This document shows, one piece after another, positions 1 through 64,000 of a DNA stretch of 64,000 nucleotides. This DNA comes from a virus (lineage: Duplodnaviria; Heunggongvirae; Uroviricota; Caudoviricetes). The stretch is taken from IMG/VR virus record IMGVR_UViG_3300014205_000201; one strand, written 5' to 3'. The position numbers and the translations under genes are program-made. The stretch's first letter is position 1, and each line of letters starts with the position of its first letter. The notes beneath the pieces were generated by a model. The model saw nothing but the letters and a program-made list of their open reading frames with translations. It searched no databases and had not been told where the DNA came from.

Positions 1-3000
1 CTAAGATTGCCTGAAGTGTTAAGATGCGTTTCTTCCAGAAGAACCGAATTAGTATAAGACTTTTTGGATTGAGGCAGTTTAATATCGAACTCTGAAATTT
101 TAGCGCCCGGTACTTCCATACCAGTTTCAAACCTAAATTCTGTAACAGCGTTTTCAACGTTTGATTCTCCTGTTGAGATTTTAATAATACGCTTATTTGT
201 TCCAGCGCCGACTTCTTTGATGGCTTCAAAAGTGTTTCCTCTAGCTGCCTCCAAGTATGGATCAGCAATTCTTGTTTCTGAGAATTGTTCACCTAATTTT
301 TGCTCTAAGACAGCTTTGCGTAGAGCTTTAATATCATTGGTTGCAATTAAGCTAGTTACTTCAGAGGTTTTATTATCCCCAAATGGTCTGCCTAAGACTT
401 CGCCTAATGTTTCTGTACCTTCAAGGTTACTTCTACCGATTTCTATTTGTTGTTCAGTTAATTTCTGCGATGCAATCTTTTGTGCATAACTTAACTCGCC
501 TTTAAGATTGAAAGCTCCTGTTTTTTTTGGCTCAAATACTTTTATTTCATCAAATGAAAAGGCTCGATTACCACCACCAATTATTGCTGAGTCAGCTTCA
601 GGAGTTGAAAGAAAAGCCGCCTCAGTTTCCCGTATCTTCGCAGAAGATACCCGTTCAGTCATATCAATCAAGTTAGGTTTAGACTGAGTTCTAACTTCTG
701 GACTCTTAACTATACCAACTTCGGTTCCAACATCAACACGACCATAAGTAGTAACTTCGCCAGCTTCAGGACTAACATAACGAACATTAACACGACCTAT
801 TTCTTTAGGCAAAACATCTAATGATGTAACAACTTTACCATTTACTGTTTTTGTCGTTATAACAACATTATTATTTTCTGTCCATAAATGAAGTTTATTC
901 TGATTTTTTAGTTCACCTAACGCATAATCAACAGGAGAACCAGACAATTCAACATTTTCTCCGTAATTTGGTACTGTTAATTCTTCTCCAGTTTTAATAA
1001 TTCTATTAGTAACAAATTTTGTACGCATATTTTCAAGGTTAGCATCTGGCAAATATATTTTACGTACCGTATTTGGTTCGTTACTCCAATTCATACCACG
1101 CGCATTTTTAGATTCCACATTTTGAATGGGTGCTCTAACAATAGAACCTTCTGCTAAATTGGTCTTAGCGAAAATACCTATGCCATGTATTTCACTATCT
1201 TTGACAGCGCCAATATGATCTTTTGCCAATAAATTACCATAAGGATCGACTTCTGGAATTATTCTACCAGAAGCATCAACGCCAGCTTCAGTTTCAAACA
1301 TTGGCTTCTGATAAGTCGTAATCTTCTGTTCGCCCGATATATCCATAACTCTACCAAGCGCTAAATCATCTATACTTTTAAATTTCATAGCTTCAGCATA
1401 AGTAACCCGTTTATTAGCAACATCAACGGTAGTTAAGCGAACAGTTTTTTCGCGGCTAGCTCTAATATTAGATAAATTAGCTTCAGCCATAACATCAGTA
1501 ACAGAAGATGCGCCTTTTATTTTACCCTCATAAGGTACATCAACAATACCCTTTCTAGGTAAAATCTCAATGTTACCTTTATTAATTGGTATTTGTTCAA
1601 CTGGAGAACGCATAACAACTTCATTAAGTTCTAGCACATCACCTTTAACACCGCCAATATGAAATTTTTCTACAGCAAACTTTGGCATATGAGGCATTAA
1701 CTTTCCGCCAACTTCACCTAATCCACTAAATCCGGCGGCGAATAAAGCATTCTGCGCTACACCTTCAGGAGTAACCTGACCTGTTTGAATATATTCAAAT
1801 CCAGCACCCGCTGGAGTCATGGAAGCCGTTTGTGCACCAACTCTTCCTAAAGAGGCACCAATAACCTGTTTTGTAGATGAAGCTGCTAAATAGATTTTTT
1901 CTCCAGCAACCGCAGTTCTTACGCCTATCTGTTCTCCACCCTTAGCTATTGTAAAACCAGCAACTTTAGCGCCGGTTTGACCACCATACTTAGATAGACC
2001 CTGCAGTGTTGCTTCACCTAAACCAGCAAATATGACACCAGTTGCACCAGCCTCAATTGCTTCTTGAGGAGTTAACAGACTTTTAGAAATGTCGCCATTC
2101 CATTCCCCAGCATTGTAATAAGTGGTGCCAGTCTTCATAACTTGACCAAGACCAATACCAATAGTAGCACCTTTAGCTACCGCTGTGGCTCCCACAAATG
2201 GAGCAGTTATAGCGGCACCAAGAATTTCTAACGCTAATACTCTCTGCTCATTCGAGCGAATAACAGGTTTAACACCAAAAGGCCCCTCAATATTAATATT
2301 AGAAAACGTAAACGTACTATTCTTGTTTACTTCTTGCTGAGGAGTTGGTTTCAACGTAAACTCTAAAGCGGCACCACTTGATGATTTCGGAATATTAGTA
2401 TTAGGAATATAAGTAATATTTGGAACTTCCTTAATCGACTCAATCTGCTCCGGTTTAATACCAACAGGCACCGCATATTTACCAGAAAACCGCGTAAAAT
2501 CTTGACCTGACGCTTTAGAAGCAGCATTATAAAAACTGATGCTTTCTTTAAATGAAGAAACCTCAGATGGAGCCATATACTGAACCGTCTGAGTTTTAGG
2601 ATTATAACCAGTAACTAACGAACCTTGAGGAATCTGCTTAAGCAACTCAGGATTTTGCTGCTGAATCTGCTTAGTTAAAACATTAGACACCATTTCTTTA
2701 CGTTCATAAGTAGTATAATAAATCGTTTGACCCGCAGGTACAGTGCTTTTGTATTGTGCGGCGGCTTGCGCTGTTTTCTGTTGGATTTCTGGGCGAGTAT
2801 AATAGGGGGAGGGTTGAGGGGATTGCCTTATTGAAGCTTTATATTGTTCAGCGGCTTGCGCTGTTTTCTGTTGGATTTCTGGACGAGTATAATAGGGGGA
2901 GGGTTGCTGATTTCGTGCCTGTGCAGCAGCTATCAACTGATTTTGTCTCGCTATAGCTGCGTTATAATCCGCCAGGCTAATTTGCCCAGAAGCGTATGCT

Positions 3001-3044
3001 TGCTGAAACTGAGCCTTCTGTTGCTGTAACTGTTGGATGCTCAT
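1..3044 (-). CDS. 5'-truncated (runs off window start) large protein of more than 1000 aa: N-terminal Q/A-rich coiled coil (MSIQQLQQQKAQFQQ...), an internal tandem duplication, then a long Gly/Ala/Thr-rich region. Tape-measure-like or cell-surface structural protein.
   Basis: ATG at rc 3042-3044 read by hand. No stop and no competing ORF of 60 aa or more across 490-2755 on either strand. Composition is typical of tape-measure or fibrous surface proteins. Function uncertain. Confidence 0.55.
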   Translation of the reverse strand, partial: MSIQQLQQQKAQFQQAYASGQISLADYNAAIARQNQLIAAAQARNQQPSPYYTRPEIQQKTAQAAEQYKASIRQSPQPSPYYTRPEIQQKTAQAAAQYKSTVPAGQTIYYTTYERKEMVSNVLTKQIQQQNPELLKQIPQGSLVTGYNPKTQTVQYMAPSEVSSFKESISFYNAASKASGQDFTRFSGKYAVPVGIKPEQIESIKEVPNITYIPNTNIPKSSSGAALEFTLKPTPQQEVNKNSTFTFSNINIEGPFGVKPVIRSNEQRVLALEILGAAITAPFVGATAVAKGATIGIGLGQVMKTGTTYYNAGEWNGDISKSLLTPQEAIEAGATGVIFAGLGEATLQGLSKYGGQTGAKVAGFTIAKGGEQIGVRTAVAGEKIYLAASSTKQVIGASLGRVGAQTASMTPAGAGFEYIQTGQVTPEGVAQNALFAAGFSGLGEVGGKLMPHMPKFAVEKFHIGGVKGDVLELNEVVMRSPVEQIPINKGNIEILPRKGIVDVPYEGKIKGASSVTDVMAEANLSNIRASREKTVRLTTVDVANKRVTYAEAMKFKSIDDLALGRVMDISGEQKITTYQKPMFETEAGVDASGRIIPEVDPYGNLLAKDHIGAVKDSEIHGIGIFAKTNLAEGSIVRAPIQNVESKNARGMNWSNEPNTVRKIYLPDANLENMRTKFVTNRIIKTGEELTVPNYGENVELSGSPVDYALGELKNQNKLHLWTENNNVVITTKTVNGKVVTSLDVLPKEIGRVNVRYVSPEAGEVTTYGRVDVGTEVGIVKSPEVRTQSKPNLIDMTERVSSAKIRETEAAFLSTPEADSAIIGGGNRAFSFDEIKVFEPKKTGAFNLKGELSYAQKIASQKLTEQQIEIGRSNLEGTETLGEVLGRPFGDNKTSEVTSLIATNDIKALRKAVLEQKLGEQFSETRIADPYLEAARGNTFEAIKEVGAGTNKRIIKISTGESNVENAVTEFRFETGMEVPGAKISEFDIKLPQSKKSYTNSVLLEETHLNTSGNL
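2752..2906. repeat. Two near-identical 63-bp direct repeats with a 92-bp period inside the large CDS; each copy encodes about QPSPYYTRPEIQQKTAQAA
   Basis: ttg(t/t)(g/c)(c/a)gcggcttgcgctgttttctgttggatttctgg(g/a)cgagtataatagggggagggttg occurs at 2752-2814 and 2844-2906. Confidence 0.9.
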
Positions 3045-3079
3045 TAGTATCTAATAAGAAGTAAGCAAGCACTAGCCAT

Positions 3080-3685
3080 TTAACTTTTACCTTTGACATG
3101 CGCACATAATTTTAATATCAATTTCAAAGTACGCAATGCCTCCATTGGTGAAGCTTTGCTAACCCCTAATTTACGTGCCTCAAAAACAAAAGGATACTCC
3201 ACAACCGAACAGTATTTTTTACTACGAACAAGCAAGTCTAGCCCGAACTTAAACCCATAAACATCAATCGGATACAACAAAAACACCTGGCGCTTCACCA
3301 GGATAAAACCACTCATATTATCCTTAATCTCAAGACGAAATAATACTTGAGCAAATAAACAGTAAACTCGGCTTATCATTTCTCGACTAAAAGAATCCTG
3401 TGTGCCGCCGCCTTTGATATAGCGTGAACCAATAACAATGTCATGGCCATTCCTAGCTAACCATAACATTTCAGAGATATATTTTGGGTTGTGGCTTCCG
3501 TCTGAATCGCAAACTAAAATGTATTCGCCCTTAGATCTTTTAACCCCACACATAACAGCATACCCCAATCCTATCTCAGATTGAATCAATATCTCAAAAG
3601 GCTCAGAAACACATCGACTAATTTCAGCCATCAATGTCGGAAGAAAAGGCTCTGACCCGAAGCATGGAATAATAATAGAAAGCAT
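3080..3685 (-). CDS. family-2 glycosyltransferase (dolichyl-phosphate sugar transferase-like)
   Basis: N-term IIIPCFG..., DxD-like ILVCDSDGSH, GSRY; GT-A fold signature. Confidence 0.65.
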   Translation of the reverse strand: MLSIIIPCFGSEPFLPTLMAEISRCVSEPFEILIQSEIGLGYAVMCGVKRSKGEYILVCDSDGSHNPKYISEMLWLARNGHDIVIGSRYIKGGGTQDSFSREMISRVYCLFAQVLFRLEIKDNMSGFILVKRQVFLLYPIDVYGFKFGLDLLVRSKKYCSVVEYPFVFEARKLGVSKASPMEALRTLKLILKLCAHVKGKS

Positions 3686-3686
3686 T

Positions 3687-4640
3687 CTATGTCGCCTTAC
3701 CTACTGGAAGTAGAACTGGTAATAAAGAAAGCGCATTTTTTACTTTAGCCCAAACTTCATCAGGTTTTTTATATATGTCTTTCTCCCATAATCTTAGAAC
3801 TATGTATCCTTGCTTCCCAAGTGTATCGTTTACAATCGAATCTCTAATAAGCGCTTTAGGTTGGGTATGCCAATAGTTTCCATCAACAAATATACAAAGA
3901 TTAGGTGAAATAAAAATATCAGGAAGCCCAAACAAAGCAACATGTGTTTTAAAAATAATATTATTTGTTGTCAGAAGAGACTGCATTAATCTCTCAGGTT
4001 TGGTATTGTTACATGATGAAAACGTTTTTGCCCTTTGTTTTAATCCTTTTTCAGATTTACAATATTCAATTAATTTTTTACTAATTTTTTCGGCTTGTCC
4101 TTCAACAAATGGATGCGGTTTTCCTTTTAATGCATTGCTTATTTTCAATTTTCTTTCTGTTGAAAGAGGACTACATTTTCTGCCATTATATTTTGCTGGT
4201 TTTCTTTTTTTCCCATTAAGAGGTCTGTGCTTTCCACGCATACCATAATTTGGATATTCTTCTTCATTAAATTTTTTTCCAACATGAGCGGCGCTCAATT
4301 TTTGTTTTGTTTCCTGAGTTAAGTGCCTTCCTTTAAGTGTTTCGCCTATTTTTCTTCGCCATTCATCGTTTTTAACTAATCCTTTTACACCACTTGGTTT
4401 TCCCCTTTTCGATTCACTTAGTTTTCGCTTTGTATCTTCAGACATAGGCTTCCCCTTATTCCAACTTGGTTTTCCCATATGGGAAATTGAGAGTTTTTGC
4501 CTAGTTTCTAATGAAAATATTTTATCTTTTTTGATTCCAGCTTTATGTCCGCATATGTATTTGCATCGAGGATTTATTATTAACTGACCACAACCACAAG
4601 CGCAATATTTTTGCTTAGTTTTATCCAAGATAACAACCAC
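3687..4640 (-). CDS. homing-endonuclease-like protein: N-terminal Cys cluster, three NUMOD3 repeats, C-terminal Vsr/DUF559-like PD-(D/E)XK domain
   Basis: Repeats ETRQKLSISHMGKPSWNKG / DTKRKLSESKRGKPSGVKG / ETKQKLSAAHVGKK. C-terminal IFVDGNYWHTQPKALIRD resembles Vsr FVDGCFWH. Confidence 0.55.
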   Translation of the reverse strand: MVVILDKTKQKYCACGCGQLIINPRCKYICGHKAGIKKDKIFSLETRQKLSISHMGKPSWNKGKPMSEDTKRKLSESKRGKPSGVKGLVKNDEWRRKIGETLKGRHLTQETKQKLSAAHVGKKFNEEEYPNYGMRGKHRPLNGKKRKPAKYNGRKCSPLSTERKLKISNALKGKPHPFVEGQAEKISKKLIEYCKSEKGLKQRAKTFSSCNNTKPERLMQSLLTTNNIIFKTHVALFGLPDIFISPNLCIFVDGNYWHTQPKALIRDSIVNDTLGKQGYIVLRLWEKDIYKKPDEVWAKVKNALSLLPVLLPVGKAT

Positions 4641-4710
4641 TGAATTGCATTATATTATTACTTAAAGAAAAAATCATCTAAATATATAATTAATTGTTTA
4701 ACTGGAATTA

Positions 4711-4935
4711 TTATTGAGAGCAATATCGCTTAACCCCCAACAAAACAATAATTAAGGCAGATGGCAAAAGAACAGTTGCTTCAGCCAAATAACCATACTC
4801 CAATGCCACATCATCTAAACCAACACTAAAATAGAAGCTAGATTGATCACATAAGAAAACAAAATTAAAAATAGCTATAGCGAAAGTAACAAAAAGTGAT
4901 CCATAGAATAAATTAATCCATACTTGCTTATTCAC
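4711..4935 (-). CDS. small membrane protein (74 aa, 2 TM)
   Basis: hydrophobic ORF abutting the next gene. Confidence 0.4.
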   Translation of the reverse strand: MNKQVWINLFYGSLFVTFAIAIFNFVFLCDQSSFYFSVGLDDVALEYGYLAEATVLLPSALIIVLLGVKRYCSQ

Positions 4936-5484
4936 CTAGATTACTCCACGAATCAAAAAGAACTCCACTAACGCGGAAATCAATAATACCACTATACAAA
5001 CTATGAAAGTTACAGCAATGGTCTTCACAATTTCCGGATAAACCCCCGTAGTTTTTCGGGTAATGGTCTTTCCATCTAAATCCACAAAAACCGTTTTACG
5101 TTGCTTAAACAACTGCACCAACTTAATAGAACGCATAATAACATAAGCATAAACCGCTAACTCAACATATACAAATATGTTAATAAGACTCCACCACCAT
5201 GGCTGACCATAACTTGCAACCACAACTCCAGTATTCCACATAACATAACCAAGCCAAATCCATCCGGCACCAGGAATCATAGTTATACCAGCAACAACCA
5301 AATTATTATTAAAAATCGATGAGGGTGTGGCTACTTGAGATTTAGCATTATTATTTTCCATTATCGCTTGATTCTCGCTAGCCGTATGAACCGGTAAAAC
5401 ATTTGGTAATAATAATATAAAAAATAAAGCAATAAATATAATAGTGAATTGTTTAAAGCTGTGGAATCTTATATTATCAAACAT
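4936..5484 (-). CDS. polytopic membrane protein (182 aa)
   Basis: four or more hydrophobic helices; WWW motif. Confidence 0.5.
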   Translation of the reverse strand: MFDNIRFHSFKQFTIIFIALFFILLLPNVLPVHTASENQAIMENNNAKSQVATPSSIFNNNLVVAGITMIPGAGWIWLGYVMWNTGVVVASYGQPWWWSLINIFVYVELAVYAYVIMRSIKLVQLFKQRKTVFVDLDGKTITRKTTGVYPEIVKTIAVTFIVCIVVLLISALVEFFLIRGVI

Positions 5485-5878
5485 TAAGGCACCAACTTAC
5501 TTTGTGGAATACGCTGGAGACAACTACAATGCCGATTTTTCTTTCGGCCATGTTTAAGGCATTTATGTTTCTCGATATATTCTCTATTTAACCAAAACTG
5601 GTTTTTCTGACAGAAGTACCCGAAGTAATTAATAACTCTAGCCAACAGGACACCAATATATTATCTATCCCTAACTTGTTAAAAGCTTTGCCATCAACTA
5701 TCAGCATATAACAATGTGATAATACAGATACTTGAACCTACACAAACTAACCCAATGGAAAGCAAATTAATTGTTAAAAAAAGAATTATATCACAACCGC
5801 CAATAAATATCATAAGTAAACTAAAAAAGAGAATTATGTTAATGATTTGATTTTTAACGGCTTGCTGCATTCATATTT

Positions 5879-5902
5879 CACCAATTAGGATTAAACTGGC
5901 GG
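5879..5902. promoter_or_regulatory. IR motif variant (caccaattaggattaaactggcgg); the leftmost copy noticed
   Basis: CACCAATT-N8-AACTGGCGG. Confidence 0.4.
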
Positions 5903-5914
5903 ATTTTTGTATTC

Positions 5915-6319
5915 TTAGTCTTTTATTTTATTGTGTTGTGGAAGATTTTTATACCCTTTATTTTCAGCGAAACACTTTTGGGTACAATAAATTTGCTTTT
6001 TGCTATTAGGTATGAACAATTTTTTACAATTTAGGCAAACTTTTGGTGCCCATAGTTCACCATTCTTTCGCTCTCGGATGTGATGTATTATAGAATTTTT
6101 TTTACGATAATATTTCATTGTTCGTTCAATCTCTTTTTGTGGATTATCTATGTATTGAAAATGGGCTGCTTCTAACCTTTCCTTCTGATGCTTAATGTAA
6201 GAGCGGTGTGCAATATCTTTGCTTCTTTCTAAGTTTGCATAGTAATATTGTTTGCCACGTTCTCGCTCTGCTTCTTTTTGTTTCTCTGTCATTTTGGCGT
6301 ATCTTTCTGCGGTTGGCAT
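5915..6319 (-). CDS. basic zinc-ribbon protein, possibly a degenerate HNH (HHIRERKNG ... CLNCKK ... CTQKC)
   Basis: Lys/Arg-rich; Cys pairs CLNC and CTQKC. Confidence 0.4.
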   Translation of the reverse strand: MPTAERYAKMTEKQKEAERERGKQYYYANLERSKDIAHRSYIKHQKERLEAAHFQYIDNPQKEIERTMKYYRKKNSIIHHIRERKNGELWAPKVCLNCKKLFIPNSKKQIYCTQKCFAENKGYKNLPQHNKIKD

Positions 6320-6582
6320 TATTTATTATCATCCATTTGACGTTTACATAGTATTATCTGAATAACACGAAATCCTAACTTAGATAATTCATAATAAACA
6401 ATGTCGCCCTTTTTTAAAGAGATTATCAATGTTCTAGCTTTTGCGCGTTTAAGCGTTTCATTTAGGATTTTATTATTATTTGTTGCGAAATATTTTTCTG
6501 ACAACGGCGTTTGGTATAACAAAAAAAGAAGGTCTGTATCTTCTTTTGTAAGCCTTTTACATATTTCTAATACTTTCGTCAT
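6319..6582 (-). CDS. hypothetical protein (87 aa)
   Basis: ATGA stop/start overlap with the upstream gene. Confidence 0.4.
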   Translation of the reverse strand: MTKVLEICKRLTKEDTDLLFLLYQTPLSEKYFATNNNKILNETLKRAKARTLIISLKKGDIVYYELSKLGFRVIQIILCKRQMDDNK

Positions 6583-6588
6583 TTTATA

Positions 6589-6879
6589 TCACTGATTACT
6601 CCTCATACGTTGACTCTCAGAATTATATTCTGGTGGCGCACGAGAGATATTAGGTACTCTTAAATTTACCATATACACACCTCTATGAGGAATAAAAATA
6701 TCAGTAGTATAACTCATCAACAAACTTGCAAACGATGTCATACCATATCTTGGCTCTTTATGAATTAAAAGATATATCTCTTTATTTTCTTTTAACACCA
6801 ATTCAAGTTGTTCTATCAAGGATAAATGATTATAGTAGAACTTTGTTTTAATATCTTTTTTTATTATAGCATCGTTCAA
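6589..6879 (-). CDS. hypothetical protein (96 aa)
   Basis: co-directional packing. Confidence 0.4.
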   Translation of the reverse strand: MNDAIIKKDIKTKFYYNHLSLIEQLELVLKENKEIYLLIHKEPRYGMTSFASLLMSYTTDIFIPHRGVYMVNLRVPNISRAPPEYNSESQRMRSNQ

Positions 6880-6898
6880 TATATGTCACCCATTTTTA

Positions 6899-7363
6899 TT
6901 ATCTATCCAAACTGTCAGTATTACTTTTTCCATAATACAATTTATTTAAGAAATCATTTATTTGGTTAAATGCATCATAGGCTTGGTGTACTCTTAGTTC
7001 ATCATACTTGGCAATTATTTTTTGAATGGCGAGTATTGATTTGTTATTAGAAATATTCAATCCAGATAACAAATTATCCATCATACTAACTGCTGAAGCA
7101 TATTGTCCTTTATCAAAACATTGTGAGATATTATTTACTTGTTCAGCAACACGCACAGGCCAAAGGCTATTTTTCATTGTATGCCCACCATTGAATGTGG
7201 CAAATGGATAAAGTTGGATAAATGAAATAAATCCATCCTTTTCACTTTTCAAAATCTGGCTTGTCGGAACAACTATGTAATCACTACTAAAATATTTAAC
7301 TAAATCTTCAATCACTGTTTTGTTTGAGCAAGTTATTTTTATTGTTAGTTTTTCACTTTGCAT
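6899..7363 (-). CDS. hypothetical protein (154 aa)
   Basis: co-directional packing. Confidence 0.45.
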   Translation of the reverse strand: MQSEKLTIKITCSNKTVIEDLVKYFSSDYIVVPTSQILKSEKDGFISFIQLYPFATFNGGHTMKNSLWPVRVAEQVNNISQCFDKGQYASAVSMMDNLLSGLNISNNKSILAIQKIIAKYDELRVHQAYDAFNQINDFLNKLYYGKSNTDSLDR

Positions 7364-7513
7364 TTATTTAATCACCTATTACTTTTAATGCACTATTACA
7401 TTTTCAATTGTTTTACTATCGTAATTATCCCAATCGTGCAATTCAATATGCAATCTGTAATGACTATACACCGTAAATCTGCGCCTACAGCGCTTACATT
7501 TATAAATCACTCA

Positions 7514-7735
7514 TTATTCACCTTTCGCGATAGTTATGTCCTTTGCAAAGGCAGCCTGTTCGCCTAGTTTATAATAGCAATATTCACGGTCTGTTGTTTT
7601 ATTATGGTTAGTCACCAAATCGCCCAGTATCTTTTCCAACATATGAAACATCTCATATGCTTTTGGTTGAGAGAAATCCAAGCAAGCAAATGCATTGGCA
7701 AGTTTTCTTATCTGATTATCTGTTAAGGTTTTCAC
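7514..7735 (-). CDS. hypothetical protein (73 aa)
   Basis: overlaps the next gene start by 4 nt. Confidence 0.4.
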   Translation of the reverse strand: MKTLTDNQIRKLANAFACLDFSQPKAYEMFHMLEKILGDLVTNHNKTTDREYCYYKLGEQAAFAKDITIAKGE

Positions 7736-8025
7736 TTTTCGACACCAGCTACATTAGATTGATTTTTATTTGGACTTAAATAGAAAACATATATGGAAGC
7801 TTCATTTGGATATTCACAGAACATTAATTCTTCTAATTGACTCCTGAGAGTACATAACGCTTTGTATGCTAACTCAGCCTTTTTTTCTCCTGCTTTTGCT
7901 CTCGAATATTTATTATGGTTTTCATTATGTATATCACACATTCTTGAAACTAACTTATCATTTAACTCATACAAGTTTAACCCAATTTTCTTATAGTAAT
8001 CCATTGTAAACTTTCCTTTTTGCAT
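7732..8025 (-). CDS. hypothetical protein (97 aa)
   Basis: SD AAGGGAG 8 nt upstream; IR motif just upstream. Confidence 0.5.
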   Translation of the reverse strand: MQKGKFTMDYYKKIGLNLYELNDKLVSRMCDIHNENHNKYSRAKAGEKKAELAYKALCTLRSQLEELMFCEYPNEASIYVFYLSPNKNQSNVAGVEK

Positions 8026-8027
8026 TG

Positions 8028-8336
8028 TTATGACTCCCTTTGTTTGTCACCAGTTACAGCCAAACTGTCAGTTGTTGGCATGTGATCAATGAGATACTGA
8101 AATTTCTTACCCTCGCCCATTCCATACTGATAACCAATAAGGAATATTGTGTGTTCGCATAAAGCGCTCGAAGTAAGCAGTATCTTTCCAAAGTTTTCAC
8201 CTATCTTGATCTTGTCATCGTTTTCTGAAGATACAATTTTGAAAAAAGTATTTTGTAGTAAATCAAGTTTTGCTTTATCTGAACAAGCGTTTTTCTTGTT
8301 GTTATTGGCACAGCATTGGTCACACATTTTATTCAC
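8028..8336 (-). CDS. Cys-rich hypothetical protein (102 aa; CDQCC...C)
   Basis: co-directional packing. Confidence 0.45.
   Translation of the reverse strand: MNKMCDQCCANNNKKNACSDKAKLDLLQNTFFKIVSSENDDKIKIGENFGKILLTSSALCEHTIFLIGYQYGMGEGKKFQYLIDHMPTTDSLAVTGDKQRES
8047..8071. promoter_or_regulatory. IR motif copy (tcaccagttacagccaaactgtcag)
   Basis: then SD AAGGGAG and the ATG at 8025 on the minus strand. Confidence 0.55.
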
Positions 8337-8353
8337 CAGAATCTCGATAATTG

Positions 8354-8809
8354 TCAGATAGTTTCTGGCGCAGTTAATCCTTTAGTGCAGAATCCTTTGA
8401 CTATTCCAGTTGTTGTGTCTATAAGAGTAATTTTACCGAACACGGGCATGTAAGGTTTAAGACTATTAATAAATTGGCAGTAGCTAGAGTAATCCTTGTG
8501 GATAGTAATTAAAGTATGAAAATCGATTGCTTTTGCGACCATGAGGACAGCAGCATTATTTAGAAGAAATGTTTTAGCGTCTGGCACATCAGCGCGTGTA
8601 TTGGATATTTCTATGAATGCCATAAGGGGCAATCCAAGTTTTGCGAAGTTAGGTACACATTGAAAATCAAGAAGGCCCTCCTGCTCTATCTTTTCTCTTA
8701 TTCTTGTTACGGTAGGTTGTGATACGCCAGCTATTTTTGCTACTTGACGGTCACTACCTCTTGGGCATTTCATAAATGCATTATATACTTTTTGTTTGTT
8801 TCCAATCAT
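8354..8809 (-). CDS. Lrp/AsnC-family transcription regulator (HTH + RAM-like C-term)
   Basis: RGSDRQVAKIAGVSQPTVTRIREKIEQEGLL HTH; 151 aa is typical size. Confidence 0.65.
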   Translation of the reverse strand: MIGNKQKVYNAFMKCPRGSDRQVAKIAGVSQPTVTRIREKIEQEGLLDFQCVPNFAKLGLPLMAFIEISNTRADVPDAKTFLLNNAAVLMVAKAIDFHTLITIHKDYSSYCQFINSLKPYMPVFGKITLIDTTTGIVKGFCTKGLTAPETI

Positions 8810-8880
8810 TTCAGATACACCATTTGAATAGTTAGTAATGTAGTGCTAACTTGTATATATAATTAACGATAAAAAGAGAG

Positions 8881-9183
8881 TTATCGTTTAAAGAAACGAC
8901 TCTTATTCAATATTAAATACGTAACGGCAAAGGTAGCTATCGAACAACAAATAACCGATTCAACACCAACCCAAAGACCACCAACAGCAACCGTTCTAAA
9001 ATCGCTAAGTGCCACCGTCATATTATACGCAGAACCAAACGCCTGGTTGGTAATATCGAATATTGCAGTTTCAGTATAGAGAACTATAGCAAGTTGACCA
9101 ATACCCCAACCGTAACCATTTATGATTAGCAGCAGTAAACAAACGGCAACTAAATTATTCTTTAACTTAGAGTTCATCATCAT
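8881..9183 (-). CDS. small membrane protein (100 aa)
   Basis: N-terminal TM; ATGA overlap with the upstream gene. Confidence 0.45.
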   Translation of the reverse strand: MMMNSKLKNNLVAVCLLLLIINGYGWGIGQLAIVLYTETAIFDITNQAFGSAYNMTVALSDFRTVAVGGLWVGVESVICCSIATFAVTYLILNKSRFFKR

Positions 9184-9419
9184 TCACCAGTTTTGTTGTA
9201 ACTGTCAATCTTTCTTTCATGCCACCAAATATAGAAGCCTAAACTAATAGAAATAATTACAGCGCCAAAAATTATGTAAGGCAAAATTGATATAAGATTT
9301 AGTGGCCCAGGGCAACCTTGCCAAGTAGTACAGCTATACTTAGCTGGATTAAAGAAGCGGTCTATCTCTTCCCACCAAGTTAAGTTTGCTAAATGCTGAT
9401 GCCAAGCTTCACTCAACAT
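9180..9419 (-). CDS. small membrane protein (79 aa)
   Basis: TM helix; Trp-rich. Confidence 0.45.
   Translation of the reverse strand: MLSEAWHQHLANLTWWEEIDRFFNPAKYSCTTWQGCPGPLNLISILPYIIFGAVIISISLGFYIWWHERKIDSYNKTGE
9184..9208. promoter_or_regulatory. IR motif copy (tcaccagttttgttgtaactgtcaa)
   Basis: abuts the start codon at 9183. Confidence 0.5.
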
Positions 9420-10051
9420 ACATCACCAGTTTTATCATTTTGCAATCTAACAGATAGACAGTCTTTACGACCAGCAACAAAAGAATGTGTATGATAAGCT
9501 TTTACAAGACTAGTATTTTGTACACCTAATTTTAATTTACCAGGTGGATCAATCAACCATGGTTTTTCTTTTATTATTAAACCACGCATTTCATCTTCTA
9601 ATTGTAAATATAGTTTTTCCCTAAAGATCGGATCCTTGTTTTTCTGTGAACGATAATCAAGTAATTTCATCAAAACAATTGCCCTTTCTTTTTTCTGTAC
9701 TAAATAGGGAATGATCTTTGGCAAAATAATTCTTTGAGCATTAGGATAAAAACGTAAGTCATACCCGATTGCAGCAACTTCACCCTCTCGTTTAAAACGC
9801 ATTACAACAATATTTCCCAAACCACAAATCGAGTTTTTTATAAATTCAATATTATGTTTATTCATACTATTTATATTAACACGAGGCTCAAGTTCATAGC
9901 CACGATTACTGCCTTTCCATTTTTTTAGAAGCTTAGGGTTCTTATAATGTCTAAAGAGCATTATACATCCTTCACCATCGACCATTCCAGCGAGATACGC
10001 CCATGTCGTTTCTGGTATAGTTATATCGATTGCCATCACATATTCCACCAA
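9413..10051 (-). CDS. free-standing LAGLIDADG homing-endonuclease-like protein (paralog of 13729-14280)
   Basis: WAYLAGMVDGEGCIML matches the LAGLIDADG consensus; shares IILPKIIPYLVQKKE with the paralog. Confidence 0.65.
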   Translation of the reverse strand: MVEYVMAIDITIPETTWAYLAGMVDGEGCIMLFRHYKNPKLLKKWKGSNRGYELEPRVNINSMNKHNIEFIKNSICGLGNIVVMRFKREGEVAAIGYDLRFYPNAQRIILPKIIPYLVQKKERAIVLMKLLDYRSQKNKDPIFREKLYLQLEDEMRGLIIKEKPWLIDPPGKLKLGVQNTSLVKAYHTHSFVAGRKDCLSVRLQNDKTGDVC

Positions 10052-10448
10052 TTACAACTAATTGGTTATTTATGAATTAAAAGCTTGTGCTCACTAGCCA
10101 CATTATCATAACTGTCACTCATTCTAGAAATCTCTTCTCAGGATGTTTGCTATAATAATAGTAAATCCCTAAGAAAATAAAAGGCACAGCAATCATACAA
10201 ATATAGCCTATTGCTGATACAATAGGATTTGATACTAAATCTACCACTTGTTTGTAGCCTTGTAATGCTGACATAGTCACTTATTCTCCATCTTATCGTC
10301 TGCATTTAACGGTAAGGTCCAGTAGGCCAATAGCCAAATACCACCGCTATAACCATTATTGCAATACCAGACGCGAACATTAAAGTTAGGGGTACAAGAA
10401 CCACTCCGGCTGGACCTTGATATGCTTCTTTTATTTCATTCCAAAACT

Positions 10449-10721
10449 TCATTTTAATTCCTCCGATTTATCTGTATTACTTAACATTAGAAAAGTTAGG
10501 GGAAGTAAAGTACCAGAAAATATAATCCCCACAGTACATATTGGCATTAGGATAATAACCCATGCCCATTGAGTATTCATTATTTCTGGTTCTACCCAAC
10601 CAGGAGTAATGAAATTATTGTATTCGTTGAGGCCGATATAGCAATAAATTAAACCAATAATACAAAGGACTAGCCATATAGCTAGAAAGATTCTGGTGAT
10701 TGTTACTTTTCTATCTCTCAT
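10449..10721 (-). CDS. small membrane protein (90 aa, 3 TM)
   Basis: hydrophobic; SD GGAAGG. Confidence 0.45.
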   Translation of the reverse strand: MRDRKVTITRIFLAIWLVLCIIGLIYCYIGLNEYNNFITPGWVEPEIMNTQWAWVIILMPICTVGIIFSGTLLPLTFLMLSNTDKSEELK

Positions 10722-10821
10722 TGTTTATCCTTCCCTGTTGGTTTGTTTTTAAATAAATAATTATAGAAACATAAAATATCTCTATACCAGATATGAATTA
10801 ACTCCCAAAGAAATTCTTCCA

Positions 10822-11121
10822 TTAAGTTTCCCCTTCTGATTGTTTGTCTGAAACCGATAACAAACTTTTACGCAAAAACTTAGCTAAAGCCACTGGGGGA
10901 TTATACCATCTATAAGCGAGTTGGCTATGAGGTTCTAAATCTAATCCACCCCAAACTTGTTCATACCGTTCTGCTATCTGGATTTTTTTACATCTACGGC
11001 ATTGGCGTATTCCGTCTATGGAGTAATTAGTAAATGGTGTCTCATATTCAGTGTCTGGATATGTTATTGTTTGTGTATCGGTGCTTAATATATTCCAGTT
11101 TCTAAAGTGAAGGCAAAGCAT
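10822..11121 (-). CDS. zinc-ribbon protein (CRRCKK), C-terminus SVSDKQSEGET
   Basis: shares its 3' 20-bp repeat with the next gene. Confidence 0.45.
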   Translation of the reverse strand: MLCLHFRNWNILSTDTQTITYPDTEYETPFTNYSIDGIRQCRRCKKIQIAERYEQVWGGLDLEPHSQLAYRWYNPPVALAKFLRKSLLSVSDKQSEGET

Positions 11122-11123
11122 AG

Positions 11124-11399
11124 TTATTTTTCCTCTGTTTGTTTATCCGAAACCGATGGTGTTTTAAGAAGCCATAATCCTATACTCCCAAAGAACCCAA
11201 AAATGATCGGACCAAATACTAACAAGTTATGAATGTTCGTCATTGCTGTTTTGTATTCTGTCGGTGCATAGTCTGGTGCGGCTCCAAAGTTAGTTAAGTA
11301 AAGGGCGGTAAATAATACCGCTAATATCCAAGCTATTATCGTAGTAATTTTTATGGCTGTATGTTCTTCTCGTATTTTTGGTATGTTTAAAGTTTTCAT
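11124..11399 (-). CDS. small membrane protein; start taken at the internal Met (MKTLNIP). The track ORF extends to 11441.
   Basis: SD GGAGA and an IR motif precede the 11399 ATG; C-term SVSDKQTEEK. Confidence 0.45.
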   Translation of the reverse strand: MKTLNIPKIREEHTAIKITTIIAWILAVLFTALYLTNFGAAPDYAPTEYKTAMTNIHNLLVFGPIIFGFFGSIGLWLLKTPSVSDKQTEEK

Positions 11400-11749
11400 T
11401 ATCGTTTTGTCTCCATTTGTTCGTCGCCAGAATGGGTACAATTGTCAATTGTTTTTTTGCTAACTTCCTTACGAAAAGCCAACAAACAATAACATGCAAA
11501 GAAGCCCAACAAGAATGGTCGAGAAACAACATTCGTCATCAATACTAATAACCACACATTTGCCGGTTGAGTAACCGAAACAGGAGTTGTAGGAAAAGTA
11601 AAATAAGCATACAACCCAAATGCAGAGGGTATACTTATAATAACAATAGTAAAGACAAACATTCCAAGCCAAATATATTTCATATACGGTTGGATCTTTG
11701 CAAAGTTATTATCTTGCCATGCGCTTAACCGATTTTTAGAGACAGCCAT
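11399..11749 (-). CDS. small membrane protein (116 aa)
   Basis: 3 TM. Confidence 0.45.
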   Translation of the reverse strand: MAVSKNRLSAWQDNNFAKIQPYMKYIWLGMFVFTIVIISIPSAFGLYAYFTFPTTPVSVTQPANVWLLVLMTNVVSRPFLLGFFACYCLLAFRKEVSKKTIDNCTHSGDEQMETKR

Positions 11750-12042
11750 TATTTATTAACCTCATCGGTTTTTAGTTGCTGGCTAGCCGAATTAATCAGT
11801 AAATAAAGTGCTACACAAAACATGCAAACAGATAGCACAGGAACAGAAGCAGAAACGTAAATCAACATCACTAACTCTGTAGTTTCAACTGATGTACCTT
11901 GAACACCATTCCAAGTAACAATAAAGCTAGTAATCAGTATTATTGAGCATCCCAAAGCAATTGCAACTAAAATTAATTTGAGGAGATTCTTTTTATCCAA
12001 AGAAGCCATCTCCCAAAAATATATCTTGCAGATCTTTAGCAA
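11749..12042 (-). CDS. small membrane protein (97 aa)
   Basis: TM helices. Confidence 0.4.
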   Translation of the reverse strand: MLKICKIYFWEMASLDKKNLLKLILVAIALGCSIILITSFIVTWNGVQGTSVETTELVMLIYVSASVPVLSVCMFCVALYLLINSASQQLKTDEVNK

Positions 12043-12235
12043 ACTCTTTACCGGTACGTTTACCAGGTAATGTCTTCTGATATGCTAAGTCAGCTTGAGA
12101 ATTAAACAACTCAGGAAAATGTTTAGTGCCAAATGTAGAATTATATATAGCCACAATCTCTATGAAACTGTGGTCTTGTTTTTCCCAGAGTTTAATTGCT
12201 GTTATTCTAGCTTGCCGGTTAGTATCTTCACTCAT
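11993..12235 (-). CDS. hypothetical protein (80 aa)
   Basis: overlaps its neighbour; the start is uncertain. Confidence 0.35.
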   Translation of the reverse strand: MSEDTNRQARITAIKLWEKQDHSFIEIVAIYNSTFGTKHFPELFNSQADLAYQKTLPGKRTGKEFAKDLQDIFLGDGFFG

Positions 12236-12720
12236 TATTTTTCTTCCTCTTTATTACTGACTTTTGGGACACATTTGGCAGTTGATGTTACCCAAAGCTT
12301 ATTCTTGTTTTTATTCTTCATGAACTTTTCACGCATCGTAACAACAGCCTTCATATCTCGATGGATCTTAGCCCAAGACTCGTTATGGCATGCAGACGAA
12401 TTTGAACCGCTAATGTCATAATTCTTCTCATCACTAAAGCAATAGATAGAATGTTTACCCTCTGTTTCAGCCCAATGCAATGTTGCATCGCAGAACCATA
12501 TATCCCACTCAGGAAAAGTGTGGGCTTTATAATAATCTTTGAAAGGCATATTAACGAATACTTTACCACAGGTTTTGCAGAACACTAAATAGTGTTTACC
12601 CTCCATGGCTTGCTCAATTAGTTTTTCCATCTCAGGTTGCTTATTGCTAAGAATGAAAGCAGCCATCTCGTTTTGGTTAGCTCGTTTTAAGTCTGTGATT
12701 AGTTTATCTTTTGCGCTCAT
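12235..12720 (-). CDS. hypothetical protein with CxxC (161 aa)
   Basis: SD cctcc(rc) at 12731-12735 and an IR motif upstream. Confidence 0.5.
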   Translation of the reverse strand: MSAKDKLITDLKRANQNEMAAFILSNKQPEMEKLIEQAMEGKHYLVFCKTCGKVFVNMPFKDYYKAHTFPEWDIWFCDATLHWAETEGKHSIYCFSDEKNYDISGSNSSACHNESWAKIHRDMKAVVTMREKFMKNKNKNKLWVTSTAKCVPKVSNKEEEK

Positions 12721-12739
12721 TGTTTCTTTTCCTCCACAC

Positions 12740-12764
12740 TACCAGATGGATACAAACTGTCAAA
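12740..12764. promoter_or_regulatory. IR motif copy (taccagatggatacaaactgtcaaa)
   Basis: SD at 12731-12735, then the start at 12720. Confidence 0.5.
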
Positions 12765-12784
12765 TATTAAAAATGCTAAAATCA

Positions 12785-13033
12785 TTACCATTCAACCTCG
12801 ATTTTCTCAATTGTAGTAATAGCAGAAATAAAACATATTGCGCTAGGCAGAGTTAATATCAAAGCGGTTTGGTTCAATTTATCTGATAAACCTATAGAGG
12901 CTTTAGATTGAGTAAAGCCACTTCCGCTAATTGTATTATAGTCAGCAATCCAAACTGCCGAAATTGCAAGCGCTAACACTATCCCAAATAGTATCAGAGA
13001 GATACATAGTAATATCAAAGTTATTTTCTTCAT
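12785..13033 (-). CDS. small membrane protein (82 aa)
   Basis: TM; SD + IR motif upstream. Confidence 0.45.
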   Translation of the reverse strand: MKKITLILLCISLILFGIVLALAISAVWIADYNTISGSGFTQSKASIGLSDKLNQTALILTLPSAICFISAITTIEKIEVEW

Positions 13034-13347
13034 TCTTTTTTATCCTCCATACATACACTGCCAGATGTTGTGGAACTGGTGTCGTGAATGTTACTATATC
13101 TTCTATCGATGTCAGCTAATATCCAACCATATGTTTTATCAATATCACACATATTCAACGCGAAAGCTACAGTGATGCATAGGAGAGTTATAGCCAACCC
13201 AATAAAGATCAAAGTAGGTGGTGGTAGTATAACTATCGTTGGAATACTACATATCGATAATAGCCATCGGATGTTTCTACGCTTATCTAACTTTTTGGTA
13301 AGCGGATCATACAGATTGTGATATTCTTTTAATATCGTTTCAGTCAT
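13030..13347 (-). CDS. small membrane protein (105 aa)
   Basis: 2 TM. Confidence 0.45.
   Translation of the reverse strand: MTETILKEYHNLYDPLTKKLDKRRNIRWLLSICSIPTIVILPPPTLIFIGLAITLLCITVAFALNMCDIDKTYGWILADIDRRYSNIHDTSSTTSGSVCMEDKKE
13058..13084. promoter_or_regulatory. IR motif copy (ctgccagatgttgtggaactggtgtcg)
   Basis: SD at 13044-13048, then the start at 13033. Confidence 0.5.
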
Positions 13348-13351
13348 TTAT

Positions 13352-13729
13352 TTAAAACCCCCAGAAATAACTCGTTTTATATTCTAGTTCGTAGGCTAGC
13401 CCGTAGGTTTCGTTGAATATAGCGATGTATCCTTTGACGTTACTAATATATGCTTGATAAACTGGCATTTCAGTTGTAACTTGTCGTGTGAAGTAAACAT
13501 AATCGTCTGTGGTTTGAATAACTGTTGGGCTATTCACAACACCATCATAAACTGTATAGCCTTGAATTTGTAGATCGTGCTTTGCCTGAGCATTAACTGT
13601 ATCACGATTATTTGCAGTAGCATATATGCCGGCGAAAAGACCGCCGCATAATACAACAATAATAGTAATCATTGCGGCAAATATAACAAGTCCGCCGTAT
13701 TCATCCCAAAATCCCCATTCATGCCCCAT
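13352..13729 (-). CDS. small membrane protein (125 aa)
   Basis: TM helix after the N-terminal segment. Confidence 0.45.
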   Translation of the reverse strand: MGHEWGFWDEYGGLVIFAAMITIIVVLCGGLFAGIYATANNRDTVNAQAKHDLQIQGYTVYDGVVNSPTVIQTTDDYVYFTRQVTTEMPVYQAYISNVKGYIAIFNETYGLAYELEYKTSYFWGF

Positions 13730-14280
13730 TATTGTTTATCCTCCTTGCCAGTTAGCAGTATTGTTGGCACAGATTTTTTATACCATTTATAATGATTTGT
13801 TGAATGAGAAAATTTAGTACCATCCCAAATTGGTAAACGATAATATTTCCAGAATTGCTGTTTTTCTTGAGCCATCTCAAACAGAGCATAAAGTTCTTTT
13901 CTTCTCTGCTTTATATTTAAGTTATTAAGAACATGATTCGATTCTAAAAGATTAACCCATTCAAGATATATTTCAGCTATTTCCTTTTTCTGAATAAGAT
14001 AAGGAATAATATTAGGTAATATTATCTTTGCTTCATTTGAACGGAAACGTAGATAGTAAGTAAGAACTTTTCCGACTTCATGTTGCTCCTGTATCTTTCC
14101 CAACTTTAAAAGATATTGTAGGTCAAGCAAATTTTGTAGGTTCATATTTGAAATATTAAATTGACTCTCGCCACTTAAACGGTCTGTTCCGTTTATCTTG
14201 CGTTTACGTTGAGAGATATTAATACAACCCTCGCCATCAACAAAGCCAGCTAGATAAGCCCACACTGTTTCTGGTATCAT
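13729..14280 (-). CDS. free-standing LAGLIDADG homing-endonuclease-like protein (paralog of 9413-10051)
   Basis: WAYLAGFVDGEGCINIS; IILPNIIPYLIQKKE. Confidence 0.65.
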   Translation of the reverse strand: MIPETVWAYLAGFVDGEGCINISQRKRKINGTDRLSGESQFNISNMNLQNLLDLQYLLKLGKIQEQHEVGKVLTYYLRFRSNEAKIILPNIIPYLIQKKEIAEIYLEWVNLLESNHVLNNLNIKQRRKELYALFEMAQEKQQFWKYYRLPIWDGTKFSHSTNHYKWYKKSVPTILLTGKEDKQ

Positions 14281-14444
14281 TTTGTCAGCTTCCCTGAAAT
14301 AATTTGTATTTGGTCGCCAGTAATCTTTAGACTAACTTTTACACTCTTAGTCACTTTATCATAAACATAAACGAAGTGAGTATCAATTGTAGGTTCATAA
14401 TATGAGTGTAATCCTCTAAATCGTGCTTTAGTTTTGTCAGACAT
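14277..14444 (-). CDS. small protein; start taken at the ATG at 14442-14444 (MSDKTKAR). The track ORF uses a GTG at 14459.
   Basis: ATGA overlap with the LAGLIDADG gene. Confidence 0.35.
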   Translation of the reverse strand: MSDKTKARFRGLHSYYEPTIDTHFVYVYDKVTKSVKVSLKITGDQIQIISGKLTK

Positions 14445-14492
14445 TATTTGCACCCACACAATATTTGCTTATTAATGCTAATAAGGTTATCG

Positions 14493-14726
14493 CTACCTCG
14501 GCAGTGAATTGTCAGATTGTTTCGGATTAAGAAACTCTTGAGTAAAAATTCGTTTTATCGCTTCTGGCGCTTCGTGGTCTTTTACTATCGCGATATAAGC
14601 ATCAGTTAAAGCGTCTGCGGTAGCATGTGCATAAGTTGATCCATAGAAGCGATAAGCTGCTTTATAGGCTTGTTCTCGGAATTTCTCGGCTTCTTTATCA
14701 ACAAGTTTTTCCCAGTCGGCGCTCAT
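14493..14726 (-). CDS. hypothetical protein (77 aa)
   Basis: co-directional packing. Confidence 0.4.
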   Translation of the reverse strand: MSADWEKLVDKEAEKFREQAYKAAYRFYGSTYAHATADALTDAYIAIVKDHEAPEAIKRIFTQEFLNPKQSDNSLPR

Positions 14727-14998
14727 GATTCTACCTTCTTAATTGGTTTATCGTAATTGTTTAATGAATCAATAAGATCCCCAACTACGGTTGCAGCATA
14801 GACAGGGTTAGATGATATACGAACTAAGTATTCACGTTCTCCATTAAGCCACTCCACCATAGCCTCTTTGACTTCCGATTCAAAGAACAGCTTTTCTTTC
14901 TGTCTTCGTGTGAAGCATATATCTTCACTTCTGCGAAGTCGGCAGTATAGCCAACCCCTTCTATTTAGAATTGTCGTAAAGTTTGGTTCTTCGCTCAT
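14723..14998 (-). CDS. hypothetical protein (91 aa)
   Basis: 4-nt overlaps with both neighbours. Confidence 0.45.
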   Translation of the reverse strand: MSEEPNFTTILNRRGWLYCRLRRSEDICFTRRQKEKLFFESEVKEAMVEWLNGEREYLVRISSNPVYAATVVGDLIDSLNNYDKPIKKVES

Positions 14999-15462
14999 TG
15001 TGGTTTTCCCTCACCAGTTGGTGTAATTCTGTCAGTTGATGGAAATAGAGAATTGAATTGATCCTTCACTAATTCAAGTAACCCCTGGGCATGTTCGATA
15101 TTATACATCCCATCATCATTGAGCCATTTACGAAATGCCTCAACTTTATTGTCAGCCAGTTTGGGTTTCTCAAGATGATACTGCTTACTAAAGCGGTTTA
15201 CTATTTCATAACCATCTGCAAGCATCGCATCTAGATTAGGTTGCGCTCCTGTTGTTGTTAACTCATAAATGAAAACATTGCTAACTTGTTTAGGTGGAGT
15301 AACGGTAACTGGTTCGATAAACTCAGTGTATTCTTTTGATTGACAAAATGGGCAAACATAACTCTCTAATGTTGTTTCGCCTACTGCAAGACCTGAGCGA
15401 ATTTGTTTAGCTGTATGAACAAAGGTTTTCTTACATTCGTTATTTAGGCATTGATACTTCAT
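14995..15462 (-). CDS. zinc-ribbon protein (CLNNEC...CPFC), 155 aa
   Basis: two CxxC pairs; IR motif upstream. Confidence 0.5.
   Translation of the reverse strand: MKYQCLNNECKKTFVHTAKQIRSGLAVGETTLESYVCPFCQSKEYTEFIEPVTVTPPKQVSNVFIYELTTTGAQPNLDAMLADGYEIVNRFSKQYHLEKPKLADNKVEAFRKWLNDDGMYNIEHAQGLLELVKDQFNSLFPSTDRITPTGEGKPQ
15011..15036. promoter_or_regulatory. IR motif copy (tcaccagttggtgtaattctgtcagt)
   Basis: 13 nt upstream of the start at 14998. Confidence 0.55.
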
Positions 15463-15752
15463 TTCACTATCTCCTTAGCTTTATCACCAGTAAGTTCTGA
15501 ACTGTCGGTTACTACACCGTTTGAAGCAAAAACAGGATTATTCCTCTGAGAATAACCTACGATAGTAAAGATTATCCCAGCAAAGAGAAATATGCAGCCA
15601 CCGAGAAAAGATAGGTTCCCAATGTTCTGGAACCCGCTGCTAACTTGAGGATAGTCTAATGCTACCTGGAACGTTGCGAAGCTAGCGCCGAAAAGAAGCA
15701 AGCTACCAATCACCATTACGATTCCGCCAATCATTATATTATTTGTTTTCAT
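15459..15752 (-). CDS. small membrane protein (97 aa)
   Basis: 2 TM; SD GGAGG + IR motif. Confidence 0.45.
   Translation of the reverse strand: MKTNNIMIGGIVMVIGSLLLFGASFATFQVALDYPQVSSGFQNIGNLSFLGGCIFLFAGIIFTIVGYSQRNNPVFASNGVVTDSSELTGDKAKEIVK
15484..15508. promoter_or_regulatory. IR motif copy (tcaccagtaagttctgaactgtcgg)
   Basis: 22 nt upstream of the start at 15462. Confidence 0.5.
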
Positions 15753-16186
15753 TACTTTTGTTCCTCCACAGTTTTATTGCCAGTTGACAATGAAGTGGTG
15801 GCAGCATCTTTCTTTTCTTGTGCTAATGCATAAAGCTGCTTAGCGGCAGCAAAACAAGCTAATACCTGAACACCAGATAAATTAGCGTTATAACGTTTAT
15901 TAGGAACTACTCTGGCATCAGATGGACATGCTTGTTTAGCAACAGCCCATAAAAGATTCGCGGGCTTGGTTGGATCATGAATAACTGTGGTCTTATGAAT
16001 CTTCTCATTTAATCTATCCTCAACTTTCTTGTTTAAAGCCTTAAGATTCTTTTTAGGCAATTTTAGGAGTGCATCTACTTCTGGATTGCGAAGCTGTAAT
16101 CGCTTAACTAATGGGGCGATGATGTCTAGTTTTTCTTGTTGTTCGGCTTTAGATTGTTCACGGATAACTTCAAGGGCTTCAGTCAT
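15752..16186 (-). CDS. hypothetical protein (144 aa)
   Basis: co-directional packing. Confidence 0.45.
   Translation of the reverse strand: MTEALEVIREQSKAEQQEKLDIIAPLVKRLQLRNPEVDALLKLPKKNLKALNKKVEDRLNEKIHKTTVIHDPTKPANLLWAVAKQACPSDARVVPNKRYNANLSGVQVLACFAAAKQLYALAQEKKDAATTSLSTGNKTVEEQK
15778..15801. promoter_or_regulatory. IR motif variant (tgccagttgacaatgaagtggtgg)
   Basis: then SD GGAGG and the start at 15752. Confidence 0.45.
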
Positions 16187-16391
16187 TGTCGATTCTGTTC
16201 CTGTTTCTTTTTAGCTCGATAGACACGTTTGTCATCACGCCATTTTTGGCGTATTACTTGTTTAATTTGTTCAGGTGATAACTCCATATGTTAGCATCCT
16301 TTTTTGTCTAAGACCTTATTGTCCGAGACCGCATTTAAGGTTTGCTATCGCTTGCTTGATTTAAATATTAAAAACAATTATTACCATAAAA

Positions 16392-16595
16392 CTATAACTT
16401 CTTTGTAATCTTTACACGTTCACGCCATCGATGGATGTAATCCGCAAGCATATCATAAAGTTTTTTTGCAATGTTTGTGACGAATACTGTGAAGACAGTC
16501 ATGCATCCGAGAGTGGTGTAATCAATTGTTGACATGCTAATAGTATAGGACAAAATGTACTTAAAAAGATATTCAAATAAAAAAAGAGAAGTCAA
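16392..16595 (-). CDS. small membrane protein (67 aa)
   Basis: TM. Confidence 0.4.
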   Translation of the reverse strand: MTSLFLFEYLFKYILSYTISMSTIDYTTLGCMTVFTVFVTNIAKKLYDMLADYIHRWRERVKITKKL

Positions 16596-17128
16596 GGAGC
16601 TAACTGAACATCGTCAGTATGTGTAACAACAGTATCTCCGTTATCAGCATTTTTATAGTATTGGTAAGTAACAGTATAGTTTAGGCCAATAGCATAGTTA
16701 GCGTTGCCCTCAATTACAAAACTGTTACCATCTGAAAATAATATATGAGTATTAGATACTGATCCGCCATAGCCTGTTTGATCGTAAGTTATTACTGCTA
16801 GAGTACCTGTAAAATGACCTATTTGTATTGTAGGTGTAGGCTGTGCGGTTGGTAATCCTAAATCAATATTGTTTCCAGCACCAGAAATAAGTACAGTCCC
16901 TATGATAAGCGCTAAGGCAAAAATAGAGATAACCGCTATAATTGGAATAATGCTTATGCCAGAAGGACTAACTGAGCCGCTGTGATAGCTGTATTCTTTT
17001 GTTTCCTCTTCAATTGCTTCTTCTTCATTTTCTTGTTCTTCTTCTGGTTCTAAATCTTCTTTTGGTTTAGTAGGTTCTGGCTTCTGCTTTTGTTCTGGAT
17101 TTTTTCCAACTTTTCTTAAATCTCTCAT
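16592..17128 (-). CDS. membrane-anchored protein with an acidic N-terminus (178 aa)
   Basis: Glu-rich N-term, one TM, beta-rich C-term. Confidence 0.5.
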   Translation of the reverse strand: MRDLRKVGKNPEQKQKPEPTKPKEDLEPEEEQENEEEAIEEETKEYSYHSGSVSPSGISIIPIIAVISIFALALIIGTVLISGAGNNIDLGLPTAQPTPTIQIGHFTGTLAVITYDQTGYGGSVSNTHILFSDGNSFVIEGNANYAIGLNYTVTYQYYKNADNGDTVVTHTDDVQLAP

Positions 17129-17153
17129 AGATAAATCTCCATAAAATAAAAAA

Positions 17154-17309
17154 TTAGAGTTTATCGATAGTGACTCGAACTTTATCTTCAGCCTTAATTA
17201 AGCTTCTAGCTGCTTTAGGCACAGCTAAACGCCCATCATTACCAAAGATACCTTCAAGCACTATACGTTTCTCAGTCGCTTCAATGATTTTTACAGATTG
17301 TTTCGGCAT
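17154..17309 (-). CDS. AbrB/MazE-type swapped-hairpin DNA-binding mini-protein (51 aa)
   Basis: hand-translated: MPKQSVKIIEATEKRIVLEGIFGNDGRLAVPKAARSLIKAEDKVRVTIDKL. Confidence 0.5.
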   Translation of the reverse strand: MPKQSVKIIEATEKRIVLEGIFGNDGRLAVPKAARSLIKAEDKVRVTIDKL

Positions 17310-17554
17310 ATTTTAAACCTCAGTGTGATAAGATGTTCTCCTGTATCTTCCGCTAGCCTCCGCAAAGCCACACTTGACGGCCATGATAGGAGAGAATCAA
17401 GCTTGCATATCCAGACCTTGATGCAAGATTGGTCTTAGGCGTTGATTCCGTTTTGAGGCTGGATGCCTTTTGAATTAGCAAAGTGGACATGGGGTTCCGC
17501 CTTGCATATTTTAAGGCAACAATGTGGCAGATTGGAAGTTGTTGGAAGCATATC

Positions 17555-17812
17555 TCAGGACATCTTATCGAAGCGTTTGTATCTTTGTAGTATTCCGCGC
17601 ATGGTTTCCATTTGTCTTCTGGCTGCTTCTGGTTCAAGGAGAGGATCTTTTTGCGTGTCAACGATTTGTGTTAGTTCCAGGATTGTGAAGCATAGTTCTT
17701 CTATGGTTCTTTCAGGGGTGTTTAGTCCTGTGGTTTTTGCTAGATCCGTCAGGATAGATAAAGCTCTTGGGCTTAAATCGCCCAAGTTTATGGTTTTTTG
17801 GTTTGTAGACAT
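17555..17812 (-). CDS. hypothetical protein (85 aa)
   Basis: between the SPFH gene and the AbrB-like gene. Confidence 0.4.
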   Translation of the reverse strand: MSTNQKTINLGDLSPRALSILTDLAKTTGLNTPERTIEELCFTILELTQIVDTQKDPLLEPEAARRQMETMRGILQRYKRFDKMS

Positions 17813-17825
17813 TTGTTAGGTTCTC

Positions 17826-19250
17826 CTATACTATGTCTGAATCATATCCAGTGTTTGATCCTTTGGTTTCGGCTTTTGGTTTTTTGGTAACTGATGGGGC
17901 TGCGGTTGCAAGTTTTTCAACGGTGTCAGTTGCGTTAAGGATTGGGGATGTGTTCTTGCCAATGTTTTCTAGGATCTTGTTGATGTCTAATCCCATATCT
18001 TTTGCTACTTCGGACATTGTGCCAGCGCCAAATCCAGTTTGAGGATTAAGGATGCCACTATCTGCACCACTGTAGACTTTTATTTGCGCTTGTTTCATCG
18101 CTTCTGCCCATGCGTTTGCTTGTACTTTTTTGATTTCAACTGTTGCTTTGATTACTTCTAAGCCCATACCTGCATCGTTATATTTTTTCATTGCGTCGGC
18201 GCGTTTTTCGGTTGCGGCTGCTTCTGCAAATCCAGTGGCTTGAACTACTGCTGCGTTGGCTTCACCTTGTACTTGTTTGACTTTTGCTTCAGCTTGCCCT
18301 TTTTGATATGTTGCTGATGCTTCTCCTTCAGCCTTGGTGATTGTTGCTTGTCTGTCGATTTCGGCTTGGCCCACTGTTAATGCGCGTTCGGCTTCGATTT
18401 GTTTGGCGTTTGCTCTGGCGGTTGCTTCTTGTACTTGTAAGTCTTTTTCTTTAGCCTTTAGTTGTACTGCTTTGTCTTTTTCTTGTTCTTTGATACCGAT
18501 GGCTTCTTGTGTTGCGATTTGCGCTTCTCTGTAAGCTCTTTCGTTTGTTGCTTTGTTTACTTCTGATTCTTTTTTAGCTGTTGATTCTACGATTGTTGCT
18601 TCTTTTTCTTGTCCGGCGACTGCCTTTCGGGTTTCGGCGTTGATGATGCTTGATTGTCTTTCTTCTAAGTCATGGATGACTGTGTAGCCTTCGATATCTG
18701 AGAAGTGGATGACTTCTAATTCGATTACTTTCATGCCCCATTCGCCAAGTTCTTCGTTGACTGCTTTTTCTACGCTTTCGCTAAATTCTTTGCGTTTCTT
18801 CATAATGTCAATGATTGTGTAACCCATAGACATGTTTCGGGTGACTGCTTTGATTACGTTGCTTACATCACTGTCAACTTCTGTTAGGCTAACTTTTGTG
18901 CTGACTCTTTCTGATGCTTGAAGCGGATCGGTTATGTTTAGCCATGCTACCACATCGCCTGCGAACTTTGCCATGTTCATATCGCGTAGAGGGATGTTGT
19001 CTACTTTGATTTGTAAGTTTTCTAATGGTATCTTTGAGATTTGCTGTATGATTGGTATGCGCCAGTAGCTTGAGCCTGAATAGCCTGTGCCTTCGCGGGT
19101 ACAGTAGATGCGTCTACCTTTTGATCTGGTTACGACTACATGCGCTTCGTTAGGGGGTACTACGGTGTAGCTTGATTTTACTGCCAATAGTACGATGACT
19201 ATAGGGATTACTATTGCCAATAATGGCAAGATAATGTCTGTTTCGCTCAT
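17826..19250 (-). CDS. SPFH/band-7 (flotillin-like) membrane protein, 474 aa
   Basis: N-terminal TM, SPFH-like core, long E/A/Q-rich coiled-coil flotillin-type C-terminus. Confidence 0.65.
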   Translation of the reverse strand: MSETDIILPLLAIVIPIVIVLLAVKSSYTVVPPNEAHVVVTRSKGRRIYCTREGTGYSGSSYWRIPIIQQISKIPLENLQIKVDNIPLRDMNMAKFAGDVVAWLNITDPLQASERVSTKVSLTEVDSDVSNVIKAVTRNMSMGYTIIDIMKKRKEFSESVEKAVNEELGEWGMKVIELEVIHFSDIEGYTVIHDLEERQSSIINAETRKAVAGQEKEATIVESTAKKESEVNKATNERAYREAQIATQEAIGIKEQEKDKAVQLKAKEKDLQVQEATARANAKQIEAERALTVGQAEIDRQATITKAEGEASATYQKGQAEAKVKQVQGEANAAVVQATGFAEAAATEKRADAMKKYNDAGMGLEVIKATVEIKKVQANAWAEAMKQAQIKVYSGADSGILNPQTGFGAGTMSEVAKDMGLDINKILENIGKNTSPILNATDTVEKLATAAPSVTKKPKAETKGSNTGYDSDIV

Positions 19251-19382
19251 TTATTTTCTCTTCCGTTTATTAGGTGTAATTTAGGTATATGTACACCGCT
19301 TAAAAGGTTTTGGGTATAACAACTAAGGAATATAAAAGCAAAAGTTAAATGCATAAACCAACAAACGTTAACTTGATATATA

Positions 19383-19595
19383 ATGACCAAAGATAAATGG
19401 ATTCAATCAGTAGCCCCAACAAAAGGAGCACTCCATAAACAACTCGGCTACAGCCAAACAGAACCCATACCCAAAAAAGTATTACATGACATCGTAGGCA
19501 CCAACATAGGAAAACACAGCCATGGTCATACTGTAACGCCATTACTTAAACAACGGGCAAACTTCGCATTGAACGCACAGAAACGCCGGAAGTAA
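19383..19595 (+). CDS. hypothetical basic protein (70 aa)
   Basis: first gene of the plus-strand block. Confidence 0.4.
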   Translation: MTKDKWIQSVAPTKGALHKQLGYSQTEPIPKKVLHDIVGTNIGKHSHGHTVTPLLKQRANFALNAQKRRK

Positions 19596-19822
19596 TACCA
19601 TGTATAAGGAATACCGCTTTCCAATCCAAGACGAAACGAAAGCGCGGCGAAAACAAGAAGAACTCCAAAAAACCTACGGTGTAAAGATCCCCGCCTATAA
19701 GATTCAGACGGCTAGTGGCGACCAGTGGTTCTCGCTGGTGTATCCAGAGGGATTGCAACCAAAGGTTAAAAAACGTTGATTCACCAGTTTATTCTGATTT
19801 GTCAGTGCATGGAGAAATATAT

Positions 19823-19942
19823 ATGCAAAAACTAAATGATTTAGATGCTAAACAATATTACTGCATAAAATGCGGAACCAAAAAAGTATCTACCGAAAAT
19901 TCAGTCTGCGAAGACTGCTACCTAGATGGATACCAGAGGTGA
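19823..19942 (+). CDS. zinc-ribbon mini-protein (39 aa; CIKCG...CEDC). The track ORF 19715-19942 is probably N-extended.
   Basis: SD GGAGAA 7 nt upstream of the ATG at 19823. Confidence 0.4.
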   Translation: MQKLNDLDAKQYYCIKCGTKKVSTENSVCEDCYLDGYQR

Positions 19943-20135
19943 CACAAATACGCCGAAAACAGAAAAACCAAAAATTAGCCCCACTCAAATACGCATGGGA
20001 ACACAACACGAATTAGAACACACCAGCAGCCGAACCGTAGCTAAAAAAATTGCCATGGATCACCTAAATGAGCACCCAAAATATTACACCTACCTAAACA
20101 AGATGGAAAACCAAATGAAGCGAAAAGGTATATGA
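19926..20135 (+). CDS. hypothetical protein (69 aa)
   Basis: co-directional packing. Confidence 0.4.
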   Translation: MDTRGDTNTPKTEKPKISPTQIRMGTQHELEHTSSRTVAKKIAMDHLNEHPKYYTYLNKMENQMKRKGI

Positions 20136-20241
20136 ACGATTCAGGTTACCTAATTCTCGCAACAGTCACAGTCATCTCATGCATATTATGCTATATTGTT
20201 TGTCTACGATTATCCAAAAATAGCTTAGGTTCAAATGAATA

Positions 20242-20742
20242 ATGACATATTTTGATATTATTCGGCTAGCCGCCCTAATTGCAGTAATTGGGTATGCCGC
20301 CTGGCAAGATCACACAGTAACCATAAAGTTTGAACATAATGGTAAAATGGTTGAAGGTGGAGAAGTTAGAAATAAAACATGGCTTTATGCTCCTTTTGGG
20401 TTATGTTTAACATTTATTGCAATTTATCTTAATCCAGAAACCGCTTTAATGTCATTTCTCAGTATGGGTGCAACAATTGTTTTAGTATTAATTCTTGATC
20501 GCGTCGGCGGCATGGGAGGCGCTGATGGTAAAGCATTTCTTACAATAGCAGCCAGTATGCCACTTACACCCTTCAATATACAATTGCCAATAATGATGTA
20601 TCCGCTAGCCGTGATTTTAGTGTCAGCATTGCTGTCATTTGGGGTTTCATCAATAAAGCAGAAAAATGTGCCTATGCGTGATCGTCATGTACGATTTTTG
20701 CCTTACGTGTTTGTCAGTTTATTCATAGCATTGCTGATATGA
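20242..20742 (+). CDS. polytopic membrane protein; candidate A24-family prepilin/preflagellin peptidase (TadV/CpaA or FlaK-like)
   Basis: GGMGGADGKAFL resembles the GxGD/GGAD catalytic-Asp motif; an earlier Asp at WQDHT; size about 166 aa with 5 TM. Confidence 0.35.
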   Translation: MTYFDIIRLAALIAVIGYAAWQDHTVTIKFEHNGKMVEGGEVRNKTWLYAPFGLCLTFIAIYLNPETALMSFLSMGATIVLVLILDRVGGMGGADGKAFLTIAASMPLTPFNIQLPIMMYPLAVILVSALLSFGVSSIKQKNVPMRDRHVRFLPYVFVSLFIALLI

Positions 20743-21101
20743 TAAAACTTAAATGTAATAAGCGCCAATATGGTTGTTGAGTGATAATTAAGCCCGTGAT
20801 GTTAGCTACCAATCTCCGTTTTTGCAAGCCAATATTCTACCTTGAGTTATCTTCATTTTGGTTTTAACCTAGCTAATGGAGTGGGATATATCACTCACTT
20901 TTCACTTCTAAAAGTAACCTTTTTATGCATAAGCAAGCCATCTCTATTTTAGATAGATATGACCGGATTTAAAGAACAAGCCTCAGACATGACCAAACGC
21001 TACACAAAAGAAGTAATCGGCTCATCCAGCCCACATTTTGAACCAGCACAAGCAGCCATAAACAAAATCCCCGACATGTACGCTCCAGAAGAAAAACTCG
21101 C

Positions 21102-21112
21102 CAAACGGAGAC
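21102..21112 (+). promoter_or_regulatory. CAAACGGAGAC box, copy 1 of 3, 9 nt before the ATG at 21121
   Basis: identical 11-mer, including an SD-like GGAGA. Confidence 0.45.
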
Positions 21113-21120
21113 GCTAAACC

Positions 21121-21618
21121 ATGGGCGTAACCAGCTACCTAAAAGGCAAAGCAAAAGAAGCAATAATCAATGCAAAAGCAGAACACGCATACAACAAAGC
21201 TGAACGACTAGAACGCAGAGAACAATACAATAAAGGTTATCGTGAAGGACAATATAAACGCGGCCAAATTGAAGGCGCAGGCGGAATCACACCAGCAGGG
21301 CGACCAGCACAAGCAGGCAGAGCAAGCGGAGGCGGAACAAGAACGCCAGTAAAAGCAGCAGGAGACATCTTTGGCGGATTCGGCGGAGGCATCGGTGGCG
21401 GAATAGCATTCGGAGGATTTGGAGAAGAACCACGGCAACATGCAGCACCCCCAATGAGAGAACGAGTAATAAGCCCAAGTGGAAAAGTCACAATACGCGA
21501 ACCCTTCCAACCTAAACAAACAGCACAAAAAGCAGAAGATCCCTTCGGATCATTCTGGGGTGCAGCACCAGTTGGAAACAGTAAAAAAGAAGCAAAACAT
21601 CCGTACGATATTTTTTGA
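21121..21618 (+). CDS. Gly-rich protein (GGFGGGIGGGIAFGGFG) with a K/E-rich N-terminus, 165 aa
   Basis: preceded by a CAAACGGAGAC box; the antisense ORFs are compositional artefacts. Confidence 0.5.
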   Translation: MGVTSYLKGKAKEAIINAKAEHAYNKAERLERREQYNKGYREGQYKRGQIEGAGGITPAGRPAQAGRASGGGTRTPVKAAGDIFGGFGGGIGGGIAFGGFGEEPRQHAAPPMRERVISPSGKVTIREPFQPKQTAQKAEDPFGSFWGAAPVGNSKKEAKHPYDIF

Positions 21619-21753
21619 TTAAAAAAAGTATGCAAGCACAATACATTACTGTGCTTTACCATACTTGACTTCACTTTACATAATAATGCTTTACTTAATT
21701 ATTTAACAAATTGTAGCAAAACCTTTTAAATCTTTCTGAGCAATACTCTATCT

Positions 21754-22140
21754 ATGAGCACCTTTCAGAATGCATCACCAGAACCACGAAAAGTCTTCCT
21801 CGACCTACTCATGAAAAACGCAGACTTCTTAGGCCAATTAATGGCAATGAGCAAATACCCAGAAGCACTAGGACAAATGCTAAGAATTGCTACCGATGTA
21901 AGATTTTTGGCAACTAAAGAAAAAATTGAACCGCTATACAACAGATTAGAATATTGGGTTTATGTAAGCACCAAATATACAAATAGAGAACTGCAAGCAG
22001 CAAACCTAGAATTAAAAGGTATATTACAATCAGAGTTCTTCAGTGAACTACAACTAGGTATTATACCCACAAGTACACTAGCCACAGAGAAAAACGTACC
22101 ATCCCAAAAAGCATTAGGCGAATCAAGCAGCCATATCTAA
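21754..22140 (+). CDS. hypothetical protein (128 aa)
   Basis: BRE/TATA-like ccttttaaat about 25-35 nt upstream of the ATG. Confidence 0.5.
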   Translation: MSTFQNASPEPRKVFLDLLMKNADFLGQLMAMSKYPEALGQMLRIATDVRFLATKEKIEPLYNRLEYWVYVSTKYTNRELQAANLELKGILQSEFFSELQLGIIPTSTLATEKNVPSQKALGESSSHI

Positions 22141-22152
22141 TCCCAATCAGGC

Positions 22153-22947
22153 TTGTTATGGCAAGCCTTATATTTCTACTTTAACAAAACATATAATATG
22201 CCAATTATAAAAAATCAACGCATAGATGAAGTCCCAACAGAAGATTGGCTAACATACATAGACCTAGCGTCAAAAATAGATTATTCACAAGCCAAACAAA
22301 TACCTCCCTTTCAAAGATGGCTTTGTGCAGTATTAGCCATAGACTGGTTAACTGGAAAAAGAATAAATGAAATACTACGCTTAAAACGCAAAGACATTAC
22401 ATTCACAAAAAGCGATATAAAAATAAAATTTATGGTAGGAAAAAAACGAGCTAGAGGAAGCCCAATAGAATTACAACCTTACCAAAAAATAAGAACAATT
22501 GAACACAAAGCTATACCATACATAATCAGCTATTTAGATGATTATGACAAAAGATTAGAAAGCGATCCTGAAATAGCCCAATACATCAAAAATATGGGCA
22601 ACTATATTTTTCCCTGTCCATCTAAGCCCAGAACTAAAGTTGTTAAAACAAAATTTACAAATGGCAAAGGAGAACAAGAAGTTAGAGCTTATACCTATGA
22701 ACAGATAGGTGGATACATGAAAGAAGAAAACGCATTCTTCTGGCTACAAAAAATTAACAACCAGTTACCTCAAGAACGCCGGATTTACTTTCACTATGGG
22801 CGGCACTCAATTGGGTTACATATGGCATACCAAGGAAAAAGCCCGTACAAGATAGCGGAAATATTAGATGAAACAGTTGATGCTGCATTACAGTACACTA
22901 AGCATTCATCTGGTTACGATAATGATTGGCGAAATGAAAAGGAGTAA
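22153..22947 (+). CDS. tyrosine recombinase/integrase-like protein (264 aa)
   Basis: box I Arg (GKRINEILRLKRKDI); HYGRHS (HxxR); catalytic Tyr context LQYTKH. Confidence 0.55.
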   Translation: MLWQALYFYFNKTYNMPIIKNQRIDEVPTEDWLTYIDLASKIDYSQAKQIPPFQRWLCAVLAIDWLTGKRINEILRLKRKDITFTKSDIKIKFMVGKKRARGSPIELQPYQKIRTIEHKAIPYIISYLDDYDKRLESDPEIAQYIKNMGNYIFPCPSKPRTKVVKTKFTNGKGEQEVRAYTYEQIGGYMKEENAFFWLQKINNQLPQERRIYFHYGRHSIGLHMAYQGKSPYKIAEILDETVDAALQYTKHSSGYDNDWRNEKE

Positions 22948-22952
22948 AACTA

Positions 22953-23966
22953 ATGTCATCACCCATAAATGTCGATGTAAAAATACAAACTGAATTAAGA
23001 AAACAAAAAATTGCCAAATTACTAAAAACAGCAACACAAATGGGGGTAGTTCATACAGGATGGTCAGCTATAGATTATATGCGATATGCAGCATTGCACC
23101 ATGGGTGGGAATCAACCTGTATTTCAGGATCTAAAGGCACACTAAAATCAAACCTACTCTTACAACACGGATTAGCCTTATGGCAAGATTTCGATAAAGT
23201 CCTTGAACATTTTATTACAGATCAAGACAGACTCTTCGAGTTAATCCAATATGCCATAGATAACAAAAAATGTTTACCCTGGGTAGGCGTAGATGACATA
23301 GCAATGATTTTCCCAAAAAGCCTATACTTCAGTAAACGAAAACTATATAGCGAATTACAAAGCTGCTGGGAAGCAGTCCGCACAGTTTTCGCAAACTTCG
23401 AGTTTAGCTGCGTCATTAAAAGAAAAGTCGCTAGCTTTATACTAGAAGACATAACCTCCGACATAAGATGTTACAAACCTGTTTTCTTAGATCATGCAGA
23501 TGGAACTAGCGATTGCATAAAAAGTCACTATAGTTATAGACGCTGGCTCTGGTTAACAAACTATAAAGATCCAACCAGAGATTTAGCAAAATTAATCACA
23601 GTTGAAGAGATACCTTTTCCAGCTACTCCCGAAGCATTGATAATTGATCCTGAGTTAAAGTCAGGCACGTTCTATTCAGGAGGCAAAACTTACAAGGGTG
23701 AGGAGTTCTTTAGGGAACATGCATGTTTAGCGGGCATCGACACCACGCGCTTTAAAAAGTATTGGGAATCAAGATTAGATATAGCTGAGAAGGGCTTCAG
23801 TAGATTAACTGCTATCATGGCCGAAGATAAAGAGAAGATCAGTAAACAAACTAAACTATCTAAAGAAGATAAAGCGGAGATTAATAGAGTCAATGCTTTA
23901 AAACGATGGCACCCCGAAGAAGTACACATTCCAGAGTCTGAGTACGATAAACGTAAACCTGCATGA
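22953..23966 (+). CDS. hypothetical protein (337 aa)
   Basis: CLPWVGVDDIAMIF is Walker-B-like; no clear P-loop. Confidence 0.5.
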   Translation: MSSPINVDVKIQTELRKQKIAKLLKTATQMGVVHTGWSAIDYMRYAALHHGWESTCISGSKGTLKSNLLLQHGLALWQDFDKVLEHFITDQDRLFELIQYAIDNKKCLPWVGVDDIAMIFPKSLYFSKRKLYSELQSCWEAVRTVFANFEFSCVIKRKVASFILEDITSDIRCYKPVFLDHADGTSDCIKSHYSYRRWLWLTNYKDPTRDLAKLITVEEIPFPATPEALIIDPELKSGTFYSGGKTYKGEEFFREHACLAGIDTTRFKKYWESRLDIAEKGFSRLTAIMAEDKEKISKQTKLSKEDKAEINRVNALKRWHPEEVHIPESEYDKRKPA

Positions 23967-24020
23967 TCTCATTTTACGGATTTCGTTTTTAAAATGCGAA
24001 ATGCGAAACGACATATAGTG

Positions 24021-24044
24021 TAATTATATAATATATTATATATG
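24021..24044. repeat. AT-only tract taattatataatatattatatatg
   Basis: adjacent to the iteron hub. Confidence 0.6.
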
Positions 24045-24084
24045 TTAGCATCTGTTCGGCAGCCGTCCCGTCTGCATGTATGTC

Positions 24085-24106
24085 TTGTTAAACTATACTT
24101 TAACAA
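24085..24106. promoter_or_regulatory. perfect palindrome TTGTTAAA-N6-TTTAACAA
   Basis: the same 8-mer arms recur inverted at 24239-24255 and as TTGTTAAC at 24303. Confidence 0.55.
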
Positions 24107-24132
24107 AGGCTTAATGGGGTGTTTCCAACAAC

Positions 24133-24157
24133 TGCCAGTTCTGGGCAAACTGTCAGC
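24133..24157. promoter_or_regulatory. copy of the pervasive IR motif (ctgccagttctgggcaaactgtcag)
   Basis: CCAGTT-N8-AACTGTCAG. Confidence 0.5.
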
Positions 24158-24179
24158 GCATGGACTTATCCATACATAT

Positions 24180-24310
24180 GGGGTACTGACGGATACTGAA
24201 AAACCATAGCCCCCATGGGGTACTGGGGGATACTGTTTTTTAACAATTTGTTAAATAGGGGTACTTGCGGTTTAAAGATAATCCTTAAATCTATTCGGGG
24301 TACTTGTTAA
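24180..24310. repeat. four iterons GGGGTACT(G/T) at 24180, 24217, 24258 and 24297 (about 40-bp spacing); two carry GGATACTG
   Basis: candidate origin or regulatory hub. Confidence 0.6.
24239..24255. promoter_or_regulatory. perfect palindrome TTTAACAA-T-TTGTTAAA
   Basis: operator-like. Confidence 0.55.
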
Positions 24311-24313
24311 CAT

Positions 24314-24454
24314 ATGCCAACAAGTGACCCAGCCAAGCTAGCTGAAAAACGTAGGCGCAATAATGCGACTTATTACGCTAAGCATCATGGCGGCCAAGCT
24401 TCTCAATCGGAAGACTCGGAAGAAGATAGTGTTGCCGAGTTTTTCAGCAATTAA
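24314..24454 (+). CDS. 46-aa basic/acidic mini-protein (MPTSDPAKLAEKRRRNNATYYAKHHGG...)
   Basis: hand-translated; sits inside the iteron hub. Confidence 0.4.
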   Translation: MPTSDPAKLAEKRRRNNATYYAKHHGGQASQSEDSEEDSVAEFFSN

Positions 24455-24455
24455 A

Positions 24456-24496
24456 AACTTAGTAATTTATTGCTAAGTTTCCCCCCTATTTTTATC
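24456..24496 (+). terminator. 7-bp stem hairpin AACTTAG-N10-CTAAGTT followed by TCCCCCCTATTTTTATC
   Basis: intrinsic-terminator-like. Confidence 0.45.
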
Positions 24497-24651
24497 TTAA
24501 ATTTAGATAACGTGCTCTTAGGGTTATTGATGGTTAGCGCCGGTTTGTTTGTAGTTTTTACAATAGAGCTTTAACTTAGTTGTATTTTTTGGGCTGTTTA
24601 GGTAGCAAGGTTTTAAATACTCTATTGTACAATTTGTTCAATGTTAACAAG

Positions 24652-24662
24652 CAAACGGAGAC
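24652..24662 (+). promoter_or_regulatory. CAAACGGAGAC box, copy 2, before the ATG at 24672
   Basis: the extended GGAGACTAAAC also occurs at the hammerhead 2 cleavage product. Confidence 0.45.
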
Positions 24663-24671
24663 TAAACAATC

Positions 24672-24815
24672 ATGAACCAAAAAAGCAATATCGTAAAAAG
24701 CGAAACTCTCCCAATAAAATTATTCTATAACCCCAAGATGGTGACAGAAAAAGAATTAATCCGCGCCATTGAACACTTATATGGTGTCAGTGGTTGGGTC
24801 AAGGAGAGCGTTTAA
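24672..24815 (+). CDS. 47-aa protein (MNQKSNIVKSETLPIKLFYNPKMVTEKELIRAIEHLYGVSGWVKESV)
   Basis: CAAACGGAGACTAAAC box then ATG. Confidence 0.5.
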   Translation: MNQKSNIVKSETLPIKLFYNPKMVTEKELIRAIEHLYGVSGWVKESV

Positions 24816-24816
24816 A

Positions 24817-24990
24817 ATGGCGGTTATTGAATTTGCCAACATGGAAACGCAACGCGCCCTAGAACGATTCAGTCCATACCACAAAGAACCACCAACCCCA
24901 GTACAAAGACTCCCGAACCTCCCCGCAAAAATCGCCTATCAAAAAGTAGTCAACGGCAAACCCGTTATCACCATAATTACAAAGGAGTAA
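24817..24990 (+). CDS. 57-aa protein; the track ORF 24769-24990 is N-extended in frame
   Basis: SD AAGGAGAG precedes the ATG at 24817. Confidence 0.5.
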   Translation: MAVIEFANMETQRALERFSPYHKEPPTPVQRLPNLPAKIAYQKVVNGKPVITIITKE

Positions 24991-24997
24991 AAAGACA

Positions 24998-25132
24998 ATG
25001 ACTGAAAAAGCCTTCAAAGTTGTTTTCGAGGTTATGGTTTATTCCACCAATACTGATAACGCCATAACTATTGCCCGTAACCTAATCACAGAATATAACG
25101 AAGATGACGTAACCGCAACCCCAGAGGAATAA
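24998..25132 (+). CDS. 44-aa protein (MTEKAFKVVFEVMVYSTNTDNAITIARNLITEYNEDDVTATPEE)
   Basis: SD AAGGAG 8 nt upstream. Confidence 0.5.
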   Translation: MTEKAFKVVFEVMVYSTNTDNAITIARNLITEYNEDDVTATPEE

Positions 25133-25175
25133 CTGACAATTATCTAAGAACTGGCGAATAATGGAGAAATAAAAA

Positions 25176-25670
25176 ATGTCAACACAAATCTATCCAGAAA
25201 AAGACGCAAAAAAAGTTTGGCGATTTGAAGAATTAACGCTAAGTATCCAATGGGTAAGAGATCATTACTGTGGATATGTACGCTTTAAAGAACGTCCATT
25301 TAGAGAAAAGGGTTATGATGGTATCTTAACCTATGTGCCCGTTCATGGTGGCATAACATATGCCGATCAAGATAAGCAAGGCATGGTTTACGGCTTTAAT
25401 TGCGCACACTGTGGGGATTATACAGGCCCCGTCTATGAGCAAGCACCGGAAGGTTACAAAGTTTGGCAAGAAGACATGGTAATAGCAGAAACAGAAAAGC
25501 TAGCTAAGGGATTACTTGCTGCCGTCAAGTTTGAAAAGCGTTATTTAACTAATATCAGCAATAAAGGAAAAGCAAAGGTAATAGACGAATATCACAAAGA
25601 GTTAGGCGAGAAGTTCAATGTGGGCGATAACTTCGGGGCATCGCTTAAACTTCTAAGTGGGAGACTCTAA
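25176..25670 (+). CDS. hypothetical protein (164 aa; CAHCGDY)
   Basis: co-directional packing. Confidence 0.5.
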   Translation: MSTQIYPEKDAKKVWRFEELTLSIQWVRDHYCGYVRFKERPFREKGYDGILTYVPVHGGITYADQDKQGMVYGFNCAHCGDYTGPVYEQAPEGYKVWQEDMVIAETEKLAKGLLAAVKFEKRYLTNISNKGKAKVIDEYHKELGEKFNVGDNFGASLKLLSGRL

Positions 25671-25710
25671 CAGTAACTGCCGATTGAACATAAACCGCCA
25701 GGTGTTAAAA

Positions 25711-25803
25711 ATGAAATGTACATATTGCGGTAAAATAATGAAAAAAGAAAAAGGGAAAAATAAGTATATTTGCTCTTGTGGAACTTGGGGTGAAAAACTA
25801 TAA
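25711..25803 (+). CDS. 30-aa zinc-ribbon mini-protein (MKCTYCGKIMKKEKGKNKYICSCGTWGEKL)
   Basis: hand-translated; ends 23 nt before hammerhead 1. Confidence 0.4.
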   Translation: MKCTYCGKIMKKEKGKNKYICSCGTWGEKL

Positions 25804-25805
25804 TT

Positions 25806-25831
25806 TGCCAGTTAAGCTTAAACAGTCAATC
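25806..25831. promoter_or_regulatory. IR motif copy (ttgccagttaagcttaaacagtcaatc) overlapping the stem I 5' strand of hammerhead 1
   Basis: CCAGTT-N9-AACAGTCA. Confidence 0.5.
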
Positions 25832-25901
25832 ACCCCGATGAGCTAGCGCAAATCTAGCGAAACACGCCAAGATTATTTTATTGGTGTGTCGGTGACGTTG
25901 A
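25826..25901 (+). ncRNA. hammerhead ribozyme motif 1 (type I topology); the core has C at position 4 (CCGAUGA)
   Basis: Stem I 5' strand UCAAUCACC. Core CCGAUGA. Stem II GCUAG-CGCAAAU-CUAGC. GAAA. Stem III ACACGCCAA / UUGGUGUGU (9 bp including one G-U) with a 10-nt loop. Cleavage triplet GUC with C17 at 25890. Stem I 3' strand GGUGA-(CG bulge)-UUGA. Confidence 0.55.
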
Positions 25902-25943
25902 GATGTAAAGGACGCTAAACCCCCATTGAGGTGTAAAATAAAA

Positions 25944-26004
25944 CTCCACTGATGAGCTAGCGAGATCCTAGCGAAATACTGCACACCGTGGTATATGGAG
26001 ACTA
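25944..26004 (+). ncRNA. hammerhead ribozyme motif 2 (type I); canonical CUGAUGA core
   Basis: Stem I CUCCA / UGGAG. Stem II GCUAG-CGAGAUC-CUAGC (same helix as copy 1). GAAA. Stem III AUACUGC / GUGGUAU (7 bp, two G-U) with loop ACACC. Cleavage after UA, at 25995. Stems I and III covary completely with copy 1. Confidence 0.7.
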
Positions 26005-26011
26005 AACCGAA

Positions 26012-26344
26012 ATGATGCAAGGCGATAACATACCAAAACTCTATAAATGCGTTTATCCGCCGGAACTAGGCGGAAGGACATTAAAACAAGACAAGCTAGC
26101 AGTAGGTGAAAAATTTAATAAGGTTGGCTCATCCTTAGAAAAACATTTCCGAGATTTTGCAGAGAAAAACTTAGCGTTAATGCCTAATGCAAATTATTCG
26201 GCAGCGCGGTTTTTTAAACAAGAAATAAAGGGGAACGGTTGGGCTAGGGGAATGTATTGGAATAAGTCTTATCTATTTATCCCTATTAATGGGGCTAAGC
26301 CTAATGATTGGAGCGACTATTATTTAATTAGCTTTTTTTCTTAG
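26012..26344 (+). CDS. hypothetical protein (110 aa)
   Basis: ATG lies 16 nt downstream of the hammerhead 2 cleavage site; the post-cleavage 5' end UGGAGACUAAACC carries the SD. Confidence 0.5.
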   Translation: MMQGDNIPKLYKCVYPPELGGRTLKQDKLAVGEKFNKVGSSLEKHFRDFAEKNLALMPNANYSAARFFKQEIKGNGWARGMYWNKSYLFIPINGAKPNDWSDYYLISFFS

Positions 26345-26353
26345 GTGGCTAAT

Positions 26354-26548
26354 ATGAAAAATCTTAAAGTTGTTGGTTCGGCCTCAAGCAAAGAAGCATT
26401 AACCGCACTAATCAATAAAAAACTTTATTCGGTTAACTGGATTATAACGAAAGACAATAAACCATTTAATACCAAACTAAACAAATATCTAGAAGGTTGT
26501 TTTATTCGCCAAAAAAATAACCGTTGGCAATTACTAAAAGCAAATTAA
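26354..26548 (+). CDS. hypothetical protein (64 aa); the track start at 26345 is a GTG
   Basis: SD AGGTGG upstream of the ATG at 26354. Confidence 0.45.
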   Translation: MKNLKVVGSASSKEALTALINKKLYSVNWIITKDNKPFNTKLNKYLEGCFIRQKNNRWQLLKAN

Positions 26549-26566
26549 ATTAACAAGGTGCTAAAA

Positions 26567-26854
26567 ATGGAAACAAAAACAAAACTTCAATCTATAACAA
26601 GACAAGGCGATATTATCCTTTTAGACTTGTTATGTTTTGACCCCAATACTAAAGTATGGAATCTTGACGCAATAGCGACCCGACACGCTCAACAATATTT
26701 AGCAGCTAGAAGCCCCTTTTTAAAAGTTAAAAAGTGGGCAAAAATAGATGTACCCGGATTAGCGCAACCTTCCGACTGGCTTCAAAACTTACCAAATTTA
26801 GCACCGGCATATATCGCTAAGTTTGCCTATTGCCTACAAACTAATAAAATTTGA
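26567..26854 (+). CDS. hypothetical protein (95 aa); the track start at 26558 is a GTG
   Basis: SD AAGGTG. Confidence 0.45.
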   Translation: METKTKLQSITRQGDIILLDLLCFDPNTKVWNLDAIATRHAQQYLAARSPFLKVKKWAKIDVPGLAQPSDWLQNLPNLAPAYIAKFAYCLQTNKI

Positions 26855-27006
26855 AGAGTTAAAATACTGACTGTTAAACCTGAACTGTCAAGGCCAACGA
26901 TCAACCAATATTTTTTTATTTGTTTTTCTAAGTTTTTCCATTAAAAACATGTTGTACATTTTGTGCAAAGCTTTATTAGCAACCTTTAACACTATAAGAG
27001 TATAAC

Positions 27007-27017
27007 CAAACGGAGAC
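27007..27017 (+). promoter_or_regulatory. CAAACGGAGAC box, copy 3, before the ATG at 27027
   Basis: all three copies are followed by ATGAAC or ATGGGC. Confidence 0.45.
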
Positions 27018-27026
27018 AAACCAGAA

Positions 27027-27875
27027 ATGAACTACCGATATGAGAACGGATATGAAAACCATCAAGTAATTAATCCAACAAAAATTAACCTATCCGAATT
27101 AAAAACCGATAAAGACGTTATAGTAACATATGCAAAACTAAGTGAAGCTAGACATTTCCAAGACAGCAAAGCAACATACCCAGATCACAAACCTTATGAG
27201 AAAACACACGGCCAAATAGCCGCCGACTTAGAAGCGCAAATAGTAGATGATGTCAGACTTCGATTAGAAAAAGCTGGTTGGCATGTTCACATATTCGCTA
27301 ATGGTTCAGTACATGGCAACTGTAATGTTGAAATGTACCTTCATGCCTTCGCTGGAATGCCTGAAGTTTCAGAGGTTCCCTTTTCAAGTAATAGCAATTT
27401 AGAGCTAACAGAAACAGAGTTATTCAAAGAAGACGGTGCACTAAGAAGCAAAGAAGAAACATTAAGCCTTCTCAGAGAAAGAGTTGGAGAACCAACTCTA
27501 AATCTTAAAACGATGCTAGAGGAAAATGACATTGAAGAGGAAACCAAAAACATTATCGAGGGCATAATGGCAGCCGAAAACCTTACCGAACTGCATGAAC
27601 TAGATGAGGGAAACAGAACAATGCGAAGCGGTGAAAAGGAATTTACTTGGAGAAGAAACGATACAGAGGCACAAGAAGAAGCACAGCAATATTTAGATGA
27701 CGATGACGAACTTTGGAAAATGGCGGTTGAAGCGGGAAATACAACTTTAGGAAAAGATGACTGGAACAAAATGGTTATAGATAATGACGGTTGGGAATCT
27801 TTACTTTGCCACTATGATGGAACCTCTAACACATTAGACGATGAAAACGGAACGGTTTATTGGAGAACCAATTAA
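27027..27875 (+). CDS. acidic protein (282 aa, D/E-rich)
   Basis: CAAACGGAGACAAAC box upstream. Confidence 0.5.
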   Translation: MNYRYENGYENHQVINPTKINLSELKTDKDVIVTYAKLSEARHFQDSKATYPDHKPYEKTHGQIAADLEAQIVDDVRLRLEKAGWHVHIFANGSVHGNCNVEMYLHAFAGMPEVSEVPFSSNSNLELTETELFKEDGALRSKEETLSLLRERVGEPTLNLKTMLEENDIEEETKNIIEGIMAAENLTELHELDEGNRTMRSGEKEFTWRRNDTEAQEEAQQYLDDDDELWKMAVEAGNTTLGKDDWNKMVIDNDGWESLLCHYDGTSNTLDDENGTVYWRTN

Positions 27876-27891
27876 ACCCTTTTTCCATCAT

Positions 27892-27918
27892 TCACCAGTT
27901 ACGACTAAACAGTCAGAA
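27892..27918. promoter_or_regulatory. IR motif copy (tcaccagttacgactaaacagtcagaa)
   Basis: followed by SD AAAGGAAA and the ATG at 27931. Confidence 0.5.
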
Positions 27919-27930
27919 GGTAAAAGGAAA

Positions 27931-28095
27931 ATGAAAACAAAATTTAAACTGACAGAAGAAAAAGCAAAAAAACTAATCTCTGCTATAAACTGCGAAATAT
28001 CAGAATATAGCGGAGTTGTATCAATGGCTCCTTATGAAGAGCTAAAAGAAGAACTAGAAAACTGGATTAAATCAAGAGGTGGAAAACTTGACTAA
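27931..28095 (+). CDS. 54-aa protein (MKTKFKLTEEKAKKLISAINCE...); the track ORF 27841-28095 is N-extended
   Basis: IR motif + SD arrangement upstream. Confidence 0.45.
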   Translation: MKTKFKLTEEKAKKLISAINCEISEYSGVVSMAPYEELKEELENWIKSRGGKLD

Positions 28096-28330
28096 ATTAG
28101 AAGAGACACAAGCGCAGATAAAAGAGTTAATGGCTAACGCTCAAGAAGACATCTTAAAGAACTATGTTGAAAAAGCGTTAACCTCTGGAGCCTTAAGCGA
28201 AGACGTAACCAAAGAAGGCAATTATCTGCTAGCGAAGTTTATCATAACTGCATACTTTGACAAAGGCCCATATTCACCCCTAAACACCACACATAAAAAA
28301 GAACTAAAAAACTTAGAGTGTTTCATTTAA
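28079..28330 (+). CDS. hypothetical protein (83 aa); GTG start
   Basis: co-directional packing. Confidence 0.4.
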   Translation: MENLTKLEETQAQIKELMANAQEDILKNYVEKALTSGALSEDVTKEGNYLLAKFIITAYFDKGPYSPLNTTHKKELKNLECFI

Positions 28331-28336
28331 CATCAA

Positions 28337-28360
28337 TCGCCAGTTAAATCTTAATCGGTG
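28337..28360. promoter_or_regulatory. IR motif variant (tcgccagttaaatcttaatcggtg)
   Basis: 7 nt upstream of the ATG at 28368. Confidence 0.45.
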
Positions 28361-28367
28361 AAAAACT

Positions 28368-28583
28368 ATGATGCAAGATGAACTAATCGCACTTTACAAA
28401 AGAATTGTTGCAGAGTTGGAAAGTAACATATCCTACATGCAGACAATCAAAACCTCAAAAAATGAATGGGACTTACGGAAGGTAAACGAGTTATCAGCCG
28501 AAAACAGGGTGTTACTTCGAGAAAGAAATGACCTCGGAGAAATACTGTGGCATAGCGGAATAGATACCCGAACACTTCCATAA
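28368..28583 (+). CDS. hypothetical coiled-coil protein (71 aa)
   Basis: co-directional packing. Confidence 0.45.
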   Translation: MMQDELIALYKRIVAELESNISYMQTIKTSKNEWDLRKVNELSAENRVLLRERNDLGEILWHSGIDTRTLP

Positions 28584-28585
28584 TT

Positions 28586-28612
28586 CGCCAGTTTAAATCT
28601 AATAGTCAATCT
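28586..28612. promoter_or_regulatory. IR motif variant (tcgccagtttaaatctaatagtcaatc)
   Basis: upstream of SD GGAGA and the ATG at 28622. Confidence 0.45.
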
Positions 28613-28621
28613 ATGGAGATA

Positions 28622-28765
28622 ATGAAAAATGACAAAGAAAAAACAGATAGCTATCAAAGCAATAGAAGAATTAAAAGAATATTGCGAGGGGTATTTTCAT
28701 CCATCTTGGGTGAATACTTTAGAGCGATTAGAGAGCATGATAAAAGACTATAATGAACCACTATA
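28622..28765 (+). CDS. 47-aa protein (MKNDKEKQIAIKAIEELKEYCEGYFHPSW...)
   Basis: hand-translated. Confidence 0.4.
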
Positions 28766-28766
28766 A

Positions 28767-28790
28767 ACTGCCAGTATAACATCAGTGGTG
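28767..28790. promoter_or_regulatory. IR motif variant (ctgccagtataacatcagtggtgt)
   Basis: 6 nt upstream of the ATG at 28796. Confidence 0.45.
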
Positions 28791-29395
28791 TCTAACATGC
28801 AGAACCTAATCTTAGTCATAAAATATGACCCCGAAACAACCAACCAAGAAAAACTCAGAGACAACATAACCAACTTAGAAGGCGTGGAGTATGTCAACTA
28901 AAAAAATAAAAGAAAAAATGTTCAAAGAAATCTTGAACGCGGAAACCGGCGATTATATCACCCAGGCACAGACAGCATCCGCAATACATAAAGAAGGATG
29001 GTGATTAACATGCAGAAAGAAAAACCCAGCTTAGAAGAAATCTTAATACAAGAAGACTACCCAGAACAAGCAAAATACTTTGAAAATAAGAAAGCTAGTA
29101 AGAACTAAAAATCACCAAGTCGAACATGGTTTAATGTCTCCTAGCGTGAAACTGTGACATACCCCGAAACTTAGCGTTTGGGTACATAAAAGAATGAAAG
29201 AAAAAAGGAAATGTGAGGTGAAAAATATGGTAATGAAACAAGAGGAAAACCCCTTCTTTGACTTCGGAGAGGAAGATGTACAAGAAATAGATGACTGGAT
29301 TTGGAACGATTGGTAGGTTCCTGATGAGTTCCTGGAATGGAACGAAATACCCAAGTTATTTATTGGGTATAGAACCAAAATGGAGATAAAACCAA

Positions 29396-30244
29396 ATGCT
29401 ACAACTTAGCGTTAACCCAAGAGAAACATTAACGGCTAAAGTCTGGGAAACATGGCAAAAAGCCGGATACACAACCCAGCCCCACAGCCTAACCTGGATA
29501 GAACTAGACAACCTTACAGGCTTCTACCTAAAAACCTGCACAGCGAGAAACATAGATTACCAAGCCTTCGATTTTTTGAGCTTACTTGATTCTAAACTTA
29601 ACTACTATGAAAATCAATCCGCTATAGATGAAGCATTAGCTGGATCCTTAACTGAAGAAGAAGCCTATAAACGATATGAAGCAGACATGAATAACCAAGA
29701 ATTAAAAGAAGAAATAAAACAAATCAACGAAATCCAAGCAACAGTAATAAACAAAATAGAACAAATCCCAAACATAATACAGCTAATAGATGCCCTTAAT
29801 CAAAGCCAAAGTTTTCAATCACTCGGTAAAGCCTTATCTCCACTTATCAACCCATCAAGCACACCAATAAAAACAATGACTAATGATGGCGACCCCAATA
29901 AACCTGCACACTACACATACCATAATCAAGGGGCCGAATACTGCAAATATTGTGGAATAAAAATAGATGCCGATACCGTTAAATGTCCTAACTGTGGAGC
30001 ACCAATAAAAGAAGATAAGCCAGTAACTTTATCACAGTTAATACCAGAATGCTTCAAACCAAAAAAACCAGTAAGCTTCTTAGACGCATTCGCCGGTGCG
30101 ATGGTTACATTAATCTGGCTAGCCGTAACCTATGGAGCCTTAACCAGCGGCACAATAACATGGATAACAGTTGTTGCAGTAGCGTTTTGGTGGGCACTAT
30201 TCGTAGTAGTATTTAGAATAGTAGTTGGAGGCATACTGAATTGA
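29396..30244 (+). CDS. coiled-coil protein with a zinc ribbon (CKYCG...CPNCG) and a C-terminal TM anchor (282 aa)
   Basis: co-directional packing. Confidence 0.5.
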   Translation: MLQLSVNPRETLTAKVWETWQKAGYTTQPHSLTWIELDNLTGFYLKTCTARNIDYQAFDFLSLLDSKLNYYENQSAIDEALAGSLTEEEAYKRYEADMNNQELKEEIKQINEIQATVINKIEQIPNIIQLIDALNQSQSFQSLGKALSPLINPSSTPIKTMTNDGDPNKPAHYTYHNQGAEYCKYCGIKIDADTVKCPNCGAPIKEDKPVTLSQLIPECFKPKKPVSFLDAFAGAMVTLIWLAVTYGALTSGTITWITVVAVAFWWALFVVVFRIVVGGILN

Positions 30245-30517
30245 AGCTACTTCTTGTTGGTTTTAAGAAGATACCGCCTTTCGCCACCATCATAAAGTTG
30301 ATAGTGACCCCCTTGAGGACCAGTCTTAACAGCTTTATCGAGCAAGTACCGATCTCCAGCGCGGCTATGTTGGTATCTTCCCCCTTCAGGGCCTTTCTTA
30401 ATCGGATGATTAGGCATAACAGCAAATGTGCAGATTCAGGTTATAATATATTACCTTTAAACTGCCAAGTTATAGCAAGTCTTATTAACAAAAAGTACAG
30501 ATAAAAGAGAGAGTATT

Positions 30518-30817
30518 ATGACAGAACAACCTCAACCCCAAGAAAAACAATACAAACAAACGCCCAAGCAAAGAGCTTATTTTCGAGATAGAAGACGCAG
30601 AAATCTTATGGCTAATAAGAAATGCGATGTCTGTGGGGGACAAGCTACAACAAGATTATTAATAACTCAAAAACTATACTGCGATAAAGATTTACCGGTA
30701 GTCTCTGAAATAACTAAATTACCGCGAATAGAACAACAAATATTAGCACTTAAGGCAAGTGTAGCCTTTAAAGACTTAGGAGAATCTTTAAACAAATTAT
30801 TAGGAGTCACCCAATGA
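30518..30817 (+). CDS. zinc-ribbon protein (99 aa; CDVCGG...C)
   Basis: co-directional packing. Confidence 0.45.
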   Translation: MTEQPQPQEKQYKQTPKQRAYFRDRRRRNLMANKKCDVCGGQATTRLLITQKLYCDKDLPVVSEITKLPRIEQQILALKASVAFKDLGESLNKLLGVTQ

Positions 30818-30818
30818 T

Positions 30819-31188
30819 ATGGACAAAGTGCACTGTGTAGTTTGTGGAGAAACCAAGGGCGAAGCATGGTGTCTAGATTGCAGAATGATAAGAAACCGTG
30901 CAATCAAACAAGCAAAAACCAAAATAAAAGAGGAACAATTAAATGACAAGTTACTCTAAATGCAAATCAGGAGCACCATGCGCTTGGCATGGCGGCAAAG
31001 TAAAATTCACCAGCCATATAAGGGCTGAATACAAAATAAAACAATTAATGGAGAAAACAGCAAATGAATAATCCAAAATATCGAAAAATAATAATGTGCA
31101 AAAAAGAGGGTTTTGCAGGAACCTGCCCATGTCCTTTGGAAGAATCTTGTAAAGAATATATCCGTGAGGTGCAAAACCGTGAACGATA
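30819..31188 (+). other. cluster of at least three tiny (about 40-46 aa) overlapping Cys-rich ORFs (MDKVHCVVCGETKGEAWCLDC...; MTSYSKCKSGAPCAWHGG...; MNNPKYRKIIMCKKEGFAGTCPCP...)
   Basis: hand-translated; overlapping TAATG/ATGA junctions. Confidence 0.35.
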
Positions 31189-31260
31189 GAAGAATGATCT
31201 ATGACTCAACACATCACACATGGATAGATACATATGCAGATTACAAGGCAGATAAAAAAA

Positions 31261-31287
31261 CTGCCACTTAATTAGAAAAAGTCAGTG
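31261..31287. promoter_or_regulatory. IR motif variant (ctgccacttaattagaaaaagtcagtg)
   Basis: followed by SD GGAGAGAGAGGG and the ATG at 31307. Confidence 0.45.
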
Positions 31288-31306
31288 TAATGGAGAGAGA
31301 GGGAAT

Positions 31307-32188
31307 ATGTCAGAACAAACTTGGATAGGCTACAAAGATTTAGAACCCATCAGAAGACTCCGAAATGAGGGTAGAGAACTTATAGGAAAAACCCTAACCC
31401 TTACAGAGAAAAGAGATGGTGAAAACGTATCAACTCGTTTAGTAAACGCAAGCATCCCCATAGGTATGGTAAACCTACAAATTAGTTCACACAATCAAGA
31501 AGAAGCAGCACCCGACATAATCAACCGATTCAAAGCGACCAAAGAATACAACAAAGTCAAAACATTACTCGAAACTGAACTAACATTTCATCACAACTAT
31601 ATTCTCTATGGAGAACTTCTAAAAGAAGTAGGCCCAACACGGATAGAACCCAGACGAAAAAAACTTCAATGGATATTATTCGATGCTTGGGATTGCGAAC
31701 TAAAACGTTACATCAGCTACACACAGTTATACCAGCTAGCATACCATTACAAGATTCCAATCGTCAAAGCAGTAGACTTCTTTATTCCTACCAGTGAAGA
31801 GGAGCTAGCTAGCAAAATCGCGGCCTTAATGAAATGGTGCAAACGCCACCGGCGAGAAGGCATTGTAGGTAAAGACTATGAGAACCAAGTGTTCTTTAAA
31901 GAAAAGATAGACTTACCAAAACTGCCCAAGCTACCCAGAGATCCACAAATCCAATTACCATCAATGACACAGGAAAAGATAATTCGAGCGCTACAACATG
32001 CATACGATGAAGTGGGAGAAACTAACTGGAAAAACGTAAAAGTAGCTATGCCAATCGTAGCAAAGCATTTCTCGATAGAAGCAAAAGAACATAACTTTAG
32101 CACACCCAAAAACATGTTCCAACTATGGATGAACACCCCAACAGAACAAATTAAACCGTTGCCAGTTGAATCAGAAAAGTCAACATAA
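31307..32188 (+). CDS. ATP-dependent polynucleotide ligase (RNA or minimal DNA ligase; covalent nucleotidyltransferase superfamily)
   Basis: motif I TEKRDGENV (KxDG); motif III-like ILYGELL; motif IV EGIVGK; motif V-like KEK; 293 aa. Confidence 0.55.
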   Translation: MSEQTWIGYKDLEPIRRLRNEGRELIGKTLTLTEKRDGENVSTRLVNASIPIGMVNLQISSHNQEEAAPDIINRFKATKEYNKVKTLLETELTFHHNYILYGELLKEVGPTRIEPRRKKLQWILFDAWDCELKRYISYTQLYQLAYHYKIPIVKAVDFFIPTSEEELASKIAALMKWCKRHRREGIVGKDYENQVFFKEKIDLPKLPKLPRDPQIQLPSMTQEKIIRALQHAYDEVGETNWKNVKVAMPIVAKHFSIEAKEHNFSTPKNMFQLWMNTPTEQIKPLPVESEKST

Positions 32189-32199
32189 GGAGAAATACG

Positions 32200-32562
32200 A
32201 TGAACCTCAAAACTCAAGCTAAAACCACGTTAGATATACTCAACGAAAACTGCCAAGGCGAACAGAAACTAAAAGGCGGCAACAAAATAGACGAACAATG
32301 GATACGACTCGATATTGCACAAAGGGAACTGGATAGAGCTAAAACAGCTTACCGAGTAAAGTATGACCAAAGAAATGAATTATATTCCAAGATCACTGAA
32401 GCAAACAAAAAGGTGAGTGAGTTACTGAAACCATTACCTAAAGGGCTGAAAGATTCCACTGTTATTATGCCGATTAAAGACCTTGAAGAGTTAAGATATA
32501 TTCTTAGCGATAAAGTCCATGCGCCGACTTTTGTTAATAAATTGTCAGAGGGAAAAGTATGA
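32200..32562 (+). CDS. hypothetical protein, tandem paralog A (120 aa; ends LSEGKV)
   Basis: SD AAGGAG. Confidence 0.5.
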   Translation: MNLKTQAKTTLDILNENCQGEQKLKGGNKIDEQWIRLDIAQRELDRAKTAYRVKYDQRNELYSKITEANKKVSELLKPLPKGLKDSTVIMPIKDLEELRYILSDKVHAPTFVNKLSEGKV

Positions 32563-32903
32563 GTTTAGAATTACAGGTAAAAACAACACGGCAAGTTATA
32601 GATTCGGCGCTTGGGACAGAGAATTGGGACTTGAAAGGTTTGGGTATCACTGAGGCTAAATTTGACTTTGAAAAGCCGATGTGGATTACTCTCGATGAAG
32701 CACAGAAAAGAGAGTTTGCCCTACTAGACCAAATAATTATAGTGACAAAATTAAACGATGATAAGTTCCTAAAGATTGCAGAAGCCAACAAAGCGTTAGA
32801 TGCTTTTGAAAGTGTCTGGGGAAAGACCGCTATGTTTGGGCGGTTGCGACAAATACTTTTGACTGATGGAAATAGTTTAACAGAGGGAAAAGTCCATGAG
32901 TAA
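32559..32903 (+). CDS. hypothetical protein, tandem paralog B (114 aa; ends LTEGKVHE)
   Basis: ATGA overlap; similar to 32200-32562. Confidence 0.5.
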   Translation: MSLELQVKTTRQVIDSALGTENWDLKGLGITEAKFDFEKPMWITLDEAQKREFALLDQIIIVTKLNDDKFLKIAEANKALDAFESVWGKTAMFGRLRQILLTDGNSLTEGKVHE

Positions 32904-33000
32904 AAATCCAAACTATAAAAAGAAATGCCCTAAGTGTGGAAAGGAAGGAATTTTAGACGGTACTTTCTTTTGCGATTGCGGGTATTATGAGGAAGATTGA
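32896..33000 (+). CDS. 34-aa zinc-ribbon mini-protein (CPKCG...CDCG)
   Basis: hand-translated. Confidence 0.4.
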   Translation: MSKNPNYKKKCPKCGKEGILDGTFFCDCGYYEED

Positions 33001-33012
33001 GGGAAAACAAGA

Positions 33013-33294
33013 ATGAACACAGGTATAGATAACTTTCCAAATATAGAGAGCTTCGAGGAAAATGGCGTAGATGCTTCTGAAATCGTTAGAGAATGCAAAC
33101 GATGGCGCGAAGCTTTCCTAGCCGAGCTAACTGCTAAGTTAGCAACTGCCGACGTAAACTACTCTTACAATCCTAATCTCTATACCAAAGGACGTATCGA
33201 GGTTTTATTGGATGTGTTGGGTAGATTCAAAACGGCACTAAATAATAATCCGACTAATGCCAAAAAACAATCATTGGAGGCTAAAAAGGAATGA
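33013..33294 (+). CDS. hypothetical protein (93 aa)
   Basis: co-directional packing. Confidence 0.45.
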   Translation: MNTGIDNFPNIESFEENGVDASEIVRECKRWREAFLAELTAKLATADVNYSYNPNLYTKGRIEVLLDVLGRFKTALNNNPTNAKKQSLEAKKE

Positions 33295-33458
33295 ATCTAA
33301 AAGAGCTACAAACTAAGTTTCCCTGTTTTGGTAGAAAATTCGGGGAATTGGCTGATTGCAAAATGTGCCCAAATCCATCTTTATGCCGAGATATAAAAGA
33401 ACATCCCGAAAAATACGGGGTGCAGACTAATGCTAAAGAACCAACTGGAGGTAAATAA
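33291..33458 (+). CDS. 55-aa Cys-rich mini-protein
   Basis: ATGA overlap with the upstream gene. Confidence 0.4.
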   Translation: MNLKELQTKFPCFGRKFGELADCKMCPNPSLCRDIKEHPEKYGVQTNAKEPTGGK

Positions 33459-33459
33459 T

Positions 33460-33690
33460 ATGAAGTTCTGGAAAGTTTTTGGGTTAACGACAACAGTATC
33501 AGCAGTCTTAATGAGTGCCCTTACAGTGATATTTTATTCACAGGTTGACTTAACCTTAACATGGTATGCTATTATTTTTCCTGTTTTTACGGGTTTTATG
33601 ATTGCATTTCTATCTGATTTTGAGGAAGTTCTTGAGTGGGTGGGTAATAAACTATCGGATGTCAACAACAAATCGGAGGATCGCCCATGA
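33460..33690 (+). CDS. small membrane protein (76 aa, 2 TM)
   Basis: SD GGAGGT. Confidence 0.45.
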   Translation: MKFWKVFGLTTTVSAVLMSALTVIFYSQVDLTLTWYAIIFPVFTGFMIAFLSDFEEVLEWVGNKLSDVNNKSEDRP

Positions 33691-34019
33691 TGCCTAACAC
33701 CTATGTTAAAGTTATCCGTGATTGGAAAGCATCCGGTGGTCCTGATGTCTATTGTCCTGTTGATGTAGCCACTGGTAAAATGTATGTGGGTTTAAGTCTT
33801 ATCGGTTTTGTTCCTAAAGGTGGGATAATTGTGGGGGAGTTTGATGAAAAGACCGATACGCTCACGTTAAATAAACCAAAAGAAACAGTGGCGGGGGTAG
33901 TTGAGAAGAGGGACAACACCCTAAGTCAAAGGGAAGGCGTGGGTTCGACTCCCATCCCCCGACCATCTTCGATTAACAATCAGAAACCAACAGTTAGTCA
34001 ACGACCACAAAATATATAA
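33687..34019 (+). CDS. hypothetical protein (110 aa); its 3' third overlaps a tRNA-like element
   Basis: SD GGAGGAT. Confidence 0.4.
   Translation: MMPNTYVKVIRDWKASGGPDVYCPVDVATGKMYVGLSLIGFVPKGGIIVGEFDEKTDTLTLNKPKETVAGVVEKRDNTLSQREGVGSTPIPRPSSINNQKPTVSQRPQNI
33891..33963 (+). tRNA. tRNA-Asp(GUC)-like 73-nt element (degenerate): full cloverleaf by standard numbering but with G1-A72 and A27-A43 mismatches and A33 instead of U33
   Basis: Acceptor GCGGGGG / CCCCCGA. D arm GTTG-AGAAGAGGGA-CAAC. Anticodon arm CCCT-AAGTCAA-AGGG. T arm GTGGG-TTCGACT-CCCAT. Discriminator C then CA. Confidence 0.3.
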
Positions 34020-34042
34020 GTAGTCAACGACTATAAGGGATA

Positions 34043-34297
34043 GTGAGGAAAACAAAAATGACTGACCTAAAAGTAAACAAAATAGATCAACAAACCTTAA
34101 CATATTGCTTAACTGAAAAAGCACAATACTCTGATGAAGAGTTTCATGACTATTTCGAAGTAACCGTACAAAGAGGCAAAGTTACCACCATAAAATTTGA
34201 TGGTAAAGAAGTTCATGCACGGCATCTCTACATGTTAAGAAATCTCTTCTTAAAACTAGACGAAGAAGCCCTCACACTAAGTTATGGGGGAAGCTAA
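34043..34297 (+). CDS. hypothetical protein (84 aa)
   Basis: co-directional packing. Confidence 0.45.
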   Translation: MRKTKMTDLKVNKIDQQTLTYCLTEKAQYSDEEFHDYFEVTVQRGKVTTIKFDGKEVHARHLYMLRNLFLKLDEEALTLSYGGS

Positions 34298-34463
34298 ACA
34301 AATTGAGTGATGAGTGGACACCTGATGATGAAGCAACCTTTAGACCTCTCAAACGGAAATATGATCGCATCCACAAACGGGGCAACCGTGACAAGAAGCG
34401 GGTGCGGCCTTACAAGCCCCGAAGAGTATCGGATGGTAAAAATACGATAGGAGATGAGAAAAA

Positions 34464-34706
34464 ATGTTGGTGATATACGGATGGCGAGGAAGAAGTCCAC
34501 AAGGGTTAATGTGGCTATACAGAAATATGCACCAACAATTCTTTGGCTTCGATGTACTACCCTATCAAGAGTTCTGCAAAATGCTAAATAATGCAGCATG
34601 TGAAAACCGAACCAAACACCAGCATTCATGGCGGCTAAAATATACTGGTGAATCACTGACGGATGAATCACGTTTAACAGGAGATAATGGAAATGCAGAC
34701 AAATGA
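34464..34706 (+). CDS. hypothetical protein (80 aa)
   Basis: co-directional packing. Confidence 0.4.
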   Translation: MLVIYGWRGRSPQGLMWLYRNMHQQFFGFDVLPYQEFCKMLNNAACENRTKHQHSWRLKYTGESLTDESRLTGDNGNADK

Positions 34707-35211
34707 ACAGGTAAGAAAAAAGCATCGAGAAAACTATGCTTTAAGTAATGGTGCGTATCTGCAAGCAAATAAAAAATGGAAGGTTGAACATCCAGGTAAA
34801 GAATATGAGGCAGGTATTAACTGGATTGTTAGAAATCGGCATAAGAAAAGAGCGCAAATGATTGCTCATCGATTGATTCCCCTAAAACCCGTTTGCGAAA
34901 TATGTGGAGGAATTGATAGATTACAAAGACACCACAAAGACTATGGCAAACCCTTAGAGGTTTTAACCCTATGTAATCCTTGCCATAATGCTTTGGAAGT
35001 AATTGAGCCAGCAAAGTATAGTAATCTACCTCAATTAAGATTCTATAATGGAGTCATTCCAGTTGAAATCTTAGATAGTACCTGTGTTGGGACTGGTAAA
35101 AAGTGGCCTTGTAAAATACTTGCAACAGGAGAAGTAAAGGCGTTGCATGTTGGGCGACTTTGTTATTTACCCAAAAGACGGCTAGAAAGACAAAAGACAA
35201 CGGAGCCTTAA
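34687..35211 (+). CDS. HNH endonuclease (paralog group of three)
   Basis: CEICGG...RHHKDYGKPLEVLTLCNPCHNALE. Confidence 0.6.
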   Translation: MEMQTNEQVRKKHRENYALSNGAYLQANKKWKVEHPGKEYEAGINWIVRNRHKKRAQMIAHRLIPLKPVCEICGGIDRLQRHHKDYGKPLEVLTLCNPCHNALEVIEPAKYSNLPQLRFYNGVIPVEILDSTCVGTGKKWPCKILATGEVKALHVGRLCYLPKRRLERQKTTEP

Positions 35212-35213
35212 CT

Positions 35214-35387
35214 ATGTGGATCTGTGACGATTGCCTACAAGACGGCGATAGAGTGTTCATATTCAAAAGCCACGGGCGCTGTGAAATCTGCGGGGAAACT
35301 AAGGACTGTTGGGATGTTAACATTCACTCTGATGCTGGCATTCCGATTAGTAAATCGAAACCGATAGGAGAAAAAGACCATGAGTGA
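35214..35387 (+). CDS. 57-aa zinc-ribbon protein (MWICDDC...CEICGETKDC); the track ORF 35160-35387 is N-extended
   Basis: in-frame ATG right after the HNH gene's stop. Confidence 0.4.
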   Translation: MWICDDCLQDGDRVFIFKSHGRCEICGETKDCWDVNIHSDAGIPISKSKPIGEKDHE

Positions 35388-35562
35388 AAAGCAAAAAACT
35401 GCCGAGGAAATACGGCAAGAACTCATTAAGATTCACTGTGAAAACCAAGACTGCGATGGCTGTCCTAAAGAGTATGAGTGTGAAGAGGAAGGATTACAAC
35501 AAGAAGCTAGAGATGAAGATGCAGCTTACGAGGCGTATGACGGTGATAGCTTTGACTATTAG
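35380..35562 (+). CDS. acidic Cys-containing protein (60 aa)
   Basis: SD AGGAGA. Confidence 0.45.
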   Translation: MSEKQKTAEEIRQELIKIHCENQDCDGCPKEYECEEEGLQQEARDEDAAYEAYDGDSFDY

Positions 35563-35579
35563 TGGGAAAGCGATAAAAA

Positions 35580-35912
35580 ATGAGTGAAAGAATAATCCGT
35601 GTTAAGTCTTGTACTGAATGCCCTCATTTTGGCACCCGTTGGCACTCTAAGGAACCTACCTATTACTGCGAATATAATGTGACAGGCCAAAAGCAAGAGG
35701 ATTACGGTGAGGAATTAAACATCTTAGACTTAATCCCTCTGTTCTGTCCACTTGAAAAAGCATCACTTTGTGCTGAGCCAAAGCTTTTTGATATGCCTAT
35801 AAAGATTGACCCTTCATTAAAGAATGATGAATTTGCTTTTGAAACTGCTAAAGGTAGGCAAGTATTCAAAATTAAGTCGGATTGCGTTGAAAAGTCGGAG
35901 GGTTCCAAGTGA
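35580..35912 (+). CDS. hypothetical protein (110 aa; CTECPHFG...C)
   Basis: co-directional packing. Confidence 0.45.
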   Translation: MSERIIRVKSCTECPHFGTRWHSKEPTYYCEYNVTGQKQEDYGEELNILDLIPLFCPLEKASLCAEPKLFDMPIKIDPSLKNDEFAFETAKGRQVFKIKSDCVEKSEGSK

Positions 35913-36202
35913 GTGACTTAGAAATAGAAAAACTTGAAAGAAAATACGAGTATGAGAGACGAAAAAAAGCAGAAGAACAATACGACATAATCAACCAAGC
36001 ATACCAACAATTATTAGATAATCTATCAATCTTTGAAGCTGAAGAAATAAACCCAACAGTGGATTATTTTCACCTATTAGGCAGACATCAAGATGCTGAA
36101 AGAATCAAAGAACGCTGGATAGAACTGTTTTCACAAAGAATCAAGGAAGCCCCGTTTATTTCATCGGATGCGAACCAACAATCAAAGGAGCCAACAAAAT
36201 GA
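35909..36202 (+). CDS. hypothetical coiled-coil protein (97 aa); GTG start
   Basis: SD GGAGGG. Confidence 0.45.
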   Translation: MSDLEIEKLERKYEYERRKKAEEQYDIINQAYQQLLDNLSIFEAEEINPTVDYFHLLGRHQDAERIKERWIELFSQRIKEAPFISSDANQQSKEPTK

Positions 36203-36297
36203 GGTGCCCAACATGGTTAATTCTAGTTGGTAAGTGTTGGTTCTGTGAAAATAAACCTGAATGTAAAGCATGGTTGAATCGTAATAAAAGAGATTGA
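36199..36297 (+). CDS. 32-aa Cys-rich mini-protein (MRCPTWLILVGKCWFCENKPECKAW...)
   Basis: hand-translated. Confidence 0.35.
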   Translation: MRCPTWLILVGKCWFCENKPECKAWLNRNKRD

Positions 36298-36413
36298 AAA
36301 ATATGGTGACTTACTTTTTAGATATTCTTGCCGGACTCGGTTTAGCTTTGATTATTAGAACTGTAATTTATTATTTATTTCAAGACGAATCGGAATAGTC
36401 TGTCGGTGACAAG

Positions 36414-37160
36414 ATGAAAAATTTGTACTATTGTCTTGATTGTTTCGCTAAAATTCCTAAAGATAGTATTTTAAAAGAAGGCCAAGTATACCGATTAAGA
36501 CAGCCTACAAAATGCTATATTTGCCACAAGACATTTAATCGTCCTATTAAGTTAATGAAGTTTTCAAAAGATAGTATTAGACAAGATTATTTTAGAAAAT
36601 GTTTAACATGTGGTTTTGAAGCCAAAACACTCGATGACCTTAAACTGTTTAAACCCCGAAAAGGAAAATACTTTGCTTATGGTGTTGATGCTATCTGCCT
36701 AAATTGTCATACTGCAAAAAACATTGAATATATGAAACGCCAAAGAGAAGTTAATCCCCAAAAAAGTAGAGAGGCAGTAATGAAAAATTATTATAAAGAC
36801 CCTTCAAAACAGAGGGCAAGGGATTATTCATGGCGATTTATACAACCTGATACAAAATGTGCCGCTTGTGGCGCTACAGGTGTTCCATTACAAAAACATC
36901 ATCCTGATTATTCGCAATGGGATTTAGTGATAACACTATGTCGTAAGTGTCATGCAAAGCTTCGTAAGACTCCTAAAAAAATTAAGCCTAAATTTTCTCT
37001 TTGTAGCCAATGCCAAAATAAAACTTATCCTCCTGGTTATGTGATAACTTGGAGATGTTTAGGTCATAATGCTGATGTAAGCCCTATCCGCGAACGGTGG
37101 TTTACCTGTTCTACTTTTAAGCCTATTAATACAATCCGAAATGGGGTTCAATCAACATGA
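36414..37160 (+). CDS. HNH endonuclease with N-terminal zinc fingers (248 aa)
   Basis: CAACGATGVPLQKHHPDYSQWDLVITLCRKCHAKL. Confidence 0.6.
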   Translation: MKNLYYCLDCFAKIPKDSILKEGQVYRLRQPTKCYICHKTFNRPIKLMKFSKDSIRQDYFRKCLTCGFEAKTLDDLKLFKPRKGKYFAYGVDAICLNCHTAKNIEYMKRQREVNPQKSREAVMKNYYKDPSKQRARDYSWRFIQPDTKCAACGATGVPLQKHHPDYSQWDLVITLCRKCHAKLRKTPKKIKPKFSLCSQCQNKTYPPGYVITWRCLGHNADVSPIRERWFTCSTFKPINTIRNGVQST

Positions 37161-37303
37161 GTGAAGAAGCACCTTGGGAAAAGGCAGAAAAAAGAATAAG
37201 AAGAAAATGGTTAATTGACCAAAGTAACCGCTTCAAAAAGCAAGGCGGCGGTATAAGCATAATATCGTTTACACAACATCAATCTAAGGAGGAAAAAACT
37301 TGA
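37157..37303 (+). CDS. 48-aa basic mini-protein
   Basis: ATGA overlap with the upstream gene. Confidence 0.35.
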   Translation: MSEEAPWEKAEKRIRRKWLIDQSNRFKKQGGGISIISFTQHQSKEEKT

Positions 37304-37686
37304 GTGATGAAGCTAGAGGCGGCGTTTGGACATGGTGGTATGATTGGAGATTTTTAGCGGTCTTGGTCGCTATCGCTATTCTTATTTGTAGCATAGCTAC
37401 TGCCACAAATTATTATAATATACAATCTTTAGAAGAACACTCTCGACCTGGGGATTACTGGTATAATGCGCCAGATGGAATCTATTGGGCTTACACTGGT
37501 AATATTTTTGTTAATCAAACAGCGCGCACCGCTTATTTTACGCCCTGCCCATCTTCATCTACACAATTACATTGTGGCCCCTTTGGGTGGAATGTCACTG
37601 AAACATATGATAATCCTTACAATAATTCTGTTAAGGTAAAACTAGCCGTAATAGACAATACGATTGTTACAGTTATTCTATACTAG
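37300..37686 (+). CDS. secreted or membrane protein (128 aa; N-terminal TM)
   Basis: SD AAGGAGG; TTG/GTG/ATG starts within 10 nt. Confidence 0.45.
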   Translation: MSDEARGGVWTWWYDWRFLAVLVAIAILICSIATATNYYNIQSLEEHSRPGDYWYNAPDGIYWAYTGNIFVNQTARTAYFTPCPSSSTQLHCGPFGWNVTETYDNPYNNSVKVKLAVIDNTIVTVILY

Positions 37687-37700
37687 TGACACTGAATAAT

Positions 37701-37720
37701 TTCTGCCATTTCAGGCAGAA
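37701..37720. terminator. hairpin TTCTGCC-ATTTCA-GGCAGAA, 15 nt after the last plus-block stop, at the convergent block junction
   Basis: perfect 7-bp inverted repeat. Confidence 0.4.
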
Positions 37721-37850
37721 CCGGCAGCAAATGAACTTGTTAAATTAATCCTAATCCTTTAAACAAAAGATAAAGTCCTACCCAGAGCATAACTAAGGGT
37801 AGTATCCGGTGAAGTTTTTCTTTAGTTTCTTCTTTCATTTCTCCATACTC

Positions 37851-37879
37851 CGTCAGTTAGTGTGAAACTGGTGAATTTA
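37851..37879. promoter_or_regulatory. IR motif copy (cgtcagttagtgtgaaactggtgaattt)
   Basis: CAGTT-N8-AACTGGTGA. Confidence 0.5.
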
Positions 37880-38027
37880 TCTTGTCAGCGTCTTCAGCAA
37901 AATTCAAACCAACTTCTAACAATACAGCGGCTTTTTCTTCAATAGTCATATCATCTTGGTTGTGATCTATCAATTCGCTAATTCTTTGAATTACTCTTGC
38001 GCTTACTTCAAGTTGTAGCTTTATCAT
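37857..38027 (-). CDS. 56-aa acidic mini-protein (MIKLQLEVSARVIQRISELIDHNQDD...)
   Basis: hand-translated; IR motif just upstream. Confidence 0.35.
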   Translation of the reverse strand: MIKLQLEVSARVIQRISELIDHNQDDMTIEEKAAVLLEVGLNFAEDADKINSPVSH

Positions 38028-38029
38028 TT

Positions 38030-38437
38030 TTATGTCACCGGTTTGTTAGGAACTGGTGAATAATCAGTACAGTTAGCGCAGCAATCATGCTCAGCCATAT
38101 ACAACCCTTTGTTGCACTCTATCCATGTGCTTAATCCCTCATCTTCTTCTCGTTTGATCCTGTGTATGCAATCTCTTTTTACTGATGGAAAGAACTCTGG
38201 GTGTGTTTTAGCCCATGTGCCAAACCATTTTTCATACCATTCATAAGCAGCTTTGCCATCAACAATTATTTCGCCGTCTGTAGCAAAACTTACTGGAAAC
38301 TCTTGCTCTGCCATATCAAGTACACACCAAAGACCGGCAGTGTTAACAGATAAAGAGTGTATTTGGCCGTCATTTTCACAGCTATCTTCATGTTGTTTCC
38401 TAATATCTTTGTATAGTTTACCATCATTTTGTCGCAT
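38030..38437 (-). CDS. hypothetical protein (135 aa)
   Basis: SD GGAGG + IR motif upstream. Confidence 0.5.
   Translation of the reverse strand: MRQNDGKLYKDIRKQHEDSCENDGQIHSLSVNTAGLWCVLDMAEQEFPVSFATDGEIIVDGKAAYEWYEKWFGTWAKTHPEFFPSVKRDCIHRIKREEDEGLSTWIECNKGLYMAEHDCCANCTDYSPVPNKPVT
38035..38060. promoter_or_regulatory. IR motif copy (tcaccggtttgttaggaactggtgaa)
   Basis: CACCGGTT-N7-AACTGGTGA. Confidence 0.5.
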
Positions 38438-38439
38438 TA

Positions 38440-38694
38440 TTATTTTCCTCCATGAGTTGCCAGTTCATTGGGAACTGGTGGATAACTTAGGTTAGATCGT
38501 TCTTTTCCCTGTTCTTCAGAATAGATATTTACGTAACCTTCATCAAAGACAGCTAGTATGTAGGTTGCTTGCGATTCCGTTATGGCTTTGTTCATGTTTT
38601 CATTTAAGAGTTTTATTAGGGCTTCTCTTGATTTGTCTGCAAATTCTTTGGTGCTGAATGCCCGTATTACTCCTGCGTTAAAGGTCATTGCCAT
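38440..38694 (-). CDS. hypothetical protein (84 aa)
   Basis: its C-terminal codons contain an IR motif. Confidence 0.45.
   Translation of the reverse strand: MAMTFNAGVIRAFSTKEFADKSREALIKLLNENMNKAITESQATYILAVFDEGYVNIYSEEQGKERSNLSYPPVPNELATHGGK
38458..38481. promoter_or_regulatory. IR motif copy, near-perfect palindrome (ttgccagttcattgggaactggtgg)
   Basis: CCAGTT-N7-AACTGG. Confidence 0.55.
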
Positions 38695-38914
38695 TTATGG
38701 TTCTCCTTGTTTGGCTAAATCATAATCCAATGAAGTTATCATTCTTTTGACAGTTTCACCATTATTATCTATTCCTTTTTGTGCTGCGTTTCTAAGAATT
38801 TTTGTAAATTCATCGTAATTGTTTTCTGTTTCTTTACATGGTTTAAATTGTATTGACATAGTTCTCAAGTCAGCGTTAATTACTTATAAGATTTTATGTC
38901 AGTAACATAACATG

Positions 38915-39310
38915 CTACGGTATATGTTTTGGCGGTAGCTGTGGGATGACTGGTTTGATGCTTCTTTTGAGTTGCGCTCCAAATTTTAGGTATAGTGTGC
39001 TGCCTGGATGCGGTTCTACTTCTATGGTTGGGGCATACTGGTTAATGAGCGCAATTAAGTCTTTAACTTGTAAGGTTTTGTCTGCTAGCTCGAATCGTGC
39101 TTCAGCTAAAGTTATTCTGCCTACATTATTGATGGCGTTATCTTTGGCCATGTCTATTAGTTTTTGTGCCAAGTTGTGTGGGGTGTCTTCTGTTTCATAG
39201 ACTTTTTTGGGTTGGATGCGTTTTACCGGTTCTAGCTGTTTCTTTGCTAAATGTTTTAGGGCATCTAGCGGTGATGGTTCTAGTTCTGTCCGACAATATT
39301 TTTCACTCAT
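38915..39310 (-). CDS. hypothetical protein (131 aa)
   Basis: co-directional packing. Confidence 0.45.
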   Translation of the reverse strand: MSEKYCRTELEPSPLDALKHLAKKQLEPVKRIQPKKVYETEDTPHNLAQKLIDMAKDNAINNVGRITLAEARFELADKTLQVKDLIALINQYAPTIEVEPHPGSTLYLKFGAQLKRSIKPVIPQLPPKHIP

Positions 39311-39660
39311 GTATTGACCTTCTTAAGTAGTTTATAGAATGGAATTTCGTCTAAGGTATGGTATCTTGAATTTATTTCTCCAAAGTTTTCTGCTAGAAGT
39401 TCTTTAATTTGTTGGTGTGATAATTTGTGATAAACTTCTTTTAGATTTAATTCTCTTATTACATATGCCCCTTCATTACATGTTGGGCAACGATAGAGAT
39501 TTCTATCTTTGTTAAGACATAGGCAAGCACCATGTTCTTTGCAAGTTACTTTATTATTTTCTGTCCAGAAGATTTTGCCAGTTGAAACTGATGTTAGGCC
39601 ATTTTTCACTATTGGATTGAATTTTGGCATGTCTTTTATATCAATTAGTTTATAGTTCAT
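39307..39660 (-). CDS. zinc-ribbon protein (CKEHGACLCL...CPTC); start at the internal Met MNYKLID with SD GGAGAG
   Basis: the track ORF 39307-39723 would overlap the HNH gene by 74 nt. Confidence 0.45.
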   Translation of the reverse strand: MNYKLIDIKDMPKFNPIVKNGLTSVSTGKIFWTENNKVTCKEHGACLCLNKDRNLYRCPTCNEGAYVIRELNLKEVYHKLSHQQIKELLAENFGEINSRYHTLDEIPFYKLLKKVNT

Positions 39661-40231
39661 TTTTATTCTCTCCTGCCAAATTATTTTTATCAGTATGTTC
39701 CCATCTATTACATGACCGCCCATTTATGGATACTTTGAATCTACCACAAGATGGCCAAATCTTTTTACAGCTATCACAATGCCTATTTGCGAAGTAGGAT
39801 ACAACATCTTTTGGGGTTCCCTTTGGTATATTATCTCTATGCCATAAACCATGGCACTTTCTACAAAGGGTTGTTACTGTGAGTGGTTTGGTATAGTCAT
39901 CATGATGCCTAACTAGGTTCTCTGTTGCACCACATTTTTCGCATTTATCTTTTAGTGATGTAAATGTATAGGCATATCTTTGTGCTTTAAAATGATCCAT
40001 GTTGTTTGATCGCCATTTATAATATGATTTGGCGTAAGCGTCAGCGTGCTCTTGTCTGTATTGTCTTGCTTTCTTATGGTCTGCTTCTTTTTGGTCGGGA
40101 GTTTTTGCATCATTTTTTGCTCTTCTTTTTAAATTTCGCTTATGATTATAATCTGGATCTATCAGCATTTGTTTATGGCGATATTTTGTTGAGGCGCTGG
40201 TCATTATGTTAATGCCTCGCATTTTAAGCAT
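39650..40231 (-). CDS. HNH endonuclease (third paralog)
   Basis: CEKCGATENLVRHHDDYTKPLTVTTLCRKCHGLWH. Confidence 0.6.
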   Translation of the reverse strand: MLKMRGINIMTSASTKYRHKQMLIDPDYNHKRNLKRRAKNDAKTPDQKEADHKKARQYRQEHADAYAKSYYKWRSNNMDHFKAQRYAYTFTSLKDKCEKCGATENLVRHHDDYTKPLTVTTLCRKCHGLWHRDNIPKGTPKDVVSYFANRHCDSCKKIWPSCGRFKVSINGRSCNRWEHTDKNNLAGENKNEL

Positions 40232-40440
40232 TTGAAATTGTCTTCATACTTTTCTTGGATAGTTAAGACTTCGCAATGTTGGCATCGTCGGATAACTTGA
40301 TTAGAATTTTTTATTACTGACCGTGCAAGTGTTTGGTACACTCTACAATAAGCCTTTTGTTTTTCTTTGTTTTTGTAGGGCAACTTATTGTTTACTCCTT
40401 ATTAGTATAGTAAACCATTACCCTGATATAAAAGGGTTTA

Positions 40441-40875
40441 CTAAACCTTGTCGTGGGATGCCGAAATATCACTAACTGTCAGTTCATCAAGGGATACTAT
40501 GCCTTCTACTTCTGAGCTAATTAGCAAAGTTTTAACATTTGCTTTTTTGGCACGTTCAAGCATATCTTTGGTTCCTTTGCTGTGTTCAAGGTCGTTATGA
40601 AAAGCAACAACTAAGATAGGCTTGTGTTTATCCAGCATCATTTGGTTGCGAATTGGTCCCGCAGCTTTACCATACTTGAACCAATCAGCCTTTTCCTCAA
40701 TAACATTCATCCCTAAATCTTTAGCAAGCCAACCGCTAATTTTATCAGCGCCTCGACAGCCCCCCTCTATAATTGTTATCTGTTTAGGGTAGGTATTTAG
40801 TGTTAAAGATTGAAGGTAATGCTTTATCAATTCTACATGGTTCCAGTTTCTATCACCACAGATTAAAATTTTCAT
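40441..40875 (-). CDS. SLOG-superfamily protein (DUF2493/YspA-like)
   Basis: GGCRGADKISGWLAKDLG ... GKAAGPIRNQMML. Confidence 0.5.
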   Translation of the reverse strand: MKILICGDRNWNHVELIKHYLQSLTLNTYPKQITIIEGGCRGADKISGWLAKDLGMNVIEEKADWFKYGKAAGPIRNQMMLDKHKPILVVAFHNDLEHSKGTKDMLERAKKANVKTLLISSEVEGIVSLDELTVSDISASHDKV

Positions 40876-41474
40876 TTAATTACCTCAGTAAATTGTGTAA
40901 TAGATTGTTGTTGTCGTTGAAATAAAAGTTTTCGAGCTAACGAGTTTGCTTTAGATGATACAACTGTTGCTTTTTTCATACCAGTATTTCTTAAGAACTT
41001 ATCATAAAGACGATCATGCTCAGATTTAACTGGTGTTTGCAATTTTGGTTCATCAAGAACAGAAATGCCCTTCGCATCAGGGTAGTATGTTCCTACGCCT
41101 AAATCTTGAAAAGCTTTCCGATTTTTTATTAATTCTTTAAAGTCACAAATAAAAGCGCAAGAATAATCAAAGTAACGTGCGTAATTCTGAGTTTGTAGAA
41201 TAGCAGTTTTAACTTTATCACCTATATGTTTGACTTCAAAAGCCCAGAGTTTTCCATCTTTCCAAGCGGCAACATCTACCAATCCATAAAGGTCATGTTG
41301 GTCTAGTGATGCTACTTCTTCACAGTCATCATATCTGTTCCAGTAAAGGAATGGCATATTGTTAACATGTACTGAAGGACACCAAAACTCCATTGGATAA
41401 ACCCTGTAGCCATTACTGCTTAACCATTGGGCTAAGGCTGGGTAATCTCCAACGTAATGTTTTGGGTAAGGCAA
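40872..41474 (-). CDS. PD-(D/E)XK-family nuclease-like protein (Hjc-like core), 200 aa
   Basis: GLVDVAAWKDGKLWAFEVKH (D...EVK); ATGA-overlapped with the SLOG gene. Confidence 0.45.
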   Translation of the reverse strand: MPYPKHYVGDYPALAQWLSSNGYRVYPMEFWCPSVHVNNMPFLYWNRYDDCEEVASLDQHDLYGLVDVAAWKDGKLWAFEVKHIGDKVKTAILQTQNYARYFDYSCAFICDFKELIKNRKAFQDLGVGTYYPDAKGISVLDEPKLQTPVKSEHDRLYDKFLRNTGMKKATVVSSKANSLARKLLFQRQQQSITQFTEVIK

Positions 41475-41476
41475 AT

Positions 41477-41869
41477 CTATTTTACACCATTCTCTGACAC
41501 TTTGCCGTTAACTGTCGGTTTAGGATTTTCAATACCTGCCATAATTCTGAGGCATTCATTAGGATCATCTCTAACTGAACAATCATCTATGTCGCAAAGT
41601 TTACACCGCATTTTAGCTAAACTATATCTGAATAATCTGGAGAGCACATCCTCGTTCCAAAGCATATCCAAGAATGTTTCTACATCGTTAAGTTGAATTC
41701 TGAGTCGATGTAGTTCTTCGCTGTTCTCAAAGTAATCGACTTCCATAGCTTCGCATTCTTTTGGAATGCGCCAACTGCTGAGCATCGCGTCTCTTGAGGT
41801 TAGGGCTAAGACTTCTGGTTTGTCGCCTTTTACTGTAACAACAAATTTCTTTTCATAAGGGTAAGTCAT
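41477..41869 (-). CDS. hypothetical protein (130 aa)
   Basis: co-directional packing. Confidence 0.45.
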   Translation of the reverse strand: MTYPYEKKFVVTVKGDKPEVLALTSRDAMLSSWRIPKECEAMEVDYFENSEELHRLRIQLNDVETFLDMLWNEDVLSRLFRYSLAKMRCKLCDIDDCSVRDDPNECLRIMAGIENPKPTVNGKVSENGVK

Positions 41870-42093
41870 TGTTTTTTCTCTCCTTGTGATTTAAGTGCAG
41901 TGATTTCAGCCATGAGTTCAGACTTTTCACACAGATCAACTTGTGCCTTGAAAACAAGTTTTCCAGGAACTAACGGTATAAGCATATATGCGTATTCAGG
42001 AAATACGTGTTCTATTTGAATAATAGCGGCTGAGTGTAGTTTATGGATTTCTTTGAATACCGTGCCGTTTACTTGTTCTGTAATTAAAGTCAT
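41866..42093 (-). CDS. hypothetical protein (75 aa)
   Basis: ATGA overlap. Confidence 0.4.
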   Translation of the reverse strand: MTLITEQVNGTVFKEIHKLHSAAIIQIEHVFPEYAYMLIPLVPGKLVFKAQVDLCEKSELMAEITALKSQGEKKQ

Positions 42094-42253
42094 TTTTGTT
42101 CATTCTCCCATAATTTCTTTTTCCAACAGGCAAAACATTGTTCTTTGGTTCCATCTCTGCCAACTGTTTCATTCCATTCGAGATAAGCACTTATTGATAG
42201 CGGGTTATCGTCAAGTATTAGTAGGTCTTGAGAGTGACCGCATTTGTATTGAG

Positions 42254-42574
42254 TCATTTTTTGTCTTCTCCATGCGCCGTCAGTTTACCGATAACTGGTG
42301 GTGCCTTCGCTTTTGTTTCGAGTTTATACAATTCTACTTTAAATGGTGCTAGCTCCTTTTTTGTCCGTAGTTTTCTAAGTATTGTTTGTGCCTGTACTTG
42401 TTTGAATACTTTAGCTTCGTTTTGGAAACAGAATGCTATATTGTTGCGGTAACAACTTAATCCCTTATGGCCGCCTTTGTTAGCTAACTCTTCAGTGGCA
42501 TAACCATAACAAAGAGTATATCCCTTTTTTAATAATTCAATAATTTCTTTTACTTGTTCTTCAACAGTTCTCAA
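42254..42574 (-). CDS. hypothetical protein (106 aa)
   Basis: IR motif upstream. Confidence 0.45.
   Translation of the reverse strand: MRTVEEQVKEIIELLKKGYTLCYGYATEELANKGGHKGLSCYRNNIAFCFQNEAKVFKQVQAQTILRKLRTKKELAPFKVELYKLETKAKAPPVIGKLTAHGEDKK
42278..42302. promoter_or_regulatory. IR motif copy (ccgtcagtttaccgataactggtggtg)
   Basis: CAGTT-N8-AACTGGTG. Confidence 0.5.
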
Positions 42575-42772
42575 TTAAGAATCCTCCTTCTTTTGTTCAC
42601 CATTTATTGACTGTTTATTATCTATAGTCGGTTTGACTCGGAGGCAGCTTACGCAGTTATGCCATTCAACACCGTTGCGTACCTCTGGGGTTTTAGCGGG
42701 ATCTCGGACGTAGGGGCGGCATTGGCCTAAGCCAACATTCTTTTTGAAAGGACAAACAAGCGGCTCACTCAT
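42575..42772 (-). CDS. Cys-rich protein (65 aa)
   Basis: co-directional packing. Confidence 0.4.
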   Translation of the reverse strand: MSEPLVCPFKKNVGLGQCRPYVRDPAKTPEVRNGVEWHNCVSCLRVKPTIDNKQSINGEQKKEDS

Positions 42773-42919
42773 GTTATAACCACCTTAATTTTTCCTTCGT
42801 TCACCATTTGAACTAGGAGTTTAAAGCCCTCGTCTGGGTGATGGCGCTCTGTTTCTTCTAGGTGATCCATGAATACTAAACCGTCTGTGAATTCGGCTTT
42901 GCATTTAGGGCATATTATT

Positions 42920-43069
42920 TTACTCACTGGATTTAGCCCCCTCTGTTAAATCGGGAACATCTGATACAACCTCAACTAATGGAATGCCCTTTATATTCAG
43001 CCAAACTCTAATGTGAACTTGCTCTCCGCAACTTCGACATTGAAGCCATCTATCAAATTTATCAGACAT
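42920..43069 (-). CDS. 49-aa zinc-ribbon mini-protein (MSDKFDRWLQCRSCGEQ...). A C2H2-like GTG-start ORF (CPKCKAEFTDGLVFMDHLEETERHH) may follow it.
   Basis: hand-translated. Confidence 0.3.
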   Translation of the reverse strand: MSDKFDRWLQCRSCGEQVHIRVWLNIKGIPLVEVVSDVPDLTEGAKSSE

Positions 43070-43241
43070 TACTTTTTGTCCTCCGTTATCGGTTCATCTA
43101 CAAGTGATGCTTGATAGTCTGGGCAATCTTCACCACAAAAACGCAGATATTTTGAGCATTTATGAAAGGTTTTTCCATCATGTTCAGCTTCTGTATGTTT
43201 TGGGCAATGTAAGCGAAATAGAAGATAAGTAAAATTCACCA

Positions 43242-43640
43242 TTACTTAGAGTCCTCCGACTTGTTGGATACATCCGATTCGTAAACGTCGCCTAACTGGA
43301 ATGCTAAACAGGTAGGTGTGTTTACGTCTTGTTTGCCTTGCTCACTGAAATATTCGGGGGTTGGGCAACGTACTATTTTTCTACAGTAGCGAACGTGTTT
43401 TCGTTTACCACAGATAAAGACAGCGATAGCTAAGTTGTAATCTCCGATTGTTCGGAAAAGGTTAGAGCTATCAAAGACTTCACAGCCTAAGTAAGGAACC
43501 GCGTTTTTTATTCGAGTTTGCCAAAAGGCAGTATCTCGGCGGTACTCTACCGTTTTTGTGCCTGCCACTATTTTGTCAAAATATCGTTGGCGAATGCGAA
43601 AGACAAATTTTTTAAGGGGAGTACATGCTTGGTCGCTCAT
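43242..43640 (-). CDS. ASCH (PUA-like) domain protein
   Basis: N-term FVFRIRQRYFDKIVAGTKTVEYRR is typical of ASCH. Confidence 0.4.
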   Translation of the reverse strand: MSDQACTPLKKFVFRIRQRYFDKIVAGTKTVEYRRDTAFWQTRIKNAVPYLGCEVFDSSNLFRTIGDYNLAIAVFICGKRKHVRYCRKIVRCPTPEYFSEQGKQDVNTPTCLAFQLGDVYESDVSNKSEDSK

Positions 43641-43888
43641 TGGGTGGCCTCCGTCTTTTCTTGTACAACCGATAGTTTTAAGAAATTAGGCGACCATTTT
43701 TCGCGGTAATATTTACCTCTTCTACTTTGCCTTTCTACTGCTACAACAACACCATAAGCGTATTCGTCACCACTAAGTATTTTTAATACCTTCCAAGGCA
43801 ACACAATATCTTTAGGAAACTTGAACATCTTTCTTGCAAGTAGATTAGGCTCAACTAGAGTGCCAGGTGTGATTTGTTTAATGTTCAT
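43637..43888 (-). CDS. hypothetical protein (83 aa)
   Basis: ATGA overlap. Confidence 0.4.
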   Translation of the reverse strand: MNIKQITPGTLVEPNLLARKMFKFPKDIVLPWKVLKILSGDEYAYGVVVAVERQSRRGKYYREKWSPNFLKLSVVQEKTEATQ

Positions 43889-44238
43889 TGTTTGGCCTCT
43901 TTATCGTTTTGAACACATTTAACACTCAGTTCAATCTTGAGAACATTAAGCCACATTCGAGCATCTTTTAATGAGGAGATTTGACCCTTGAAATATGCCT
44001 GCCGAAATGTTACAGAACCATCGCCAAACGTGAAGCCTTCACCTAACTCTAACTCTGCGAAACTGTCAATAGCCCATTTGAGGCGATCTTTTGCGCTCCA
44101 TGTGGATGAATTAAGTATTTCACAGCTAAACGGATTCATCAGGGTATCTTTTTTATGGATGAGGTTGTTTATGCGTTGTAAGTGAAAGTCATTATATGAG
44201 CCTTTGAAACGGGATGTTGTAACATTCCAACTTCGCAC
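43885..44238 (-). CDS. hypothetical protein (117 aa)
   Basis: co-directional packing. Confidence 0.45.
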   Translation of the reverse strand: MRSWNVTTSRFKGSYNDFHLQRINNLIHKKDTLMNPFSCEILNSSTWSAKDRLKWAIDSFAELELGEGFTFGDGSVTFRQAYFKGQISSLKDARMWLNVLKIELSVKCVQNDKEAKQ

Positions 44239-44468
44239 ATCTAAGCCTCCTTTTTCTTTTCACGGTAAAATCTGATTAGCATATCTATTGTGTCGGACAT
44301 CGTGAATGGTTGACCAAGTGAAGCTTGAAATTCCCCGCCGAGTTTGATTAATTCGGTTTTTACTTTGTCCTCAATTCTTATGGATTCGGTCACTTTCATA
44401 CACCTTAATTCTTTATTCCCACACTTAATGCTTTGTGGTACAATACCACAGTGTGGTGTATGTAGTAT

Positions 44469-44777
44469 TTAAGATTTGGGGTTAGTTGTTAAATCAGCGC
44501 CATCCGTTTCGAATTTGCCAGACTTCCCCGATTCATCAAAAACAAAGCCATCGCGCTTTACCCATATTCTAAAACAATTTTCTACAGTGTGAGCAACTTG
44601 ATACAGCATACAGTGGTGATAGTGGCCTTTCGCTTGGTAGATGTCTGTCTCTCTTATGACTTCATCACAGGTGCATTGTAAGTCAGGGTCTAACAGTAGT
44701 ATATCCCATATGTCTTGTTCGATTGAAGCTTGAAGATACTCTTTCTCTATTTTTGTAGATATTTCTTTTAAATTCAT
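44469..44777 (-). CDS. hypothetical protein (102 aa)
   Basis: co-directional packing. Confidence 0.45.
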   Translation of the reverse strand: MNLKEISTKIEKEYLQASIEQDIWDILLLDPDLQCTCDEVIRETDIYQAKGHYHHCMLYQVAHTVENCFRIWVKRDGFVFDESGKSGKFETDGADLTTNPKS

Positions 44778-45442
44778 AATTTTGCCTCGCTTATCGGTTG
44801 TGCATGAAGCAACGAATTAGGGGCTAATTCCTGAACTAACCATCTTTTGGTTTGATTGGTCAATGTCTCTGCTATTTGTCTGTAGCAACTATCAACTACC
44901 CAATCCTCAATACGGTTAAACCTTGCATTACGGCTAACTTTTATACCATGTAAGTGAAACCCTTGATTTTCCATAGTTACATAGTGGGGATATTCCACCA
45001 ATAAATTGTCTAAATCGACTTCGATTATGCCAACACTTGAAGAAACTTCTGAGTGTTCGATAAGACCTTTAGGAATTAGGAGATAGTTATAATTGCATCC
45101 TGTGTGGATGAAGCCGTTTTTAAAGTCTGACCGTGAAACCTTTATTTCAAATCCACGTAAAATGTTATTGAATTTTATTTTCTGGTCATACTCTACTTCA
45201 CCATACTTGACCTTCTCATTTTTTTGCTCCTTATAGGGAATATATTTTTTGGATACCCCAAGAACGTCGATAATATAATGTTTGTCAGCATCGTGTAATA
45301 GGTGGTCACGCATGGTTAGTTTTATCTCTGTTGAAATAGCATAACAACCCATCTTTTTCAACATAAGAAAACCAACCTTTGTTAGTAGCGCAGTTGTTTG
45401 CCTATCAGTAAGTTTAGCTTTTTCCAGACAAGTAACGCTCAT
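44774..45442 (-). CDS. PD-(D/E)XK nuclease-like protein (222 aa)
   Basis: IIDVLGV ... GFEIKVSRSD (D...E-x-K). Confidence 0.4.
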   Translation of the reverse strand: MSVTCLEKAKLTDRQTTALLTKVGFLMLKKMGCYAISTEIKLTMRDHLLHDADKHYIIDVLGVSKKYIPYKEQKNEKVKYGEVEYDQKIKFNNILRGFEIKVSRSDFKNGFIHTGCNYNYLLIPKGLIEHSEVSSSVGIIEVDLDNLLVEYPHYVTMENQGFHLHGIKVSRNARFNRIEDWVVDSCYRQIAETLTNQTKRWLVQELAPNSLLHAQPISEAKL

Positions 45443-45951
45443 TAGTTTGTAACTCCTTTAGGTCTTTCAAAATAGAACCAAGACGTAACACTGCGCGGTT
45501 CTGTGCTGCCCTTGCGCTTTACTCCATTAGAAAAACGTACTTGGCTGCCGAACTTGGGCTTAAATGGGAAGCAAGCTAAGAAGCGCCCGTTAGAAATATG
45601 GTTGTCATTCCATTTTAATTGCAAGTTTCCTAATGGTTCAAGCACCCGCATAAATTCGTCAAATGCTTGTCTTAAATCACGCTGCCACGTTTCAGGTTCA
45701 AGTAGGCCGTATTTTTCTGCGAAGTTAAAGCCCATTGGCTTACCCTTTGAGACATAGAGCATATGCGGGAAGTCTGCAACTACTGTTCTAAATTTGCCTT
45801 CAACAAAGGGGAGGTTTTGCCAGACACAGATAATATCTGGCTTAACTTCACGGCGCTTATCCATATAGACTGTATCGGGGTCCTTCTTGTCAATCCACAT
45901 GGCGCGGAAACTTGCGGTAGCATCAAGGATGTGGGGTTGGTTAGAACTCAT
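45442..45951 (-). CDS. hypothetical protein with weak methyltransferase-like motifs (ILDATASF; VADFPHM)
   Basis: 169 aa; the motifs are only suggestive. Confidence 0.3.
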   Translation of the reverse strand: MSSNQPHILDATASFRAMWIDKKDPDTVYMDKRREVKPDIICVWQNLPFVEGKFRTVVADFPHMLYVSKGKPMGFNFAEKYGLLEPETWQRDLRQAFDEFMRVLEPLGNLQLKWNDNHISNGRFLACFPFKPKFGSQVRFSNGVKRKGSTEPRSVTSWFYFERPKGVTN

Positions 45952-46134
45952 TAGTCAATTCACACCCCGCTAAGGGATGCTTTTATTTTTTGAAAATAAG
46001 CATCCGTTAACTCTACGCTTTCCTGTAACAAAGATTCGTATTCTTGAAGTAGCTGTTGTTGCTTGCTTAGATTCTCGTTAAGTTTCTTATGAACTGGTGC
46101 TAATTGCTTTTTTAATTCTTCCATACTCATCGAT

Positions 46135-46575
46135 CTAAAACCTCCGATCTGGTTTACCTTTTAATACAAAAAGCGTAATCGGTGAAGGTGAAGTACAGGG
46201 CTTTTGAGTTCTTGCATCTATCCATCTGATTCGGCCCATTGACCTGAGTTCTGCACCGGCTTCTAACATTAGGTTAACATAGCTTTGTGTTGGCAGAACC
46301 ATTACGCTTGTTTTTCCCTTTTTGCTTTCCTCGATAGCTTTCCGCACAAACGCCGTAGGTCCATGGTTATTGAGTGCGTCTTTCTTTCGGAAAGGTGGGT
46401 TTATCCAGTTAACATTGCCCCAGGTTGCTTCTATACCGTCTTGCTTGTATGGGTAGGGGCATGGGTCAAAATCAAAATGGAACTCTGAATTTAATGGCTC
46501 GAAGATGTCTTTAGGGATTAGCCAGTATTGAGCATCATTGGAGTATTTGATTGGTGTGAGTAATTGCTGTATCAC
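46135..46575 (-). CDS. DNA N6-adenine methyltransferase, phage Dam family (PF05869-like)
   Basis: FDFDPCP ... WINPPF (NPPF motif IV); 146 aa. Confidence 0.6.
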   Translation of the reverse strand: MIQQLLTPIKYSNDAQYWLIPKDIFEPLNSEFHFDFDPCPYPYKQDGIEATWGNVNWINPPFRKKDALNNHGPTAFVRKAIEESKKGKTSVMVLPTQSYVNLMLEAGAELRSMGRIRWIDARTQKPCTSPSPITLFVLKGKPDRRF

Positions 46576-46656
46576 TGTTTACCCTCCACTGTTGGATTAG
46601 TTTCTTTTAACATTTTATTCCCGCCACTTCTACCACAACTGGTAGGGCATGGAGAG

Positions 46657-46974
46657 TTATACACCAAGATAGTACCCCACGTACACGTTTGGATCTTCAC
46701 AAAGAAGCCTACCGACAGCAAAAATCTTTCCATCAGTATCAATAGTTGTAACATTCCAACTATGAGCCTTAACTACAAAAGCATCATAACTTAAACGCTC
46801 AGTAATAGTGAACATATCAGGCGACACAGTTCTAATATCAAAGCCCTCCGCTAATAATTTTGCTTTTACGCTATCGTATGTTTGTTGGTTAGCGCTAAAT
46901 AAAAATAACGAACCACCAATTAAACATACAAAAAATATTGTCACTATTATCTTGATCATAGTAGGTTTATTCAT
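46657..46974 (-). CDS. membrane-anchored protein; start taken at the internal Met MNKPTMIKII
   Basis: avoids a 47-nt overlap with the upstream gene. Confidence 0.4.
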   Translation of the reverse strand: MNKPTMIKIIVTIFFVCLIGGSLFLFSANQQTYDSVKAKLLAEGFDIRTVSPDMFTITERLSYDAFVVKAHSWNVTTIDTDGKIFAVGRLLCEDPNVYVGYYLGV

Positions 46975-46975
46975 T

Positions 46976-47389
46976 TTAGTTCTCTCCGACTTTTTTGCCG
47001 TAACTATCAGATTGTAACCCAATGTTTAATCCTGGCGCAAACTCTAAAGGTACATCCGTGTTACACCATGAACCTGTGCTGTATGAGTATGGGTAAGGAT
47101 TTCTTTCAGCTTCTACTTTTTGAAAGTGCCATACGAAGAGGTGCGTTTTGCCGTTTGCGTAAACGTCTAAAAAGTCATTTGCCATATGGAAGTGATTAAA
47201 CTTCTTTAGGTCTTCTACTTTCATGCACCAGCAATCCGCTAGCTCAGCATAACCTATTACTTTACCTTCGCATCCAATGGCGATCTTGCCACGGATAAAG
47301 GTTTTTTGTCGCCGGATTTCCCAGACTTTTAATCTTAAAACTATTTTGCTAGCCCACGGCTCTTTTACTTTAAGGCACTTCATTATCAT
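46976..47389 (-). CDS. ASCH-like domain protein (137 aa)
   Basis: LKVKEPWASKIVLRLKVWEIRRQ. Confidence 0.4.
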   Translation of the reverse strand: MIMKCLKVKEPWASKIVLRLKVWEIRRQKTFIRGKIAIGCEGKVIGYAELADCWCMKVEDLKKFNHFHMANDFLDVYANGKTHLFVWHFQKVEAERNPYPYSYSTGSWCNTDVPLEFAPGLNIGLQSDSYGKKVGEN

Positions 47390-47733
47390 TCACCGCCAGA
47401 TTTTGTTAAACCATCAGCGACTGCTCTATCCCCCCATTTTAATGGGACATCAGATTCATCGATGTATCTTTCATAATATGGATTAAGCGCCCACCAGTAA
47501 ACCTTCTTGCGAATATCATGAGGCACAATCGACCTACCTATAGTAGATAAAGCCAAATTAGATAGCCAAAGACCGAACCCATGAATGCTTGTTTCAGGAT
47601 GACGCAAAGCTACTTCGCTTAAGCGTTCACCCGTAAGAACCAAATCTTGAAGCACCTTTGGAAAAACACCTTCACGTTTACTTGAGGCAATAAGAAGCTG
47701 CATTAGTTCCTCATCGGTCAATAGTTTTCTCAT
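47386..47733 (-). CDS. hypothetical protein (115 aa)
   Basis: ATGA overlap. Confidence 0.45.
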   Translation of the reverse strand: MRKLLTDEELMQLLIASSKREGVFPKVLQDLVLTGERLSEVALRHPETSIHGFGLWLSNLALSTIGRSIVPHDIRKKVYWWALNPYYERYIDESDVPLKWGDRAVADGLTKSGGE

Positions 47734-48032
47734 TATAGAACCACCTTCATAGTGCCAAACTTGCCAACATTAAGTTGCATTTCTCCTTTGAAGCTAGTTA
47801 CATAACCGTTTTCAATCTGTATCCAATCTCCATTCTGAACAAGATCTATTTGTTCATTCCAAAGAGTTAATTTCATTGAGTCGCCATTGCCATCTATTAT
47901 TGTGGCATCACATATCCGATAGGTTTCGTCTTTAAACCGTGACTTAACTTCTCTAATGCTACTTTTTTCTCCGATTTGAGCTTTCAAACTAACTCTTTTA
48001 GATCCATCTTGAAGTTCTTTAATTTGAGTCAT
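47733..48032 (-). CDS. hypothetical protein (99 aa)
   Basis: co-directional packing. Confidence 0.45.
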   Translation of the reverse strand: MTQIKELQDGSKRVSLKAQIGEKSSIREVKSRFKDETYRICDATIIDGNGDSMKLTLWNEQIDLVQNGDWIQIENGYVTSFKGEMQLNVGKFGTMKVVL

Positions 48033-48280
48033 TGTATTTTCTCCTTACCAGATGAGCACAAACTGGTGTCTGATGTAGCCGGTTGCCAGTTACTCCAGTT
48101 ACCTCTGGTAAAAACACATGATACACATGGTTCTTGATCTAACGGTGCAAAGTAACCGTTGCAGGAATCACAATCTTTTTCAGTCATGCTTTCGCCCCTA
48201 CTGGTTTTTGACAACGAGGGCATTTCTTTGGGTTGGGATTTCTTGCTAACCACTCGTAGCCACAAGAACATGTTTTCCAT
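48029..48280 (-). CDS. Cys-rich protein (83 aa; CDSCNGY...CVSC)
   Basis: IR motif copies at 48046 and 48083. Confidence 0.4.
   Translation of the reverse strand: MENMFLWLRVVSKKSQPKEMPSLSKTSRGESMTEKDCDSCNGYFAPLDQEPCVSCVFTRGNWSNWQPATSDTSLCSSGKEKIQ
48046..48070. promoter_or_regulatory. IR motif copy (taccagatgagcacaaactggtgtc)
   Basis: CCAGAT-N8-AACTGGTG. Confidence 0.45.
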
Positions 48281-48737
48281 CTCTCTTTAATTGAACCTGT
48301 TACCATTTTAAATCACATTACATCACTAAGTAAGGTATTTGAATATAAGCTTTGGGGTAATATGGTTGCCGCAAGTTAACCATGAACTGTCATTCAAAAT
48401 AGGAGAAGGTTGTGGCAAACGTGTAGCTTGCCACCGCAAGAACCGCAACACATACAAGGGATCTCCGACTGGTAGCTTCGCCAACCCAAGGCAATAATCA
48501 AGTCAGCGCTAAATATATAAATAATTTTCGGTACATGATAAAACTTAAATGCAATAACAACCCATGAATAGTTATGGCTGAGTCGGCAAATTACATAATG
48601 TGTTGCCCATGGAAATCTTGGGCAGGCGTTTTAGCTTCCTATTTTCAGATTCTCTTTTTTAGGAAGTTTTTCAGCCCATGAAGTATATAGAGCACATACT
48701 CATACACCTGTATGCGCTTGCAGTTTGCCGCTCAGCC

Positions 48738-49259
48738 TCAAAACATTAACCGCTTATAAACACCATACTTCTTAAACAACTTCGACAAAGCCAATAAACC
48801 ATTTAACAAACCAACATAAACACCGATAACAAATATAGATAAAACTACAGCGGGATTACTTTGAAACGATAACAAAGCTTCTGTTACACCAATAGCTTGA
48901 CTAGTTGACATGTTAGGAATAAGTTGCAGGATACCTGGATTAAAAGTTGATTGCATCACACTAAACCCATGAAACGCTGAATCTGTTGAAACCGTTGACT
49001 GAGCTATTGTTATTATGGAATTATAATAACTGGGCCACTGCTCATAAAACATAAGATAAAAAGGAATATCCTGAACCATAGAAACAGAGAGCAAAACAAC
49101 AACAATTTTTACGCAATTTAGTTTACCAAAGTAGGGCATAAACAAAGCAGTAACAATCACGTACAAAGCATAGTTGGTTACTGGTATGGGGTTGAAGAGT
49201 TTGCCTACAAAAAAAGAAGAGATAATAATTGAAAGATAAAGGATAGTTTTAGTCTTCAA
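48738..49259 (-). CDS. polytopic membrane protein (173 aa)
   Basis: five or more TM helices. Confidence 0.5.
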   Translation of the reverse strand: MKTKTILYLSIIISSFFVGKLFNPIPVTNYALYVIVTALFMPYFGKLNCVKIVVVLLSVSMVQDIPFYLMFYEQWPSYYNSIITIAQSTVSTDSAFHGFSVMQSTFNPGILQLIPNMSTSQAIGVTEALLSFQSNPAVVLSIFVIGVYVGLLNGLLALSKLFKKYGVYKRLMF

Positions 49260-49271
49260 ATTAGCCGCGCT

Positions 49272-50171
49272 CTAATATCGCCTTGGCTTAAAGAGATTTC
49301 CAATATATGCGCCCCAGTTCTGATAAATCCCACCGTATCGTGCAATCATTGTATTTGCACCTCTAGCTGGTGCCCAACCGATAAAGCTGCAAAGCGCCAA
49401 AGTATCTTTAATTTCGTAGAACTCGTTAAGCTCCTTAGTACGCACATGCCGCAGACCATGAAGTTTGAAACTATGGTCATGTTGTGGAGTTGTATCATAT
49501 TGTGCTATATCATCTGATTTTTTGAGTTTTTTATATTCTCGGTATATAATACCATTTGTTGGAGATTTTAATTGTGTATTTTCAGGTATAATTGCCAATT
49601 TACCCAACACTATTCTTACAGTATAGCGTTCTACAGGATAAGAAAATTGTTTGAAGCATCCTCTGGTTTCAATGAAGTCTAAGTAATGCTTACGGTTAGA
49701 TGGGAATAATGGTTCATTGCCTCTTTGTTGATAGTAGTTATAGATTTCCTCTGCCCATGGTTCAAACTTTTTATCAAATGGTATTGCAGCATGTCGATAA
49801 GGAACTGTTTCACCTTGCAATAAATGTTTTTTAGCTATAGGAATTTTGAAAACGGCCACTTTTTTGGGAGAGGGAGGCATCATCATCAAGGCCATAACTT
49901 GCCCCATTGACATGTTAGGGTTTGAATTAATTTGGTTTAAACGTTCGGTTTGTTCTTCTGTAGATACTGCGGCTGGGTGATATTCATCTATCCAAGCATA
50001 TCCTTTGCCAATTGTGCCATACGCTTTTTCGCCATTACAAGGTTTATTAGCAAACTCTACGGATCTACCTCCAAAAGTTAAGGCACATTTTGTGAACATG
50101 CGTACTTCAGGATCTTTTATCTGTTCAATTGCCTCTCGTATTAATTGTGGAGTTGGTTCAATAAGTTCCAT
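49272..50171 (-). CDS. tyrosine recombinase/integrase (299 aa); paralog of 55801-56979
   Basis: KLHGLRHVRTKE (HxxR) ... ARYGGIY. Shares FKIPIAKKH ... VPYRHAAIPF ... FEPW with the paralog. Confidence 0.6.
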   Translation of the reverse strand: MELIEPTPQLIREAIEQIKDPEVRMFTKCALTFGGRSVEFANKPCNGEKAYGTIGKGYAWIDEYHPAAVSTEEQTERLNQINSNPNMSMGQVMALMMMPPSPKKVAVFKIPIAKKHLLQGETVPYRHAAIPFDKKFEPWAEEIYNYYQQRGNEPLFPSNRKHYLDFIETRGCFKQFSYPVERYTVRIVLGKLAIIPENTQLKSPTNGIIYREYKKLKKSDDIAQYDTTPQHDHSFKLHGLRHVRTKELNEFYEIKDTLALCSFIGWAPARGANTMIARYGGIYQNWGAYIGNLFKPRRY

Positions 50172-50349
50172 TGTTAAGTTTTCTCCGGTTCTTCTTTTTG
50201 GAATAAAGTTAGCATTAAAAGAAATGCGTTAAAGGCCACACCGACTAATTGACCATATATTTGTGATGCTGGGTCAATGAATGCGACAAAGAAGTATCCT
50301 AAGAATATAATCAATGCAAACCCAGTTGATACGGCTAGGGCGCTATGTA

Positions 50350-50562
50350 TCATGTAATGCGTTTGGGTTTGCGCTCCTTCTTCTTTTCAATAGGTTGCGA
50401 TTTAGCGGGATATCGTTTAGCAAAACAGTCTTTATTATTAGCTACCAGAATAAGTCGGTATAAGCACCCACATGTTTTGCATCTGTAAAGAGTTCCAGAT
50501 TTAGAGTTAATTTCCTCTTTTAGTTTTGCTCCATCATGATCGCAAATTAGGCTAGCCATCAA
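50350..50562 (-). CDS. zinc-ribbon protein (70 aa; CDHDG...CKTCG)
   Basis: adjacent to the integrase. Confidence 0.4.
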   Translation of the reverse strand: MMASLICDHDGAKLKEEINSKSGTLYRCKTCGCLYRLILVANNKDCFAKRYPAKSQPIEKKKERKPKRIT

Positions 50563-50714
50563 ATCGTGTATCTTCTTTGATTCGGTTTTTTACATCTTCA
50601 GGGATAGATTGGTCGAATAATACACTACATAAAACTGACCGCTGATTTGTATTCAAATGGTTATGTCTCCTATATTTATAATCTACAATATGGCGGTAAC
50701 TTGTATAAAAAATA

Positions 50715-50741
50715 TACTGACAGTTGAAAAAGAAGTGTCAC
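50715..50741. promoter_or_regulatory. IR motif variant (actgacagttgaaaaagaagtgtcacc) in the divergent region
   Basis: CTGACAGTT half-site. Confidence 0.4.
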
Positions 50742-50814
50742 CGCATGGATGGCAAAGCTTTTAAGCTGTAACCGCTGAATATTGTATAATCTCGGAAGAG
50801 AGAGGATTGAAAGA

Positions 50815-51318
50815 ATGAACGATACAGTGTTTAGACAAAAAAGAATAGAATCTATCTATATTGATGAAGACGGAATGTATGTCAAAGCAGAAGGAAGAGA
50901 AGTCGAATACGTTGGCTTCTGGCTCCGGCTATATGGCGAACATTTCAGACCCTGTTTAAAATGCCAAACAGAACTAATAGAACTGCTAAATAACGCAGAG
51001 CTAAGTTTTAAACCAAATACCATGGCAGTCTATTTCCATCAACGAGTGGACGAAAAGAAAGACGAAATCTATTACGCCTTTGGATTACCATTCATAAATC
51101 AACTAATCAGTTATGAATGGAAACCATGTGCTACCGACCAAAAAGTTCTCAGAAACATAATCATCAAATGCAAACACTTCAGAATAGGCAACAAAGAATA
51201 CACAGACCCCGTAGAGTTCTATCGAGAGTTTGAAGTAGATGACAAGTCTTGGAAAGAACTAGAACACCGAAAACCCACCAAAGAAGAGATTGAACTAAAT
51301 AACAAAGGTGAACTATAA
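50815..51318 (+). CDS. hypothetical protein (167 aa)
   Basis: SD GAGAGAGGA; TGTATAAT -10-like box 25 nt upstream. Confidence 0.5.
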   Translation: MNDTVFRQKRIESIYIDEDGMYVKAEGREVEYVGFWLRLYGEHFRPCLKCQTELIELLNNAELSFKPNTMAVYFHQRVDEKKDEIYYAFGLPFINQLISYEWKPCATDQKVLRNIIIKCKHFRIGNKEYTDPVEFYREFEVDDKSWKELEHRKPTKEEIELNNKGEL

Positions 51319-51434
51319 TGGACAAATGCAATACAGCGCAACTGAGAGAACGCAAAATTCTGGAACATAGTTGGGCTAAAGGAATTTCTTATACTGAAGC
51401 AAAGCAGCTTATTGAAAACTTTCTAAACTACTGA
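51318..51434 (+). CDS. 38-aa mini-protein (MDKCNTAQLRERKILEHSWAKG...)
   Basis: TAATG overlap. Confidence 0.35.
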   Translation: MDKCNTAQLRERKILEHSWAKGISYTEAKQLIENFLNY

Positions 51435-51626
51435 GGGATAACTTTTGTCAGAAAAGAAATCCAAAATACAAGAGAACATCGATAGACAGGCCAAAGAATG
51501 GAAAGAAGCACATAAAGATAAACCAATTTCTAAAGGCGCTCAAGAATTTGCAGATTGGTTCGAGAAATGGGAAAACCACATCAAAACCGGTAAATTCAAA
51601 AAACCAGAAGCAAAAGAGGAATAACA

Positions 51627-52013
51627 ATGGCTGATTACATTATCGAAACCAAAGACGATAGAGTAATGATCAGCGTACTAAACAATCAAGATAAAAATCA
51701 AGAACGCATGGCAGCCTTCGCTAAATACTTCTTAGACATAATCGAAGAAAAAATAAGCCTTGACAAAATCGGCAACATCATACTACTGCACTACCCAGGC
51801 GACAACAACCAAAACAATTGGTATCCATTTAGAGTTGTACCGTTACTCTGGAAAATGAATATTATAGGAACATCCATGGCACTAGATAATCTGGTGGAAT
51901 GTTTAGGCGGAACTAGAAAACAAGCTAAGAAGATGCTTAAAGATTGCGCTGACAAAGACGCTGACTTAATTCCATTGATTGAAGAATTAAAGCTAGCTGA
52001 AATAGAGGCATAG
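51627..52013 (+). CDS. hypothetical protein (128 aa)
   Basis: SD AAGAGGAA. Confidence 0.5.
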   Translation: MADYIIETKDDRVMISVLNNQDKNQERMAAFAKYFLDIIEEKISLDKIGNIILLHYPGDNNQNNWYPFRVVPLLWKMNIIGTSMALDNLVECLGGTRKQAKKMLKDCADKDADLIPLIEELKLAEIEA

Positions 52014-52032
52014 CCCCTCTTTTTATTTTTAC

Positions 52033-52056
52033 TGCCAGTTCCAGACAAACTGGCGG
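52033..52056. promoter_or_regulatory. IR motif copy (tgccagttccagacaaactggcgg)
   Basis: CCAGTT-N7-AACTGG. Confidence 0.55.
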
Positions 52057-52257
52057 CTAGCAGTAATCGTAGGGATTACCCATCTCTATAACCTTATGCA
52101 AATACTCAAAATGTTTCCTGTGATCAACCTCATTTATCGCAGTGGCATTACATGGTGCTGGCTTACGGACACCAGCATTCAAATGAGCATCCAAATCATG
52201 CTGAGAAAAGAAAAAGACATCTTTACAATACGGGCAGCGATAAATCGTGCCAGTCAC
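52057..52257 (-). CDS. C2H2-like zinc-finger mini-protein (66 aa)
   Basis: YRCPYCKDVFFFSQHDLDAHLNA (C-x2-C ... H-x4-H). Confidence 0.45.
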   Translation of the reverse strand: MTGTIYRCPYCKDVFFFSQHDLDAHLNAGVRKPAPCNATAINEVDHRKHFEYLHKVIEMGNPYDYC

Positions 52258-52460
52258 ATAGGCACCCCCAGAATTTTAGCCACAATTTCTTCAGCGCTAT
52301 AACCGATAGCAAACATATAATCACTAAACTGTGTCTTCCACATATTATTGAAACGTTCACGATCACGCTTACTCATCCAACGAGGAATATCTATAACTTC
52401 AAAATAACCAGATGCCTTATCGACTTTTATCAAATATGCATTTGGGTACATAACAATCAC
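52254..52460 (-). CDS. hypothetical protein (68 aa)
   Basis: ATGA overlap. Confidence 0.4.
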   Translation of the reverse strand: MIVMYPNAYLIKVDKASGYFEVIDIPRWMSKRDRERFNNMWKTQFSDYMFAIGYSAEEIVAKILGVPM

Positions 52461-52587
52461 CTAAGAAATGTTAAAGGTAGACAGGGCGCTCGCCATCTTA
52501 GAATGGACTTGAGAGTGAAAGTGAAACGGGCGGCCACCCCTAACGCCTACACTAAAAAATCTAAGCAACATAACATATAACCGTTTC

Positions 52588-53547
52588 TTACTCATACAAA
52601 CTACCCAACTGCTTCAAATCACTTTTAGGTTTAGATAACTCCGCAAGATAACTGTTAAATCCCTGGATAGCTAACGTGTTTTGCTCTAAGATTTTAGCCA
52701 TACCAGCCTTCTCAAGCTCACTCTGAGTAAACGCTTTATTCACAGCATCAACTAACCTTTCAAACTTTGTAACAATATCCGGTTTAATAACATGAACCTC
52801 TAAACCTCTTTTATGACTAATATCACCCGTAACTATAACAGGCATACCAAGTTCCTTATAAGTGGTAATCATCTTATACGGCAAAGGGCGATCATAATTA
52901 TAAACATCATGAGCATCATACCAAACCACATCGTTCAAAAAAGTCTGACTTATAACTAAATCCGCAATTAACCCAGAAGCAATAAACGCATTATACAATA
53001 ATTGCTTAACTAACCCTATCGGTTCAGTAGCTTTATTTGGATTAACTAAATGAACCCGAACTCTACCATTCACCCACCACTGAATCCTACCCACCGTGTA
53101 CTGCTCTTTATCCCAAATCAAATTATGATTAACATTCTTACTCAACCGCCAACCAACCTCAACAGCCAACCCCGTAACCTCACCATAAAACTTCACCCTA
53201 CTCAAACAATCAGGAACACCAACCTCCGCAAACACCGCATGCTGACTATCAGGCTTTGAACAAACACGATTATATGAGCCTCGCCCATTTTGAGGTAAGG
53301 AACGGATGTCGGTTTTAAATTCGCTAGCATACCGCCATAATAGTTCTTTCTTTTCTTTATAAGGGATCTTTAATTCGACTGCTGCTTTCTTGAGGTATCC
53401 ACGTTTCCGTATGGTAGGATTGTCACGTAGCCATGCAAAAAGTTGGTACTTTAAAGGTTCATCAGAAAGTTTTCCTACCTTGCCCAGAACCTTACCTTCC
53501 TTACCTAGAACCTTACCTGAACTATTGGGATTTGGGTTGATAGCCAT
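52588..53547 (-). CDS. hypothetical protein (319 aa), possibly replication-associated; no motif recognised
   Basis: largest ORF of the module bounded by the two paralogous integrases. Confidence 0.45.
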   Translation of the reverse strand: MAINPNPNSSGKVLGKEGKVLGKVGKLSDEPLKYQLFAWLRDNPTIRKRGYLKKAAVELKIPYKEKKELLWRYASEFKTDIRSLPQNGRGSYNRVCSKPDSQHAVFAEVGVPDCLSRVKFYGEVTGLAVEVGWRLSKNVNHNLIWDKEQYTVGRIQWWVNGRVRVHLVNPNKATEPIGLVKQLLYNAFIASGLIADLVISQTFLNDVVWYDAHDVYNYDRPLPYKMITTYKELGMPVIVTGDISHKRGLEVHVIKPDIVTKFERLVDAVNKAFTQSELEKAGMAKILEQNTLAIQGFNSYLAELSKPKSDLKQLGSLYE

Positions 53548-53814
53548 ACGGAGACACAGCCAAGGGATTGCTTAGGGATAGTTACTTAGACATAAAGTGT
53601 TAATAAGATTTGCCATAGAATTATTTAGCGGCACTGCTAGGAATTATATCATAGCAACTCTGAAAAGAAGCAACCAATGCAGGTTTACAATCATTAGAAT
53701 ACACTTGTTTAAAATTATTATGACCTACACAAGTTCTACACCAAATAATCTTCGCTTGGCAACAATTACAGAAACCATCACTATCAGAACGACGCATATC
53801 TACATCTCCAACAG

Positions 53815-54141
53815 TTATGTTCCTTCAACATGATGCCATTCAAGAACAGGGCGATTATGACAAGTCGATCTTGAACTAGATACATAATTGCCTTTCTTCA
53901 GAAATCCTTGATGAGCTAATTCCTTAAGAATTGCACCATAAACTCGCCGATCACGCCCTAACCGAAATACACTTTCATCTAATTGATGAAGATCATCTGA
54001 AGTTATAGTTTTACGCTTTCGAGCAATAGCTCTAACGGCTAGTTTTAGATTTTCGTCTGAGGGGCACCATTCCATTAATGTTTTAAAGTTTTCTTTAGAT
54101 GGTTCCGCTTTTAATTTAATATTGATTCCTCCTGGGCGCAC
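53815..54141 (-). CDS. hypothetical protein, possibly DNA-binding (108 aa)
   Basis: co-directional packing. Confidence 0.4.
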   Translation of the reverse strand: MRPGGINIKLKAEPSKENFKTLMEWCPSDENLKLAVRAIARKRKTITSDDLHQLDESVFRLGRDRRVYGAILKELAHQGFLKKGNYVSSSRSTCHNRPVLEWHHVEGT

Positions 54142-54305
54142 TTTTTTAGTTCCACTTTTTGTTTAGCGTAATAGAATATTGGCCAAGCGATAATTGAGAG
54201 AACAGCCATAAACGGAATACAAAGTAAAGTAACGGCGGCAACTATTTGTTTTAACAGTAAACATTTAATCAACAAGATAGCGATCTCCCGTGGGGCAATA
54301 AACAA
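54111..54305 (-). CDS. small membrane protein (64 aa)
   Basis: TM helices. Confidence 0.35.
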   Translation of the reverse strand: MFIAPREIAILLIKCLLLKQIVAAVTLLCIPFMAVLSIIAWPIFYYAKQKVELKKCAQEESILN

Positions 54306-54383
54306 ATTCCCCTTTGCCTACTTGCGCGAAACGTTTTTTATAATCCCACATTTGACCGCAACCTTCGCAACATTTGCTTAACA

Positions 54384-54581
54384 TCAATAGCGCCTCGTTC
54401 GTTTAGATTCAAAAGTACAACTAGCCACATACTTACATTTACCGCAAGTTTCATGAATCTTCTTACAATATTCACCGAGGGCTTGCTTAAAATAGAAACA
54501 ACCAGAAAAATCGCGGCTAGCACAATTCATCTTAGTTAAACCATTACAATTATTAATTATAGAACAAACATTCTGAGTCAT
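54384..54581 (-). CDS. Cys-rich mini-protein (65 aa, about 10 Cys)
   Basis: CxxC-rich. Confidence 0.4.
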   Translation of the reverse strand: MTQNVCSIINNCNGLTKMNCASRDFSGCFYFKQALGEYCKKIHETCGKCKYVASCTFESKRTRRY

Positions 54582-54732
54582 AATTCTATTCCTCTAGCGC
54601 GTTCTTTAGCTTTAAATGTCCCACAATAAGTTCCTCCCATATGGTTGCAAGTGTAGCTTGTTTTAGAATACGCTTTACATGTAACTTTGTATATACATGA
54701 TTCACGCATATAATTCATACAGCCACCATCCA

Positions 54733-54975
54733 TTATGATATCCCATCCTTGTTCTTCTTCAAAGATTCATTTTCAACTCGTAAAGCTGTAACTTCTTTGC
54801 CAAGCTTTCCGTTTTCTTTAAGTAAAAGCTGGTTAGCATCAAGCACTTCTTTTAATTTTGAATTAGCCAACACCAAAGGAACCATCATTGTGTTACCACT
54901 AAAACCAGCAGCGCCTACACTGCGGATATCAGAAACTTTAACAGCTAAATTTTCAATACCTAACATATTATTCAA
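54733..54975 (-). CDS. hypothetical coiled-coil protein (80 aa)
   Basis: co-directional packing. Confidence 0.4.
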   Translation of the reverse strand: MNNMLGIENLAVKVSDIRSVGAAGFSGNTMMVPLVLANSKLKEVLDANQLLLKENGKLGKEVTALRVENESLKKNKDGIS

Positions 54976-55089
54976 CTCTCAATCTTGGACATCCAATACA
55001 TTCAGAATCAGCTATACCACTTTTGAAAAAACAAGCCTCTGGGTCAGCACAGATAAAACGACGGTTTTGTTTGATATCTTGAGATGTCA

Positions 55090-55299
55090 TTATGGTTTTC
55101 CTCCAGCAGCCCAAGCTGACAACTTAGCACAGCCATTTACATCACAGGGTTTTTCAGTTAAGCTTTTAGAGCAAACCATACATGGAACTTCAGCTAACAC
55201 ATCATCCAAATTGGGTAATTCAGTTTGAACATTTTTATATACTATTTTTGGGTAATTATCAATTAATGATTTCTGCGTATAATTAAACCTCCACTCCAT
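55090..55299 (-). CDS. Cys-containing mini-protein (69 aa)
   Basis: CMVC...C. Confidence 0.4.
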   Translation of the reverse strand: MEWRFNYTQKSLIDNYPKIVYKNVQTELPNLDDVLAEVPCMVCSKSLTEKPCDVNGCAKLSAWAAGGKP

Positions 55300-55574
55300 T
55301 TACTTTTATTACCTCAAATGTTATTTCATCACCACCCTTCAGAGATAGCAAATCAGTAACATATTTTGGGTATTGCATTCTTTTTCTTGAATCAATTTTA
55401 ATTGTAAATATATGTTTCTTAGGGTTTGTTTCGGTCATCCAAGTTACCTCTCGCTCACCCCATATTACCCCAAGTAGTATAAAAGATTTGTCATAAGTTA
55501 CTGCACTATGACTACCACAACATATTATATACTACCTATCATAAACCGAGTTAACGATAAAGAAGTGTTTTAAA

Positions 55575-55766
55575 ATGCAAGCAGAATCATATATATACAA
55601 AGGGCAAACAGCCCACCTATTCTGGTTAGCACAAAAACTAGCAACCCCAACAATCACAGAACAAGAAGCAACCGAAATAATAGAGGCCGTAAGAAAAACT
55701 AACCCAACAAGAGCCGACCAACTAATAGAGTTTAGAAACAAAAAATTGGAAGCTAGACACACCTAG
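55575..55766 (+). CDS. hypothetical protein (63 aa)
   Basis: the only plus-strand ORF in this segment. Confidence 0.4.
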   Translation: MQAESYIYKGQTAHLFWLAQKLATPTITEQEATEIIEAVRKTNPTRADQLIEFRNKKLEARHT

Positions 55767-55778
55767 CTTTCTCCATGC

Positions 55779-55805
55779 ACCGACAGTTACGATGAAACTG
55801 TCAAC
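55779..55805. promoter_or_regulatory. IR motif copy (caccgacagttacgatgaaactgtcaac); the rightmost copy noticed
   Basis: GACAGTT-N8-AACTGTCA. Confidence 0.5.
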
Positions 55806-56979
55806 AACTAAACTCCACACATAACTTCTTAATATACCGATGCCAACACTCACGAAGCTCCGCATAATTACCAGCTTGATTAGGCAACGCAACACCCCTA
55901 CCAGACCATCCAACATAGGCAACTAAATCTACACCATCAAATCCCCGATACTTCACTAATTCATCAGTACGAATATGCCGTAAACCATGAATCTTCAAAG
56001 GCTTAGGATGTGAAAGTACCTTGTATATTTGGCGGCGATAAATTTTACCATAATAATCCATTCGGTATTCAAACTCGTCAATAGATATGACCTTTAAACC
56101 TATCTTGTTTGGTGAAGTTTCAATAAGTTCATTGTATAACCCTTTCTTAATGCCCTCAAGATCTTCTTTAGATAGTAATTCATCACTCGCATCATTATAT
56201 GTATATTTTTTAATACGATAGGTTAACCCCTTAAACACAGGATCTTTACGACTAATATAATCCCAAATTTCAGCCCTACTAAAAGGAAAAACAGGTTTAC
56301 CCTTATGCATCTGAAAATATTTATAAATTATTTTTGTCCATGGCTCAAAGTCCTCTGATAAAGGTAAAGCCACTAGCCGATAAGGAGCTTCTTCACCTTT
56401 AACTAACCCATGTGTCTTCGCAATTTTGATTTTAAAAACCACAACTGGAATCCGTGTCTTCGCCTTAGTAATAGCATCTTTTATAGAGATGCTACCCTGT
56501 TGTATTGATAGCAACATTTCCAATACATCAAGCCATTGTGGATCAGGAGGCTCAGTATTATCCAACCAAGCATCATCACCGTATGGTCCATAGTTCATGG
56601 TGTACCCACTAGATTTATCAGCAGAAGAACGATTGAAAGCAATTTCACATGCCCTAGCAGCGCCACATAAATAAACAGTCATCAAATAAACACGATAACA
56701 TTCAACCTTCACGCTTTCAATAGCATGACGAACAGCCATAACTGAAGGCAAACTATGACAAGAGGAAACCACAACATCAATCTTCACTCTATCTTGCTTT
56801 CTGCAAAAAACACGGGGAATTTTAATGCGAAATAAACAAGGATACTTATACTCAGATAAAGAAGGATTAAAATTTTTACAGTTGCCACAAAGTAAAGGCA
56901 CATATTTTTTGAGGCTTGGTTTACGTCTTGGCGTATTGGACACCAAAACTAAAGTTAACGCTAACTGACTTAAATACAT
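55801..56979 (-). CDS. tyrosine recombinase/integrase (paralog of 49272-50171). An N-terminal extension of about 120 aa that is Cys-rich may be a mis-start; the Met at MNYGPYGDDAWLD is a plausible true start.
   Basis: KIHGLRHIRTDE (HxxR) ... AELRECWHRY; FKIKIAKTHG ... APYRLVALPL ... FEPW. Confidence 0.6.
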   Translation of the reverse strand: MYLSQLALTLVLVSNTPRRKPSLKKYVPLLCGNCKNFNPSLSEYKYPCLFRIKIPRVFCRKQDRVKIDVVVSSCHSLPSVMAVRHAIESVKVECYRVYLMTVYLCGAARACEIAFNRSSADKSSGYTMNYGPYGDDAWLDNTEPPDPQWLDVLEMLLSIQQGSISIKDAITKAKTRIPVVVFKIKIAKTHGLVKGEEAPYRLVALPLSEDFEPWTKIIYKYFQMHKGKPVFPFSRAEIWDYISRKDPVFKGLTYRIKKYTYNDASDELLSKEDLEGIKKGLYNELIETSPNKIGLKVISIDEFEYRMDYYGKIYRRQIYKVLSHPKPLKIHGLRHIRTDELVKYRGFDGVDLVAYVGWSGRGVALPNQAGNYAELRECWHRYIKKLCVEFSC

Positions 56980-57075
56980 ATTACAAAAATGGATATATGT
57001 CTAATTTAAAATAAAAAAAGGGAAGCCAAGTATGTACCTGAACGTTCCAAGCCATGAAGATTGTACTTAATCATA

Positions 57076-57094
57076 GGGATGCATTTTGCATCCC
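57076..57094. terminator. perfect 8-bp hairpin GGGATGCA-TTT-TGCATCCC, 15 nt downstream of the 57109-59460 stop
   Basis: no adjacent U-tract. Confidence 0.35.
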
Positions 57095-57108
57095 AAAACG
57101 ATTATTCC

Positions 57109-59460
57109 TTATTGAGGGACTCCATTAATGTATGCTACCTGATTAAATGATACGCCGTTAATTTTTGCGATTCTATCAATAGGAACACCACAAATAGTTC
57201 CGCTAAATTCCCAGTAAATAGTTACATTTTGGCTATTACTTGTAGATAAACTAAGAATATGCGTAACTTCTGTATAACTCCATGCTGTAGCACCTATAAC
57301 GGCAAGGGGAGATGATTTGGTACCTATATACACTTGAAATGTGGCTATACCGCTATTGTTTGTATAAAATGTTAGTTCTTTGACAGAGTAGCCTATATCA
57401 GTTATGTTGTTTGTGTTGTCTGAAGTTCCAAAGATTCCAAATATTTCATTATCAAGAATAGTGTAAGATATTGCGTCATATCCCCTTAATGTACTATAAA
57501 TACGTTGATCATTAAGAGTTATTTCTTCAGTGGGTGCATTTAATGAAATATAATTATCGCTAACTTGATAGGTGACATTTACATAATTTCCAGAAAATTT
57601 TAAAGGATCAAAAGTTATGTCTAATCCGTCTATACTTGTTGAGTACGCTACAGTTGTTGTCAAATTAGCGGGGTCACAATATATAGGTTGCGATTGAACC
57701 ATAGAAACCAAACTATTATTAGCCACCCAACATTGTATAGCATCAAAGTAGCTTGTTTGAGTTGCGTTTCCAACATTCAAACCTACATAGTAAACATCTT
57801 TTGTTGCTGTTCTCGTGCATGTAAAAGGTGTCCATAAAGTGTTTGTATCTGTAATAGTGACAGTTGGTGTATAATCACTTGAGCCATCTGTATAGAAGAT
57901 TTTAGCATTTATAGGTATTTGTACACTTGAGTTTGTTTTTATTCTACCCATTACTAAAATAGTGTCACCAGTCATAATTGGGTCTGAACTATTTCCCCCA
58001 AAAGTGGTATTAGTTGTTATGAATAGGTTACCCGCGCTTTCTCTTGATGCTTGTAAACAGTATTCACCTTGATAAGCTTCGGTGGTTACTATTGAATGCG
58101 TAGTGCCAGCTGGGTAATATATTCCACCGTCTGTACCTGTTTCAAAAATATAATTACCCTTGTAAGTTAGAAAAGGATTAACTATGTCAGCGCCAGTTAT
58201 GGATATTGAGGCATCGGGACTAAATCTTGATACCGTCACGGTTTGTGGATAATTTTCAGCTAAAATCACACTACTTGTTTGCTCTCCATTTATTGAAGAT
58301 AAATATGGAATTTCTTGATCAGTAGGTTCCCGTAACCGCATTATTGACATATCGGCGTTATCAAGTGAATTATCATTGAAATTAATGTATATCCAACCGT
58401 TATATATGGTTAGCCAATAGAACCCAAAAGTATCTGATGCATTTGCAATTAACGTGTACCAATTATCGTTATAAAGCAAATAAACGCCTGTTGCTCCTTG
58501 ATGCCCTACACCTCGACGGGTCGAAACAACTTGTAAATTATAATTATTATCTGAGGCAAAACCATAAAATAACTCACTTGTTGATAATTCTAAGCCTAAA
58601 GTATCATTAACGAATGAAAGTGTACTTGATGTTTGCGTTGTCATATTATATTTTATTACTTTTTCTACTTGCCCCGTTGCACCATAAACTGCGTTTTCCA
58701 TCCAGTAATATACTGAGTCACCAACAACGTTGCTTGCAGTAAAAATATTAATATCCGTTATCAACGATGAAACGTTGGATGCTAAATCTAATGAATAAAC
58801 ACCTTTAGGTGAGTCACCGCAGTTTATGAGTAACGCATTGTTTACAAAGTCGTAATTAATTGTATGCACATGGTCTACGTTATTGGAAAGGCTATAATTG
58901 TATATTTGATTAAAATTTGTGCCATTGTCTGAGCTTTGAAATACCAAAGCGTTTTTTCCAGGTAACGCACTATAGCAACCAAACCAAATGTTTAATCCGT
59001 TGTCACATACACTGGTTGGCTGCCACCATCTTAAACTGTAATCTGTAGTTAAAGCAACATTCCAAGAGACGGCGTTATCATGTGATGTGAGCAAATAGTA
59101 AGATGTAGATGTATTAGAAGTAATCATAATTACATTATTTGATGTAATATACAGATTAGTTGCTACCCCATATAATGTTGGTACTGTACCAACGGAATTA
59201 AAGGATAATCCATCTGTTGATTTATAAATTGAGTTAGTGTTAAGTAACCAAATTCCTGTAGATGTTGCCATAAAGATTCTGCTTGTAGTTGCAATATCAC
59301 CCCAACTGGAAGTTACATTTTCATAAGTTAAGAATGATGGCGGCGATTTTGGAGTTATAGCTGTTGCGGTAGGGATAAAGTTTGGAAACAATGCTATACA
59401 ACTTAATAAGATAATAAGAGTTAAACCCATAGCCAAGGCTTTTGTTTTTATTGTGTTCAT
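57109..59460 (-). CDS. large secreted Asn/Thr/Ser/Tyr-rich surface protein (783 aa) with an N-terminal signal peptide and many N-x-S/T sequons
   Basis: MNTIKTKALAMGLTLIILLSCIALF signal; beta-rich; low-complexity NxT/S. Confidence 0.55.
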   Translation of the reverse strand: MNTIKTKALAMGLTLIILLSCIALFPNFIPTATAITPKSPPSFLTYENVTSSWGDIATTSRIFMATSTGIWLLNTNSIYKSTDGLSFNSVGTVPTLYGVATNLYITSNNVIMITSNTSTSYYLLTSHDNAVSWNVALTTDYSLRWWQPTSVCDNGLNIWFGCYSALPGKNALVFQSSDNGTNFNQIYNYSLSNNVDHVHTINYDFVNNALLINCGDSPKGVYSLDLASNVSSLITDINIFTASNVVGDSVYYWMENAVYGATGQVEKVIKYNMTTQTSSTLSFVNDTLGLELSTSELFYGFASDNNYNLQVVSTRRGVGHQGATGVYLLYNDNWYTLIANASDTFGFYWLTIYNGWIYINFNDNSLDNADMSIMRLREPTDQEIPYLSSINGEQTSSVILAENYPQTVTVSRFSPDASISITGADIVNPFLTYKGNYIFETGTDGGIYYPAGTTHSIVTTEAYQGEYCLQASRESAGNLFITTNTTFGGNSSDPIMTGDTILVMGRIKTNSSVQIPINAKIFYTDGSSDYTPTVTITDTNTLWTPFTCTRTATKDVYYVGLNVGNATQTSYFDAIQCWVANNSLVSMVQSQPIYCDPANLTTTVAYSTSIDGLDITFDPLKFSGNYVNVTYQVSDNYISLNAPTEEITLNDQRIYSTLRGYDAISYTILDNEIFGIFGTSDNTNNITDIGYSVKELTFYTNNSGIATFQVYIGTKSSPLAVIGATAWSYTEVTHILSLSTSNSQNVTIYWEFSGTICGVPIDRIAKINGVSFNQVAYINGVPQ

Positions 59461-59472
59461 TCTTAACTCCTC

Positions 59473-60753
59473 CTAATATATTTCTATTAGTTGTATTGAA
59501 GATTGGAAGTGAATTGATGTGGCAATTAATGCTTCACCTACCTGTAGAACTTGATTGCCGCTTAAAGAGGGGAAATCAGCAACAAGTAAACCACTGGTTG
59601 AAGCACTAACATATAATGTGTCGCCTGCTGTCCAAGTCCATGCAGAATTTGTAATTACACCATTTTCAAGAAGTAAAACTTTGCCATCTTCAACATTGCT
59701 GTTCATTGCGAGATAAACGTAACCTTTACCCATCGTCGTTGATGTATCTGCTTTTCCAAGAGCCATTTTATTTGTTGATGAATCGTAAAAAACAACTTGC
59801 CCGACAGTTATTATTACTCCCGCTGTTTGAACAGTTAGAAGAGCGTCTGAGTCGAAAGTAAAGGTTACATAAGTTACGCCGTGTTTTACGGATACAATGT
59901 CACCGTTTGAGCAAACCGTAGAAACATCATCAATTAAAGATGTACTGTTAGTTGATGTAAAACAGATACGCCCCTGTGCATCCTCACCAGTATAATAGCC
60001 ACCATTCAAACCCTGACCAACAGACACAGTATAAGGAGAACCAACACTAGAAGAAGGATTAATATAAGCATACTCCTGACTACCATAAGAGCAAACTACT
60101 GTAACATTAACGGGGATGCTATCCATTAAGGCTAAGTTGAAGGCCACGTTTTTAAGTAGAACTTTACCGCCGCCAGACATAGCTTGCAGAGTTAGTTCCT
60201 CGATCTTTGTATAGTTAGTTGTGTAAGATGACCAAACAGTAGAACCAATACCACCAACTAGGTTATCCCAGTTAGAGCCGTTGATAGCATAGATGTTGCC
60301 ATTACTGTAATTGCCGATTAAATAATCAAAATCCGAAACAGGAGTATCAAGAATATAACCAGTAGTAGCAGTATTCATAGCACGACTAGTAGGCAAACCA
60401 ACAATAACAAAACAACTAACAGCGACAGCGGCGATTAACACCCAACTCGAAAGATGTAAAGTTTGCTTCCGTGTTCTTCCCCAATCCACACGATAACGAG
60501 CCCTAATAAAACGTGAAACAGTAAAAGCTAATAATACCCCGCCAATCACTGGTGGCACAGCATTAAGCCAAACCATATTACTCATAGCATTAGCATAGAA
60601 CAGTAAATCCATATTCTTACCAAAGGCGAAAACAAAGAGGCTAAAAATGCCCTGAGCAAGCGCAGGGATACAGATTAAAGATAAACCGAGAACTAAAGTT
60701 GAAAGGCTGCCTAACGCAAAAGGCTTCTTAACTGATAAAGACTGAGGAAGCAT
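59473..60753 (-). CDS. membrane-anchored surface protein (426 aa): N-terminal multi-TM region plus an extracellular N/S/T-rich domain
   Basis: four hydrophobic helices, then NxS/T-rich. Confidence 0.5.
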   Translation of the reverse strand: MLPQSLSVKKPFALGSLSTLVLGLSLICIPALAQGIFSLFVFAFGKNMDLLFYANAMSNMVWLNAVPPVIGGVLLAFTVSRFIRARYRVDWGRTRKQTLHLSSWVLIAAVAVSCFVIVGLPTSRAMNTATTGYILDTPVSDFDYLIGNYSNGNIYAINGSNWDNLVGGIGSTVWSSYTTNYTKIEELTLQAMSGGGKVLLKNVAFNLALMDSIPVNVTVVCSYGSQEYAYINPSSSVGSPYTVSVGQGLNGGYYTGEDAQGRICFTSTNSTSLIDDVSTVCSNGDIVSVKHGVTYVTFTFDSDALLTVQTAGVIITVGQVVFYDSSTNKMALGKADTSTTMGKGYVYLAMNSNVEDGKVLLLENGVITNSAWTWTAGDTLYVSASTSGLLVADFPSLSGNQVLQVGEALIATSIHFQSSIQLIEIY

Positions 60754-60850
60754 AGTTACCGATGAAAACTTAGCATCTATAACGATTTAAGGTTTGCTTT
60801 TAATCTGCAATTAAATATAAAACAAATATACCCCAACAATTAAAGAATTA

Positions 60851-61450
60851 GTGGTTACTTACTTGAATCCTAAATTAACCATAGTGTTGCTGGTACTAAT
60901 AGCAGCGGGTATGTTACCCTTAGCTTCAGCACAAACCATAACAACCAACCCTCAAGAAGTAACCGCAAAACAATATACTACCTACACATTCAACGACGCA
61001 TTCCTGCAATTAAACACCACTGGAACCTACCTATGGAACTGGGGAGACAACACAGACAACACCACCACCACAACCCCTCAAGCAAACCACGCATACAATA
61101 GAGAAGGAACATATACAATAACAATAGATGTAACAGCTACAATAGATTTAGGAGACAACTGGAATACATCAACTAACTGGCAACAATACATCGGCACCTA
61201 CACAAACCAAGTAATCATTCACCCCACACAAGCACAAACAATCAACCTAACAATAATCAACGATATAGGAATCTTTGCCGTACTCCCAACCATCATAGGA
61301 GCATCCGTTGTTATAATTTCTTTAGCAGCATTCCGAAACCAAAATAACCCACAAACCATCATAGCCGCAATATGCTCAGGTATAGTGGCAGTTTTCATAA
61401 CAGAAATCTGCGCCTACATCATAGTAACAGTCGCAAACATACTCAGTTAA
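60851..61450 (+). CDS. PKD-domain surface protein with signal peptide and C-terminal TM anchor (199 aa)
   Basis: YLWNWGDNTDNTTTTTPQANHAYNREGTYTITIDVTAT matches the PKD consensus (WdFGDG...H.Y...GtYtvtLtV). Confidence 0.55.
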   Translation: MVTYLNPKLTIVLLVLIAAGMLPLASAQTITTNPQEVTAKQYTTYTFNDAFLQLNTTGTYLWNWGDNTDNTTTTTPQANHAYNREGTYTITIDVTATIDLGDNWNTSTNWQQYIGTYTNQVIIHPTQAQTINLTIINDIGIFAVLPTIIGASVVIISLAAFRNQNNPQTIIAAICSGIVAVFITEICAYIIVTVANILS

Positions 61451-61480
61451 ACTTTCATCAGACCAATAACAACCGGCAGT

Positions 61481-62257
61481 CTATTTGTCGCTGATATAAG
61501 AACTACCAACGGTGTTCATTTCCATATGTATGCCGAAACTAAGTAGCGCCGCATTGTCAGTGTATGTATCCGAAGGCGAAGTTGCATTACGGTATAATCT
61601 AAAAGCGATCTGGCTACCAATCGTTAATCCTGTTCCGCTAATAGTTGGGAAGTTTGTTAAGATATGAGTCCAAGACGTACCCGTAGTTGCCGCCGAAACG
61701 CTGATAGTTACGGGGGCGCTATAGACACCTGTAACTTTTACAACGCTGTATTCAAGATACCAAGTAACGTTGCCTGCTCCCGTTGTGGTGGCCATCCAAT
61801 GAACATGAGGATGTAAATCGCTTCCTTCCATGTAACTATGCAACACTTCGCCTGACCCATAGACCTCGTTAACTTGAGTGGCACCATTAAATAGTAACCC
61901 TTCAATAGCCCCAGAAGCAAATATGACCCCCTGCGTTGGAGCAAGGTTTGCACTTTTCGCTAAACTTAAAGCTGGAAAGTTTAAGTCATCCCAACGAGTT
62001 GGAACCAAAGAACCATTAGATGCGCCAATAGGAACCGCTGAGTTTATCCAGTAAGTGCCGTTATAAACTAAAACCTGATTATTACTCGGTGAAACAATAA
62101 CAGTATCGTTCAAATCATTCAAACCTAAATCAACAGCAATATCGCTAGCTTGAGGAAGAACCGCACCAACAGCTAAAGCAATAATAGAAATAGCAACCGC
62201 AATAAGAAGCAACGGATTCAACTGACTCTGATTATCCTGACTCAAATGGATACACAC
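61481..62257 (-). CDS. N-terminally anchored extracellular protein (258 aa)
   Basis: signal/TM LLLIAVAISIIALAVGAV; beta-rich. Confidence 0.45.
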   Translation of the reverse strand: MCIHLSQDNQSQLNPLLLIAVAISIIALAVGAVLPQASDIAVDLGLNDLNDTVIVSPSNNQVLVYNGTYWINSAVPIGASNGSLVPTRWDDLNFPALSLAKSANLAPTQGVIFASGAIEGLLFNGATQVNEVYGSGEVLHSYMEGSDLHPHVHWMATTTGAGNVTWYLEYSVVKVTGVYSAPVTISVSAATTGTSWTHILTNFPTISGTGLTIGSQIAFRLYRNATSPSDTYTDNAALLSFGIHMEMNTVGSSYISDK

Positions 62258-62282
62258 CTAACACTAACCTAATAGCACTAAG

Positions 62283-62930
62283 TTAGCATTTAACCTTATG
62301 CTTATCAGACACTTCAACACTAACTGGTGGAGCATGGAGAAGTTTAGTGAGCACTTCTTTGTATGGTCCGCGATGGTTGATCTTGCCTTTTTTAATTATC
62401 CATTCTGGATGTGCCTCTAGAACGATACCTTGTCTAACCCAATCATTGGCGATAATTAAAGCCGCTTTTGCATCGGTATTGTAACATAACCAATCTAACC
62501 CGTTAGTAGGAAACTCATGATAAGATTTCAAGCGAAAATCCTGTGGCACTTTTACTTGCTTCTGCCCTAAAGGTCTATGCCAAACAATTTGGCCGAGTAA
62601 ACGTTCTGTTCCATGAATCGTGTAATACTCAACTGATTTTGTAGAAACTTGTTCAAGTTGTGCCAATTCTTCTTCAGGATTATTTACAACATGTAAACCT
62701 ATCTCATGCTGAGAACCACTTAACAATGCAAGCATTTCATCATCTGGAAGCGCATGAATGTTAAAGAACCACATTGCTTTCACTTCAGGTATAGAATTAT
62801 TAATTAAATCAGCAAGCATTTTAGCATAAGCCAAATAACCACGTTTAGTTCTCCAACCTAGATAAGTGTAAAGAAAACTTTTAGCCCTAGACGGATAAGG
62901 ATAATCTACATCAATACGCAATTTAATCAT
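62283..62930 (-). CDS. hypothetical protein, possibly a carbohydrate-modifying enzyme (215 aa)
   Basis: ATGA-overlapped with GT2; His-rich motifs HEIGLH and IHGTERL. Confidence 0.35.
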   Translation of the reverse strand: MIKLRIDVDYPYPSRAKSFLYTYLGWRTKRGYLAYAKMLADLINNSIPEVKAMWFFNIHALPDDEMLALLSGSQHEIGLHVVNNPEEELAQLEQVSTKSVEYYTIHGTERLLGQIVWHRPLGQKQVKVPQDFRLKSYHEFPTNGLDWLCYNTDAKAALIIANDWVRQGIVLEAHPEWIIKKGKINHRGPYKEVLTKLLHAPPVSVEVSDKHKVKC

Positions 62931-63742
62931 TAAGCCATTACCTTATGATAAAGCTTCGATACCAATCGGCGGGGATACCAAGGATATGCATGACGGCAAC
63001 TCTTCTTATAAGCCTCATTAATTAATTGATGAGGTACATCAAGCGCTTGTAATCTTAAACGGAGATAACGCCAAAGCAATTCAAACTCTTCACGCTTCTG
63101 AGTAAAAGAACCCGCCTTATTATGAATCCGATAAAATAGCAAAGGCTCATCTACAAGCCTCCATTGCAACCCAGCTATAACCGTATCCAATAAAAAGATA
63201 AGATCTTCTCCATGACGAAGCGATCCCTCAAATGTAACTTTATCAAATATCCATATAGGCAATATAATGCTGCTAAAATTTACATACATATTCTTTTCAA
63301 GCGCCCATTTAATTATAGAAGTTCGACTAAAATCTGGTGGTCTAAAGACATGTTGAGATTCTAACAGACTATTGCATTGATAATAACTTGTATATGTTGC
63401 AGTATTGGGTTTAACTAAAGCTAAGGAATGCTCAATAAAAGTAGGCGCATAACAATCATCAGCACTCAAATAAGCGATATAACTAGTCCTAGCGATATTC
63501 ACGCCTTTTTGACGCGCCATTCCAATTCCGCCATTAAATTTTGATTTATGAATTTTAATGATGGAATAACCAGTTTTATTAATATAATCTTCAACAACCT
63601 GAACCGTGTTATCTGTACTACCATCATCTATGATAATAACTTCGCCAGGTTGAACAGTTTGATTTCTAATACTCTCTAATGTTTCAACAATATATTTCTC
63701 AGCATTATATGCCGGAATGACAACGCTTATTTTAATTGACAT
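62930..63742 (-). CDS. family-2 glycosyltransferase
   Basis: VVIPAYNAEKYI ... IIIDDGSTDNT (classic GT2 N-terminus and DxD). Confidence 0.75.
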   Translation of the reverse strand: MSIKISVVIPAYNAEKYIVETLESIRNQTVQPGEVIIIDDGSTDNTVQVVEDYINKTGYSIIKIHKSKFNGGIGMARQKGVNIARTSYIAYLSADDCYAPTFIEHSLALVKPNTATYTSYYQCNSLLESQHVFRPPDFSRTSIIKWALEKNMYVNFSSIILPIWIFDKVTFEGSLRHGEDLIFLLDTVIAGLQWRLVDEPLLFYRIHNKAGSFTQKREEFELLWRYLRLRLQALDVPHQLINEAYKKSCRHAYPWYPRRLVSKLYHKVMA

Positions 63743-63915
63743 AAAACTTCCCTACTTGTCTTCTCTATAGTTCTAGATAATTTAGTCTTCAGCCCTCTCA
63801 CTATCTTTAATGGAATATCATAATTAACAGTTCTGAAACTATTATTGAAATTAATAAGAAAATGCTGAAGCTCCAAATCATGACATGGAACTATAGAACC
63901 CTTATCAAAAATCAA
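63727..63915 (-). CDS. hypothetical protein; possibly the 3' part of a longer gene that starts beyond the window end
   Basis: overlaps the GT2 start. Confidence 0.3.
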   Translation of the reverse strand: MIFDKGSIVPCHDLELQHFLINFNNSFRTVNYDIPLKIVRGLKTKLSRTIEKTSREVLCQLK

Positions 63916-64000
63916 AAGATTTCTATCAAAATTTATAGTAGCACAATCTTGATCTGAATATCCTAACCGTGATAACCATACTTGTGTCTCTAACCAACGT

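Follow-up and report, generated by a model that had tools for sequence, protein, structure and literature searches.

An imperfect palindrome recurs just upstream of start codons across a 64,000-nucleotide stretch of viral DNA (the window), which raises the question of what an element repeated in this way does. The first-pass annotation proposed three roles, namely an operator for an element-encoded dimeric regulator, a promoter class and an intercistronic RNA hairpin; the first is favoured here, the second is possible but weakened and the third is not upheld. The motif had also been taken to mark an element inside host DNA. Instead, the whole window is part of one new, virus-like replicon of ~87 kb. 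The replicon is probably archaeal, a host that we infer. The motif, present in ~40 copies in the small-gene half, marks the non-structural (early or accessory) half of this replicon and not a host island. No RNA polymerase gene was seen in the ~80 of 87 kb examined, in keeping with the general dependence of archaeal viruses on the host enzyme (PMC5569661).

Copy number, spacing and symmetry

In an untrained test, CAGTTN7AACTG with at most one mismatch gave 25 matches; the mean over 100 dinucleotide shuffles was 2.80 ± 1.69, with no shuffle above 8. The same arms with other gaps gave just 2-4. A symmetrised 29-column PWM identified 41 sites at ≥15 bits (shuffles, 0.31) and 31 sites at ≥18 bits (shuffles, 0.02). 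The region 5.8-55.9 kb holds 38 PWM sites, where ~0.3 are expected. The enrichment is real and strong, and the original estimate of about 30 or more copies is borne out. When the gap between half-site PWMs was varied, gap 7 yielded 39 sites and gaps 4, 5, 6, 8, 9 and 10 yielded 0, 2, 0, 0, 0 and 0, respectively; the spacer, first described as 7-9, is exactly 7. Two arms of ~9 bp each flank a fixed 7-bp spacer, and the spacers of all sites differ (information ~0).

The core of the motif was described correctly, but the site is larger than noted. Counted over both sides, 26 of 82 flanks have ATG at column 30 (~1.5 expected); this outer ATG(G) box extends the site to ~39 bp with two-fold symmetry (CCAT-n5-YYRM-CAGTT-N7-AACTG-KYRR-n3-ATGG). 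The four boxes are centred at ~-17.5, -6, +6 and +17.5 and therefore all lie on one helix face. The symmetry holds on both strands and includes the non-pairing flanks. ATG at column 30 is commoner on the gene-proximal side (13/30) than on the gene-distal side (7/30), and the ATGG box doubles there as SD (GGAG); its conservation may therefore be partly translational. The half-sites vary independently: mirror positions show no covariation, and deviations in one arm are uncompensated in the other.

From the 34 coordinates originally listed, 26 sites were recovered at ≥15 bits with N7. The copy at 13745 is a gap-5 variant (17.1 bits), those at 9423 and 40469 are weak or half-sites, and those at 14312, 16599, 28767, 36390 and 48083 are not supported in the half-site PWM scan. 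About 12 sites had been missed (11133, 12255, 19779, 25131, 25675, 32157, 32522, 37701, 42605, 46619, 46984 and 47391).

Placement relative to genes

The site centre lies 12-50 nt upstream of a called start in 30 of 38 sites (79%), compared with 12.7% of random positions (maximum 31.6% in 1000 trials), so the reported bias toward start codons holds. The distance from the end of the 25-mer to the start codon is 3-32 nt. The embedding of the motif within the final codons of the preceding gene was likewise confirmed, in 19 of the 30 start-proximal sites; two different reading frames are used, which indicates selection on DNA and not on peptide. Some sites fall at 4-nt gene overlaps, at apparently co-transcribed, translationally coupled junctions.

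Intergenic sites have an A/T-rich, TATA-like tract abutting the upstream edge, with a perfect A/T 8-mer in 6/15 vs 6.8% of random windows. No such tract was found at ORF-embedded sites, and those copies therefore cannot be classical promoter-operators. A strong site is present at each of the two convergent junctions of the region (52030 and 37701). Gene 51627-52013(+) ends in a hairpin and T-run, and site 52030, the best of all, is directly 3' of these; a JGI-called gene, 52254-52451(-), faces this site. The motif delimits the region only roughly, as sites also occur right of 55.8 kb, at 62304 and, with 26 bits, ~5.6 kb past the right end of the window (L103:4099). Three hammerhead ribozymes are present in 5' leaders.

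Table 1. Palindrome sites and candidate binding proteins in the window (PWM bits per site; strand "." for all sites)
Feature	Position	Strand	Bits	Context
Site	5876..5904	.	21.6	intergenic, upstream of 5694-5870(-)
Site	8045..8073	.	24.7	embedded in 3' codons of ORF 8028-8327(-), upstream of 7732-8025(-)
Weak site	8331..8359	.	14.6-15.2	upstream of 8028-8327(-)
Lrp/AsnC-like protein, 151 aa, candidate binder	8354..8809	-		profile matches below family thresholds
Site	9182..9210	.	20.1	embedded in ORF 9180-9419(-); ATG of 8881-9180(-) 3 nt past 25-mer, without SD
Site	11133..11161	.	16.1	embedded, upstream of 10822-11121(-)
Site	11422..11450	.	18.2	embedded, upstream of 11124-11399(-)
Site	12255..12283	.	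15.1	embedded, upstream of 11993-12235(-)
Site	12737..12765	.	21.6	intergenic, AT tract abutting, upstream of 12235-12720(-)
Site	13056..13084	.	22.8	embedded, upstream of 12785-13033(-)
Gap-5 variant	13743..13769	.	17.1	upstream of 13352-13729(-)
Site	15009..15037	.	18.6	embedded, upstream of 14723-14998(-)
Site	15482..15510	.	21.3	embedded, upstream of 14995-15462(-)
Site	15775..15803	.	21.1	embedded, upstream of 15459-15752(-)
Site	19779..19807	.	20.5	intergenic, then CATGGAG, upstream of 19823-19942(+)
Site	24130..24158	.	28.6	non-coding origin-like region, after Rep-like gene
Site	25131..25159	.	21.2	intergenic, then AATGGAG, upstream of 25176-25670(+)
Site	25675..25703	.	16.9	intergenic, upstream of small ORF 25711-25803(+)
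Site	25803..25831	.	21.4	TATA-like tract abutting; heads 195-nt leader of 26012-26344(+)
Site	26865..26893	.	22.5	heads 148-nt leader of 27027-27875(+)
Site	27890..27918	.	21.2	intergenic, upstream of 27931-28095(+)
Site	28335..28363	.	18.7	intergenic, upstream of 28368-28583(+); ATG 6 nt past 25-mer, without SD
Site	28583..28611	.	17.5	intergenic, ATGG box both sides, upstream of 28629-28766(+)
Site	31259..31287	.	18.7	intergenic, upstream of RNA ligase gene 31307-32188(+)
Site	32157..32185	.	19.0	embedded in RNA ligase 3' codons, upstream of 32200-32562(+)
Site	32522..32550	.	19.2	embedded, upstream of 32559-32903(+)
Site	37701..37729	.	22.8	convergent intergenic, + block end (37686) to - block end (37740)
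Site	37848..37876	.	23.5	partly embedded, then TATGGAG, upstream of 37740-37838(-)
Site	38033..38061	.	20.5	embedded, upstream of 37857-38027(-); ATG 7 nt past 25-mer, without SD
Site	38455..38483	.	25.0	embedded, then CATGGAGG, upstream of 38030-38437(-)
Site	41492..41520	.	23.3	embedded, upstream of 40872-41474(-)
Site	42275..42303	.	25.6	embedded, then CATGGAG, upstream of 42090-42257(-)
Site	42605..42633	.	15.3	embedded, upstream of 42254-42574(-)
Site	46619..46647	.	21.2	intergenic, 58 nt before 46135-46575(-); CATGGAG box gene-distal
Site	46984..47012	.	16.9	embedded, upstream of 46657-46974(-)
Site	47391..47419	.	22.4	embedded, upstream of 46976-47383(-)
Site	48043..48071	.	18.0	embedded, upstream of 47733-48032(-)
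Weak site	48367..48395	.	15.8	110 nt before 48029-48271(-)
Site	50715..50743	.	20.1	divergent intergenic, TATAAAAAATA abutting, then CATGGA; precedes 50815-51318(+)
Best site	52030..52058	.	29.5	convergent intergenic
AbrB-like mini-protein, 51 aa, candidate binder	55283..55438	-		TIGR01439 match
Site	55778..55806	.	25.1	then CATGGAG, upstream of 55532-55762(-); last in small-gene region
Site	62304..62332	.	18.3	junction of genes 62283-62930(-) and 61481-62257(-); CATGGAG on + side

A proposed operator array and the alternatives to it

The reading given about an even chance is that the ~40 copies form an operator array for one putative element-encoded, oligomeric, sequence-specific DNA-binding protein that would act by repression or silencing. 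The regulator would occupy its double-stranded DNA site as a dimer or dimer of dimers, as the symmetric, independent half-sites, the strict spacing and the lack of selection for a hairpin suggest. That a protein binds, which protein it may be and the sign of regulation are all points that we infer from the sequence. At intergenic copies, the site directly downstream of the TATA-like tract would cover the start of the host polymerase, and the bound protein may block initiation; at embedded copies and the two convergent gene ends, it may form a roadblock to read-through. In that case a single regulator could keep the entire non-structural (early or accessory) genome half off or on, so that many genes would be switched at once. 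The mycobacteriophage stoperators and ESAS are analogues of such an array, which is a member of neither group.

A virus-specific promoter class, in which an element-encoded factor on the palindrome would bring in the host polymerase, is rather unlikely. Transcription would start near the right edge of the site, at the Y-R step of columns 24-25 or at the A of cATGGAG, and the mRNAs would be leaderless or have an SD near the 5' end. The short, fixed distance from site to SD or start codon (GGAG starts at column 32 or 36) agrees with this, as do several leaderless-looking genes with ATG 3-9 nt past the site and no SD, and the position of site 52030 after a terminator-like hairpin and T-run. The 5' ends produced by hammerheads HH-2 and HH-3 likewise fall immediately ahead of AUGGAG-type leaders, a hint that SDs close to the 5' end are important in the element. 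Promoter-linked, virus-specific repeats are also known in archaeal viruses, including the HF1/HF2 intergenic repeats and the SIRV GTC motif (PMC7230728, PMC5569661). However, a two-fold symmetric element has no direction, TATA/BRE is absent at the distance expected for a column-30 start, embedded sites lack any A/T tract, the two strong convergent-end sites have no gene to drive, and other sites occupy the apparently co-transcribed 4-nt overlaps. At site 25803, HH-1 begins at column 27; the RNA therefore starts at or before the right arm, and a column-30 start is excluded there.

Control at the RNA level, by an intercistronic hairpin or a protein-bound RNA operator near the ribosome-binding site that governs processing or translation, is improbable. 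In its favour, the motif immediately precedes the SD and start codon, hammerhead RNA cleavage occurs just upstream of SDs elsewhere in the element, and folding of the 25-nt cores is slightly stronger than that of shuffled sequence (mean z = -1.0). Nevertheless, the share of paired cells is 72.5%, no higher than the 72.8 ± 1.4 of shuffles (308/500 shuffles at or above the observed value), an intact 5-bp stem is present in just ~8/38 sites, and the mean MFE is -3.75 kcal/mol, with half of the sites weaker than -3. The independent arms and weak hairpins thus do not support an RNA hairpin. The both-strand symmetry reaching into non-pairing flanks and the presence of sites in convergent and non-coding contexts also argue against it, and cleavage at embedded sites would strip the stop codon of the upstream cistron. 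Core sites for tyrosine recombinases, serving as cassette boundaries for shuffling or in resolution or integration, are quite improbable, even though inverted ~9-bp arms around a fixed 7-bp crossover spacer fit that architecture. The element encodes two small members of the integrase family, at 22198-22947 (Phage_integrase, E = 7e-8) and at 49272-50171. The window shares with L039 and L037 the combination of the 249-aa recombinase, Rep and the palindrome just downstream, which L040 lacks, and relatives differ greatly in gene content beyond the Rep module. Against this reading, strand exchange between sites whose spacers all differ is not expected of most tyrosine recombinases, a cut in the spacer of the embedded sites would fall within an upstream ORF and not between whole genes, the sites follow start codons rather than gene ends generally, and independent assemblies are 100% identical without rearrangements. 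Some type I and type IIB restriction-modification targets are bipartite palindromes with a fixed spacer. The motif resembles these, and its strongest conserved copy sits in the origin-like region; another DNA signal of this kind (a methylation- or restriction-related target, a nucleoid-protein or partition site, or replication iterons) is the least probable reading. Restriction targets are usually avoided, not accumulated, by viruses, the tight link to start codons is unexpected for partition, packaging or replication sites, and the origin-like region already has its own separate repeats, GGGGTACT.

Candidate regulators and distribution among relatives

Three candidates for the binding protein of the putative operator array were named in the first-pass annotation. 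The Lrp/AsnC-like protein matches HTH_24 (E = 0.0024, below cut-off), LrpC 2cfx (E = 0.0074) and NCBIfam Lrp (E = 0.0047), and its low-confidence AF2 model has the element order HTH then beta-alpha-beta-beta-alpha-beta. The AbrB-like mini-protein matches TIGR01439 (E = 3.7e-4, 20.1 bits vs a cut-off of 28.3) and has no Pfam matches. Every candidate in the binder search scores below family thresholds, and the Lrp-like and AbrB-like proteins are thus weakly supported; no support was obtained for the 24314 mini-protein as regulator.

The motif is restricted to the replicon and its nearest sisters. Bathyarchaeia DNA totalling 213 kb has no sites, and three occur in the 313 kb scanned from other loci. 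The motif system is absent from relatives with 60-78% identical Rep or RNA ligase. Cross-genome support consists of three sites in two short contigs (14.7 kb) of the closest sister elements, L039 and L037, and includes the origin-region site at 24130, whose position is conserved in both.

Sequence and architecture of the palindrome

An imperfect palindrome with the core CAGTT-N7-AACTG, present in about 40 copies that are named here by their start coordinates, is a real, lineage-specific regulatory DNA motif, and the statistical evidence for it is overwhelming. An untrained pattern allowing at most one mismatch in the core gave 25 matches, compared with 2.80 ± 1.69 (maximum 8) in dinucleotide-preserving shuffles, which bears out the recurrence noticed in the first-pass annotation. 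The same arms at gaps of 4-11 gave 2-4 matches per gap. An iterated, symmetrised weight matrix of 29 columns and about 18 bits detected 41 sites of at least 15 bits in the window (0.31 in shuffles) and 31 of at least 18 bits (0.02 in shuffles). Because this matrix was trained on the very window that it scanned, a control was added in which the half-site matrices were fixed and the gap alone was varied. Gap 7 yielded 39 sites, whereas gaps 4, 5, 6, 8, 9 and 10 yielded 0, 2, 0, 0, 0 and 0, respectively. The spacer, earlier described as 7-9 bp, is fixed at exactly 7. Of the 34 coordinates originally listed, 26 were recovered, 13745 is a gap-5 variant, 9423 and 40469 are weak, and 14312, 16599, 28767, 36390 and 48083 are half-sites or nothing; about a dozen further sites had been overlooked.

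The logo, oriented by the downstream gene and numbered by column, reads A(-3)..A(0)-a-Y-Y-R-M-C-A-G-T-T-N7-A-A-C-T-G-K-Y-R-R-n-G-n-A-T-G-(G-A-G), with the half-site YYRM-CAGTT. The spacer columns carry about 0 bits and every spacer is different. An outer ATG(G) box lies exactly at column 30: of the 82 outward flanks, 26 have ATG at that position, where about 1.5 would be expected, and 17 have ATGG. The core itself has no orientation; the outer box alone is commoner on the gene-proximal side (13/30) than on the gene-distal side (7/30). Since the box occurs at column 30 on both sides, the complete site is a palindrome of about 39 bp with four boxes that follow one another at roughly one helical turn (centres near -17.5, -6, +6 and +17.5). 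The gene-side box is frequently (C)ATGGAG, the GGAG of which starts at column 32 or 36 and doubles as the Shine-Dalgarno (SD) sequence. In several genes the ATG follows the site by 3-9 nt without an SD sequence, and the initiation module AUGGAG(A)-N~10-AUG is also found ahead of genes that have no palindrome.

Mirror positions of the two arms vary independently, Watson-Crick pairing being equal to the column-composition prediction at every degenerate position. In the pair-count analysis, 72.5% of cells were paired, compared with 72.8 ± 1.4 in shuffles (308 of 500 shuffles reached or exceeded the observed value). No excess of covariation between the arms was detected (score 0.197 vs 0.208 in shuffles), and no compensatory changes were found in the other arm for departures of one arm from the consensus. 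Only about 8 of 38 sites have an intact 5-bp stem. Folded as RNA, the 25-nt cores average an MFE of -3.75 kcal/mol, with values weaker than -3 at half of the sites. These results do not support a hairpin selected in RNA or DNA (REP-like, PeSL-like or a processing stem-loop), there being neither maintained pairing nor a stable stem, and the intercistronic RNA hairpin proposed earlier as one possible role is likewise not supported. Independent mirror positions and uncompensated arm departures are, at the level of sequence, the signature of a DNA site for a symmetric oligomer and not of a selected hairpin; its two equivalent half-sites would be read on duplex DNA.

Position of the sites relative to genes

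Gene calls were made by a simple ORF and SD heuristic and were compared with JGI gene calls where possible. In the region of 5.8-55.9 kb, 30 of 38 sites (79%) are centred 12-50 nt ahead of a start codon. For random positions the figure is 12.7% (maximum 31.6% in 1000 trials), which confirms the bias toward start codons claimed at first sight. The 25-bp core ends 3-32 nt ahead of the start codon, and about a quarter of the genes have a site. The small-gene 50 kb contains 38 sites, whereas the large-gene modules have 4 over about 30 kb.

Nineteen of the 30 start-proximal sites lie entirely within the last codons of the upstream ORF, at junctions where the neighbouring genes overlap by 1-4 nt or stand 0-2 nt apart. 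These embedded sites are translated in two different frames, which argues that the DNA and not the peptide is conserved. Nine sites lie between genes, where the gaps measure 37-117 nt. Site 24130 lies within the non-coding origin-like region, sites 25803 and 26865 lie in long 5' leaders, and site 50715 lies in a divergent intergenic region about 85 nt before 50815-51318(+). Sites 46619 (58 nt) and 48367 (110 nt) are farther upstream of a start than the others. Strong sites also occupy the two junctions in the region at which gene ends converge (37701 and 52030), and 52030 is the best-scoring site of all.

About 19 ORFs, for example 8028-8327, 15459-15752, 38440-38694 and 42254-42574 (all on the minus strand), share similar hydrophilic C-terminal tails, such as ...TGDKQRES, ...LTGDKAKEIVK, ...THGGK and ...HGEDKK. 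Such tails read as the translation of the palindrome together with the purine-rich SD sequence of the next gene, so that the ends of these proteins appear to be dictated by regulatory DNA. A motif written into the tails of upstream proteins shows regulatory DNA shaping coding sequence in very compact genomes.

Candidate roles and known systems

Archaeal viruses are thought to depend on the host polymerase with TBP and TFB (PMC5569661). At 6-8 of the 15 intergenic sites the upstream edge borders directly on an A/T-rich, TATA-like tract, and a perfect A/T 8-mer is present at 6 of the 15, compared with 6.8% of random windows; among sites embedded wholly or in part, no enrichment was seen (0 of 20 tested). 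With a TATA box centred near column -4, transcription would be expected to begin about 26 nt farther on, within the right arm (Y-R step of columns 24-25). At site 25803, column 27 is where the predicted hammerhead ribozyme HH-1 begins, so RNA must start there at or before column 27 and not at the column-30 ATG. One "TATA box" first read at 29.35 kb proved to be the stem III loop of the hammerhead HH-3, and the remaining TATA-like calls therefore need caution. Bacterial signals were also considered and set aside, with weak excesses only for sigma-70 promoters (70 vs 55 ± 7) and intrinsic terminators (27 vs 17 ± 5).

Taken together, the TATA-like tracts, the limit set by HH-1 and the convergent sites without a gene to drive favour an array of operators, and a multi-copy operator is the most likely role of the motif. 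A bound oligomer would block initiation at the intergenic promoters and would act as a roadblock at the ORF-embedded and convergent copies; this dual action has about an even chance of being correct. The main rival is a virus-specific promoter or activator site, which is rather unlikely: sites 37701 and 52030 have nothing to transcribe, and a promoter with its start at column 30 conflicts with the earlier start required by HH-1. Control by the motif at the RNA level is very improbable in view of the independent mirror positions, the lack of excess covariation and the weak folds. The architecture, inverted arms around an N7 spacer, also fits a tyrosine-recombinase core site (6-8 bp type), and the element encodes a protein matching Phage_integrase (22198-22947), but the spacers all differ and offer no common crossover sequence, and the 19 of 30 sites that lie within ORFs argue against cassette borders, which leaves this reading a slimmer probability still. 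As to rearrangements at the sites, the independent assemblies are 100% identical, and the sister elements compared are short contigs. The smallest probability of all is given to other DNA signals.

The element-encoded regulator suggested in the first-pass annotation agrees with the favoured operator reading, but the proteins that could serve as binders fall below family thresholds. The candidates are an Lrp-like protein (8354-8809), two AbrB-like mini-proteins (17154-17309 and 55283-55438) and several RHH- or wHTH-looking mini-proteins (RHH-like 44241-44399; wHTH-like 6319-6582 and 53815-54141), none of which reached a family threshold. The 249-aa recombinase (22198-22947) also counts as a possible binder. 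No Pfam matches were obtained for the RHH-like, AbrB-like and other mini-proteins; Pfam queries in which about 50 small proteins were concatenated were unreliable, a known RNA ligase match being lost. AlphaFold models from single sequences were too poor for a fold search (pLDDT 52.5 for the Lrp-like protein and 33.7 for a 392-aa protein). Co-occurrence was discarded as a route to the binder, as the relatives have only the Rep module in common.

The stoperators of Cluster A mycobacteriophages (L5 gp71-type) comprise more than 20 repressor sites distributed genome-wide at promoters and short intergenic junctions, and silence many transcription units at both initiation and elongation (PMC9283540). 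The motif is like them in copy number and gene-junction placement (38 sites within 50 kb, of which 79% closely precede starts), and by analogy may work as they do, as many copies of one repressor site. Stoperators, however, are asymmetric 13-mers bound by a monomer, function in one orientation only, lie in intergenic gaps and occur in a mycobacterial host, whereas the site here is two-fold symmetric, 25-39 bp long with a strict 7-bp spacer, is mostly found inside the upstream ORF and probably has an archaeal host. No family of the gp71 repressor type was detected in those proteins that were searched with Pfam, PHROGs and NCBIfam.

The closest formal match, a palindrome plus (C)ATGGAG, is the SAS/ESAS system of Cluster K, in which an SD-containing box just before starts is immediately preceded by imperfect inverted repeats; it is confined to the non-structural genome half and its function is still not known (PMC3203893, PMC12699233). 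A restriction of this kind is seen here too. The SAS is a 13-bp GGGATAGGAGCCC located 3-8 bp before starts (PMC3203893), whereas the box here is (C)ATGGAG(A); the SAS box is asymmetric, and the outer ATGG box here is itself symmetric. ESAS have 17-bp arms and a variable spacer of 4-13 bp, compared with arms of about 9 bp and a spacer fixed at 7, and their host belongs to another domain than the probable archaeal host here. Given these differences in symmetry, arm length, spacer, sequence and host domain, the motif is judged to belong to neither stoperators nor SAS/ESAS.

Palindromic or virus-specific elements between the TATA box and the start control the host polymerase at promoters of viruses or of cells, an example being the GTC element of SIRV1/2 (PMC5569661). 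The intergenic copies here share the geometry of such start-overlapping operators, which occur singly or in few copies, whereas about 40 are present here, most of them in coding sequence and without a recognisable TATA box. Archaeal operators of this type include those of NrpR and LrpA. The intergenic repeats of the haloviruses HF1/HF2 occupy strategic positions relative to transcripts and have promoter activity (PMC7230728). They resemble the motif as repeated elements at strategic transcript positions in an archaeal virus, but are long, A/T-rich, few and strictly intergenic, whereas the sites here are short GC-containing palindromes embedded in ORFs. To our knowledge no equivalent exists in archaeal viruses, the SIRV GTC element and the HF1/HF2 repeats being the nearest. 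What is known of transcription control in archaeal viruses comes from a handful of factors, each studied at single promoters.

By analogy, a virus-encoded tetramer or dimer of dimers might bind the four-box palindrome of about 39 bp at about 40 gene junctions, and might thereby silence the host TBP/TFB-dependent polymerase at initiation and elongation or position TATA-independent initiation; such stoperator-like, genome-wide control in an archaeal virus is offered tentatively. We know of no such genome-wide system described for archaea or their viruses. With one site recurring about 40 times at gene starts, an archaeal virus-like element would for the first time show signs of a logic that silences or activates genes across the whole genome, and the sites are ready handles for mapping transcription units in metatranscriptomes.

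The replicon, its relatives and its putative hammerhead ribozymes

The window is 100% identical to independently assembled contigs from several samples (Ga0378408_0000526, 87,133 bp, and ERZ27247358 k141_2474516, 87,147 bp). These identical contigs of about 87 kb suggest that it belongs to a replicon that is complete and not to an island within the chromosome of a host, which counts against the idea that the motif delimits an element within host DNA. The 50 kb that bear the motif are densely packed with very small genes; stop-codon recoding was rejected as the cause, since no reassignment lengthens the ORFs sensibly. The other ~37 kb, almost devoid of sites, encode large Thr/Ser-rich repeat, PKD and beta-helix proteins, glycosyltransferases and radical-SAM enzymes. 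No RNA polymerase was seen in the ~87-kb replicon (about 80 kb examined), and no recognisable capsid, portal or terminase was seen among its genes. The replicon, in which hallmark genes are nearly lacking, may represent a new kind of archaeal virus or plasmid. The features located are listed in the table.

Features of the replicon and their coordinates in the window
Feature	Coordinates	Strand	Remarks
NUMOD3/Vsr endonuclease	3687-4640	-	just outside the motif region; second copy beyond the window (L004:16733-17686)
LAGLIDADG-like ORF	9413-10036	-	resembles 13729-14280 by sequence only
Homing endonuclease LAGLIDADG	13729-14280	-	Pfam match
Integrase-family gene, 249-aa tyrosine recombinase	22198-22947		Phage_integrase match
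Rep-like DnaA-like ATPase	22953-23966		337 aa; no Pfam domain; next to origin-like region
Origin-like region	23967-24660		~700 bp, non-coding, just after the Rep-like gene
HH-1	25830-25895	+	complete hammerhead architecture in 5' leader
HH-2	25944-26000	+	complete hammerhead architecture in 5' leader
HH-3	29316-29376	+	complete hammerhead architecture in 5' leader
tRNA-Asp(GTC), weak	33891-33964	+	ARAGORN; Rfam 31 bits, gathering score 29
Second candidate recombinase	49272-50171		LRH motif by eye; no match in Pfam, PHROGs, NCBIfam
Band-7 protein, RNA ligase, prepilin-peptidase-like protein			motif-bearing 50 kb
CxxC mini-proteins, many			motif-bearing 50 kb

The 249-aa recombinase matches the conserved R, H-x-x-R and Y motifs by eye, and these are its putative catalytic residues. 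HNH-type proteins with repeated basic R-x-Y-Y motifs, read by eye and without a family match, may also occur. The tRNA-Asp, which lies inside the predicted ORF 33687-34019, may be either a true tRNA of the virus or a tRNA fragment of the attP type that serves one of the integrases.

No similarity to known phages was found by megablast or with a 783-aa protein. The sole phage-database match of the RNA ligase is to a Methanofastidiosa virus (38%). The only homologue of the 783-aa protein lies on a chromosomal contig with GatD/GatE and Elp3, where GatD shares as much as 94% identity with Bathyarchaeia MAGs. This Bathyarchaeia-like context and the RNA-ligase match make an archaeal host likely, possibly one of the Bathyarchaeia, with which the element is probably linked. 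We know of no cultured virus of Bathyarchaeia.

The Rep-like family has at least 76 homologues (41-79% identity), carried by contigs from numerous metagenomes that reach 56 kb in length, and in the closest relatives a 128-aa protein and the 249-aa tyrosine recombinase are encoded upstream of Rep. Outside this module the relatives have almost no genes in common, and it appears to be an uncharacterised replication module common to otherwise unrelated elements. The adjoining region 23967-24660 contains an A/T-rich tract (24012-24045), at least four GGGGTACT repeats and an 8-bp inverted repeat (TTGTTAAA-N6-TTTAACAA) that is kept in the sister elements, and is probably the replication origin. The repeats of this region differ among relatives, being of the TAAGACA type in the closest sisters (L039 and L037) and in L040. 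No Rep homologue was found in GTDB genomes.

Downstream of rep, a site is retained at the corresponding position in the two sister elements that are closest (Rep identities of 79% and 73%), with other arm variants and another spacer and the same nATGGA offset; together these two elements have 3 sites of at least 15 bits in 14.7 kb. A relative with 60% Rep identity has 12-13-bit matches only, two of them directly ahead of an ATG. One site was found in 140 kb of distant Rep relatives, two in 131 kb of random viral loci, none in 43 kb of RNA-ligase relatives (68-78% identity) and none in 213 kb of Bathyarchaeia chromosomal DNA. A pattern scan of IMG/VR returned no relatives and 12 single chance matches, and a de novo search of the relatives for other spaced-palindrome systems gave nothing above shuffles. 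The near-absence of sites elsewhere indicates a lineage-specific motif that has been greatly amplified in one element; the spread through unrelated DNA that would have spoken against the earlier observation is clearly not seen.

All three hammerheads share the C(U/C)GAUGA core, the stem II hairpin, the GAA, an A-U-closed stem III, H17 and stem I. A U4C variant, HH-1 has GUC as its cleavage site. Predicted cleavage is 16 nt before the start at 26012 in HH-2, the stem I 3' strand of which appears to be the SD sequence UGGAG, and 24 nt before the start at 29396 in HH-3. An explicit hammerhead search gave these 3 matches, compared with 0.03 (loose) and 0.000 (strict) in shuffles, and the same search found none in 590 kb of other loci. 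Rfam gave sub-threshold matches only (Hammerhead_3, 27.9 bits, E = 0.011; Hammerhead_II, 17.6 bits). The possible trimming of mRNA leaders by ribozymes in a virus that is probably archaeal may merit its own study. The starts at 24672, 26012 and 27027 have a common initiation block, AAAC/AUGGAGAC(U)AAAC-N-AUG (24649-24680, 25997-26020 and 27004-27035), and these three blocks end leaders of 148-540 nt that are headed by sites 24130, 25803 and 26865.

Follow-up and report, generated by a model that had tools for sequence, protein, structure and literature searches.

Orphan gene array and predicted class III signal peptidase are probably separate features of an 87-kb virus-like element

Positions 8881–17128 of the window (the whole 64,000-nt stretch of DNA analysed here) hold 26 called genes in the JGI/ENA calls and the ORF list, all on the minus strand. 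They are tightly coupled: 17 of the 25 junctions are overlaps or gaps of no more than 4 nt, and an SD-like motif accompanies 21 of the 26 genes. An earlier note on this DNA had described about 25 co-directional small genes with this arrangement, interrupted by two LAGLIDADG genes, and this description was borne out. Both interrupting genes encode free-standing LAGLIDADG homing endonucleases on the minus strand. The product of 13729–14280 matches PF00961 (E = 3.9e-10, 41 bits against a cut-off of 23.1), and that of 9413–10051, whose own PF00961 match falls below the cut-off (E = 0.006), is its paralogue by BLASTP (E = 3e-19). The limits of this block, hereafter the array, are arbitrary; one co-directional gene train spans from 19250 to beyond the start of the window, where positions 1–3044 fall within a minus-strand gene of 1522 aa. 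The first gene of this leftward train (17826–19250, minus strand) encodes an SPFH/Band 7 (flotillin-like) membrane protein (PF01145, E = 1.6e-20) and is divergent from the peptidase module described below. A Band_7 gene occupies the matching position in the related contig L008.

By hydropathy and Pfam, the array encodes 13–14 membrane proteins, 10 soluble proteins and the two endonucleases. With TM segments called from hydropathy alone (Kyte-Doolittle, 19-residue window, threshold 1.6), 13 of the 26 proteins have a hydrophobic segment, and the product of 16392–16535 is a borderline addition. The claim that almost every ORF has one to three TM helices is therefore too strong: membrane proteins are moderately enriched (13/24 in the array versus 29/130 in the rest of the window; Fisher p = 0.002), but they make up about half of the array. 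Each has 1–2 TM segments by hydropathy, and by BLASTP they are mutually unrelated; several of the small soluble proteins contain CxxC pairs. None of the membrane proteins reaches the cut-off of a Pfam family, in agreement with the earlier remark that they have no recognisable domain, and the array has no relevant PHROG or PADLOC match. The hidden paralogy that had been suspected among the small proteins was not found by BLASTP, apart from the LAGLIDADG pair. Motif scans detected no class III leader ([KR][GA]/hydrophobic, where the slash marks the cleavage position) in any array protein, as the first reading had also indicated.

The orphan status of the array proteins was judged against Pfam, PHROGs, PADLOC and a small number of related loci. 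For two of them, homologues occur in distant related elements, which marks these two, at least, as real genes. The 79-aa single-TM protein of 9180–9419 (minus strand) matches L006 3904–4116 with 41% identity over 37 aa (BLASTP E = 5.6e-6 locus-wide, 5e-9 pairwise), near the L006 peptidase. The 47-aa, weakly hydrophobic protein of 16392–16535 (minus strand) has a BLASTP homologue in L018 (E = 6e-4 locus-wide, 6e-7 pairwise) that sits 0.6 kb downstream of a class III hairpin gene of the kind described below. Judged from sequence, the array is an ordinary block of lineage-specific orphan genes with two homing endonucleases inserted, and its proteins are not a pilin family. They most likely serve as accessory factors at the host membrane, acting in exclusion of other elements, membrane remodelling or egress, or as envelope components.

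The gene at 20242–20742 (plus strand) encodes a minimal polytopic protein of 166 aa with six helices and a GGMGGAD motif, which confirms the polytopic, GGAD-containing protein noticed before. The likeness to A24 peptidases proposed at that time also holds. PF01478 (Peptidase_A24) is matched above its gathering score (28.0 versus 26.5 bits, E = 3e-6), and in a profile match to 3s0x, D23 and D95 (GGMGGAD motif) align with the catalytic D18 and D79 of FlaK; these residue numbers come from a manual count in which the 3s0x chain was assumed to start with a 7-residue offset, which was subtracted. D23, G93, D95, K97 and P107 are invariant across 47 aligned sequences. The AlphaFold model has a pLDDT of 93.6 and a pTM of 0.89, and its top Foldseek match in the PDB, which is also the only meaningful one, is FlaK (3s0x; prob 1.00, TM 0.61). 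The window peptidase does not match the NCBIfam FlaK equivalog, for which its relatives score 19–29 bits against a cut-off of 330. Relatives number 440 at E < 1e-3, of which 111 reach E < 1e-10; most of the top 35 matches are 141–171 aa long, and all contigs found so far to carry this short subfamily have virus-like or orphan gene content. In the window peptidase, D23 is followed by a 13-residue β-hairpin insertion, which its closest aligned relatives lack and which could alter or abolish activity. On the strength of the alignments and the predicted structure, 20242–20742 is a genuine class III (prepilin-type) signal peptidase, a GxGD aspartyl protease of family A24, and it is probably active.

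The peptidase gene lies on the strand opposite to the array, in a module with the genes for a DUF5661 protein, a Gly-rich protein, an integrase and a replication protein. Within the window's lineage, its conserved upstream neighbour (19926–20135, plus strand) encodes a small DUF5661 protein (PF18905) with a HELEH motif, 92% identical in L008. The conserved downstream neighbour (21121–21618, plus strand) encodes a Gly-rich soluble protein of 165 aa, 75% identical in L008, and L003 has a protein of like position and composition. The module is kept in both L003 and L008, and the array is not seen on those short contigs. A hairpin gene is never next to the peptidase in this lineage, which comprises the window and the short contigs L003 and L008.

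In two other lineages of the short peptidase subfamily, a hairpin gene is located beside the peptidase gene or less than 1 kb from it. The hairpin protein is a two-helix membrane protein of 90–104 aa with a canonical class III leader (KKG/AGGVVVV) and N-x-T sequons, and AlphaFold predicts two long helices. The family has 85 homologues at 60–95% identity, which differ in the leader but agree in the [KR]x[GA]/xGG site and in the conserved mature part. The hairpin gene lies directly upstream of the peptidase in L005, L006, L007, L022 and L023, and a conserved 3-TM gene lies directly downstream of the peptidase in L004, L006, L022 and L023. Hairpin and 3-TM genes are also close together in L018, L019 and L024 (adjacent in L018 and L024), where there is no peptidase; consequently, the peptidase seems to be an accessory gene that was inserted beside the hairpin gene. 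In a third peptidase lineage, L026, a divergent hairpin-family member (E = 3.7e-11) lies 0.9 kb from the peptidase. Glycosyltransferases are encoded near the hairpin genes of related elements. The synteny in the two other lineages indicates that the hairpin protein is the likely natural substrate class of the short peptidase subfamily, and it is probably either pilin-like or the major structural protein of its elements. The general notion that an element encodes both a class III substrate and a peptidase dedicated to it is borne out in sister lineages, with a different protein that is absent from the window; for the array it is not supported. No hairpin orthologue was detected in the window, and hhalign probabilities for the array proteins were all below 3%.

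The element to which the window belongs was assembled twice, independently, at lengths of 87,133 and 87,147 bp, and the coordinates of the two assemblies are offset (permuted). It is a virus-like, integrase-bearing element of ~87 kb that is probably circular. No virion hallmark gene was recognised in it, and it may instead be an integrative element of the plasmid-like kind; an ATPase or platform protein for pilus assembly is likewise absent. Some of its genes also occur in a provirus-like island within a 412-kb contig, and the hairpin protein of that island carries the NCBI label Candidatus Bathyarchaeia. The host is probably an archaeon, with Bathyarchaeia as our best guess. Terminator-like sites consisting of a hairpin plus a T-run are enriched (28 observed versus 11.8 expected), which is not typically archaeal and counts against an archaeal host. 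A 22-kb element (L022/L023) with both a hairpin and a peptidase gene co-occurs with the 87-kb element in JGI sample 3300037067 and SRA run SRR6484325.

The reading that we favour, with moderate confidence, is that the orphan array and the genuine A24 peptidase are two separate things and that the likely substrate class is seen in relatives only. The array would be a stretch of the long leftward, translationally coupled gene train of the 87-kb element. By analogy with FlaK and PibD, the peptidase would remove a short, basic leader on the cytoplasmic side of the membrane, immediately before the N-terminal hydrophobic helix of a membrane-inserted precursor, and the cleavage would free the mature protein to leave the membrane and assemble. 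The 87-kb element, of which all but about 6.5 kb was covered, has either lost a recognisable hairpin copy or never had one, and its peptidase is placed in the integrase/replication module; for these reasons we assign no substrate and describe the role of the peptidase here by analogy only. Possible substrates are an element protein whose leader is non-canonical or ambiguous, a host prepilin, or a hairpin protein of a co-resident small element in the same samples.

Four element proteins come into question. The sole canonical [KR][GA]/hydrophobic N-terminus that motif scans found within the window (MNTIKTKA/LAMGLTLIILL) belongs to a 783-aa secreted or surface protein (57109–59460, minus strand), which is the only motif-level candidate substrate in the window. 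A Sec-type AxA site (PTATA/I) follows the class III-like motif, and the signal type is therefore ambiguous; the protein has neither a Pfam nor a PHROG match. Among the real ORFs of the window, the 48-aa single-TM protein of 10306–10452 (minus strand; KEAYQGPAG/VVLVPLTLMF) comes closest to the leader and first helix of the hairpin family, with a non-significant match (hmmsearch E = 0.1–0.4, hhalign probability 1.8%), and it has no basic residue at −2/−3. From sequence and hydropathy, the 178-aa protein of 16592–17128 (minus strand) starts with a charged region of 57 residues, followed by a Ser/Gly-rich stretch (SVSPSG/ISIIPIIAV), one TM segment and a β-rich domain. The long leader of the hairpin-family member P0237 has a comparable Ser/Gly pre-cleavage stretch, and we regard 16592–17128 as a speculative, non-canonical substrate candidate. 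The 125-aa protein of 13352–13729 (minus strand), analysed in the same way, has a short leader that is acidic and terminates in GG (DEYGG/LVIFAAMITIIVVL), one TM segment and a β-rich domain. Its outline resembles that of a pilin with a non-canonical leader, and it has neither a Pfam nor a PHROG match.

Among the other readings, the one that survives best, as a possible if improbable one, is that the peptidase acts on host prepilins or archaellins and supplements or replaces a host enzyme of the PibD/FlaK type. No canonical element-encoded substrate was found in 78 of the 87 kb, and the peptidase gene is grouped with integration and replication genes, not with structural genes. The provirus SNJ2, discussed below, offers a precedent for the reverse arrangement (PMC12426801), and simple Aap-like pilus systems have been reported in Bathyarchaeota (bioRxiv 10.64898/2026.04.22.720090). 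However, the peptidase of sister lineages has its insertion point directly next to a substrate gene of the element itself, and no host substrate can be named. If the host were the target, we would expect altered surface filaments (adhesion, exclusion of competitor viruses, receptor display) or growth in hosts with weak class III processing.

We consider it unlikely that the small membrane proteins of the array are pilin-like or envelope precursors matured by the element's own A24 peptidase, as the earlier note had proposed. A Gly directly precedes an unbroken hydrophobic helix in four array proteins (10306, PAG/VVLV; 13352, YGG/LVIF; 15459, IGG/IVMV; 16592, PSG/ISII), but chance often puts Gly at a helix boundary, and no array protein combines a basic residue at −2/−3 with G/A at −1. 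The resemblances of 10306–10452 and 16592–17128 to hairpin-family leaders, together with the travelling of the peptidase subfamily with a small membrane-protein substrate in related elements, would fit such a role. Set against this, the array proteins share neither paralogy nor an N-terminal domain, their hhalign scores to the hairpin family are negligible, half of them have no TM segment, pilus assembly genes are absent, and the peptidase belongs to a different, separately conserved module on the other strand.

It is very improbable that the 87-kb element is a helper or mutualist providing class III processing for the hairpin proteins of 20–33-kb elements in the same cells: many hairpin-bearing elements have no peptidase of their own, several genes are common to both kinds of element, and the 22-kb element was found in the same sample and run, but a shared metagenome is not a shared cell and that 22-kb element already carries a peptidase. 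Holins, exclusion proteins and archaeal pyramid-forming egress proteins are usually small, with 1–2 TM segments. The array proteins have this form, and the insertion beside D23 is unique to the window peptidase, yet we give very little weight to an array of holins, egress or superinfection-exclusion proteins accompanied by a degenerate, non-proteolytic peptidase-like protein, given that no holin or exclusion protein was matched in PHROGs or PADLOC and that both catalytic Asp residues, the GxGD glycine and K97 are invariant in the 47 sequences, which argues for retained catalysis. A membrane-acting array is compatible with the favoured separation of array and peptidase, and only the inactive-peptidase half competes with it.

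The closest known counterparts of the window peptidase are FlaK and PibD, archaeal class III signal peptidases (MEROPS A24B; FlaK PDB 3s0x) of the same Pfam family with the same two catalytic Asp residues, GxGD motif and helical fold. The window peptidase, too, is expected to cleave basic leaders ahead of a hydrophobic N-terminal helix. FlaK and PibD are roughly 230–240 aa long and are found with a cellular archaellum or pilus locus, whereas the window peptidase has 166 aa, lacks the extra soluble domain of FlaK and resides on a mobile virus-like element. The JGI annotation of 20242–20742 is 'Flp pilus assembly protein protease CpaA', and the short bacterial Flp prepilin peptidases TadV/CpaA are likewise small and without a methyltransferase domain. 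Unlike these, the element has no tad/cpa genes (ATPase, platform, Flp pilin), the sequence and structure matches point to archaeal FlaK, and the leaders of the likely substrates in relatives are of the archaeal [KR][GA]/ type and do not follow the Flp G/xTAIEYGLI motif. Thaumarchaeal integrative-conjugative elements also place a class III peptidase on an archaeal mobile element, with pilin-like genes and the conjugation genes VirB4/VirD4, VirB6, TadC and FlaI/PilT (PMC6563490); none of these conjugation genes is present in the 87-kb element. The temperate archaeal virus SNJ2 encodes the pilins PilA1 and PilA2, which are processed by the host PibD and alter host surface behaviour (PMC12426801). 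In that case the substrate is viral and the enzyme comes from the host, while here the element encodes the enzyme and no canonical substrate is seen in the window. The last comparison concerns the major capsid proteins of spindle-shaped archaeal viruses (Fuselloviridae VP1/VP3 type; Bathyarchaeia 'Huangdivirus', PMC10541130). In the literature searched, we found no report of a class III leader on these proteins, and a hairpin gene is absent from the window itself. The hairpin protein of the relatives resembles them in outline: both are roughly 90 aa long, with two hydrophobic helices connected by a short loop, N-x-S/T sequons and nearby glycosyltransferases.

The protein encoded at 20242-20742 on the plus strand (166 aa) is predicted, from its sequence family and its modelled fold, to be a class III signal peptidase of a mobile A24 subfamily. 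It matches PF01478 over residues 41-130 with 28.0 bits against a gathering score of 26.5 (E = 3.1e-6), the homologous proteins P0002-P0005 have a precomputed PF01478 annotation, and Pfam gave one further match at E ≤ 0.1, the sub-threshold DUF3553. Four close homologues are 48-55% identical to it. An exhaustive profile search retrieved 440 relatives (111 at E < 1e-10); the best 35 matches are mostly 141-171 aa long, and those of the size of the archaeal class III signal peptidases FlaK and PibD (~240-275 aa) appear lower in the list. D23 and the GGAD motif with D95 are invariant in the 5- and 47-sequence alignments, as are G93, K97 and P107 in the 47 aligned sequences. Searching the PDB with the single sequence gave nothing; the match to FlaK (PDB 3s0x) came from the family profile, which aligns D23 and D95 with FlaK D18 and D79, the residues that we take, from FlaK structure work, to be catalytic. 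The AlphaFold model, built from the 47-sequence alignment, contains six helices (pLDDT 93.6), and its top PDB match in Foldseek was again 3s0x with a probability of 1.00 and TM-scores of 0.61/0.55, while the next match had a probability of 0.20. The A24 peptidase proposed in the earlier note is therefore borne out by a PF01478 score over the gathering threshold, the two aligned aspartates with GGAD and the FlaK-like fold.

The peptidase falls into neither the FlaK nor the PilD branch of the family. FlaK proper is represented by NCBIfam NF040695 with a cut-off of 330 bits, whereas the window's peptidase gave no match to this model and its relatives reached 19-29 bits. Since the cut-off is not approached, we consider the protein an A24 family member and not a FlaK orthologue. 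The N-terminal methyltransferase/Cys-rich domain of the PilD-type (A24A) enzymes is also absent from the 166-aa protein, in which D23 lies right behind the first helix. An insertion of 13 residues behind D23, folded as a beta-hairpin in the model, occurs in the window's copy alone. None of the PHROGs matches the peptidase, and A0A5Q2W8A6 (141 aa) was the sole match to its model among predicted viral protein structures.

In five related loci on other contigs (L005, L006, L007, L022 and L023), the gene immediately upstream of the peptidase encodes a small (~90 aa) two-helix membrane protein with a canonical class III leader, which we call the hairpin protein; the peptidases of these loci are 36-38% identical to that of the window, where measured. 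With the junction marked by a slash, the hairpin proteins of the five loci start with MKNILANKKG/AGGVVVVLISMMVMLLVGIIVVN… or MKSLKSLLHSKAG/AGG…. Proteins of this family are ~90-104 aa long. Among the 85 homologues (60-95% identity) the leader is variable while the [KR]x[GA]/xGG junction is conserved, and N-x-T sequons in the loop are followed by a second hydrophobic helix. AlphaFold predicted two long helices, and Foldseek with this model returned generic helical hairpins only. The hairpin genes are located at 307-582 in L005, 2725-2997 in L006, 2112-2396 in L007, 10001-10285 in L018, L022 and L024, 10001-10378 in L019 and 1730-2044 in L026. The first ~500 nt of another locus, L004, were left out of this context, being GC-rich and translating to 'MGSEMCIRDR…'; L004 1-500 looks like an adapter or a chimeric assembly artefact.

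The gene after the peptidase in the related loci encodes a conserved 93-98-aa protein with three transmembrane helices (3-TM protein), and in L022 (JGI 3300037067, 22.4-kb contig) and L023 (SRR6484325) the hairpin, A24 peptidase and 3-TM genes are consecutive. Hairpin and 3-TM genes also lie close together without a peptidase in L018, L019 and L024, being adjacent in L018 and L024, and from these pairs the peptidase looks like an accessory gene inserted beside a class III gene. L026, which belongs to a third peptidase lineage, has a divergent hairpin member 0.9 kb away (ANKSG/FTQVLIAIVVV, E = 3.7e-11 to the family HMM). Members of the family are encoded by virus-like contigs of 20-33 kb and, within a provirus-like island, by a Bathyarchaeia contig; the island, which holds hairpin gene P0225, adjoins CTP synthase in a contig of 412 kb, and NCBI labels the P0225 protein Candidatus Bathyarchaeia archaeon. 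Synteny in two other lineages indicates that the substrate class of the peptidase subfamily is a small class III hairpin protein.

We searched 78 of the 87 kb of the window's element for the hairpin protein and found no orthologue in the window. The family HMMs gave a best E of 0.1-0.4 for real ORFs (10306-10452 and 10449-10721), and no ORF of up to 200 aa reached a probability of 3% in hhalign to the family. The two ORFs were rejected as hairpin homologues, as E = 0.16-0.4 is not significant and hhalign gave them less than 2%. A weak candidate for a 3-TM homologue (E = 0.035) lies outside the window. The hairpin-bearing L022/L023 element and the 87-kb element come from the same JGI sample and the same SRA run, and the 87-kb and small hairpin-bearing elements have in common large-surface-protein domains, a 4-TM 426-aa protein, glycosyl- and methyltransferases and small ORFs. 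Candidate substrates in the 87-kb element are element proteins with atypical leaders, host prepilins and the hairpin proteins of co-resident elements.

The 8881-17128 array had been put forward as a pilin-like set matured by this enzyme, and we scanned for class III leaders from every start codon of all ORFs, with strict and relaxed patterns in which G/A (or S) had to precede 16 or more uncharged hydrophobic residues; a class III signal in the array was defined by K/R at −2/−3, G/A at −1 and then ~20 uncharged hydrophobic residues. These regex scans found no class III leader at any start codon of any ORF in 8881-17128, and the same scans readily recover the hairpin proteins of L005-L007 and L018-L026. 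Four array proteins (10306, 13352, 15459 and 16592) have a glycine just before the first helix, without the basic residue typical of archaeal class III signals; as a mark of substrates, this glycine is a weak lead and not evidence. Within the window, a canonical [KR][GA]/hydrophobic N-terminus is present only in the 783-aa protein at 57109-59460, which also has a Sec-type AxA site, making its signal type ambiguous.

The best reading of the array itself is a set of accessory genes specific to the lineage, half of which encode membrane-targeted proteins, within a long operon-like train. It comprises 26 minus-strand genes for proteins of 34-207 aa, on which the public gene calls and our own ORF list are concordant. 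The description of the array as co-directional and tightly coupled holds, with 17 of the 25 junctions overlapping or no more than 4 nt apart and an SD-like motif at 21 of the 26 starts. Kyte-Doolittle hydropathy identified TM-like segments in 13 proteins (two segments in seven, one in six), and 16392-16535 is borderline. The earlier note had assigned TM helices to almost every ORF; a membrane enrichment is indeed present (13/24 in the array vs 29/130 in the rest of the window, p = 0.002), but ten proteins are soluble (10718, 10822, 11993, 12235, 14277, 14493, 14723, 14995, 15752 and 16183). Additional TM genes lie just beyond the array bounds at 4711-5870. Both LAGLIDADG genes that had been noticed in the array were recovered, 13729-14280 with 41 bits in the Pfam LAGLIDADG_1/LAGLIDADG_3 test (cut-off 23.1), and 9413-10051, whose own match of 17.8 bits is under the cut-off, as a paralogue of it (E = 3e-19). 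On the best reading, homing endonucleases have invaded the gene train.

No small array protein reaches the Pfam threshold, the best being a sub-threshold DUF3185 match for 15459-15752, and PHROG and PADLOC gave no meaningful matches among them. The suspected hidden paralogy was not found, as all-against-all BLASTP (E < 0.1) returned no pairs among the small membrane proteins of the array. Two array proteins have homologues in distant related elements: 9180-9419 is homologous to a 70-aa protein in L006 and 16392-16535 to a 46-aa protein in L018. A role for the array proteins at the host membrane is inferred from composition only.

The position of the peptidase also separates it from the array, as the gene is encoded on the other strand and lies ~3 kb away from the upstream end of the array. 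A DUF5661 gene is its upstream neighbour, and the further neighbours are, in order, 52-aa, Gly-rich 165-aa and 128-aa proteins, a tyrosine integrase and a 337-aa DnaA-like protein. The homologous peptidase has the same neighbours in L008 and some of them in L003 (replication protein 51% identical), both of the window's own peptidase lineage, and neither of these short contigs carries a small-membrane-protein array. The T2SSE assembly ATPase and the T2SSF platform protein are absent from all 25 Pfam families matched by the 149 window ORFs and from the JGI Pfam matches in the flanks of the window. With the opposite strand, the separate conserved module and no pilus genes, an array-peptidase system is not supported, and the maturation of the array as a pilin-like set finds no backing in position, motif or conservation, nor is there a pilus ATPase or platform gene. 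The array is a typical orphan-gene block, and its annotation as pilins is not warranted.

Two genes near the peptidase have features of their own. The DUF5661 protein (19926-20135), 92% identical in L008, contains a HELEH (HExxH-like) motif and could be a tiny metalloprotease-like protein. The gene at 17826-19250, divergent from the peptidase module, encodes an SPFH/Band 7 (flotillin-like) protein of 474 aa, which is anchored at its N-terminus and contains a long coiled region rich in Ala, Glu and Lys; L008 has a Band_7 gene in the same position. For the 245-nt gap at 17310-17554, the predicted folding does not exceed that of shuffled sequence (z = −0.9).

The window lies on the JGI metagenome contig Ga0378408_0000526 (87,133 bp). 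The same genes recur at shifted coordinates in a second, independent ENA assembly (87,147 bp), suggesting that the genome is complete, circular and ~87 kb in size. The G+C content is 31-42%. All genes are on the minus strand from 19250 leftward beyond the window start, and ~19380-37700 is mostly plus. A 1522-aa minus-strand gene contains window 1-3044 and runs off the window; a supposed non-coding gap at 687-2185 is the interior of this gene and was rejected. The 149 window ORFs match 25 Pfam families only, including glycosyltransferases, SPFH/Band 7, DUF5661, RNA ligase, SSB-like OB fold, Dam, Vsr, tyrosine integrase, PKD, LAGLIDADG/NUMOD3 endonucleases and Peptidase_A24. Capsid, portal and terminase hallmark genes were not found among the Pfam or PHROG matches of these ORFs, nor were pilus or conjugation genes. 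Among 50,697 phage records there was no match to window 8000-21000 (megablast) or to the peptidase (tblastn). IMG/VR gave no relatives via the peptidase profile, the replication protein, the 783-aa protein or the hairpin family, and the GTDB species genomes nothing via the peptidase profile or the replication-protein alignment.

Several further gene groups were seen in the element. The 299- and 392-aa proteins (49272-50171 and 55801-56979) are paralogues (E = 8e-26) that were rejected as capsid proteins because their alignment shows the tyrosine-recombinase motifs HGLRHxRT…Y; together with the Pfam-detected integrase at 22153-22947, the element has three recombinase-like genes. Another three paralogous proteins (34687-35211, 36414-37160 and 39650-40231) are encoded on both strands with E down to 4e-13, and, given three PHROG 'endonuclease' matches in the window, they could represent additional homing endonucleases. 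Very large orphan proteins (1522 aa, 1083 aa and a 754-aa beta-helix) lie in or beside the window (1-3044, L016 10642-20449 and L014 1-159), and a glycosyltransferase cluster, a radical SAM enzyme and a methyltransferase adjoin it; these genes suggest heavily glycosylated surface or virion proteins.

For RNA genes, Rfam matched only a tRNA across the whole window, a tRNA-Asp (GTC) at 33891-33964 inside the plus-strand gene block, which at 31 bits barely reaches the threshold of 29. Terminator-like sites (hairpin plus T-run) are enriched in 6000-25000 (28 vs 11.8±2.8 expected), which is not what an archaeal element leads one to expect, and sigma-70-like promoters are not enriched in the same region (70 vs 66). 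The octamer ACTGGTGA has 12 copies where 1.3 would be expected, a count that 0 of 100 shuffles attained. Most copies terminate a ~25-nt motif, (C)TGACAGTT-N7-AACTGGTGA, with an inverted repeat inside; its sites are at 8047-8078, 9184-9208, 15011-15042, 15484-15515, 19781-19812 and 27892-27916 on the minus strand and at 37850-37874 and 38035-38059 on the plus strand. Some octamer copies directly precede start codons (SD-like GGTGA), and the motif forces '…TGD/E…' tails onto the upstream proteins. Three copies are antisense to the local genes; the motif may therefore be a binding site for a regulator and not a ribosome site alone.

As a modestly novel side result, we describe a mobile, minimal A24 subfamily that, in related archaeal elements, is paired with hairpin proteins resembling prepilins. 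The L022-type hairpin protein and its peptidase are a candidate for a concrete, testable enzyme-substrate pair. A more extended reading, improbable as a whole in our estimate, would take the short A24 subfamily as the mark of an undescribed maturation route in a new group of archaeal viruses associated with Bathyarchaeia. The two-helix hairpin would be their main structural protein, made as a prepilin-like precursor that the virus-encoded class III peptidase would trim ahead of assembly. As a giant relative, the 87-kb element would have kept the enzyme for its own divergent small membrane or surface proteins, and some proteins of the 8881-17128 array or the 783-aa protein might be among these substrates.

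Class III signal peptidases are known from cells, where they serve pili and archaella, and from a few conjugative elements. Our literature searches, in an incomplete library, turned up neither a class III peptidase encoded by a virus nor a class III leader on a capsid-like protein. Peptidase and pilin genes occur on thaumarchaeal conjugative elements (PMC6563490), and the integrative-conjugative-element features listed there are absent from the Pfam results for the window and its flanks. Virus-encoded pilins are processed by the host PibD (PMC12426801); here, a compact class III peptidase is carried by virus-like elements without filament machinery, and the peptidase-hairpin adjacency in the sister lineages suggests that some archaeal viruses borrow prepilin maturation for their particles or for the host surface. 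The hairpin protein is possibly the major structural protein of its elements, and in its outline it matches the description given for the capsid proteins of spindle-shaped viruses, one Bathyarchaeia provirus included (PMC10541130).

Follow-up and report, generated by a model that had tools for sequence, protein, structure and literature searches.

Two free-standing single-domain LAGLIDADG homing endonuclease genes, probably acquired separately, on an uncharted element that resembles a virus or plasmid

ORF1 and ORF2, two genes within a long run of small genes that share one strand and mostly encode membrane proteins, are with good support members of a well-known kind of selfish DNA-cutting gene. 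They lie in the 64,000-nucleotide stretch of DNA analysed here (the window), which belongs to a virus- or plasmid-like element of 87 kb that is so far uncharted, and are likely to be independently acquired, free-standing, single-domain homing endonuclease genes (HEGs) of the I-CreI/I-MsoI type. An initial annotation had reported two paralogous free-standing LAGLIDADG genes inserted among small membrane-protein genes. Both were recovered on the minus strand (Table 1) together with the motif strings read in them (TTWAYLAGMVDGEGCI with TVWAYLAGFVDGEGCI, and IILPKIIPYLVQKKE with IILPNIIPYLIQKKE). The surrounding genes are small, as described, and most code for hydrophobic proteins: of the 12 that lie between ORF1 and ORF2, 9 encode at least one hydrophobic 19-residue segment.

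Table 1. Coordinates of the two LAGLIDADG genes and their flanking features, counted from the first nucleotide of the window.
Feature	Position	Strand	Basis or content
79-aa membrane-protein gene, 3' junction of ORF1 site	9180..9419	minus	sequence
ORF1, KPWL sub-lineage, single-domain LAGLIDADG homing endonuclease gene, 207 aa	9413..10036	minus	ORF list
ORF1 LAGLIDADG motif LAGMVDGEG, L15-G23	9968..9994	minus	read off sequence
82-nt intergenic spacer 5' of ORF1	10037..10118	minus	A+T-rich; has TTTTAATTCATAAATA and GGTGGA box
125-aa gene, one hydrophobic segment, directly downstream of ORF2	13352..13729	minus	sequence, hydrophobicity
ORF2, free-standing single-domain LAGLIDADG homing endonuclease gene, 183 aa	13729..14280	minus	ORF list
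ORF2 LAGLIDADG motif LAGFVDGEG, L10-G18	14227..14253	minus	read off sequence
55-aa gene, 5' junction of ORF2 insertion site	14277..14444	minus	sequence

Motif, profile and predicted fold together support the placement of both proteins in the LAGLIDADG homing endonuclease superfamily, which in Pfam forms the clan that includes PF00961, PF14528 and PF03161. In the Pfam comparison that the initial annotation had proposed, ORF2 scored 41 bits against LAGLIDADG_1 (PF00961; gathering cutoff 23.1) and 23.8 bits against LAGLIDADG_3 (PF14528; cutoff 22.5), and ORF1 reached 17.8 bits against LAGLIDADG_1, under the gathering cutoff. Despite this score, ORF1 belongs to the family through its sequence ties to ORF2, to I-MsoI and to its close relative P0007, which carries a precomputed PF00961 match. 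Both proteins matched phrog_5046 (E 8e-9 for ORF1 and 3.5e-14 for ORF2), a phage family of stand-alone LAGLIDADG proteins despite its HNH label, and ORF1 also matched the PADLOC HEase (E 6e-5). Among PDB sequences, ORF1 matched I-MsoI (E 2e-6) and, only marginally, I-CvuI; ORF2 matched I-MsoI (E 4e-10 for the tandem construct 3fd2 and ~3e-4 for single I-MsoI chains), I-CvuI, I-CreI, I-CeuI and I-Vdi141I. The AF2 models (pLDDT 83.9 for ORF1 and 87.4 for ORF2) each contain one alpha-beta-beta-alpha-beta-beta-alpha core, formed in ORF2 by H4-17, E18-29, E32-45, H48-58, E62-66, E74-79 and H81-94 and in ORF1 by equivalent elements. With these predicted structures as Foldseek queries, the top 40 or more PDB matches were all LAGLIDADG enzymes; I-MsoI and I-CreI gave E 5e-9 to 6e-8 and TM up to 0.73 across the two models. 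The ORF1 model matched I-MsoI and I-CreI (E 5e-9, TM 0.70-0.73), and the ORF2 model matched I-MsoI, I-CvuI, I-CreI and I-Vdi141I.

The catalytic Asp20 of I-CreI aligns with Glu22 of ORF1, by mapping onto I-CreI, and with Glu17 of ORF2, which also aligns with the motif Asp of I-MsoI in the PDB sequence alignment. This Glu, together with the Gly and Lys equivalent to G19 and K98 of I-CreI, is conserved in both ORFs and in all ORF1-clade relatives compared (7/7); P0015 differs from the ORFs at the G19 and K98 positions. Across the subfamily alignment, the motif Asp and Glu are invariant and K98 nearly so, and within the ORF1 clade Asp20, Gly21, Glu22, Gly23 and Lys115 are all invariant. Judged from conserved residues, homology and modelled fold, both proteins are predicted to be active nucleases. 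Each carries a single LAGLIDADG motif, as had been proposed, with one Pfam-matched stretch per protein and one core per model, and the best structural matches are single-domain enzymes. Because all characterised single-motif LAGLIDADG enzymes, to our knowledge, require two active sites, the ORF1 and ORF2 proteins would by analogy be expected to homodimerise.

The claim of paralogy holds in a distant sense only. The two proteins are clearly homologous, with 39% identity over 122 aa (BLASTP, E 2e-21), but their placement in two distinct sub-lineages of the tree rules out a recent duplication. The ORF1 clade has 100% bootstrap support and an invariant KPWL motif near the C-terminus. The separate ORF2 sub-lineage comprises ORF2, P0015 (84% bootstrap) and a pseudogene on contig L015, and ORF2 itself lacks the KPWL motif and has a divergent C-terminal region of low model confidence. 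At the DNA level, the sole substantial repeat between 8800 and 15000 is an 80-nt stretch over the two LAGLIDADG motifs with 70% identity. When the whole window was scanned with profiles in all six frames, these two were the only LAGLIDADG copies. The two genes are probably separate acquisitions rather than products of duplication inside the genome. Their beta-hairpin regions also differ strongly, and therefore the two predicted enzymes most likely have different targets.

Both genes are closely packed with their neighbours. The TGA stop of the 55-aa gene directly upstream of ORF2 overlaps the ORF2 ATG by 4 nt (ATGA), and the ATG of the 125-aa gene overlaps the ORF2 TAA stop by 1 nt (TAATG). 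The GGAGG box for the 125-aa gene sits within the 3' end of ORF2; GGAGG-spacer-ATG boxes also make up one family in the repeat analysis of the region. At ORF1, the last 7 nt (ATGTTGA) are shared with the 79-aa gene directly downstream. The spacer on the other side, a putative promoter region, may hold ORF1's own expression signals. The ATG start of ORF1, chosen by the JGI gene caller and preceded at 7 nt by the Shine-Dalgarno-like GGTGGA box, is more likely than an alternative TTG start at 10051 (9413..10051, 212 aa). In keeping with mobile genes, third-position GC in the three nuclease genes of the window is 0.21-0.25, among the lowest in the array, and the 55-aa gene is similar to them (0.23).

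These exact proteins are encoded on five contigs, all of which represent one and the same element. More broadly, the subfamily is present at other positions in five related element lineages, with up to three copies in 6.9 kb. In L005, an HEG adjoins a methyltransferase-like gene. In L011, an HEG begins 6 nt past the stop of an integrase homolog; after the integrase homolog of the window the next gene follows 5 nt on, with no HEG between. In L012, the genes next to the three HEGs within 6.9 kb are homologous to those at 41.5, 45.4 and 47.7 kb of the window, which have no HEG beside them. Further, L012, L013 and L014 are ~100% identical from 67 nt upstream of an HEG onward and unrelated before that point. 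Positional polymorphism is therefore seen at the level of the subfamily, with HEGs at at least five other sites in gene-sharing elements. Universal presence at fixed positions, which the initial annotation had named as a refutation of its reading, is not the pattern found: members sit at different sites in related elements.

The exact ORF1 and ORF2 sites are occupied wherever they are recognisable (L112 and L009, respectively), and an HEG-less allele of either was not found; homologs of the flanking genes are limited to the window's own element and L009 or L112. In L112, the ORF1 site holds an HEG 48-53% identical to ORF1, which precedes a homolog of the 79-aa gene (53% identity) with a 4-nt overlap and has a 67-nt spacer upstream, comparable to the 82 nt of ORF1. 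In L009, a 71%-identical homolog of the 55-aa gene is followed, with the same 4-nt overlap, by an HEG of the ORF1 lineage (100% bootstrap), and a homolog of the 125-aa gene is absent at the corresponding position. The subfamily copy on L015, a Bathyarchaeia MAG contig, is frameshifted and decayed. A third free-standing nuclease gene, at 3687..4640, differs cleanly in presence or absence between the window and both L009 and L112. The nuclease genes of the window include, besides the LAGLIDADG pair, a NUMOD3 plus Vsr-like HEG.

If the two genes behave as homing genes of this family do, each protein would homodimerise via its N-terminal LAGLIDADG helix to form two active sites, each of which would bind Mg2+ through the terminal Glu of the motif, and the four-stranded beta-sheets would recognise a pseudo-palindromic site of ~20-22 bp. 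The dimer would then cut both strands, in a staggered fashion, of a related genome that shares the cell and is without the gene. Recombinational repair off the HEG-bearing genome would copy the gene and flanking markers into the cut genome, that is, 'intronless homing' as with the seg and mob genes of T4. The carrier genome would itself be spared because its own site is interrupted or diverged.

An alternative, which we consider unlikely, is that ORF1 and ORF2 encode domesticated or fixed LAGLIDADG proteins that are vertically inherited at fixed positions and serve the element without homing any longer, possibly in degrading host or competitor DNA, in starting recombination-dependent replication or as DNA-binding regulators. 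Such a history would account for the filled sites in the only recognisable relatives and the lack of an empty-site allele among them, for the intactness of both ORFs, and for their close coupling to neighbours through the ATGA and TAATG overlaps. The divergence between ORF1 and the L112 HEG is also similar to that of the neighbouring 79-aa gene, which fits long vertical co-inheritance as well as recent homing. However, the HEG at the ORF2 site of L009 is of a different lineage and not an ortholog (100% and 84% bootstrap), related elements carry the subfamily at no fewer than five further positions where the window has no HEG, and a decayed copy is known (L015). Tight packing is equally usual for free-standing HEGs of phages, whose starts and stops commonly overlap those of their neighbours, and a purely DNA-binding role is not indicated because the catalytic Glu and Lys are retained.

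Still less probable is that the proteins are degenerate relics, which kept the fold but are inactive or have been retained solely in a maturase-like or structural role. Decay is expected once an HEG has become fixed, as exemplified by the frameshifted L015 copy, and the low Pfam score of ORF1 and the divergent, poorly modelled C-terminal region of ORF2 could be read in this way; but both ORFs are full length without frameshifts or stops, the motif Gly residues, catalytic Glu and K98 are all conserved, most of each core is modelled confidently, with pLDDT >90, and the Rfam scans gave no intron for a maturase to serve. Most characterised I-CreI-type enzymes are intron-encoded (I-CreI, I-MsoI, I-CeuI and I-Vdi141I), so an intron or intein origin, in which the flanking small ORFs would be the two exon or extein parts of a single host gene, was also considered; it is hardly credible and effectively refuted. 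Each ORF has its own ATG and stop codon and is read in a different frame from both neighbours, the overlaps being 4, 1 and 7 nt long. An intein is further rejected because 183 and 207 aa leave no space for Hint or splicing blocks; no Hint or intein Pfam match was obtained, and the AF2 models consist of the nuclease domain and short helices only. In Rfam, a tRNA was the sole match over the whole window at gathering thresholds, and the 8800-15000 region gave zero matches to any family, including group I and II introns, even at a permissive E<=1. The flanking genes encode separate, unrelated small proteins and are separate genes in L009 and L112 as well. ORF1 and ORF2 are thus free-standing, as originally described, and neither intein- nor intron-borne.

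The family had also been put forward as a useful hint to the host domain. As such it carries little weight, given relatives in many bacterial MAGs and a few phages: the wider family is found in dozens of bacterial MAGs in addition to archaeal ones, with weak matches in Caulobacter and Streptomyces phages. An archaeal host is plausible on other grounds, since a Bathyarchaeia MAG is the best genome match and an RPA/Ssb-like OB protein is among the products of the element.

Among characterised enzymes, I-CreI, I-MsoI, I-CeuI, I-CvuI and I-Vdi141I resemble the two ORFs in having a single LAGLIDADG domain in ~150-210 aa, the fold of the ORF models (Foldseek TM 0.6-0.73), detectable sequence homology, a common motif form, (L/I)AG(F/M)(V/L)DG(D/E)G, and a retained K98 equivalent. 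Enzymes of the I-CreI type cleave pseudo-palindromic sites of ~20-22 bp in a Mg2+-dependent manner and leave 4-nt 3' overhangs. The shared fold and motif suggest that ORF1 and ORF2 would likewise act as homodimers on pseudo-palindromic sites. In contrast, identity to these enzymes is only ~15-24%, and the catalytic acid is Glu in the ORFs and Asp in the I-CreI type, although I-CeuI also uses Glu. ORF1 has a longer beta1-beta2 hairpin, and its clade additionally has a C-terminal helix, the KPWL motif and a basic tail. The I-CreI-type enzymes are encoded in rRNA introns (I-CreI, I-MsoI, I-CeuI and I-CvuI in group I introns of green-algal chloroplasts, and I-Vdi141I in an archaeon), whereas ORF1 and ORF2 are stand-alone genes in a mobile element.

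The same stand-alone situation is found for the free-standing LAGLIDADG ORFs of organelle genomes and for phage genes such as the 'LAGLIDADG endonuclease' of Streptomyces phage Sushi23 and the gene labelled 'HNH' in phiCbK-like Caulobacter phages, e.g. CcrRogue. Identity to the phage LAGLIDADG genes is only ~30% over the N-terminal 110-120 residues, and a tblastn search of the phage collection with ORF2 gave zero matches. The subfamily described here is a clade of its own, with members known to date from uncultured elements only. In lifestyle, ORF1 and ORF2 parallel the free-standing seg (GIY-YIG) and mob (HNH) genes of phage T4 and its relatives, whose spread is by intronless homing or marker exclusion. 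Their catalytic families differ from the LAGLIDADG family of the two putative homing genes described here. In both systems, however, stand-alone ORFs lie among unrelated same-strand genes with very little sequence between them, related genomes carry such genes at differing positions (here at the level of the subfamily), and one genome has several nuclease genes that are unrelated to each other.

On reading the sequence, both ORF1 and ORF2 were found where the initial annotation had placed two LAGLIDADG homing endonuclease genes (HEGs), with the peptide strings it had quoted (table). The ATG start of ORF1 is more plausible than the alternative TTG; it is the one picked by the JGI gene caller and is preceded, at 7 nt, by a GGTGGA box. 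ORF2 is tightly packed: its ATG and the TGA stop of the 55-aa gene upstream overlap as ATGA, and its TAA stop and the ATG of the 125-aa gene downstream overlap as TAATG. ORF1 has an 82-nt upstream spacer and, at its 3' end, overlaps the beginning of the 79-aa gene by 7 nt. An intein is excluded, since no neighbour of either gene shares its reading frame, and the proteins are too small to hold splicing domains. Rfam searches gave no intron or RNA family of any kind in 8800-15000 at E<=1, and a tRNA as the sole match, with no intron, in the whole window; an intron was rejected on these two scans. The flanking genes are also separate genes in related elements. Thus, the intron and intein hypotheses are effectively refuted, and the earlier description of the genes as stand-alone holds.

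The setting 'among small membrane-protein genes' was also a fair description, since nine of the 12 intervening genes code for small proteins, each with one or two hydrophobic segments of 19 residues. Apart from an 80-nt stretch coding both N-terminal motifs (70% identity), the region has no sizeable DNA repeat. A profile scan of every stop-to-stop frame in the window found no third LAGLIDADG copy; one marginal 11-bit match, without the motif glycines, was discarded as noise. Third-position GC in the three nuclease genes is among the lowest in the gene array. A sigma-70 promoter scan, using a model that may not suit the host, gave no enrichment (25 found against 24.9 expected). Separately, two adjacent and otherwise dissimilar small genes end in a common C-terminal tail, SVSDKQ(S/T)E, coded by a short direct repeat, which could be a scar of cassette shuffling or a common sorting or processing signal.

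Coordinates of the genes under study and of associated features (window positions unless a contig of a related element or genome is named)
Feature	Position	Strand	Description
ORF1	9413..10036	minus	207 aa; ATG at 10036
ORF1, alternative start	9413..10051	minus	TTG at 10051
ORF2	13729..14280	minus	183 aa
79-aa gene	9180..9419		downstream of ORF1
125-aa gene	13352..13729		downstream of ORF2
55-aa gene	14277..14444		upstream of ORF2
Marginal profile match	38443..38694		noise
Direct repeat	10835..10858 and 11134..11157		24 nt, 88% identity
Small genes with common tail	10822..11121 and 11124..11399		adjacent
HTH island	8325..8878; L009 5223..5777		95% nucleotide identity
CoiA-type nuclease gene	L009 4474-5187
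Third nuclease gene	3687..4640	minus	317 aa
HNH-like ORF	39650..40231	minus	193 aa
tRNA-Asp(GTC)	33891..33964	plus	lone tRNA
Tyrosine integrase gene	22153..22947
Decayed HEG	L015 7965..8491		ORF2 lineage; frameshift gives 88-aa and 80-aa ORFs
HEG in L005			beside a methyltransferase-like gene; at least five genes common to the window, one at 63% identity; window site not comparable
HEG in L011			begins 6 nt past the stop of an integrase homolog (55% identical)
HEGs in L012			three in 6.9 kb, adjoining homologs of window genes at 41.5, 45.4 and 47.7 kb
HEG in L009			right after a homolog of the 55-aa gene (71% identical), same 4-nt overlap; ORF2 site
HEG in L112			right upstream of a homolog of the 79-aa gene (53% identical), after a 67-nt spacer; ORF1 site
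Mosaic breakpoint beside HEG P0009	L012 777/778; L013 1215; L014 788

The assignment of both proteins to the LAGLIDADG family, with one motif each, was borne out by profiles, solved structures and models. In Pfam, ORF2 scores above cutoff for LAGLIDADG_3 and for LAGLIDADG_1 (41 bits, cutoff 23.1); for the latter, ORF1 falls short at 17.8 bits. Both match phrog_5046, a phage family mislabelled 'HNH', and the generic homing-endonuclease ('HEase') models of PADLOC, which returned nothing else and gave neither the HEGs nor their neighbours a defence-system context; neither protein has a model in NCBIfam. ORF2 matches the solved single-domain homodimeric enzymes I-MsoI, I-CvuI, I-CreI and I-CeuI and the archaeal I-Vdi141I, while ORF1 matches I-MsoI and, marginally, I-CvuI. 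AlphaFold2 models built on a 96-sequence alignment were confident (pLDDT 87.4 for ORF2 and 83.9 for ORF1), each with a single alpha-beta-beta-alpha-beta-beta-alpha core followed by C-terminal helices, and their top Foldseek matches in the PDB were all LAGLIDADG enzymes, led by I-MsoI and I-CreI (E 5e-9 to 6e-8, TM up to 0.73). Both the Asp and the Glu of the motif are invariant throughout the subfamily alignments. Against an approximate I-CreI sequence, the two ORFs and all close relatives carry Glu in place of catalytic Asp20; Gly19 and Lys98 are retained by both ORFs and by each of the seven ORF1-clade relatives compared, but not by the relative P0015. Profile and structure matches, models and the conserved active site together indicate that ORF1 and ORF2 each encode an intact single-motif LAGLIDADG protein, and motif, profile score (ORF1 alone being below cutoff) and predicted fold place both in the single-domain I-CreI-like subclass.

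All characterised single-motif members dimerise to form two active sites. By analogy, ORF1 and ORF2 would need to dimerise for two active sites, and both dimerisation and cleavage are expected on that analogy. The two enzymes probably have different targets, because their DNA-reading beta-hairpins differ in both length and sequence.

The ORF1 and ORF2 proteins are 39% identical over 122 residues (BLASTP, E 2e-21). An exhaustive profile search returned 3272 relatives, only eight of them at E<=1e-30, and the close relatives, together with copies recovered from loci, form a distinct subfamily. About a dozen full-length clade members were recovered, several with precise genomic junctions. Bootstrapped neighbour-joining split off an 'ORF1-type' clade at 100% support, in which a C-terminal KPWL motif is invariant; ORF2 falls outside it and pairs with P0015 at 84%. 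In an earlier tree without bootstraps, ORF2 also grouped with a frameshifted pseudogene on a Bathyarchaeia MAG contig. From these two lineages, ORF1 and ORF2 are distant paralogs and not recent duplicates, so the initial term 'paralogous' stands for distant homology but not for recent duplication. The pseudogene, on the 126-kb contig L015 of MAG SPRUCE 602, is a decayed copy. Its intact relative, P0015, lies directly downstream of a type I restriction-modification hsdM-hsdS-hsdR operon (L109, L110).

Contigs carrying subfamily HEGs share other genes with the window and are therefore related elements, and the places of the HEGs differ among them (table). At the window counterpart of the L011 site, the integrase gene is followed after 5 nt by the next gene, with no HEG, and no HEG stands beside the three window genes whose homologs adjoin HEGs in L012. 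The ORF2 site holds different lineages: the HEG found there in L009 lies within the ORF1-type clade, where it clusters with L012_c (100% bootstrap). At the ORF1 site, the L112 HEG is 48-53% identical to ORF1. Further, the contigs L012, L013 and L014 share a stretch of over 4 kb at 99.98-100% identity that starts 67 nt upstream of the HEG P0009, and they are unrelated before that point, where the upstream genes differ (113, 65 and 76 aa, respectively). Window-L009 synteny is only 70-72% identical outside an island over an Lrp-like 151-aa HTH gene (97.5% amino-acid identity). This island adjoins a variable block that in the window holds ORF1 and in L009 a CoiA-type nuclease gene; the pattern suggests recent recombination beside a nuclease-bearing hot spot.

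The initial annotation had proposed looking for presence/absence polymorphism in related elements. The positions of the subfamily do vary (L005, L011 and L012), but no empty allele of either window site was found in word-indexed homolog searches with ORF2, the 151-aa HTH anchor and the 55-aa gene, which returned almost solely the same element. IMG/VR single-protein scans with ORF2 and a 155-aa neighbour and a metagenome scan with the 151-aa anchor gave no match, and exact look-ups of the 125-aa and 79-aa neighbours returned the same element only (five contigs).

The window belongs to a JGI metagenome contig of 87 kb, and the same element occurs on five contigs, of which the one compared (L002) is 100% identical. 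Among 50,697 phage records, no match was found to the nucleotides of 8500-16400 or, by tblastn, to three large window proteins. The few annotated genes encode a tyrosine integrase, an Ssb/RPA-like OB protein, a prepilin-peptidase-like protein, Band 7, an RNA ligase, glycosyltransferases, the Lrp-like HTH protein and a DnaA/AAA+-like protein. The largest proteins (783, 426 and 392 aa, and an ORF of more than 1016 aa running off the window start) have no Pfam, PHROG or phage-database match, and the host element is essentially uncharted. More distant LAGLIDADG relatives occur in giant IMG/VR viral contigs of 269 and 364 kb (L094, L095) from the same JGI sample. The lone tRNA scores unusually low in Rfam (31 bits; gathering score 29) and may be a divergent tRNA carried by the element or what is left of an att site tied to the tyrosine integrase.

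Other nuclease genes were also observed. A third free-standing gene encodes four NUMOD3 repeats and a Vsr-like PD-(D/E)xK domain; it matches a PADLOC HEase model and, best in the PDB, 3r3p, 'Mobile intron protein' (E 8.4e-5), the I-Bth0305I catalytic domain. This gene shows a clean presence/absence difference, missing in both L009, where 35 nt separate a 73-aa gene from the glycosyltransferase gene after it, and L112, where a 189-aa gene directly abuts the glycosyltransferase gene. An ORF with an HNH-like pattern, CEKCG...RHHDDY...CRKCHGLWH, and no Pfam match at E<=0.01 may be a fourth stand-alone nuclease gene.

The host-domain hint that the initial annotation drew from free-standing LAGLIDADG genes proved weak. 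A subfamily-motif scan of one genome per prokaryotic species returned 77 loci, mostly in bacterial MAGs (Acidimicrobiia, Gammaproteobacteria, Patescibacteria, Chloroflexota and others), with the remainder in Bathyarchaeia, Jordarchaeia and Thermoplasmata; phages also have weak homologs, namely the phiCbK-like phages of Caulobacter and Streptomyces phage Sushi23, whose copy bears the annotation 'LAGLIDADG endonuclease'. The best species-genome match by far is the Bathyarchaeia contig L015, which was rejected as a direct host link, the HEG alone being common to it and the window. This match, the RPA/Ssb-like OB protein and the TrmB- and AsnC-type regulators around P0015 make an archaeal host plausible, none being decisive; the HEG finding by itself does not identify the host domain.

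Taken together, the pattern is the usual signature of free-standing HEGs: there are several lineages and several sites, one slot is held by different lineages, one copy has decayed, mosaic boundaries lie beside HEGs, and an HEG of another class is co-resident. The most likely mechanism is intronless homing in the style of T4 seg and mob genes, in which a dimeric enzyme would cut a related co-resident genome without the HEG and recombinational repair would then copy the HEG and its flanks into the cut genome. Long-term vertical retention, through fixation or domestication, is a live though unlikely alternative, since no empty allele of either window site was found and ORF1 has diverged from its L112 counterpart about as much as the neighbouring gene; the variable positions of the subfamily in other elements fit homing. 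Decay of ORF1 and ORF2 to inactivity is still less probable, and both read as intact.

Homing may also be part of a broader picture, which we offer as a long shot: a lineage-specific radiation of stand-alone I-CreI-type enzymes turning over in an unexplored, possibly archaeal and Bathyarchaeia-associated element family, with slot re-invasion and break-driven mosaicism. Under such a radiation, an intergenic slot may be re-invaded by other HEG lineages, as at the ORF2 site in the window and L009, up to three copies may build up within 7 kb (L012), and HEG breaks may drive sharp mosaic boundaries and the shuffling of small membrane-protein cassettes. The dimerisation helices of ORF1 and ORF2 are nearly identical (TWAYLAGMVDGEG and VWAYLAGFVDGEG), and one may further speculate that co-resident paralogs form heterodimers cutting asymmetric sites, which, if true, would widen the target range.

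Biologically, these genes mark an uncharted family of elements, rich in HEGs but with hardly any recognisable genes, that is heavily colonised by stand-alone HEGs of at least two classes (LAGLIDADG, and Vsr-like with NUMOD3 repeats). Because HEGs adjoin mosaic breakpoints, this family is a candidate system for studying how HEGs drive recombination beyond the T4 paradigm. In practical terms the value is modest, namely a new clade of compact single-domain LAGLIDADG enzymes that could be mined for new meganuclease scaffolds with new specificities, and the understanding of how LAGLIDADG enzymes work is unchanged. Organelle genomes are already known to contain free-standing LAGLIDADG ORFs, and a few phages have them annotated; in the literature searched, we found no description of the ORF1/ORF2 clade and no account of such genes in archaeal viruses. 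The kind of element is well known and the clade previously unannotated. ORF1 and ORF2 belong to the I-CreI-like subclass by their single domain, motif and predicted fold, and resemble the free-standing HEGs of T4-like phages in their genomic behaviour.
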